Part shown: piece by piece, positions 1-22,694 of the stretch
Numbering within the stretch: position 1 is the stretch's first letter
Layout of the letters: each line of letters opens with the position of its first letter
NCBI GenBank assembly: GCA_027340875.1
Contig: DAIENX010000099.1
Span: forward strand, 1 to 22,694
Reading direction: 5' to 3'
DNA: 22,694 bases
Source of the DNA: Elusimicrobiota bacterium
Lineage (GTDB): Bacteria; Elusimicrobiota; Elusimicrobia; Elusimicrobiales; UBA9959
Notes under the pieces: generated by a model
Told to the model about the DNA's origin: nothing
Seen by the model: the letters and a program-made list of their open reading frames with translations, nothing else
Database searches by the model: none
Made by a program: the position numbers and the translations under genes

Positions 1-2
1 TG

Positions 3-1712
3 GGCGCGCAGGACTTTTCGGCTTATGCGGTGGACCAGGTGCTGGATTACGCGCTGGACCTTTCAAATTTCCACGAAACCAGCCACGGCAAATATGTGGC
101 CCCGGTGCTTATCTCCACGCAGGCCCAGCCCCAGCCGGTGGTCGTGGGCTGCTCCGCCAACAACCCCAAGCTCTTCACGCCCATCAAATGCGCCGCCTCG
201 CAGATCAACCAGGTGATTGCCGCGGCGCTCTCCTTCGCCGACGGACCCAGCATAGCCGCCGAAACCTGGGAGGGCGGGCGCTACTCGCCCACGCCCACCA
301 TTGTAGAAGCCGCCATGGCTTTATACCGCGGGCATAAAGTGGCGGAGATCAGCCGCAGCGACGCCGGCGCCATAAACCTGGAGCAGACCTCCACCAGCGT
401 GGCGCAGGTAATAGCCGCCGCCCGCGCGGGCAGGCGCAAGGCCATCTGCTTTGTAACGGGCGTGCCCGGCGCCGGAAAAACCCTGGTGGGCCTTAATATC
501 GCCACCACCCACATCAACAAGGACGACGAGCTCTACAGCGTCTTCCTTTCCGGCAACGGCCCGCTGGTGGCGGTGCTGCGCGAGGCCCTCGCCCGGGACA
601 AGGTTCTGCATGAAAAGGCCAAGGGCAAGAAGGTAAGGAAAGGAGCCGTGCTCAGCGATGTTAAGATGTTCGTGCAGAACGTGCATAATTTCCGGGACGA
701 CTGCCTTATAGACGGCGGGCCGCCCAAAGAGCACGTGGCGCTTTTCGACGAGGCGCAGCGGGCCTGGGATCTGCGGCAGACGGCTAACTTCATGAAGCGC
801 AAGAAGAAGCGCCCCGACTTCAACCAGTCCGAGCCGGAGTTCCTGATCTCCTGCCTGGACCGGCACCCGGACTGGGCGGTGATTGTGTGCCTGGTGGGCG
901 GCGGCCAGGAGATAAACACCGGCGAGGCCGGCATAAGCGAGTGGATAGATTCGCTCGTGCGCAAGTTCCCCGGCTGGGACGTCTACATTTCGCCGCGCCT
1001 CACCGACACCGAGTACGGCGCCGGCCGGGTTATAGCCGGTTTAAAGGGTACGCCGCTGAAGGTGGAATACAAGGACGAGCTGCACCTGGCCGTTTCGCTG
1101 CGCTCTTTCCGCGCCGAGCGCGTGTCCGAGCTGGTTAAGAAGGTGCTGGACCTGGAGGCCGGGGCCGCCGGGGAGACGCTTAAGGCCATTGGCGCCAACT
1201 ACCCCATTGTGCTCACGCGCGACCTGCGCAAGGCCAAGGCCTGGCTGAAGGCCCGCGCGCAGGGCACCGAGCGCTACGGCATTGTAGTGTCTTCTCAGGC
1301 TGAACGCCTGAAACCTCATGCCATTGATGTGCGGCCGCAGATCAACCCGATTCATTGGTTTTTGGCCGGCAAAGAGGATGTGCGTTCCTCCTACTATCTA
1401 GAGGACGTGGCCACTGAGTTCCAGGTGCAAGGATTGGAACTTGATTGGGCCTGCGTCACCTGGGACGCTGATTTTCGGCATTCCCGCTCCGGCTGGCAAA
1501 ACTGGATGTTCCACGGTGCTAAGTGGAAGCGCATCCGCAACGAAGCCCTCCAGAAATACCAGAAGAATGCTTACCGCGTGCTCCTCACCCGCGCCCGCCA
1601 AGGCATGGTGATAGTTGTGCCGGAGGGGGATGCGGAGGACCACACCCGGCCCCCGGAGTATTATAATTCAACTTACGACTATCTGAAGCGGATTGGTTTC
1701 CCGGAGCTATAA
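3..1712 (+). CDS. DUF2075 / Schlafen group 3-like SF1 helicase-ATPase, 5' truncated by window edge
   Basis: Frame is open from position 3. Walker A GVPGAGKT, Walker B LFDEAQR, and C-terminal motifs QGLELD and [13 protein letters not shown] typical of DUF2075. Confidence 0.85.
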
Positions 1713-1715
1713 TCC

Positions 1716-2438
1716 ATGTCCCGAAGAAATGTAAACATATTGGATATACTCGTCAGACTCCCTTGGTGGGTTGGGATTTCTGGGGCAGTTGTTTTCTTTA
1801 TCAGCAGCTACGCAATTAAGCATACCCAGATCACCATGTTTCATCTGGAAAATGCCTTTTCGCCACTTCTAAAATTACTGGCCTTCGTTTTCGCTTTGGG
1901 CGGAATATTCTCTTTCATTTTCTCTCTTCTGAAGGGAAATCTATTCTCCAAGGCCAAGAGCATATCGGATATTAAGGACATGACGTGGCAGAATTTTGAG
2001 TTCCTGGTCGGGGAATACTATAAACGCAAAGGATATTCAGTTTTCGAGATGGGGGGTAACTCCCCTGACGGCGGGATAGACCTTCTCGCCAAGAAGAACG
2101 GCGAAAAGCTTATAGTCCAGTGCAAGCACTGGAAGGCGTTCAAGATAGACGTTAAAGTTATCCGCGAGCTCTACGGGGTTATGGTGGATGCGACGGCAAG
2201 CGGCGCTGTTCTCATAACTTCGGGAGGATTCACGCAGCCGGCGGTGGATTTTGCCCAGGATAAGCCTATCGAGCTGATCGACGGTCCAAAGCTTGCCAAG
2301 CTGATAGATGAAGTAAAAGCGCCAGCACCGAAGTCTGTAAGTCCCGCGAAAAGCCGGGCGGTCCTTATCCCTACGGAGCCGCCGCCTCTTACAAAAGAAG
2401 AGACCGACAGCAAGTGGGGACCTGGGGGCAGGTCTTGA
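1716..2438 (+). CDS. Mrr-like restriction endonuclease (Mrr_cat) with two N-terminal transmembrane segments
   Basis: Hydrophobic N-terminus (LPWWVGISGAVVFF; LLAFVFALGGIFSFIF), then WQNFEFLVGEYY..GY..PDGGIDL..VQCK..ITSGGFT..A..ELIDG, the Mrr-type PD-QxK fold. Visibly lower GC than flanks. Confidence 0.85.
   Translation: MSRRNVNILDILVRLPWWVGISGAVVFFISSYAIKHTQITMFHLENAFSPLLKLLAFVFALGGIFSFIFSLLKGNLFSKAKSISDIKDMTWQNFEFLVGEYYKRKGYSVFEMGGNSPDGGIDLLAKKNGEKLIVQCKHWKAFKIDVKVIRELYGVMVDATASGAVLITSGGFTQPAVDFAQDKPIELIDGPKLAKLIDEVKAPAPKSVSPAKSRAVLIPTEPPPLTKEETDSKWGPGGRS
2424..2437 (+). repeat. GGGG(G/T)CAGGTCTTG motif, copy 1
   Basis: GGGGGCAGGTCTTG, 13/14 identical to 10174-10187. Overlaps the Mrr stop codon and abuts direct repeat copy 1. 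Confidence 0.5.
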
Positions 2439-2459
2439 TTTTTGACATTCAGGGGTAAA

Positions 2460-2840
2460 ATGACAGAATCCGAAACGCTCGTCCGGGAGTTCTGGCGGCT
2501 GATGGAGACGAACGATTTTGGTTCGGCGGCCACGCTGCTGGCGCCGGACTTTACGCTGGACTGGCCTCAGTCGGGCGAGCGCATACGCGGCCCGAAGAAT
2601 TTTGCCGCTGTTAACTCCGAATATCCGGCGCATGGGCCGTGGAAGTTCAGGATCAACTCACTGGTGGCCGGCCCGGACAGCGCTGCTACCGACGTTGACG
2701 TTACTGACGGCACCGTGCGCGCGCGGGCGATCACGTTCTTCGCCGTAGAGAATGGCAAGATCGCCAGGATCACCGAATTCTGGCCCGACCCCTTCCCTGC
2801 CGCAGAGAACCGGAAGCACCTGGCAGAGCGGATAAAATAG
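2460..2840 (+). CDS. SnoaL-like / NTF2-family protein, copy 1 (126 aa)
   Basis: VREFWRLM..NDF..LLAPDF..WPQSGERIRG..ITFF..GKIARITEFWPDP pattern of the NTF2-like fold. ATG 2460 follows AGGGG. Confidence 0.85.
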   Translation: MTESETLVREFWRLMETNDFGSAATLLAPDFTLDWPQSGERIRGPKNFAAVNSEYPAHGPWKFRINSLVAGPDSAATDVDVTDGTVRARAITFFAVENGKIARITEFWPDPFPAAENRKHLAERIK

Positions 2841-2893
2841 CCGGCCTTTCACCTGAACCAGGTACTGAAGTAATCCCCGATATTCCTTCCTCC

Positions 2894-2930
2894 AAGCCGA
2901 CAATCCCTTGTCGGCTTCGCCTGCTATGCT
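2894..2930 (+). promoter_or_regulatory. Palindromic WYL/PafBC-like promoter element upstream of KilA-N gene
   Basis: Perfect IR AAGCCGACAA-tccc-TTGTCGGCTT (2894-2917). TGTCGG 2909-2914, 10-bp spacer, -10 TATGCT 2925-2930. Confidence 0.75.
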
Positions 2931-2953
2931 ATTTGTGTCGACATGGGGGAATT

Positions 2954-3883
2954 ATGAGCAAGAAAAGCATTATCGTCCAAGGGCGGGAGGTTCTGTTCTT
3001 CACGATCAAGGACGAGGATTATATATCCCTTACGGACATAGCGCGCTATAAAAATCCGGATGAGCCCAAAGACCTTATCAAGAACTGGCTGCGCTCAAAA
3101 AGCACCATAGAATTCTTGGGGCTATGGGAAAAACTGCATAACCCCGGGTTTAAAGGGGTCGAATTCGACCCCTTTATGTATCAGGCAGGGAGCAATTCTT
3201 TTGTGCTTTCCCCGTCAAAATGGATCGAGACCACCGGCGCTATCGGGCTCGTTTCAAGGTCCGGCCGGATGGGGGGCACGTTCGCCCATCATGACATAGC
3301 ATTCGAATTCGCGGCCTGGGTCAGTCCTGAGTTCAAACTGTATCTTCTAAAAGAATTCCAGCGCTTAAAAAAGGAAGAGGCTACGCAATTAAAATCGGGC
3401 TGGAACCTTCAGCGAGAGTTGGCCAAGGTTAATTACCGCATCCATACGGACGCCATAAAAGACAGCCTGATCCCGCCGGAGCTCACTAAAACGCAGATGG
3501 ACGCGGTTTACGCCAACGAAGCGGACATTCTTAACGTGGCCCTGTTCGGGAAGACCGCGGCAGAGTGGCGGCAGCAGAATCCTGGCTTGCGCGGCAATAT
3601 CCGCGACTACGCCACTATTGAACAACTCGTGGTACTGTCTAATCTGGAGAGCGTCAATGCGGTGTTCATCCGCCAGGGAATGCCGCAAGCCCAGAGGATG
3701 CGGCAGTTGAACAAGACTGCCATAAGCCAGATGCGTTCTTTAGCTGATGCGGGAGGCATTAAAAGACTGGATTCCAAGGAGCCGGCCGCGAAGTATACTG
3801 TGCTGACTGGAGATAAAAAAGGAGGGAAATTGGTCAGCAGATTGTTGACCAATTACCGAAGAAGGGATGAACACATTACTTGA
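2954..3883 (+). CDS. KilA-N domain DNA-binding protein (309 aa)
   Basis: DYISLTDIA..IKNWLR..TIEFLGLWE..SGRMGGTFAHHDIAFEFAAWVSPEFKLYL, with the C-terminal WNLQRELAKVNYRIHTDAIK region usual in bacterial KilA-N proteins. SD GGGGGA before ATG 2954. Confidence 0.9.
   Translation: MSKKSIIVQGREVLFFTIKDEDYISLTDIARYKNPDEPKDLIKNWLRSKSTIEFLGLWEKLHNPGFKGVEFDPFMYQAGSNSFVLSPSKWIETTGAIGLVSRSGRMGGTFAHHDIAFEFAAWVSPEFKLYLLKEFQRLKKEEATQLKSGWNLQRELAKVNYRIHTDAIKDSLIPPELTKTQMDAVYANEADILNVALFGKTAAEWRQQNPGLRGNIRDYATIEQLVVLSNLESVNAVFIRQGMPQAQRMRQLNKTAISQMRSLADAGGIKRLDSKEPAAKYTVLTGDKKGGKLVSRLLTNYRRRDEHIT
3151..3176. repeat. 26-bp perfect intragenic palindrome
   Basis: TAAAGGGGTCGAA/TTCGACCCCTTTA, encoding KGVEFDPF. 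Confidence 0.9.
3828..3854. repeat. Imperfect inverted repeat near the KilA-N 3' end
   Basis: AATTGGTCAGCA-gat-TGTTGACCAATT; 11/12 pairs with one G-T. Confidence 0.75.
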
Positions 3884-3947
3884 GTATTTATATCGCGACG
3901 CCTCTAATTACAAGCAGCGTGGACACGTGGTGATGGAGGGTGCCTAG
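3867..3947 (+). pseudogene. Probable N-terminal remnant of a YLYRDASNYK-motif hypothetical protein
   Basis: 26-codon ORF MNTLLEYLYRDASNYKQRGHVVMEGA* after a purine-rich SD-like GAAGAAGGG. The motif is recalled from longer uncharacterised proteins; the ORF overlaps the KilA-N end. Confidence 0.5.
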
Positions 3948-4089
3948 GCGGAAATTTGGGTTAAGATGTCCGTGCCTGGCCGGCGACGGCGCCATGATCG
4001 TGCCGGGCGACAAGGTCACCGTCGGCGGGCCTGGGACCGGCGGCAGACGGCCGGCTCCTCACAGGATACCGGAAAACAGCGCGCATATT

Positions 4090-4098
4090 TGATACTAT
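4090..4098 (+). promoter_or_regulatory. Putative extended -10 promoter for the secreted-protein operon
   Basis: TG-a-TACTAT in the intergenic region, 65 bp upstream of ATG 4164. Confidence 0.4.
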
Positions 4099-4163
4099 AG
4101 CGGGGGGAGACTGTTTAAACTATAAACGCACGCGCGTTTTATGATGTGGGAGGGGTTGGGAAA

Positions 4164-5765
4164 ATGACCAAACTTGCATGCGCGGTGTTCATCGCCGCGC
4201 TGGTTTGCGCCGGGGCGCAGGCCGCGGATAAGGGCGTTGCCGGTCCTTTATTCGGAGTGAATACCGTCCTCTCCGGAGAGAACAGGTTCTCCGTCTACAA
4301 TAACCGCGTTTCCGGTCCGGGCTCCGGCAATTCGTTCCTGGCCCGCGGCACCCGTTACCAGGATAACCTTTCGCTGAACCTGGATTCGGAGCGTGAAGCC
4401 GCCGAGGGGTGGTCGCTGGCGCTAGACCTGCTGGTAACGGACGACGACAGCGTGGATCACAAAAAAGTGGTAGCGCGGCGCGTCTCTTACGACCGGCGGA
4501 GCCCCGGCCGGCAGGTGACCGCCGGGGACCTGTACGGCAACTTCACGCAGTACAGTCTCAATCAGAGCGTGAAAGGCCTGCGTTGGGTGGAGCGGCAAGG
4601 CGCCGCCGTGGAGGTCTCCGCGGTGGCCGGCCTGGTAAAGAACCGCTGGGATGAACTTTTTGAAAAAGGCAGTTATGAGGTGCTTAACCGCGAAGTGGAG
4701 GGCGTGCGCGCGCGCTGGACCGGGCCCATGGCCTCCGAGATAGGCGCGCAGGCAGTGCTTACTCAGGACCAGCGGGTGCCCGGCGCCACTGCGGACGCCT
4801 ATAGGCAGAGGCTTTTCGGCTTCAACTGGGCGCTGCCTTCCAACTCCGATCTTTCGGTGAGCGGGGAAAGCGCCTGGTCGGGAGTGGGGATAGACAAACA
4901 CAACGCCGCTGATTCCTCCAGGAGCGACAGCGCGCACCGGGTGTCGGTGCGGCTGAAGGCCGGCCCCTGGAGTTCCTCCAATGAATACGAGAACGTGGGC
5001 CCCGGCTTTACCACCACGGTGGGCGCGGCCGCGCCCGACCTGCGCAGGTGGCTGACCAGGAACCGGGTGCGGGTGGCCCCCGGGATGGACGCGCTGGTCA
5101 ACCTGTCCGGCTACCGCAACAACCTCGACGGCGCCCAGCCGGACACGGTGCGCGCGCTGTCGCCGGAAGCCGGGCTGCGCTGGAGCGCCGCTTTCAACCG
5201 GCCTACGCTGGACCTGGAGGCCAGGGTGCGGCAGCGCAGGGCCGTTCACAGTTCGGCGACAGCCGAGCAGCGGGAACTGAGCGGGATACTGTCGCTCTCC
5301 GACCGCTGGGGGCCGCTCAGCGGAACGTTCGATTATGAGCACCGCAACGAGGAGCGGGTGGGCCAGCAGAAGAACAGCCGCGATCTTTTCGGCTTCGGCC
5401 TTTCCGGCTTCTACCGCCTGCGGGACGTCATACTGCGGCCTTCGGTGAAATGGAACCTCGAGCGCGACCGCGACCGGACGGCGTCTGTCTACAATGCGAC
5501 CGCGCAGTCGTACCTGGGCCTGTCCGCCGAGAATCTGGCGCCGGGGGTGTCCGCCTCTTTCAGCTACCGCCGCTCCTCGGCGCTGCAGGCCGGGGCCGAC
5601 GATGTGATGCGCGGCGTCCTGGACCTGCGCTGCAATTACAAGGTGCCCTGGCGGGAAGGCGACAGCCTGGAAGCCGGCTACAGGAGCGGCGTGAACGATT
5701 TTTCCACGAGTTCCAAGAATTACCGTGAGCGGGTCTGGGAGGCAGCGTATGTCGCGAAACTTTAG
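4164..5765 (+). CDS. Exported protein, probable outer-membrane beta-barrel (533 aa)
   Basis: Signal peptide MTKLACAVFIAALVCAGAQA. Many amphipathic alternating beta strands with aromatic ends (LSLNLD, LSVSGESAWS, LSGTFDYEHR, VSASFSYRR); C-terminal strand WEAAYVAKL. Confidence 0.7.
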   Translation: MTKLACAVFIAALVCAGAQAADKGVAGPLFGVNTVLSGENRFSVYNNRVSGPGSGNSFLARGTRYQDNLSLNLDSEREAAEGWSLALDLLVTDDDSVDHKKVVARRVSYDRRSPGRQVTAGDLYGNFTQYSLNQSVKGLRWVERQGAAVEVSAVAGLVKNRWDELFEKGSYEVLNREVEGVRARWTGPMASEIGAQAVLTQDQRVPGATADAYRQRLFGFNWALPSNSDLSVSGESAWSGVGIDKHNAADSSRSDSAHRVSVRLKAGPWSSSNEYENVGPGFTTTVGAAAPDLRRWLTRNRVRVAPGMDALVNLSGYRNNLDGAQPDTVRALSPEAGLRWSAAFNRPTLDLEARVRQRRAVHSSATAEQRELSGILSLSDRWGPLSGTFDYEHRNEERVGQQKNSRDLFGFGLSGFYRLRDVILRPSVKWNLERDRDRTASVYNATAQSYLGLSAENLAPGVSASFSYRRSSALQAGADDVMRGVLDLRCNYKVPWREGDSLEAGYRSGVNDFSTSSKNYRERVWEAAYVAKL

Positions 5766-7011
5766 AGCGGTGAACCTCGTCTGCGCCCTGGCGCTGGCGG
5801 CGGCGCTGTTCCCGGCCGGCGCCGGCGCGGGCTGGTGGATATTCGGCAAAGCGAGCGGCCGGCCGGAGATAACGAAAACCTTCGTGGGCGGCGTGGACCT
5901 TTCCGGAACGGACGGGAAGGTAGCGCTGTTCAGGGAAAACCTGCAGGACGGCAAGCTGCCGTTAAAGGCCTTTTTCAGGACGGCGAAGAACACCCCCGTG
6001 GCGCAGGCCCGCGTAAGTATCGATGGCGGAGAGACCTGGCTGGAGAAGGTGGAGCTAGACAGGGACAGCCTGCTGCTCTCTTTCGCGCCGCAGGAAGGGA
6101 AGACCTACGCGCTCAAAATGATCATCACGGACACAAAAGGCCAGGAGAACGATCCCGCCGACGTCCCTAAAGTGACGTTCACCTACAATGCCGCCTCGGC
6201 CGAAAGCCTGGCCGCGCGCGACCTGGCGGCGCTGGCGAAATTCTACGCCGCAAGGGACCTCCGCGGTTTCACGTCGATGCTGGCCGCGGACTACCGCGGG
6301 GACCGCAGCAGCCTGGAGGATGCCGTGGCCGGGGATTTCAGGGCTTACCGCCAGATCGACCTGGAAGTCATCCCGCAGCGCGCGCTCGTCGCCGGCCCGG
6401 AGGCCAGGGTCCGGTTCCGCTACAATATGTCGGCGGTGAAGGCCGCCGACGGCTCGGTGCAGAAAGTGTCGGGCGAGACCGAGTGCACGCTGAAGTCCGA
6501 GGGAGGGGTCTTTAAACTGTTGTGGCTGCAGTCCCCGCCTATCTTCGGCTCCACGGCGCGTTCCGACGAAAACCCCTCGCCCGGAGGCGTTCCGGTGGAC
6601 AGCGGCGGCGCGGACACCCTTTCCGCCGCGCTTTTGCCGGGCGTGATCACCGGCAACGCCAGCGTCGCCTACGCCACCGCCGGCTTCAAGTTCAGCACGC
6701 AGACCAACCCCGCCCCGGCGCCGGGCGCGGTGGACGTGGGCGTGGGCCCGGGGGCCGGCTACCTGCTGGCCTACAGCGCCGGCTCGTACGGCTATATCGC
6801 GTACCTGGGGAACGTGGACCTTTCGACCATCGGCACCATATCCGGCATGGGCACGGCCACCGAGGCCCCGGCCTCGAACGGGGGCGCCTACGCCATCCTC
6901 ACCGAGGCCGGAAAATACGCCGTCATACAGGTGACCTCCATAAACGCCGGCGCCGCCACGGTCTCGTTCAAGTACATGTACCAGCCCGACGGCTCGCCCA
7001 GGTTCAGGTGA
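5749..7011 (+). CDS. Exported multidomain protein (420 aa): beta-sandwich, NTF2-like and C-terminal beta domain
   Basis: Signal peptide ending FPAGAGA. VSIDGGETW Ig-like segment, NTF2-like LAKFYAARDLRGFTSMLAADY..VRFRY..TLKSEGGVFKL, C-terminal YAILTEAGKYAVIQVT..FKYMYQPDGS. Overlaps upstream gene by 17 bp. Confidence 0.7.
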   Translation: MSRNFRAVNLVCALALAAALFPAGAGAGWWIFGKASGRPEITKTFVGGVDLSGTDGKVALFRENLQDGKLPLKAFFRTAKNTPVAQARVSIDGGETWLEKVELDRDSLLLSFAPQEGKTYALKMIITDTKGQENDPADVPKVTFTYNAASAESLAARDLAALAKFYAARDLRGFTSMLAADYRGDRSSLEDAVAGDFRAYRQIDLEVIPQRALVAGPEARVRFRYNMSAVKAADGSVQKVSGETECTLKSEGGVFKLLWLQSPPIFGSTARSDENPSPGGVPVDSGGADTLSAALLPGVITGNASVAYATAGFKFSTQTNPAPAPGAVDVGVGPGAGYLLAYSAGSYGYIAYLGNVDLSTIGTISGMGTATEAPASNGGAYAILTEAGKYAVIQVTSINAGAATVSFKYMYQPDGSPRFR

Positions 7012-7018
7012 CGGCGCC

Positions 7019-10000
7019 ATGAGGACCTTCTTTTCGCTGGCGGTGAGCTTAAGCCTGGCCGCGCCCGTCTTCGCCGGTCCCGAAGGGGGCAAGTCGGAAG
7101 AAGCGGCCAGGAACGAGCTGCTGGAATTCTATAAAGCGGCCCAGGACAATGTGCTGGCGGCGCAGAAGACCGCCGAAGACGGCATGAAGAAAGCCGAGGA
7201 ATGGACGCAGGCCTACAGCGACTACGCGCCGCAATTCGACGGCATGGTGCAGAAACTCGGCGACGCAGTGCTGCGCAACCGCCAGACCGCGCAGGACAAA
7301 CTGGAGGTGATAAATTTCCTGCAGCGGCTGGAAGGTTCCAAGGTGTACGCGGTCTCGCAGTACCGGCTGAACGAAAAGATAAACCGGATGGACAACTACG
7401 CCGAGATCATCGGCGAACTGCAGCGGGTGAAGCAGGAACTCGACGGCCGCTACTCCAAAGCCGTCGCCTGGGCCGGGCGCATGGCCGAGGAGCATAAGGG
7501 GTTGGGGGAGCTGGCGCAGGCCATAGCCGGCAAGGCCGGCCTGCTGCGCCATATGAAGATCTCGATAGAGATAATGGAAAAGTACAAGCCGGTCCCCGAC
7601 GACAAGTTCGACAGCCTGCGGCAGATAGAGACCATGCTAGGCGACGTCACCAAGATAGTGCCGCGGCCCATGAGCGACGTGCTGGACGGTTACGCCAAGA
7701 CGCTGGCCGGGATAACGTCCGCCCTGCGTGCGCTGGATACGCAGATACAGAACAATGCGCGGCAGGGCTTCATGGAGATCACCGGCCCCGAGCAGCGGGC
7801 CTGGCAGGAGCAGTACCCCGGGGAATTCGCCGGCGTCCAGAAGATGAAGGAATTCCCCGAAGTGGAGCCGCAGGGGCTGTGGGTGGGCACGGCGCTGGAC
7901 GGGGAGATCTATGCTTTCGAGGACGGCCGTTTCAGCCGCCTGAGCTGCTCCGCAGGCGCGCTGAGGACCGTCTACGGACATTACACGGAGCTGCTTGAAA
8001 AAGTGCGGGCGCTGGCCGGGGCGCAGGTGAAGATACCTCTCGGCCGCCTGCGGCGCGCCTGCGAAGACCCGGACTTCGTCGCGCGGCTGCAGAACGCCTC
8101 CGGGCTTTACGACAAGGCGCGCGACCCGCAGAACTATCCGGGATCTTTCGCTTCTTTCACCAGCATCCTGTCGGACGCCTTCGGCGCGACCGTGGCCGAC
8201 CGGACGGCGCAGGCGATAAGAAGCGGACCGGCTCATCCCGCGGTGACTCCGCCCGGTCCCGCCGCCCCCGCCGGCGGCGACCCGGCCGCCTACCTGCTCT
8301 GGGCCGACGCCCTGTGGCGGCGCTATGACCAGCTTGCCAGCGAGGCCGACCTAGGCGACAAGTTCGCGGTCATCAAGGCCGACGCGAAAACGGCGTCGCA
8401 GGCCTTCGCCAAGAACTATAATTCCACGCTGGCCTCGAAAGACCCGGCCTACGGCAAAGCGAACAAGCTCCTGTGGCTGCTTTGCTCTCCGGAGCGATGG
8501 GAGACCGGCAACCCCAAAGCCGAGATGAGCGCGCAGAACGCGGCCGCGCTGTTGGGCGTGGACGCGAAAGCGACGCTGCGTCTCGCCGGCCTGGCCAAGG
8601 GGAATTACCGCGGCCAGCTGGAAAATTACGGAAAGGCGCTGGCGGATTATCTGGAGATAAAAAGACAGATCGGGGAAATGACGCTCCAGGGCGCCGCCGG
8701 CATCCCTTATAACCGCTACGACGGGACTTTCTACGTGGCGCCGCGCTCCTTCCCCAAAGTGCCGGAACCCGGCGAGAACCCCCTTGTGGAAAAACTGGCG
8801 CTGCTGCGCGATTTCCTGCAGGGGAAACAGGGCGGCTCTAACTGGACGGAAACGGTTATGGATTCCGGAGGCGCGCGCGGCTACGCGGCCGCTTACGACG
8901 ACAGGACAATGGACATGCTGTTGAGCGGCGAAGAGGGCAAGGCCAAAAAAGCCGCCGAGGCGCTGAAGTGGGAGTCGCCGGCGCCGGGGCTGAAGGCCGC
9001 GCTCCTGCGGGTACGGGCCGCGGCGGACGGCGTGCTGAAATGGGAGACCGCCCAGCGGTTTACGCTCAGCTCCATTTCGCCGCAGGGGCTCATGGACCGC
9101 ATAGACAAAGATATCGCCTGCCTGGACGAACGGGATTCCGCCATACAGAACGGCATCAGGGAGTATAAAGGGCAATTCCCGGCGAGGGTCTCCGGCCTGG
9201 CCGCCGAATGCCGCGCGGCGCTGGCCACGATAACTTCCGCGTCGCTCGCCCTGTGCGCCGACACGCTTAAAGAACTGCGGAAGCGGGACGAGGCCGAAAA
9301 ACGGTTCTATTCCGTATGGGAGGCGCTGAACCCTTCCTTTAAGGCCATGCTGCGCGGGGAGAACTGGGTGTACAGGGTGCCGGCCGGCATACCGATGGGC
9401 AAGTCCTATGAGGCCGTGCTGGAAATGAGCAGCTTCGCGCGGCAGACGGCGCAGCAGACCGTCAGGGCCAGGCTGGCTTACGCCTCGGCGCTGGAAAAGG
9501 ACCGCCGCGCCGCGCGGGAGCTGCCGCTGTTCTTCCTGCCGCAGGCCTCGTCCAATGACCGTGGCATGCTGGACGCTTACAATGCCCTCGTTTCCGACGC
9601 GGAATACCGGTATGGCGATGAAATAGCCGGGGCCGAGCCCTATGAATTCGAAAAGACGGCGCTGCAGGCGGCCCTGCGCGCGCTGCCGCAACTGCCCGGC
9701 CGGCCGGGCGGCGCCCTGCCGGGAACCGGCGGGGGCGCGGGACCAGGCGGTACTCCGTCCGCCGACGAAGAAATTAAGCGGTTCTATGACAGGTTCGCGA
9801 AGGCCTACGAGTCGGCCGACCTGGCCGGCGTCCTTGGCGCCGTTTCGGACCGGTGGCGTTCCAATACCGGCCAGACCATTGCCGGCCTCGACGGCAGGCT
9901 CGGCAGCGTCTTCTCGACTTATAAGAACCTGCGCTGTACGATCTCGCGCCTGACCACGGCCCCGGCGGCCGGCGGGAAGCAGGCCTGGGAGGTCTCTTAT

Positions 10001-10141
10001 CATATCGTGATCGAGGGCGAGCTGGTCCAGCGGCGCGGCATCGTGAACCGCGAGGAGTACGATGTGCGCGAGACCGTGGAGCTGGAGAACGGCAGGTTGC
10101 GGATAACCCGGACGGAAGGCGAGGGGCTGCTGGGCGAGTAG
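7019..10141 (+). CDS. Large exported helical protein with C-terminal NTF2-like domain (1040 aa)
   Basis: Signal peptide MRTFFSLAVSLSLAAPVFA, long helical/coiled-coil regions, Pro/Gly linkers, terminal EIKRFYDRFAKAYESADLAGVLGAVS..VSYHIVIEG..ELENGRLRITR. Confidence 0.75.
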   Translation: MRTFFSLAVSLSLAAPVFAGPEGGKSEEAARNELLEFYKAAQDNVLAAQKTAEDGMKKAEEWTQAYSDYAPQFDGMVQKLGDAVLRNRQTAQDKLEVINFLQRLEGSKVYAVSQYRLNEKINRMDNYAEIIGELQRVKQELDGRYSKAVAWAGRMAEEHKGLGELAQAIAGKAGLLRHMKISIEIMEKYKPVPDDKFDSLRQIETMLGDVTKIVPRPMSDVLDGYAKTLAGITSALRALDTQIQNNARQGFMEITGPEQRAWQEQYPGEFAGVQKMKEFPEVEPQGLWVGTALDGEIYAFEDGRFSRLSCSAGALRTVYGHYTELLEKVRALAGAQVKIPLGRLRRACEDPDFVARLQNASGLYDKARDPQNYPGSFASFTSILSDAFGATVADRTAQAIRSGPAHPAVTPPGPAAPAGGDPAAYLLWADALWRRYDQLASEADLGDKFAVIKADAKTASQAFAKNYNSTLASKDPAYGKANKLLWLLCSPERWETGNPKAEMSAQNAAALLGVDAKATLRLAGLAKGNYRGQLENYGKALADYLEIKRQIGEMTLQGAAGIPYNRYDGTFYVAPRSFPKVPEPGENPLVEKLALLRDFLQGKQGGSNWTETVMDSGGARGYAAAYDDRTMDMLLSGEEGKAKKAAEALKWESPAPGLKAALLRVRAAADGVLKWETAQRFTLSSISPQGLMDRIDKDIACLDERDSAIQNGIREYKGQFPARVSGLAAECRAALATITSASLALCADTLKELRKRDEAEKRFYSVWEALNPSFKAMLRGENWVYRVPAGIPMGKSYEAVLEMSSFARQTAQQTVRARLAYASALEKDRRAARELPLFFLPQASSNDRGMLDAYNALVSDAEYRYGDEIAGAEPYEFEKTALQAALRALPQLPGRPGGALPGTGGGAGPGGTPSADEEIKRFYDRFAKAYESADLAGVLGAVSDRWRSNTGQTIAGLDGRLGSVFSTYKNLRCTISRLTTAPAAGGKQAWEVSYHIVIEGELVQRRGIVNREEYDVRETVELENGRLRITRTEGEGLLGE

Positions 10142-10173
10142 AGAGCGCGGGGGAATGTGGGGCAGGGAAAATT

Positions 10174-10187
10174 GGGGTCAGGTCTTG
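10174..10187 (+). repeat. GGGGTCAGGTCTTG motif, copy 2
   Basis: Intergenic, 51 bp upstream of direct repeat copy 2; matches 2424-2437. Confidence 0.5.
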
Positions 10188-10256
10188 GCCGTTTTGAAGA
10201 GCATAGCTCCTGATACGGCACGCGCATAGCGCAGAATCTTGATATTCAGGGGTAAA

Positions 10257-10637
10257 ATGACAGAAACAGAAAAACTCATCCGGGAATTTTGGCGGCTGAT
10301 GGGGACTAACGACTTCGGGGCGGCGGCGGGGCTGCTGGCGCCGGACTTTACGTTGGACTGGCCTCAGTCGGGCGAGCGCATACGCGGCCCGAAGAATTTT
10401 GCCGCTGTTAACTCCGAGTATCCGGCGCATGGGCCGTGGAAGTTCAGGATCAACTCACTGGTGGCCGGCCCGGACAGCGCGGCTACCGACGTGGACGTTA
10501 CGGACGGCACCGTGCGCGCGCGGGCGATCACGTTCTTCGCCGTAGAGAATGGCAAGATCGCCAGGATCACCGAATTCTGGCCGGACCCCTTCCCTGCCGC
10601 CGAGAACCGGAAGCACCTGGCAGAGCGGATAAAATAG
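10257..10637 (+). CDS. SnoaL-like / NTF2-family protein, copy 2 (126 aa)
   Basis: Differs from copy 1 at only 6 residues, all within the first 25. Confidence 0.85.
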   Translation: MTETEKLIREFWRLMGTNDFGAAAGLLAPDFTLDWPQSGERIRGPKNFAAVNSEYPAHGPWKFRINSLVAGPDSAATDVDVTDGTVRARAITFFAVENGKIARITEFWPDPFPAAENRKHLAERIK

Positions 10638-10689
10638 CCGGCCTTTAACCTGAGCCAGGTATTTAAATAATCCCCGATATCACTTCCTC

Positions 10690-10727
10690 CAACCCGTCAC
10701 CTCCTTGTCGGGTTGACCTGCTATGCT
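10690..10727 (+). promoter_or_regulatory. Palindromic WYL/PafBC-like promoter element upstream of ORF6N gene
   Basis: CAACCCGTCA-cctcct-TGTCGGGTTG (9/10 IR). TGTCGG 10706-10711, 10-bp spacer, TATGCT 10722-10727. Confidence 0.75.
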
Positions 10728-10745
10728 ATTTATAGCGGTTATGTC

Positions 10746-10768
10746 TGAGGTCACAAATTGTGACCTCA
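10746..10768. promoter_or_regulatory. Putative operator palindrome between promoter and RBS of ORF6N gene
   Basis: Perfect IR TGAGGTCACAA-a-TTGTGACCTCA; the same core recurs inside the gene at 10984-11010. Confidence 0.65.
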
Positions 10769-10783
10769 AACGCTGGGGGGAAT

Positions 10784-11137
10784 ATGTCAAAAGAGATCGT
10801 CCCGCATGAGTTGATCGAGGCTAAAATACTTTTAATACGCGGGCACAGGGTTATGCGGGACCGTGATCTTGCTCCTCTATACGGCGTTACCACAAAAGCG
10901 CTCAATCAGGCCGTTAAACGCAGAAGGGAAAAGTTCCCCGCAGATTTCATGTTCCAACTGACAAAACGGGAGGCGCAGGAACTTTCAAGGTCACAATTTG
11001 TGACCTTGAAGCGTGGCCAGAATATCAAGTTCTTGCCCTACGCGTTCACGGAATACGGCGCTATACCGGCGGCGAACATCTATCCTACTGATCTATTTTA
11101 TGTGCTTCCCGGTGTATTTCAAGCAGGTAAGGGTTAA
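10784..11137 (+). CDS. ORF6N domain DNA-binding protein, probably C-terminally truncated (117 aa)
   Basis: IRGHRVMRDRDLAPLYGVTTKALNQAVKR..FPADFMFQLT..RSQFVT..PYAFTEYGA is the ORF6N signature. Similarity ends after AANI. SD GGGGGGA. Confidence 0.85.
   Translation: MSKEIVPHELIEAKILLIRGHRVMRDRDLAPLYGVTTKALNQAVKRRREKFPADFMFQLTKREAQELSRSQFVTLKRGQNIKFLPYAFTEYGAIPAANIYPTDLFYVLPGVFQAGKG
10984..11010. repeat. Intragenic palindrome in ORF6N gene
   Basis: Perfect IR TTCAAGGTCACAA-t-TTGTGACCTTGAA, encoding SRSQFVTLK. Confidence 0.9.
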
Positions 11138-12549
11138 TTAGGCCTCGGCGGCCTTCTCGGGCCGCGGCGGTCGCCGGGACGGCCGGGGCCGCCGGGACCT
11201 CGGCGCGGAGGACCGAATTTGCGGGGGCCCGGAGGCCTGCCGAAGGGCTTGGGGCCGCGGGGCTGCCAGGGGCGGTCGCCGCCGGGGCGGGGATCGTTGC
11301 CGCGAGGCGGGCCGAAGCGGCGGGGCGGGCGGCTGTCACCGCCGGGACGGGGTTCGAAGCGCCTTGGGGGGCGGCTGTCGCCGTCACGAGGGGGACCGAA
11401 ATGTTTACGGAGAGGGCGGCCTTCGCCGAAGCGGTCATCGCGGCGCGGAGGGCCGAAACGCCTGGGAGGGCGTGAATCTCCGCCCGGGCGCGGCTCGAAG
11501 CGCCTTGGGGGGCGGCTGTCGCCGCCTTGCGGGGGGCCGAAATGCTTCCGAGGGCGGTCGTCGCCGTAATGGCCTTCGCGCCTGGGCGGGCCGTAATGCC
11601 TGCCGGGCCTGTCGTCCCGGTGGTGCTCGTCGCGCCGCGGGGGACCGAAATGCTTGCGCGGAGGACGCCCCTCGCCGAATTGGTCATCGCGCCGCGGGGG
11701 ACCGAAGCGCCTGGGGGGGCGCTCGTCACGGCGGTTGTCATCGTTGAATTTGCGGGGGCCGGGCCTGCCGTATGAGCGCTGGTCCCGCGGCTGCCACTGG
11801 CGGTCGCCGCCGGGGCGGCCCTCATCGCGGCGGGGGGGGCCGAAGCGCTGGGGAGGTCTTTGCTCCCCGCGGTTCTCGTCCCCGAAATTCTGCGGGCCCT
11901 TCCTGCCGTAGGCGCGCTGGGCGCGCGGCTGCCAGCGGCGGTCGTCTTCGGGGCCGTTCTCTTCTGGGCGCGGGGGGGCGTAATGCCTGGGGGGCCTTTC
12001 GCCGCGGGGCTTAAAATCGCGCCTGGGCGGGCCGAAACGCTTGCCGGGCCTGTCGCCGCGGGGTTTGTCCTGCCGCGGGCGCGGGGGTATGCCTACGGGA
12101 CGGGTGGGCGGGGGAGGGATGATCTCCTGCTGCGCCGGGGGCTCGGCGGCTTTAGGGGCCGGCTGAGGCTCCGCCTGGGGCGCCGGCTCCGGCGCGGGAG
12201 CGGGCGCGGCGGCTTCTATAGGCTGCTCGGGTGCCGGGCTGGGTTCGGGCTGGGCTACGGACGGCTCCGGCGCGGCGGCGGCTTCAACCGGCTGTTCCGG
12301 GGCCGCGGCGGCGGGCTGCGCCTGTATCTCCTGCTGAGGCTCCGCGGGTACGGCGGCCTCGCCGGGGGGCGGCACGGCGTGGATGAACTTCACTTTGGCG
12401 CTGTTCTTGGCGTTGGAGGCGCCTATGCGGCAATGAGTGCAGCGGCGCAGGCAGTCGCGGTAGGTATTGGCCTGGGGAACTTCCTTGGCTTTGACCTGCG
12501 GCATCATGCGGCCGCAGCCGGGGCAGCGAATTTGGGGCAGGATGATCAT
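11134..12549 (-). CDS. Zn-ribbon protein with long Pro/Ala/Glu and Arg/Gly/Pro/Asp low-complexity tail (471 aa)
   Basis: Start reassigned to ATG 12549 because the upstream part of the 858-aa ORF is antisense to a real gene. N-terminal CPGC..CTHC, then PAEP linker and repeated FGPPR units. Confidence 0.75.
   Translation of the reverse strand: MIILPQIRCPGCGRMMPQVKAKEVPQANTYRDCLRRCTHCRIGASNAKNSAKVKFIHAVPPPGEAAVPAEPQQEIQAQPAAAAPEQPVEAAAAPEPSVAQPEPSPAPEQPIEAAAPAPAPEPAPQAEPQPAPKAAEPPAQQEIIPPPPTRPVGIPPRPRQDKPRGDRPGKRFGPPRRDFKPRGERPPRHYAPPRPEENGPEDDRRWQPRAQRAYGRKGPQNFGDENRGEQRPPQRFGPPRRDEGRPGGDRQWQPRDQRSYGRPGPRKFNDDNRRDERPPRRFGPPRRDDQFGEGRPPRKHFGPPRRDEHHRDDRPGRHYGPPRREGHYGDDRPRKHFGPPQGGDSRPPRRFEPRPGGDSRPPRRFGPPRRDDRFGEGRPLRKHFGPPRDGDSRPPRRFEPRPGGDSRPPRRFGPPRGNDPRPGGDRPWQPRGPKPFGRPPGPRKFGPPRRGPGGPGRPGDRRGPRRPPRPN
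11165..12035 (-). repeat. Degenerate intragenic tandem repeats encoding (R/H/K)FGPPR and GDSRPPRRF units
   Basis: About ten FGPP/YGPP units; GDSRPPRRFEPRPGGDSRPPRRFGPPR occurs twice, and DRxWQPR three times. Boundaries approximate. Confidence 0.75.
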
Positions 12550-12556
12550 TAGGGAT

Positions 12557-12585
12557 AGTCTATCTTGTCTTACCCGCCCGCGCAA
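12557..12585 (-). promoter_or_regulatory. Sigma70-like promoter for a probably leaderless transcript
   Basis: On the - strand TTGCGC-N17-TAGACT ends 7 nt before ATG 12549; no SD. Confidence 0.6.
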
Positions 12586-12648
12586 GCGGGAAATGGCGCG
12601 TCCGCCGGATAAATACAACCCGGCCCGCGCAAATAGTAAAATCAGTAC

Positions 12649-13695
12649 ATGGCACATGAGAAGACACGCGACCCGCTGCACGGAGTAACGCTCGAGACCA
12701 TACTGAACGCCATGGTGAAGCGCCACGGCTGGGCGGGCCTGGGCCGCAGCATCCGGGTGAGGTGCTTTCTCAACGAACCGTCGGTGAGCAGCAGCCTGGC
12801 TTTCCTGCGCAAGACCCCCTGGGCGCGCCAGAAGCTGGAGGCCTGGTATGTCTACGAGGAATCCAGGAAGCCGAAACCCAAGCCGGCGCCGAAGCCCGCC
12901 GAGCCCAGCATAGCGAGCGTGGCCCGGACGGCCCTGCAGGCGCTGGGCGTGAAGGACGGGCTCGAGGACGCGTCGCTGCCGGCCAACCCGCGCGTGCTGG
13001 ACCTGGTCCCCGCGGGGGGAATTAAGAAGCTTTTGATCTACGCCCCGGACGCGATTGGCCGGCGCATGGCGCTGATACACCCGGAGCTGTTCGCTGGCAT
13101 CAACGCGGGCGGTTTCAGGCCGATAAACGTGCGCAGCGTGTACCCGTCCAAGACGCCGGTGTGCTTCGCCTCCATGTTCAGCGGGCTGATGCCCTCGGGC
13201 CACGGCATAAAGCAGTACGAGAAGCCGGAGCTCAAGTGCAAGACCATCTTCGACGCGCTGCCCGCGGCGGGCTTTAAGGCCGCTATAGCGGCCGTTAAGG
13301 ACAGCAGCATGGACCTGATCTTCCGCGGCCGCCCGGTGGACTATTTCTCCGAGGAGTACGACGCCCAGGTGACGGACCGGGCGCTGGCGCTGCTGGAGGC
13401 CGGCGGCCACGACGTGATACTGGCCTACCACCAGGAGTACGACGACCTGCTGCACAAGGTGGGCCCGTGGAAGGACGAGGCCGTCGCCGCGGTGGCGCGC
13501 CACATGGAGGCTTTCGCGCGGCTGGCCTCGGCCGCGGCCGTTGCCTGGAAGGACGTGCCGCACGCGATACTGTTCGCTCCTGACCACGGCGCGCATACGG
13601 ACCCCGCCACCGGCAAGGGCGTGCACGGAGACGACATCCCCGCCGACATGAACGTTACCCATTACTGGAAGTTCTCCCCGGGAGGAGGACGGTGA
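12649..13695 (+). CDS. VF530 (DUF2132) domain fused to alkaline-phosphatase-superfamily domain
   Basis: DPLHGVTLETIL..GW..IRVRCF..PSVSSSLAFLRKTPWARQKLE is VF530. After a KPKPKPAP linker: PDAIG..SVYPSKTPVCFASMFSG..HGI..DHG..HG of the AlkP/phosphodiesterase fold. Confidence 0.8.
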   Translation: MAHEKTRDPLHGVTLETILNAMVKRHGWAGLGRSIRVRCFLNEPSVSSSLAFLRKTPWARQKLEAWYVYEESRKPKPKPAPKPAEPSIASVARTALQALGVKDGLEDASLPANPRVLDLVPAGGIKKLLIYAPDAIGRRMALIHPELFAGINAGGFRPINVRSVYPSKTPVCFASMFSGLMPSGHGIKQYEKPELKCKTIFDALPAAGFKAAIAAVKDSSMDLIFRGRPVDYFSEEYDAQVTDRALALLEAGGHDVILAYHQEYDDLLHKVGPWKDEAVAAVARHMEAFARLASAAAVAWKDVPHAILFAPDHGAHTDPATGKGVHGDDIPADMNVTHYWKFSPGGGR

Positions 13696-13708
13696 TAGCG
13701 AGGCGACC

Positions 13709-14287
13709 ATGAAAACCGACGACCGCTGTTCCTGGGCCTACGGCGCGAGCCCTTTCTACATCCCTTACCACGACGAGGAATGGGGCGTGCAGGTGTTTGA
13801 CGACCGCACCCAGTTCGAGTTTTTGACTTTGGAAAGCGCGCAGGCGGGGCTTTCCTGGAGCACCGTGCTCAACAAGCGCGAGGGCTACCGCAAGGCTTTC
13901 GCGGGCTTCGACCCGGCGAAGGTGGCGAAGTTCACCCCGAAGAAGATAGAGGCCCTGCTCAAGGACCCCGGCATTATCCGCAACCGCCTGAAGGTGGCCG
14001 CCGCCGTCAACAACGCCAAACGCTTCCTGGAAGTGCAGAAGGAGTTCGGCAGCTTCTCCAAGTACATCTGGGGTTTCGTGGGCGGCAAGCAGAAGGTGAA
14101 CCGCTGGAAGACGCTCTCGCAGCTGCCGGCCACTTCCAAAGAATCGGACGCGCTCAGCGCGGACCTCAAGAAGCGGGGCTTCAAGTTCACTGGCAGCACG
14201 GTGATGTACGCCCACATGCAGGCCACGGGCCTGGTGAACGACCACCTGGTCACCTGCTTCCGCCACAAACCCTGTACCAGGCCGTAG
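13709..14287 (+). CDS. tag: DNA-3-methyladenine glycosylase I
   Basis: RCSW..YHDEEWG..FEFLTLESAQAGLSW..IIRNRLK..KKRGFKFTG..QATGLVNDHLVTC. Confidence 0.95.
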   Translation: MKTDDRCSWAYGASPFYIPYHDEEWGVQVFDDRTQFEFLTLESAQAGLSWSTVLNKREGYRKAFAGFDPAKVAKFTPKKIEALLKDPGIIRNRLKVAAAVNNAKRFLEVQKEFGSFSKYIWGFVGGKQKVNRWKTLSQLPATSKESDALSADLKKRGFKFTGSTVMYAHMQATGLVNDHLVTCFRHKPCTRP

Positions 14288-14291
14288 TCTT

Positions 14292-14300
14292 TGTTATAAT
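14292..14300 (+). promoter_or_regulatory. Extended -10 promoter, probably leaderless pxpB
   Basis: TG-t-TATAAT ends 6 nt before GTG 14307. Confidence 0.6.
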
Positions 14301-14306
14301 TAAGGC

Positions 14307-14954
14307 GTGACCAAGACTACACCGGAAACCTATTTCCTCGGCGACGCCTGCCTGTGCTGGGCGCTGGGGGAGAAGATAGACCGCCTCACCTCGCTGAAAG
14401 TGCTCTACGCCTGGCGCAAGCTCTCCGGCGACCCGAAGCTCAAGGCCCTGGGCGTGCACGACCTGGTGCCGTCCTACACGGCGCTGGCCGCCCACGCGGA
14501 CCCGCTGTGCGACTGGGACGCCGTGCGCCGCGTGGTGGACGCCTGCCTGGCCGCGATGCCCTCCGAAGAGGCCAAGCTGAAGGAGCGCTCCGGCCGGCAC
14601 GTGCTGCCGGTGTCCTACAAGGGCGAGGACCTGCAGCGCGTGGCCGACCACGCGAAGCTCACGGTGGAAGAGGTGATACGCCGCCACACCGCGCCCGAGT
14701 ACCTGGTGGCCATGATAGGCTTCCGTCCCCATTTCCCTTATCTCCTCGGCCTGGACCGCACGCTGGTCACGCCGCGGCTGGATTCGCCCCGCGTGGCGAT
14801 ACCCGCCGGCGCCGTGGCCATAGGCGGCGAGCAGACCGGCGTGTACCCGGAGAAGTCCCCGGGCGGCTGGAACATACTGGGCATGACCGAGCCGGAACTC
14901 CTCTACGACATAGAGCCCGGCGACACCGTGATCTTCAAGAGGGCCGACCGATGA
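14307..14954 (+). CDS. pxpB: 5-oxoprolinase subunit B (KipI / allophanate hydrolase subunit 1 family)
   Basis: LGD..DLVPSYT..PVSY..DL..IGFRPHFPYL..PR..PAGAVAIGGEQTGVYP..SPGGWNILG. Confidence 0.9.
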   Translation: MTKTTPETYFLGDACLCWALGEKIDRLTSLKVLYAWRKLSGDPKLKALGVHDLVPSYTALAAHADPLCDWDAVRRVVDACLAAMPSEEAKLKERSGRHVLPVSYKGEDLQRVADHAKLTVEEVIRRHTAPEYLVAMIGFRPHFPYLLGLDRTLVTPRLDSPRVAIPAGAVAIGGEQTGVYPEKSPGGWNILGMTEPELLYDIEPGDTVIFKRADR

Positions 14955-16528
14955 CGATGATAAACTGCGATATCGGCGAGAAGGGCCCGCTGCACCCCGA
15001 GGACTGCGAGCTGATGAAGTTCATCCACATCGCCAACGTGGCCTGCGAGGGCCACGCCGGCGACAAGGAGAGCGTGGACTCCTTCCGCGCGCTGGCGCAG
15101 GCCAGCGGCGTGGGCGTGGCCGCGCATATCTCCTACCCCGACAGGGCAAATTTCGGCCGCGCGAGCATGGACCTGCCCGACGCGGAGCTGTTCGCGGCGC
15201 TCGACGCGCAGATGGCGCTGTTGCCCGGGGTTAAGATGGTTAAGTTCCACGGCGCGCTCTACAACGACGTCTGGAAGGACGCGGCCCTGGCCGACCTGCT
15301 GGCCGGCTGGCTGATGCGCAACGACATAGGCACCGTGCTGACGCCGGCCGACTCCGAGCTGGCCGCCTCGGCCCGCAGGCTCGGCATGACCGTGCTGCGC
15401 GAGGCCTTCGCCGACCGCCGCTACGAGTTCGACGAGGAGAGCGGGCGCCTGCGCCTGGCCTCCCGCTCCGTGCCCGAGGCCGCTATCACCGACGTAAAAG
15501 AGGCCCTGGCGCAGGCCGAGGAGATAGTCAGGCGCGGCCGCGTGAACGTCAGCGGGGACCCGGCCAATCCCGTCTGGAAGCCGGTGAAGGCCGACACCAT
15601 CTGCATCCATTCCGATTCCCCGATAGCGCTGGAGCTGGCTACGAAGCTGCGCGCGGCGCTGGAAGCGGCGGCCAAGGCCGACGCGGTGGCCGGAGTTACC
15701 GGCAACATACGCCTGGTGCGGCCCGGCTTCTGCGGCACCGCGGGCCTGCCCAAGTACGGCAGGCAGCACATAGGCGTGTCGCCCGGCGGGGCCATGGACT
15801 GCTTCTCGCTGCGGCGCGGCAATTTGATGCTGGGCAACCCGGAGGGCAGCACGGCCCTGGAGATAGCCGGCCCGCCGGAGATAGAGTTCCTGACGGCGGG
15901 GCGCTTCGTGCTGACCGGCGGCAAGCTGGACGCCTTCCTCGCCCGCGGGGGCGAGCGGACGCCCATGGAGCACAGCAGCGTCCACGAGGCCAGGGCCGGC
16001 GACAGGCTGACGTTCGGCGACCGGCGCTACGGCACCCACACCTATTTCTGCTTCCGCGGCGATGACGGCTCCGCGCCGGCTCCGGCCGCGGCCGTGCCCT
16101 ACGCCGCCGTCAGCGGCTGGGCCGACAAGGACGGGCGCATACGCGTGGTGCAGGGCCCCGAATTCCGCTGCCTGCAGCAGCCCGGGCTGTTCTTCCTGAC
16201 GCAGTGGCGCACCACCTTCAAGATGGACAAGATGGGCATCAGGCTCACCGGCGAGCCGGGGCTCACCTGCAGCATGGGGAACATGGTCTCCGGCGCGGTG
16301 GCCGACGGCACCGTGCAGCTCACCAACGACGGGCCCATCATCCTGCTGCGCCACCGCCAGACCACCGGCGGCTACCCGCGCATCTTCAACGTGATCTCGG
16401 CCGACATAGACCTGCTGGGCCAGTTCGCCCCGAACCAGGCCATGCACTTCGTGCAGGTGACGCCGGAGCAGGCCCGCGAGTTCGCCCGCCAGAAGGAAGA
16501 GGCGCTCGACAGGCTGCGAGCGCGGTGA
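14951..16528 (+). CDS. 5-oxoprolinase PxpA (LamB/YcsF) - PxpC (KipA) fusion protein (525 aa)
   Basis: ATG 14951 overlaps the pxpB stop (ATGA). PxpA motifs INCDIGE, ANVACEGHAGD, AHISYPD, VKFHGALYN, EAFADRRY, DTICIHSD; PxpC motifs GVSPGGAMD, MGIRL, GTVQL..PIILL..QTTGGYPRI. Confidence 0.9.
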   Translation: MTMINCDIGEKGPLHPEDCELMKFIHIANVACEGHAGDKESVDSFRALAQASGVGVAAHISYPDRANFGRASMDLPDAELFAALDAQMALLPGVKMVKFHGALYNDVWKDAALADLLAGWLMRNDIGTVLTPADSELAASARRLGMTVLREAFADRRYEFDEESGRLRLASRSVPEAAITDVKEALAQAEEIVRRGRVNVSGDPANPVWKPVKADTICIHSDSPIALELATKLRAALEAAAKADAVAGVTGNIRLVRPGFCGTAGLPKYGRQHIGVSPGGAMDCFSLRRGNLMLGNPEGSTALEIAGPPEIEFLTAGRFVLTGGKLDAFLARGGERTPMEHSSVHEARAGDRLTFGDRRYGTHTYFCFRGDDGSAPAPAAAVPYAAVSGWADKDGRIRVVQGPEFRCLQQPGLFFLTQWRTTFKMDKMGIRLTGEPGLTCSMGNMVSGAVADGTVQLTNDGPIILLRHRQTTGGYPRIFNVISADIDLLGQFAPNQAMHFVQVTPEQAREFARQKEEALDRLRAR

Positions 16529-16535
16529 CCCGCCC

Positions 16536-17591
16536 ATGGACCTGAAGAAGAAGGCGCTGTACCTCTCGTATTTCACCGTAGGCTACAACATCCTAGAGGG
16601 AGCGGTGTCCGTGACCGCCGGCTACCTGGCCGGCAGCGTGGCGCTGGTGGGCTTCGGCTTCGACAGCCTGGTGGAGACCGTCTCCGCCGGCGGGATGGTC
16701 TGGCGCTTCTCGGCGGCGCGCGCCGTTTCCGGGGAGGAAGAGGAGCGGATAGAGCGCCGGGCGGAGATGTTCGTGGGCGTCTCCTTCTTCATCCTGGCCG
16801 CCTACGTGCTCTACGAGGCCGTGGAGAAGCTGGTACGCCGCGAGGCGCCGGCGATAAGCATAGCCGGCTTCGTCATAACCGTCCTGTCGGTCATCATCAT
16901 GCCGCTGCTCTACCGCGCCAAGATGAAGACCGGCCGCGCGCTGGGCAGCCGCAGCCTGATGGCGGACTCGAAGGAGACGCTGGCCTGCTCCTACCTTTCC
17001 GCCGCCGTGCTGGCCGGCCTGCTCCTGAACGCCCTGCTGGGGTGGTGGTGGGCGGACCCCGTGGCGGCGCTGATAGTGGTCTATTTCCTCGTGCGGGAGG
17101 GGCTTGAGGCCCTGCGCGGGGAATGCTGCTGCGGCGGCGAGGAAGAAGAGGAAGAGGGTAAGCACGCCTGCGGCTGCGGCGGGGGCTGCGGCGAGCCCGC
17201 CGGGAAGAAGCGGGTGACGGCCGCCGTGCTGGAGAAGGACGGCAAGGTGCTGCTGGCGCGGCGCAGGACCGGCGACGCGCTGGCCGGCAAATGGGAATTC
17301 CCCGGCGGCAAGCTGGAGGAGGGCGAGACGCCCGAGCAGTGTCTCAAGCGCGAGCTGGCCGAGGAGTTCGGCATAGAGGCCGAGATAGGGGCCTATATCT
17401 GCTCGAGCGAGTTCGAGTACGAGCATTTCCACGTGGAGCTGCTCGCCTACAGGGCCAGGCACGTAGCCGGAGAGTTCGTCCTGAACGACCACTCCGCCAT
17501 AGCCTGGGTGGAGCCCGGCGAGATAAAGACCTACGACCTGGCCTCGGCCGACATCCCCGTGGCCGAAGAGCTGAGCAAGACCCGGAGCTGA
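16536..17591 (+). CDS. Cation-efflux (CDF-type) membrane domain fused to MutT/NudG-like Nudix hydrolase
   Basis: YNILEG..GSVALVGFGFDSLVE..SLMADSKET..WWWADP transmembrane domain, CCC/E6/HxCxC linker, then Nudix box GGKLEEGETPEQCLKRELAEEFG. Confidence 0.85.
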   Translation: MDLKKKALYLSYFTVGYNILEGAVSVTAGYLAGSVALVGFGFDSLVETVSAGGMVWRFSAARAVSGEEEERIERRAEMFVGVSFFILAAYVLYEAVEKLVRREAPAISIAGFVITVLSVIIMPLLYRAKMKTGRALGSRSLMADSKETLACSYLSAAVLAGLLLNALLGWWWADPVAALIVVYFLVREGLEALRGECCCGGEEEEEEGKHACGCGGGCGEPAGKKRVTAAVLEKDGKVLLARRRTGDALAGKWEFPGGKLEEGETPEQCLKRELAEEFGIEAEIGAYICSSEFEYEHFHVELLAYRARHVAGEFVLNDHSAIAWVEPGEIKTYDLASADIPVAEELSKTRS

Positions 17592-17612
17592 CCCGGGGGA
17601 TCCGCAGGGGGG

Positions 17613-17641
17613 AACGGCGGCGCCTGCCGCCGTTTTTATTT
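17613..17641 (+). terminator. Intrinsic terminator
   Basis: AACGGCGGC-gcct-GCCGCCGTT followed by TTTATTT, downstream of the CDF-Nudix gene. Confidence 0.8.
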
Positions 17642-17688
17642 GGTCTCCGCGGCCCGTCCGGAGCGATTATGTATAATCATTTTTAATC

Positions 17689-19431
17689 ATGCAAAAAATT
17701 TCCAAGGCACTTAAGACCATAGGCCGCCTGCACCTGGGGCTGTACCTCCTGTTCGTCATGATGGCCGGCTTCGGCGGCTTCACGGCCTCCTTCCTGGAGA
17801 AGTACTCGCTCATAGACGTGGATCTGCTCAAGACGGAGTGGGCGCGGGTCTCGGACGCCAAGGCGCACGGGGAAAATATAGAGATCACGCGGAAGGATAT
17901 GATGCGCATCTTCCGCCCTATAAAGATGGAGAAGCGCATAGAGCATCGTTACAAGAACGGAAAATGGGAGGAAGTGGAGGCCTACAAGAACACCGACGGA
18001 GTGAGCTTCATATATTTCCTCATCATCCTCGCCTGGCTCTGGCCGCTTTACCGGTACCGTTTCGGAAAGAACAAGCCGCCGCTCCCCGGTATAGAGCGCC
18101 GCATCATAAACCTGCCCCTCCTTCTTTTCGCGCTGAGCTGGGCCGTTTCTATCCAGCGCTATTTCATGAGCGTCGCGTCCTACGCGCACGCCTATGGTCC
18201 GGTGCCGGACAAGATGAAGCTGGTGTTCGCCGTCTCTTCGCTGCTGATGGGCGCGTTCGTCAGCTACCTCAACCTGGAGATAACGGGCGCCTACATCCGC
18301 CGCTACATAGCCAGGCCGTTCTTCAGCGAGACCGACCCGTACGGGCCTAAGCGCGGCTTCGCTATAAACCTCTCGCTGCGCTACGCGCTGATGCTGTTCT
18401 CGCTGGCGGCGGTGCCGCTGGCGCTCTGCGTCTATATACCCGCCTACGCCAATTTCGACATTTTCATGACCGTGGTAGCCAAGGCCAAATTGCAGGGCAA
18501 AGCGATGATCTTCGACTACGACGTCATCCGAGCGCTCGCCCCGCTATTGGTCATGGCGGTACTCGTGGCGATGATGCTGGTCTTCCAGGCCGTCTCGCTG
18601 ATGTTCTATCGCTGGAACGTCCAGGTCCCGCTGAGCGCGCTGGTGCGCCGCATGAAGGCCGTGGCGGCGGGGGACTTCGACTGCAAGTCCTCCGTGTACT
18701 ACGCCGACGAACTGGGCCAGCTGAAAGGGCATTTCAACATGATGCTCGACGGCCTGGTGGAGCGCGACCACATCAAGGACACCTTCGGCCGGTACGTCTC
18801 GATGGAGATAGCCGAGAAGATCATGAAGAGCGGCAAGGTGAACCTGGCCGGCGAGGAGATACAGGCCACCGTGCTGTTCTCCGACATCCGCGGTTTCACG
18901 CCGCTCTCCGAGAAGATGCCTGCGCCCGAGCTGATAAAGTTCCTCAACGACTATTTTTCGCATATCACGGCGCCTATAGCCGAGAACCGCGGCGTCATCA
19001 ACAAGTTCATCGGCGACGCGGTGATGGCCATCTTCTCGCCGGTGTTCGGCGTGGAGGACCACAAGGAAGCCGCGCTGCGCGCGGCGCTGGGCATGCGCGA
19101 GGCCCTGAAGAAGTTCAACGCGCAGGGCAAGCACCCGGAGGTCAACTTCGGCGTGGGCATACACTCGGGCGGGCTGGTGGCCGGCAACGTGGGCACCGAG
19201 GCGCGCCTGGAGTACACCGTGCTGGGCGATACCGTGAACGTGGCCTCGCGCATAGAGACGCAGACCAAGGCCGCCGGCACCCAGATACTGATAAGCCAGG
19301 CCGTGATGGACGGCGTGGACAAGGCGCATTTCGCCGGAGTGAGCTTCGTCGAGTGCGACCCGGTGGTGATGAAGGGCAAATCGCACGCGATGGTGCTGTA
19401 CAAGGCGGAGCCGGAAGCCGCCCGCGCCTGA
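17689..19431 (+). CDS. Membrane-bound class III adenylate cyclase with HAMP domain
   Basis: Several TM helices, HAMP (PLSAL..GDF..DELGQL..FNMM), catalytic VLFSDIRGFT, INKFIGDAVMA, EYTVLGDTVNVASR; K/T specificity residues suggest ATP. TATAAT at 17672-17677. Confidence 0.9.
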   Translation: MQKISKALKTIGRLHLGLYLLFVMMAGFGGFTASFLEKYSLIDVDLLKTEWARVSDAKAHGENIEITRKDMMRIFRPIKMEKRIEHRYKNGKWEEVEAYKNTDGVSFIYFLIILAWLWPLYRYRFGKNKPPLPGIERRIINLPLLLFALSWAVSIQRYFMSVASYAHAYGPVPDKMKLVFAVSSLLMGAFVSYLNLEITGAYIRRYIARPFFSETDPYGPKRGFAINLSLRYALMLFSLAAVPLALCVYIPAYANFDIFMTVVAKAKLQGKAMIFDYDVIRALAPLLVMAVLVAMMLVFQAVSLMFYRWNVQVPLSALVRRMKAVAAGDFDCKSSVYYADELGQLKGHFNMMLDGLVERDHIKDTFGRYVSMEIAEKIMKSGKVNLAGEEIQATVLFSDIRGFTPLSEKMPAPELIKFLNDYFSHITAPIAENRGVINKFIGDAVMAIFSPVFGVEDHKEAALRAALGMREALKKFNAQGKHPEVNFGVGIHSGGLVAGNVGTEARLEYTVLGDTVNVASRIETQTKAAGTQILISQAVMDGVDKAHFAGVSFVECDPVVMKGKSHAMVLYKAEPEAARA

Positions 19432-19474
19432 CATGAAGCTTTCCAATACTCTCGCTTATTCCACAGGAGGAAGG

Positions 19475-20527
19475 ATGAACTCCGGACCGGAACTGACGGG
19501 CAAGGCCATACTGGAGATGGTGCGGGCCTTCCAGCCCGCCTGCGTGCTGATAGCGGGCGCGGACCTGGACGTATTCACGCTGCTGCACAACAGGCCCATG
19601 ACCGCCGCGGCCCTGGCCGGGCGCATCAAGGGCCAGCCGCGCGCGACGGAGGTGATGCTGGACGCGCTGGCCGCGCTCGGCATGCTGAGGAAAAGCCCAA
19701 AGGGCGTCTATTCGCTGCCGCGCGGGCTGGAGAAGGTGCTCACCGAGGACGCCGCCCACGGCATACTCGGCATGCTGCGCCACCAGGGCACCTGCCTGCG
19801 CCGCTGGGGGGACCTGGCCGCCGTGGTGAAGACCGGCCGGCCCGCCGAGAAGCGCCACAGCGTGCGCGGGCCCGAAGGGGACCTGGAATCCTTCATCCGC
19901 GCGATGCACGAGGTGTCCACGCCGCTGGCCGCGCCGCTGGTGACAAGCCTCGGGAAGCTCAGGTTCACCCGCCTGCTGGACCTGGGCGGGGCCTCCGGCA
20001 CCTGGACCATACCTTTCCTGAAGGCCGCCCCCGGCGCCAGGGCGACCATCTTCGACCTGCCGCAGGTGATACCGATGGCCCGGCGCCGCCTGCGGAAGCT
20101 GGGGCTGGGCGCGCGCATAGCCTTCGCCGCGGGCGACTACAACCGCGACGCCATGCCCGGCGGCCACGACCTGGCCTGGGTTAGCGCTATAGTGCACCAG
20201 AACTCGCGTCCGCAGAACCGCGCGATGTTCCGGAAGGTCTACAAAGCGCTGGTGTCCGGCGGCCGGATATTGATCCGCGACGTGGTGGTGGACGCCACCC
20301 GCACGCGGCCGGTGCACGGCGCGCTGTTCGCCGTGAACATGCTGGTGGGCACGCAGGGCGGCTCCACGTTCACTTTCGACGAGCTGAAAGAGGACCTGCA
20401 GAGCGCGGGCTTCACCGCCGTGAAGTACCTGCGCCGCGGCCAGGCGATGGACACCGTGGTGGCGGCCTCCAAGCCGCGGGGGAGGCGAATGACGCCGGAG
20501 GCGCCGGGAATCCCGCGCGCTAAGTGA
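19475..20527 (+). CDS. SAM-dependent O-methyltransferase (Methyltransf_2 with dimerisation domain)
   Basis: LLDLGGASG, TIFDLP, AGDY, GGRILIRD motifs plus N-terminal winged-helix region. SD AGGAGG before ATG 19475. Confidence 0.85.
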   Translation: MNSGPELTGKAILEMVRAFQPACVLIAGADLDVFTLLHNRPMTAAALAGRIKGQPRATEVMLDALAALGMLRKSPKGVYSLPRGLEKVLTEDAAHGILGMLRHQGTCLRRWGDLAAVVKTGRPAEKRHSVRGPEGDLESFIRAMHEVSTPLAAPLVTSLGKLRFTRLLDLGGASGTWTIPFLKAAPGARATIFDLPQVIPMARRRLRKLGLGARIAFAAGDYNRDAMPGGHDLAWVSAIVHQNSRPQNRAMFRKVYKALVSGGRILIRDVVVDATRTRPVHGALFAVNMLVGTQGGSTFTFDELKEDLQSAGFTAVKYLRRGQAMDTVVAASKPRGRRMTPEAPGIPRAK

Positions 20528-20874
20528 TGTCCACGTCCAAGGAGACCATAGAATTCCTGCGCGACGCGCTGTCGCTTGTGCCGGAGGTAACCTTCCGGCC
20601 GATGATGGGGGAATACTGCGTCTACAGCGCCGGCCGCGTGTTCGCCCTGGTCTGTGACGACACCCTTTTCCTCAAGACCACTCCAGCCACGCTCGGCCTG
20701 TTCTCCGACAAGAGGACCCGCGCCTATCCCGGCAGCAAAAATACCTGCCAGGCCAACGCCGAATGGCTGGAGGACCGCGAGAAGCTGGCCAAGGTGGTGG
20801 GCCGCACCCTGGCCTCGCTGCCGCCGCAGAAACCCAAGGCAGGCAAGGGAAAAAAGGACAGGAGCGGACTATGA
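20527..20874 (+). CDS. TfoX/Sxy N-terminal domain protein
   Basis: VTFRPMMGEYCVY..VFALVCDDTLFLK..YPG signature; coupled to upstream stop (TGATG). Alternative GTG at 20524. Confidence 0.85.
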   Translation: MSTSKETIEFLRDALSLVPEVTFRPMMGEYCVYSAGRVFALVCDDTLFLKTTPATLGLFSDKRTRAYPGSKNTCQANAEWLEDREKLAKVVGRTLASLPPQKPKAGKGKKDRSGL

Positions 20875-20902
20875 GGGACAAAGCCGACTCAGGGAGAGCC
20901 AC

Positions 20903-21400
20903 ATGAGCGCGACCAAGGTCTGCCGCGACGTGCGGAGCTTCCTGCGCGGGCTGGCCCGGGACCTGCCCGGCCTCTTTCCGCGCGCGCCGCGCCGGGTGTA
21001 CCGCGTGGTCAGGCGCAGCCGCCGGACCCTGCGCCCCACGCCGTCCCAGCGGGAAAGCGCCCGGGAGCTCATAACCGCCAGAACGGCGCACTGGGCCGCG
21101 CAACTAGGCCTGGAATACAAGCGCATAGCCATCAAGAGCCAGCGCACGTTGTGGGCGAGCTGCTCGCGGCGGGGGAACCTGAACTTCAACTGGCGGCTGG
21201 CTTCCGCCCCGCCGGAGGTGCTGGACTATATCGTCATACACGAACTCTGCCACCTGCGGGAGATGAACCATTCAAGGCGCTTCTGGGCGCACGTGGCCGC
21301 GGCCTGCCCCGGCTATAAGGAGATAAGGCGCTGGCTGAGGAAGAACACGGCAGCTCTGCTCTACGGGGAGCCCGCCGGGGAGAACGCATGTCCGACATGA
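20903..21400 (+). CDS. YgjP/DUF45 (M48-like) zinc-motif protein
   Basis: QRTLWASCS..LNFNWRL..LDYIVIHELCHL.EMNHS..FW (HExxH). ATG 20903 after GGGAG; start uncertain. Confidence 0.8.
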   Translation: MSATKVCRDVRSFLRGLARDLPGLFPRAPRRVYRVVRRSRRTLRPTPSQRESARELITARTAHWAAQLGLEYKRIAIKSQRTLWASCSRRGNLNFNWRLASAPPEVLDYIVIHELCHLREMNHSRRFWAHVAAACPGYKEIRRWLRKNTAALLYGEPAGENACPT

Positions 21401-21735
21401 AGAAGTTGACACGCGCCGTGCTGAAGTTCCGCGACGAGCGCGACTGGAAGCAGTTCCACAACCCGAAGGACGTGTCCATCTCGCTGGCGCTGGAGGCGGC
21501 GGAGCTGCTGGAGCATTTCCAGTGGAAGACCCCGGCGCAGGTGAAGGCCCACTTGAAAGCGGAGAAGGAGAACGTCTCCGACGAGCTGGCCGACGTGCTG
21601 TACTGGGTGCTGGTGCTGGCCCACGACCTGGGCATAGACCTGGGCCTGGCGGTGGAGAGGAAGCTCGTCAAGAACGCGAAGAAGTACCCGGTGGCCAAGT
21701 CGCGCGGGCGCAGCGCCAAGTACGACAGGCTTTGA
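21388..21735 (+). CDS. MazG-like nucleotide pyrophosphohydrolase (dCTP pyrophosphatase-like)
   Basis: FRDERDWKQFHNPKD..EAAELLEHFQW..DELADV..K..KN..KYP. Confidence 0.9.
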   Translation: MSDMKKLTRAVLKFRDERDWKQFHNPKDVSISLALEAAELLEHFQWKTPAQVKAHLKAEKENVSDELADVLYWVLVLAHDLGIDLGLAVERKLVKNAKKYPVAKSRGRSAKYDRL

Positions 21736-21831
21736 AGCGGCCGCACAGCTCCCGGAAAAGCGATCCTGGAACGGATGCGGCTGACATGCACAGCTGCTGC
21801 TCCGCCTAAACGATCCATATTTCTTGCACCG

Positions 21832-21870
21832 CCAACCCGACAGCCCCTTGTCGGGTTGGGCTGCTATGCT
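21832..21870 (+). promoter_or_regulatory. Palindromic WYL/PafBC-like promoter element upstream of ssb
   Basis: Perfect IR CCAACCCGACA-gcccct-TGTCGGGTTGG. TGTCGG 21849-21854, 10-bp spacer, TATGCT 21865-21870. Confidence 0.8.
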
Positions 21871-21902
21871 ATTGCCGTAGCGACCTTAGGCTAGGGGGGA
21901 AT

Positions 21903-22349
21903 ATGGGAAACCTGAACAAAGTGATGCTGATAGGCCGGCTGACGCGCGACCCGGAGGTGAAGGAGTTCTCCAACGGGGGGAAGGTGGCGCAGCTGGGCTT
22001 CGCGGTTAACCAGCGCCGCAGGAATAACGACGGTGAATGGGAGGACGCGCCTGTCTGGATGGACCTGAAGGCCTTCAACCACGAACACGGCCGCAAGCTG
22101 GCCGACCTGGCCGCCGCGCACCTGCACAGGGGACAGCAGCTCTACGTGGAGGGGCACCTGGCGGTGGAGCACTGGGACGGCAAGGAGGACGGGAAGAAGC
22201 ACTCGAAGACGCTGATCTACGTGGACGCGCTGGAATTCCTGGGCGGCGGGAAGAGGCCTGAAACCGGCGGCCCTCAGGCCGCGGGCGGGAAAACGACCGC
22301 CCCGAAGAACAGGACCGCCGCCCGCCACGAGGGCGGGGAACACGGCTGA
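21903..22349 (+). CDS. ssb: Single-stranded DNA-binding protein lacking the acidic C-terminal tip
   Basis: LNKVMLIGRLTRDPE..AVN..W..G..LYVEG.L..W OB-fold. Ends ARHEGGEHG rather than DDIPF. Confidence 0.9.
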   Translation: MGNLNKVMLIGRLTRDPEVKEFSNGGKVAQLGFAVNQRRRNNDGEWEDAPVWMDLKAFNHEHGRKLADLAAAHLHRGQQLYVEGHLAVEHWDGKEDGKKHSKTLIYVDALEFLGGGKRPETGGPQAAGGKTTAPKNRTAARHEGGEHG

Positions 22350-22487
22350 GAGGCGATCCAGGGGGACGGGTCCCGCACGCCGCGTGGGCGCGCGGGACCC
22401 GGGGGTATGGGGCTTCTGTTCCTGGTCTTTGCGGCCGCTGCCGCCGCCGCTGAGCCTTCCTGCCTTCCAGCGCCGGGCATAGGACAG

Positions 22488-22516
22488 TTCACTTTTTCCA
22501 GCGGAAATTGTAGACT
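22488..22516 (+). promoter_or_regulatory. Putative sigma70-like promoter
   Basis: TTCACT-N17-TAGACT upstream of SD AGGGGG and GTG 22548. Confidence 0.5.
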
Positions 22517-22547
22517 TTCCCCAGGCGCATTGGCGCAAGGGGGAAAC

Positions 22548-22694
22548 GTGAAAAAAGGTACTGGCGGGTACGATCCTGAGATAGAGCTCAAGAAGGGCGC
22601 CGATCTCTCGGCCTCTTCCTACGACAAGACGCAGGGAGTCGAGGTTACCGCCCATAAGGTCACGATAGGCGGCCTGAAGGGCGTGGTGGAGTTC
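22548..22694 (+). CDS. Hypothetical protein, runs off the window
   Basis: Open frame MKKGTGGYDPEIELKKGADLSASSYDKTQGVEVTAHKVTIGGLKGVVEF with host-like codon usage, SD and promoter. An in-frame ATG at 22407 is an alternative start. Confidence 0.6.
   Translation, partial: MKKGTGGYDPEIELKKGADLSASSYDKTQGVEVTAHKVTIGGLKGVVEF

Follow-up and report, generated by a model that had tools for sequence, protein, structure and literature searches.

Three copies of one promoter in the window

The window, by which we mean the whole stretch of 22,694 nt analysed here (positions 1 to 22,694 of the + strand of contig DAIENX010000099.1, assembly GCA_027340875.1, from an uncultured Elusimicrobiota bacterium of the order Elusimicrobiales), carries three copies of a palindromic element, each followed by a gene for a DNA-binding protein (Table 1). 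A pattern scan of the window with CCGWCA-N6-TGTCGG-N10-TANNNT gave matches at 2897, 10694 and 21837, all on the + strand, and none in 100 dinucleotide shuffles. A repeat search groups the three copies into one family with 82-87% identity over 45 nt. The genes downstream of copies 1, 2 and 3 match KilA-N (PF04383), ORF6N (PF10543) and SSB (PF00436), and the distances from TATGCT to ATG are 23, 56 and 32 nt, respectively. These results bear out an earlier note on this DNA, which had described three intergenic copies 23-56 bp upstream of three DNA-binding genes, each with TGTCGG exactly 10 bp before TATGCT. The ssb orthologues of two relatives (G122 and G054) bear the same promoter.

Table 1. Features of the window discussed in the text
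Feature	Position	Strand	Description
Duplication, first copy	2442..2934	+	SnoaL-like gene 2460-2840 and promoter copy 1; REP-like repeat at left edge (2424)
Promoter copy 1	2894..2930	+	CGACA 2898-2902, 6-bp spacer, TGTCG 2909-2913, 11 bp, extended -10 TGcTATGCT ending 2930
KilA-N domain gene	2954..3883	+	309 aa; PADLOC PDC-S22, E 5e-133
Perfect 13+13 bp palindrome	3151..3176	.	Within KilA-N coding sequence, ~197 nt past start
Duplication, second copy	10239..10731	+	SnoaL-like gene 10257-10637 and promoter copy 2; REP-like repeat at 10174
Promoter copy 2	10691..10727 (10690-10727 in the earlier note)	+	Left arm CGTCA
11-1-11 palindrome	10746..10768	.	Between promoter copy 2 and ORF6N start; closely similar to the palindrome in the ORF6N coding sequence
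ORF6N gene	10784..11137	+	117 aa; PADLOC PDC-S05
Perfect 13-1-13 palindrome	10984..11010	.	Within ORF6N coding sequence, codons for SRSQFVTLK
Promoter copy 3 (ssb)	21834..21870 (21832-21870 in the earlier note)	+	Outside the duplication
ssb	21903..22349	+	148 aa; TIGR00621 above cut-off

Two of the copies lie in a duplication. It spans 493 aligned bases at 92.1% identity and ends at the promoter, so copies 1 and 2 are not independent of one another. Only these two lie in duplicated segments; the ssb copy falls outside, as had been noted before, and is independent. The KilA-N gene is the sole one found in the genome, and no relatives of it were confirmed in viral contigs. The window’s ORF6N gene is probably truncated, since its product is shorter than those of five paralogues (117 aa against 168-179 aa) and diverges beyond about residue 100. 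The palindrome between promoter copy 2 and this gene may be an operator of the ORF6N protein. The earlier note supposed that phage-type DNA-binding genes have been recruited; the KilA-N and ORF6N genes here match PADLOC families of candidate anti-phage genes, which agrees with the precedent of DdaA, a WYL system discussed below.

A genome-wide promoter family with fixed geometry

Across the genome we found 25 such sites, with the consensus CGACA-N6-TGTCG-N11-TAnnnT. With a matrix trained on 24 of the 25, the sites score 29-59 bits (n=25), the next best match is the reverse strand of the ssb site at 20.5 bits, and the one after that scores 14; ten column-shuffled matrices gave no match above 20 bits. 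The spacer is 6 bp long and GC-rich, and four of the five core pairs are complementary in 25/25 sites. TAnnnT lies 11 nt past TGTCG at 24 sites, the 25th having the variant CAGGAT. No -35 box lies beneath the dyad in the 25-site family; the palindrome occupies the usual -35 position, as the earlier note had described, at a fixed spacing to the -10. The organism’s housekeeping promoters are of the form TTGACW-N17-TAnnnT. An ATG follows 6-7 nt beyond the -10 at 5/25 sites; among TAnnnT sequences at large the rate is 3.1% (p=0.0008). This fits promoter function, as in leaderless mRNAs. The N5 spacing known from DriD and DdaA was rejected as a description of these sites, with no matches in this genome and 24 matches against 26 for the control in 201 genomes, a background level.

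A TG extension (TGn) lies 5' of the -10 at 21/25 sites, and such extended -10 elements could fire without an activator.

The earlier note had set against its own proposal a reading in which the repeat would work at the RNA level, as a hairpin or as a terminator for transcripts coming from upstream. Base pairing does extend into the outer arms, where each of four flanking positions is paired in 14-21 of the 25 sites, and folding energies reach -15 to -21 kcal/mol at several of them. Weak folds (-6 to -9), however, occur as often as strong ones, and a run of four T within 14 nt past the stem occurs in 0/25. Moreover, the third pair is broken in 6/25 sites with the consensus kept, the element is locked to the downstream -10 and start codons, and several sites point away from their upstream neighbor. 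This reading is not borne out, and we consider it extremely unlikely.

Genes downstream of the sites

By NCBIfam and Pfam naming, sites precede recA, addA- and addB-like genes, ssb, radC and comM, the last followed by a gene without an assigned family, dprA and a probable topA. Sites also lie 5' of a repair radical-SAM pair (TIGR03916/TIGR03915) and of a type I methylase. In the whole genome, 6/6 ORF6N genes and the single KilA-N gene (1/1) have a site. The variable target set comprises ORF6N, KilA-N, Bro-N, YhcG, restriction-modification, Gp49-type toxin-antitoxin and IS200-like transposase genes. No family is assigned to about 9 of the 25 genes that come first downstream, and two sites (C2:6680 and C69:17487) have no clear co-oriented gene downstream.

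Other repair genes stand apart: no site lies within 3 kb of uvrA, uvrB, recN, dinB, mutL, mfd, ligA or gyrA. Of the places where the earlier note had suggested testing for enrichment, recA and ssb have sites, and uvrA, uvrB and the WYL gene of this genome do not. The damage regulon that it envisaged is thus only partly recovered, with recA, the addA/addB-like genes, radC, comM and ssb inside it. Its LexA independence stands for the dyad promoter but perhaps not for recA: in 13/13 genus genomes examined this gene also has a canonical sigma-70 promoter, arranged back to back with a LexA-like gene. The repair genes without a site and this second recA promoter make the regulon narrower, and less free of LexA, than had been proposed. 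A motif search of this assembly did not find rpoB and rpoC.

A single candidate WYL regulator

As the earlier note stated, the window has no WYL gene (no WYL family match in the 19 window proteins scanned); the WYL matches of the genome lie on other contigs. The search for HTH-WYL-WCX proteins that it had suggested yielded one, with HTH_11, WYL and WCX domains (wHTH-WYL-WCX; G000:C79:845-1795). The other WYL match in this 92% complete genome is a Pif1-like helicase fusion. A PafBC-like heterodimer was ruled out, as the genome has no second HTH-WYL-WCX paralogue.

In an alignment, R40 and R44 of the recognition helix are invariant and Q43 is near-invariant; these are the counterparts of R37, E40 and R41, the base-reading residues described for DriD (PMC10853764). 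The best Foldseek matches are DriD (E 4e-14) and PafBC (6e-14), with CapW and BrxR behind (E 2e-9 to 9e-7). A homodimer model scored 0.69 against 0.22 for the best control, a mark reached by 20/30 true homodimers and 1/23 single chains, although it may reflect likeness to the solved DriD; model runs agreed in at least 64% of contacts, with pLDDT of at least 76. Of seven DriD ssDNA-contacting residues compared, four are kept in the alignment (Y168, R178, Y192 and R207, corresponding to Y153, R162, Y177 and R194 here) and R189, R204 and Y240 have no counterpart. The likeness to DriD and DdaA was judged by fold and C-domain similarity. An own-promoter site is absent at the WYL gene of this genome and of its four closest searched homologues (G122, G086, G172 and G054).

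Conservation and linkage in relatives

A search for related loci with a single protein as query returned close relatives only, and the N6 motif was surveyed within Elusimicrobiota. Genus-wide, all 41 genomes searched have sites, 849 in total and 7-64 per genome, against seven for a reversed control pattern. A WYL orthologue is present in 37/41 of these genomes and in 23/23 of the high-quality ones. The recA site occurs at 13/13 genus loci and in 7/11 family relatives; 4/30 loci of the recA survey (all of family f12) and 7/81 of the ORF6N survey were left out as unparsed. Three family relatives (G060, G128, G174) have a WYL homologue and a recA without a site, and in another (G180) the recA site is present and the best WYL match is in two pieces in different frames. 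In viral contigs, a scan without a control gave 19 matches to a pattern of 16 bases; most of them lie away from clear gene starts, and three resemble the Elusimicrobiales form.

Sites also track WYL genes physically. In the sister family f2, 21/34 sites have a WYL gene no more than 10 kb away, where fewer than 0.9 would be expected; several are directly 5' of the WYL start codon, and many f2 genomes have an own-promoter site. In one genome (G210), an island carries a second WYL gene surrounded by four sites, each of which has the rarer right arm TGTCGC.

This linkage argues against a reading in which the dyad would serve as operator for the LexA-like S24 protein beside recA, or as the recognition element of an alternative sigma factor. 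A LexA-like gene (PF01726 and PF00717) is indeed divergent from recA in at least 13 genus genomes, with a TIGR00498 score of 79.5 bits, below the cut-off of 110.95. Its own promoter, however, is TTGACW-N17-TAnnnT without a dyad at 11/13 loci. Many-site genomes that are 95-100% complete (G211, G172 and G180) have no S24 match, and three others (G054, G209 and G236) have only weak ones (E 1e-6 to 4e-5, against <1e-15 for the LexA-like gene). We rejected the LexA-like protein as the reader of the dyad on its dyad-free promoter and the many-site genomes without an S24 match. As for a sigma factor, the -10 is of the sigma-70 type, and a dyad is ill-suited to a monomeric sigma. Both forms of this reading are very improbable.

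A model for activation, and the cue

Our preferred reading, to which we give a probability of about 0.77, is that the three repeats belong to a 25-site promoter family activated by a single ssDNA-binding WYL regulator encoded elsewhere in the genome. By analogy with DriD, each recognition helix of a WYL homodimer would read one half-site through its Arg40 and Arg44, the half-sites lying at about -39 to -35 and at about -28 to -24. Binding of ssDNA, from damage processing or entering DNA, to the WYL-WCX pocket would free the DNA-binding domains, and the dimer would recruit sigma-70 RNA polymerase, with transcription starting some 6-7 nt past the -10 hexamer. The output would have a core of recombination and ssDNA handling (recA, addA/addB-like, ssb, radC, comM with dprA downstream, TIGR03916/TIGR03915) along with the variable, acquired set listed above, so that repair and defence genes would be turned on together. 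Several observations weigh against this reading: the WYL gene without an own-promoter site, the three WYL-bearing family relatives whose recA has none, the split WYL match of G180, the ssDNA-contacting residues without a counterpart, the GC-rich 6-bp spacer, the eight repair genes that lack a site, the extended -10, and the downstream genes without a family and sites without a clear co-oriented gene.

The same protein could instead be a repressor like CapW or BrxR, with the extended -10 active by itself and a dimer over -39 to -24 blocking polymerase until ssDNA releases it. The TGn at 21/25 sites, the many defence-type genes among the targets, the fold matches to CapW and BrxR and, in f2, the frequent overlap of the WYL gene’s own promoter by a site would all suit a repressor. 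The position of repressor operators is usually variable, whereas here the spacing is fixed, at the 11 nt also seen in the activator promoters of DriD and PafBC. The dyad has no -35 box beneath it in an organism whose housekeeping promoters have TTGACW, and DriD and PafBC outrank CapW and BrxR in Foldseek. We think repression improbable.

Activation may also hold with foreign DNA (transformation, conjugation or phage) rather than chromosome damage as the main cue, making this an uptake, recombination and defence regulon. The targets comM, radC, ssb and recA are a set typical of competence regulons. Restriction-modification, Cas3 (in G174), Sir2-like, ORF6N and KilA-N targets point the same way, as do uvrA/B, recN, dinB, mutL and mfd without a site, and DdaA is described as activated by DNA uptake in Acinetobacter (PMC13010146). 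However, no pilus or uptake genes are among the 25 first downstream genes, and the addA/addB-like genes and the TIGR03916 repair pair suit damage repair. A foreign-DNA cue is possible but, in our view, not probable; it overlaps the preferred reading because both cues yield ssDNA.

Two spacer dialects

The spacers fall into two genome-wide dialects, ACG-type and CCC-type. They match the WYL gene tree more closely than they match the trees of three housekeeping proteins (GyrB, ValS and RpoD), a pattern that is suggestive only; the latter trees conflict with one another, so that transfer of WYL alleles is not proven. Sigma-70 region 4.2 was ruled out as the cause of the dialects, being identical in 27/27 full sequences (one more is incomplete). 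No single WYL residue separates them fully, the best reaching 83%; residue 2 is a perfect separator at 28/28 scored loci and fails once a clade of four genomes (G202, G209, G212 and G213) is added. One of the 37 loci in this set was left out as unparsed.

We tentatively suggest that the WYL regulator reads the 6-bp spacer and that its alleles pass from one lineage of the genus to another, each swap being followed by genome-wide re-tuning of the spacers of about 20 promoters between ACG-type and CCC-type. The promoter would then be a genus-wide socket that places acquired defence and mobile genes under one ssDNA alarm. If this speculative picture were true, nature would have run a replicated experiment on how regulator and site co-evolve, at positions where DriD makes no base contact; should the dialects indeed go with regulator alleles, this genus offers a data set on such co-evolution ready for use.

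Comparison with known WYL systems

Elusimicrobiota, a phylum with almost no regulatory biology, gains a candidate regulon for the response to ssDNA, with hundreds of sites and a specific protein as candidate regulator. One prediction is that solo ORF6N and KilA-N genes, listed merely as candidate defence genes, are induced by damage or invasion.

The earlier note had proposed a WYL/PafBC-type regulon. A WYL-activated class is supported, given one HTH-WYL-WCX protein, the targets, the fixed -10 spacing and the failure of the terminator and LexA readings, but the type is that of DriD, because the site is a palindrome and the genome has one WYL gene, whereas PafBC is a heterodimer with a non-palindromic site (PMC6789036, PMC5656591). 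Mycobacterial PafBC shares TGTCG (TGTCR) 11 nt 5' of TAnnnT at RecA-NDp/P1 (PMC5656591, PMC6789036), a recA with two promoters, one WYL-type and one beside LexA control, and a regulator that is not autoregulated (PMC6789036, PMC5656591). SiwR of Mycobacterium smegmatis is likewise a homodimeric WYL activator with a palindrome between -35 and -10, a likeness of position; it serves one local operon, in contrast to the genome-wide regulon here (PMC10693628).

DdaA of Moraxellaceae shares the half-sites CGWCA/TGWCG, including the A/T variant, and recA and ssb as targets (PMC12392091). Restriction-modification and CRISPR genes belong to its regulon too (PMC12392091, PMC13010146). It differs in its N5 spacer (PMC12392091), in sites that are reported to lie some 50 bp ahead of the start site, against a dyad center at about -31 here, and in targeting uvrA/C and gyrA/B, of which uvrA and gyrA are not targets here (PMC12392091, PMC13010146).

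Most likely the system works like DriD of Caulobacter crescentus, as a homodimer on a dyad over the -35 position, and not like the heterodimeric PafBC. The two share the wHTH-WYL-WCX architecture, the R-x-x-E/Q-R helix and recA as a target (PMC10853764, PMC13004042), as well as a CGAC...GTCG dyad that takes the place of a -35 box and keeps a set distance to the -10, which we counted in DriD promoter sequences as the same 11 nt from TGTCG (PMC13004042). The DriD spacer, however, is 5 bp and AT-rich (CGAC-N7-GTCG), sequence identity is ~18%, and three ssDNA-pocket residues differ. An own-promoter site is found in 68/69 DriD homologues and at none of the WYL genes in the examined genomes of this genus, whose regulon is larger (7-64 sites) and rich in acquired genes. 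The proposed mode is the known DriD/DdaA-type WYL activation, extended here to a third dyad geometry, with a 6-bp spacer and the downstream half-site in the position it has in DriD and PafBC. This geometry has a bearing on the evolution of WYL activators between palindromic and single-site recognition.

A probable dyad promoter recurs across the genome and genus

The earlier note had described three copies of a palindromic promoter in the window, ahead of KilA-N (copy 1), ORF6N (copy 2) and ssb (copy 3). The three-copy observation is real: sequence inspection confirmed each element in its place, 23, 56 and 32 nt from the respective genes, and CCGWCA-N6-TGTCGG-N10-TANNNT matches the window three times and not at all in 100 shuffles. 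The 493-bp duplication, which carries a SnoaL-like gene and ends with copies 1 and 2, also stands, at 92.1% identity. These two copies have 8 differences within the 37-nt element, 2 of which form a pair that preserves the dyad.

The window is contig C68 of G000, an Elusimicrobiales genome of 2.8 Mb (63.6% GC, 92% complete). Across this genome a matrix built from 24 exact matches recovers 25 sites at 29-59 bits, followed by a gap, and ten column-shuffled matrices give no match above 20 bits. Because the matrix was trained on these sites its statistics are circular, and a spacer scan and the reversed pattern are better controls. Scanning CGACA-Nn-TGWCG gives a peak of 62 counts at n=6, with at most 30 at any other n. 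A dyad-only matrix puts the same 24 sites at the top, and its weaker matches are mostly the reverse strands of those sites; a dyad without a -10 therefore hardly exists in G000. The consensus is CGACA-N6-TGTCG-N11-TAnnnT, with TG preceding the -10 at 21/25 sites. The canonical -35 position coincides with the final left-arm base and the spacer, and TTGACA is absent there; elsewhere the organism's promoters use TTGACW-N17-TAnnnT. At 5/25 sites an ATG lies 6-7 nt past the -10; the rate for TAnnnT in general is 3.1% (p=0.0008). Such an excess would be expected if the -10 is genuine and gives rise to leaderless transcripts.

Among 201 phylum genomes, the strict pattern was found in 38 (7/11 in the organism's own family, 23/58 in sister family f2, 6/63 in f12 and 1/2 in f19) and in none of the remaining families; reversed controls gave 12 matches in total, so single matches are weak. 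All 41 genomes of the genus carry sites, 7-64 each and 849 in total, versus 7 control matches. The recA site occurs in 7/11 family relatives, 0/9 f2 genomes and 0/6 scored elsewhere. By these counts a genome-wide regulon characterises the family; f2 uses the same site for local WYL islands. The N5 spacing of DriD and DdaA is at background level among the 201 genomes. A small set of look-alikes, CGTCA-N5-TGACG before a TATRCT -10, was seen in f2 and f12 (G021, G042, G022, G079, G081, G085, G097) and, from sequence, may represent a separate DdaA-spaced WYL system.

Repair and acquired-type genes lie downstream

The first genes 3' of the sites include recA, an AddA/RecB-like helicase-nuclease, an AddB-like nuclease, ssb, radC, a TIGR03916-TIGR03915 repair pair, and comM/YifB, which is followed by a gene without assigned family, dprA and a probable topA. 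Acquired-type genes are six ORF6N, one ORF6N fragment, KilA-N, a Gp49-HTH pair and a type I methylase. DUF6794, several genes without known family and a TPR gene with a Sir2-like gene behind it also stand first, and two of the 25 sites have no clear gene downstream. All six ORF6N genes and the one KilA-N gene found in G000 carry the site. The expected association with repair genes held for recA and ssb and failed for uvrA and uvrB: no site lies within 3 kb (or to the contig end) of uvrA, uvrB, mutL, recN, dinB, mfd, ligA or gyrA, the last two assigned by motif only. In relatives G122 and G054, where most listed sites were examined, comM, ssb, radC and ORF6N recur, joined by Bro-N, YhcG, XhoI, Schlafen and four IS200-like transposase genes.

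A WYL protein is the probable reader of the dyad

G000 has two WYL matches. One is a Pif1-like helicase fusion; the other, of 316 aa, is an HTH-WYL-WCX protein, the kind of regulator sought in the earlier note. We put the probability that the latter activates the site family, as predicted, at a little over three in four. Its predicted model (pLDDT 74.7) best matches DriD and PafBC, and its recognition helix, R40-x-x-Q43-R44, carries the residue pattern that DriD uses to read CGAC (PMC10853764). Orthologues occur in 37/41 genus genomes. In f2 a WYL gene lies within 10 kb of 21/34 sites (expected <0.9), a linkage that is not a formal test since these genomes are kin, and some f2 sites stand 6-15 nt 5' of a WYL start. 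The genus has no autoregulatory site at this gene; a site lies 3' of it in 27/36 parsed relatives, mostly 1.6-2 kb away, before a conserved leaderless ORF. A two-copy model scores 0.69, versus 0.22 for the best control, with contacts via WCX; its runs share 64% or more of their contacts at a pLDDT of 76 or higher. The mark used is reached by 20/30 true dimers and 1/23 monomers, and the pass possibly reflects likeness to solved DriD. Counting against this reader, its ssDNA-pocket residues are kept only in part, three relatives have the WYL gene and no recA site, and G180 keeps the recA site with its WYL gene in two pieces in different frames.

Spacer positions 3-4 are AC or CC, and the AC share is at most 0.25 in 28 of the 41 genomes, at least 0.7 in 11 and between in 2. 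Orthologous recA promoters change dialect together with their genome; sigma-70 region 4.2 is the same in both. On a WYL tree of 30 genomes the label changes 3 times (0/500 shuffles as low), versus 7 on a GyrB+ValS+RpoD tree (39-40/500); single trees give 9 for GyrB, 4 for ValS (22 genomes, 7/500) and 6 for rpoD DNA. In Mantel tests WYL gives r = 0.20 (p ~0.02) and the three housekeeping genes -0.02 to 0.05; WYL residues 1-23, a region picked after the data were seen, give 0.44. G201 and G000 are 95% identical in GyrB and 94% in ValS, yet 76% in WYL, and G201 has 13 AC sites to 1 CC. The genomes are metagenome bins whose housekeeping trees conflict, G238 is an exception, and no WYL residue separates both dialects. 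These results are suggestive of a dialect that follows the WYL allele, which modestly strengthens the case for WYL as reader. Genus GyrB sequences look mosaic (for example, G209 with G217, and G210 with G225/G231, are nearly identical), which hints at frequent recombination or mixed bins.

A LexA-like S24 protein, encoded divergently from recA, was rejected as dyad reader, since six motif-bearing genomes have no LexA-level S24 match; its gene has no dyad. At 13/13 genus loci a conserved 14-bp stretch is flanked by two divergent promoters, that of the lexA-like gene and a canonical one pointing toward recA; the WYL-type site is nearer recA. The stretch, absent elsewhere in G000, is a candidate operator of the LexA-like protein, which may repress the distal recA promoter. 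Mycobacterial recA similarly has two promoters (PMC5656591).

Cargo genes and repeats

KilA-N and ORF6N match the PADLOC candidates PDC-S22 and PDC-S05. PMC8585504 describes BstA, a KilA-N-like protein that, together with a cognate DNA element, can defend against phage, and by analogy these genes are candidates for phage defence. Four of six ORF6N paralogues and KilA-N contain a perfect palindrome (arms of 13-15 bp) ~197 nt into the coding sequence, its letters differing gene by gene and its offset shared. Arms of at least 10 bp occur in 43 of 74 parsed metagenome ORF6N relatives (controls at most 8), but the N6 promoter in 5/81; the palindrome is thus family-wide and the promoter local. A REP-like repeat (GGGGTCAGGTCTTG core) has 23 copies in G000 and lies within 1 kb of 7/25 sites. 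It may help to move promoter-gene cassettes; in relatives, IS200-like transposase genes lie 3' of the promoter.

Coordinates of features in the window (no prefix) and in other contigs
Feature	Position	Remarks
WYL gene	G000:C79:845-1795	
Leaderless ORF	G000:C79:3644-3832	~63 codons, no Pfam family; under motif, ~1.8 kb 3' of WYL gene
Split WYL gene	G180:C48:170440-171405	
recA/LexA-like promoter pair	G000:C47:1180-1680	LexA-like gene leaderless; 14-bp stretch between
ORF6N tandem	G000:C69:31400-37300	four ORF6N, one ORF6N fragment, Gp49-HTH pair; promoter copy at each
Coding palindromes	3151-3176; 10984-11010	KilA-N; ORF6N; also in G000:C69 and C80 ORF6N genes
Near copy of coding palindrome	10746-10768	5' of window ORF6N gene
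REP-like repeat	2424; 10174	left edge of both duplicated copies; also around C69 ORF6N cassettes
Schlafen group 3 helicase (PADLOC PDC-S41), Mrr-like nuclease	30-2438	just 5' of first duplication copy; with KilA-N, a small defence-type cluster
Three large exported proteins	4146-10141	539, 420, 1040 aa; no Pfam family; between duplicated copies
Arg/Gly/Pro-rich low-complexity frame	11134-12550, minus strand	long; made of 54- and 138-nt repeats

Comparison with known WYL systems

Our literature search, in which subscription journals were thinly covered, found no WYL regulon or N6 dyad in Elusimicrobiota; such proteins might be present in the supplementary WYL tree of PMC12392091. The PafBC-type assignment of the earlier note fails, as PafBC is a heterodimer and the 92%-complete G000 has one HTH-WYL-WCX gene, and as the site here is symmetric. 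Strict DriD and DdaA systems differ from it in spacer length (N6 here) and in the lack of autoregulation here. DriD has its dyad over a missing -35 at a set distance and recruits polymerase (PMC13004042); by analogy, the site family described here would work likewise, with a dyad over a missing -35, a fixed distance and predicted polymerase recruitment.
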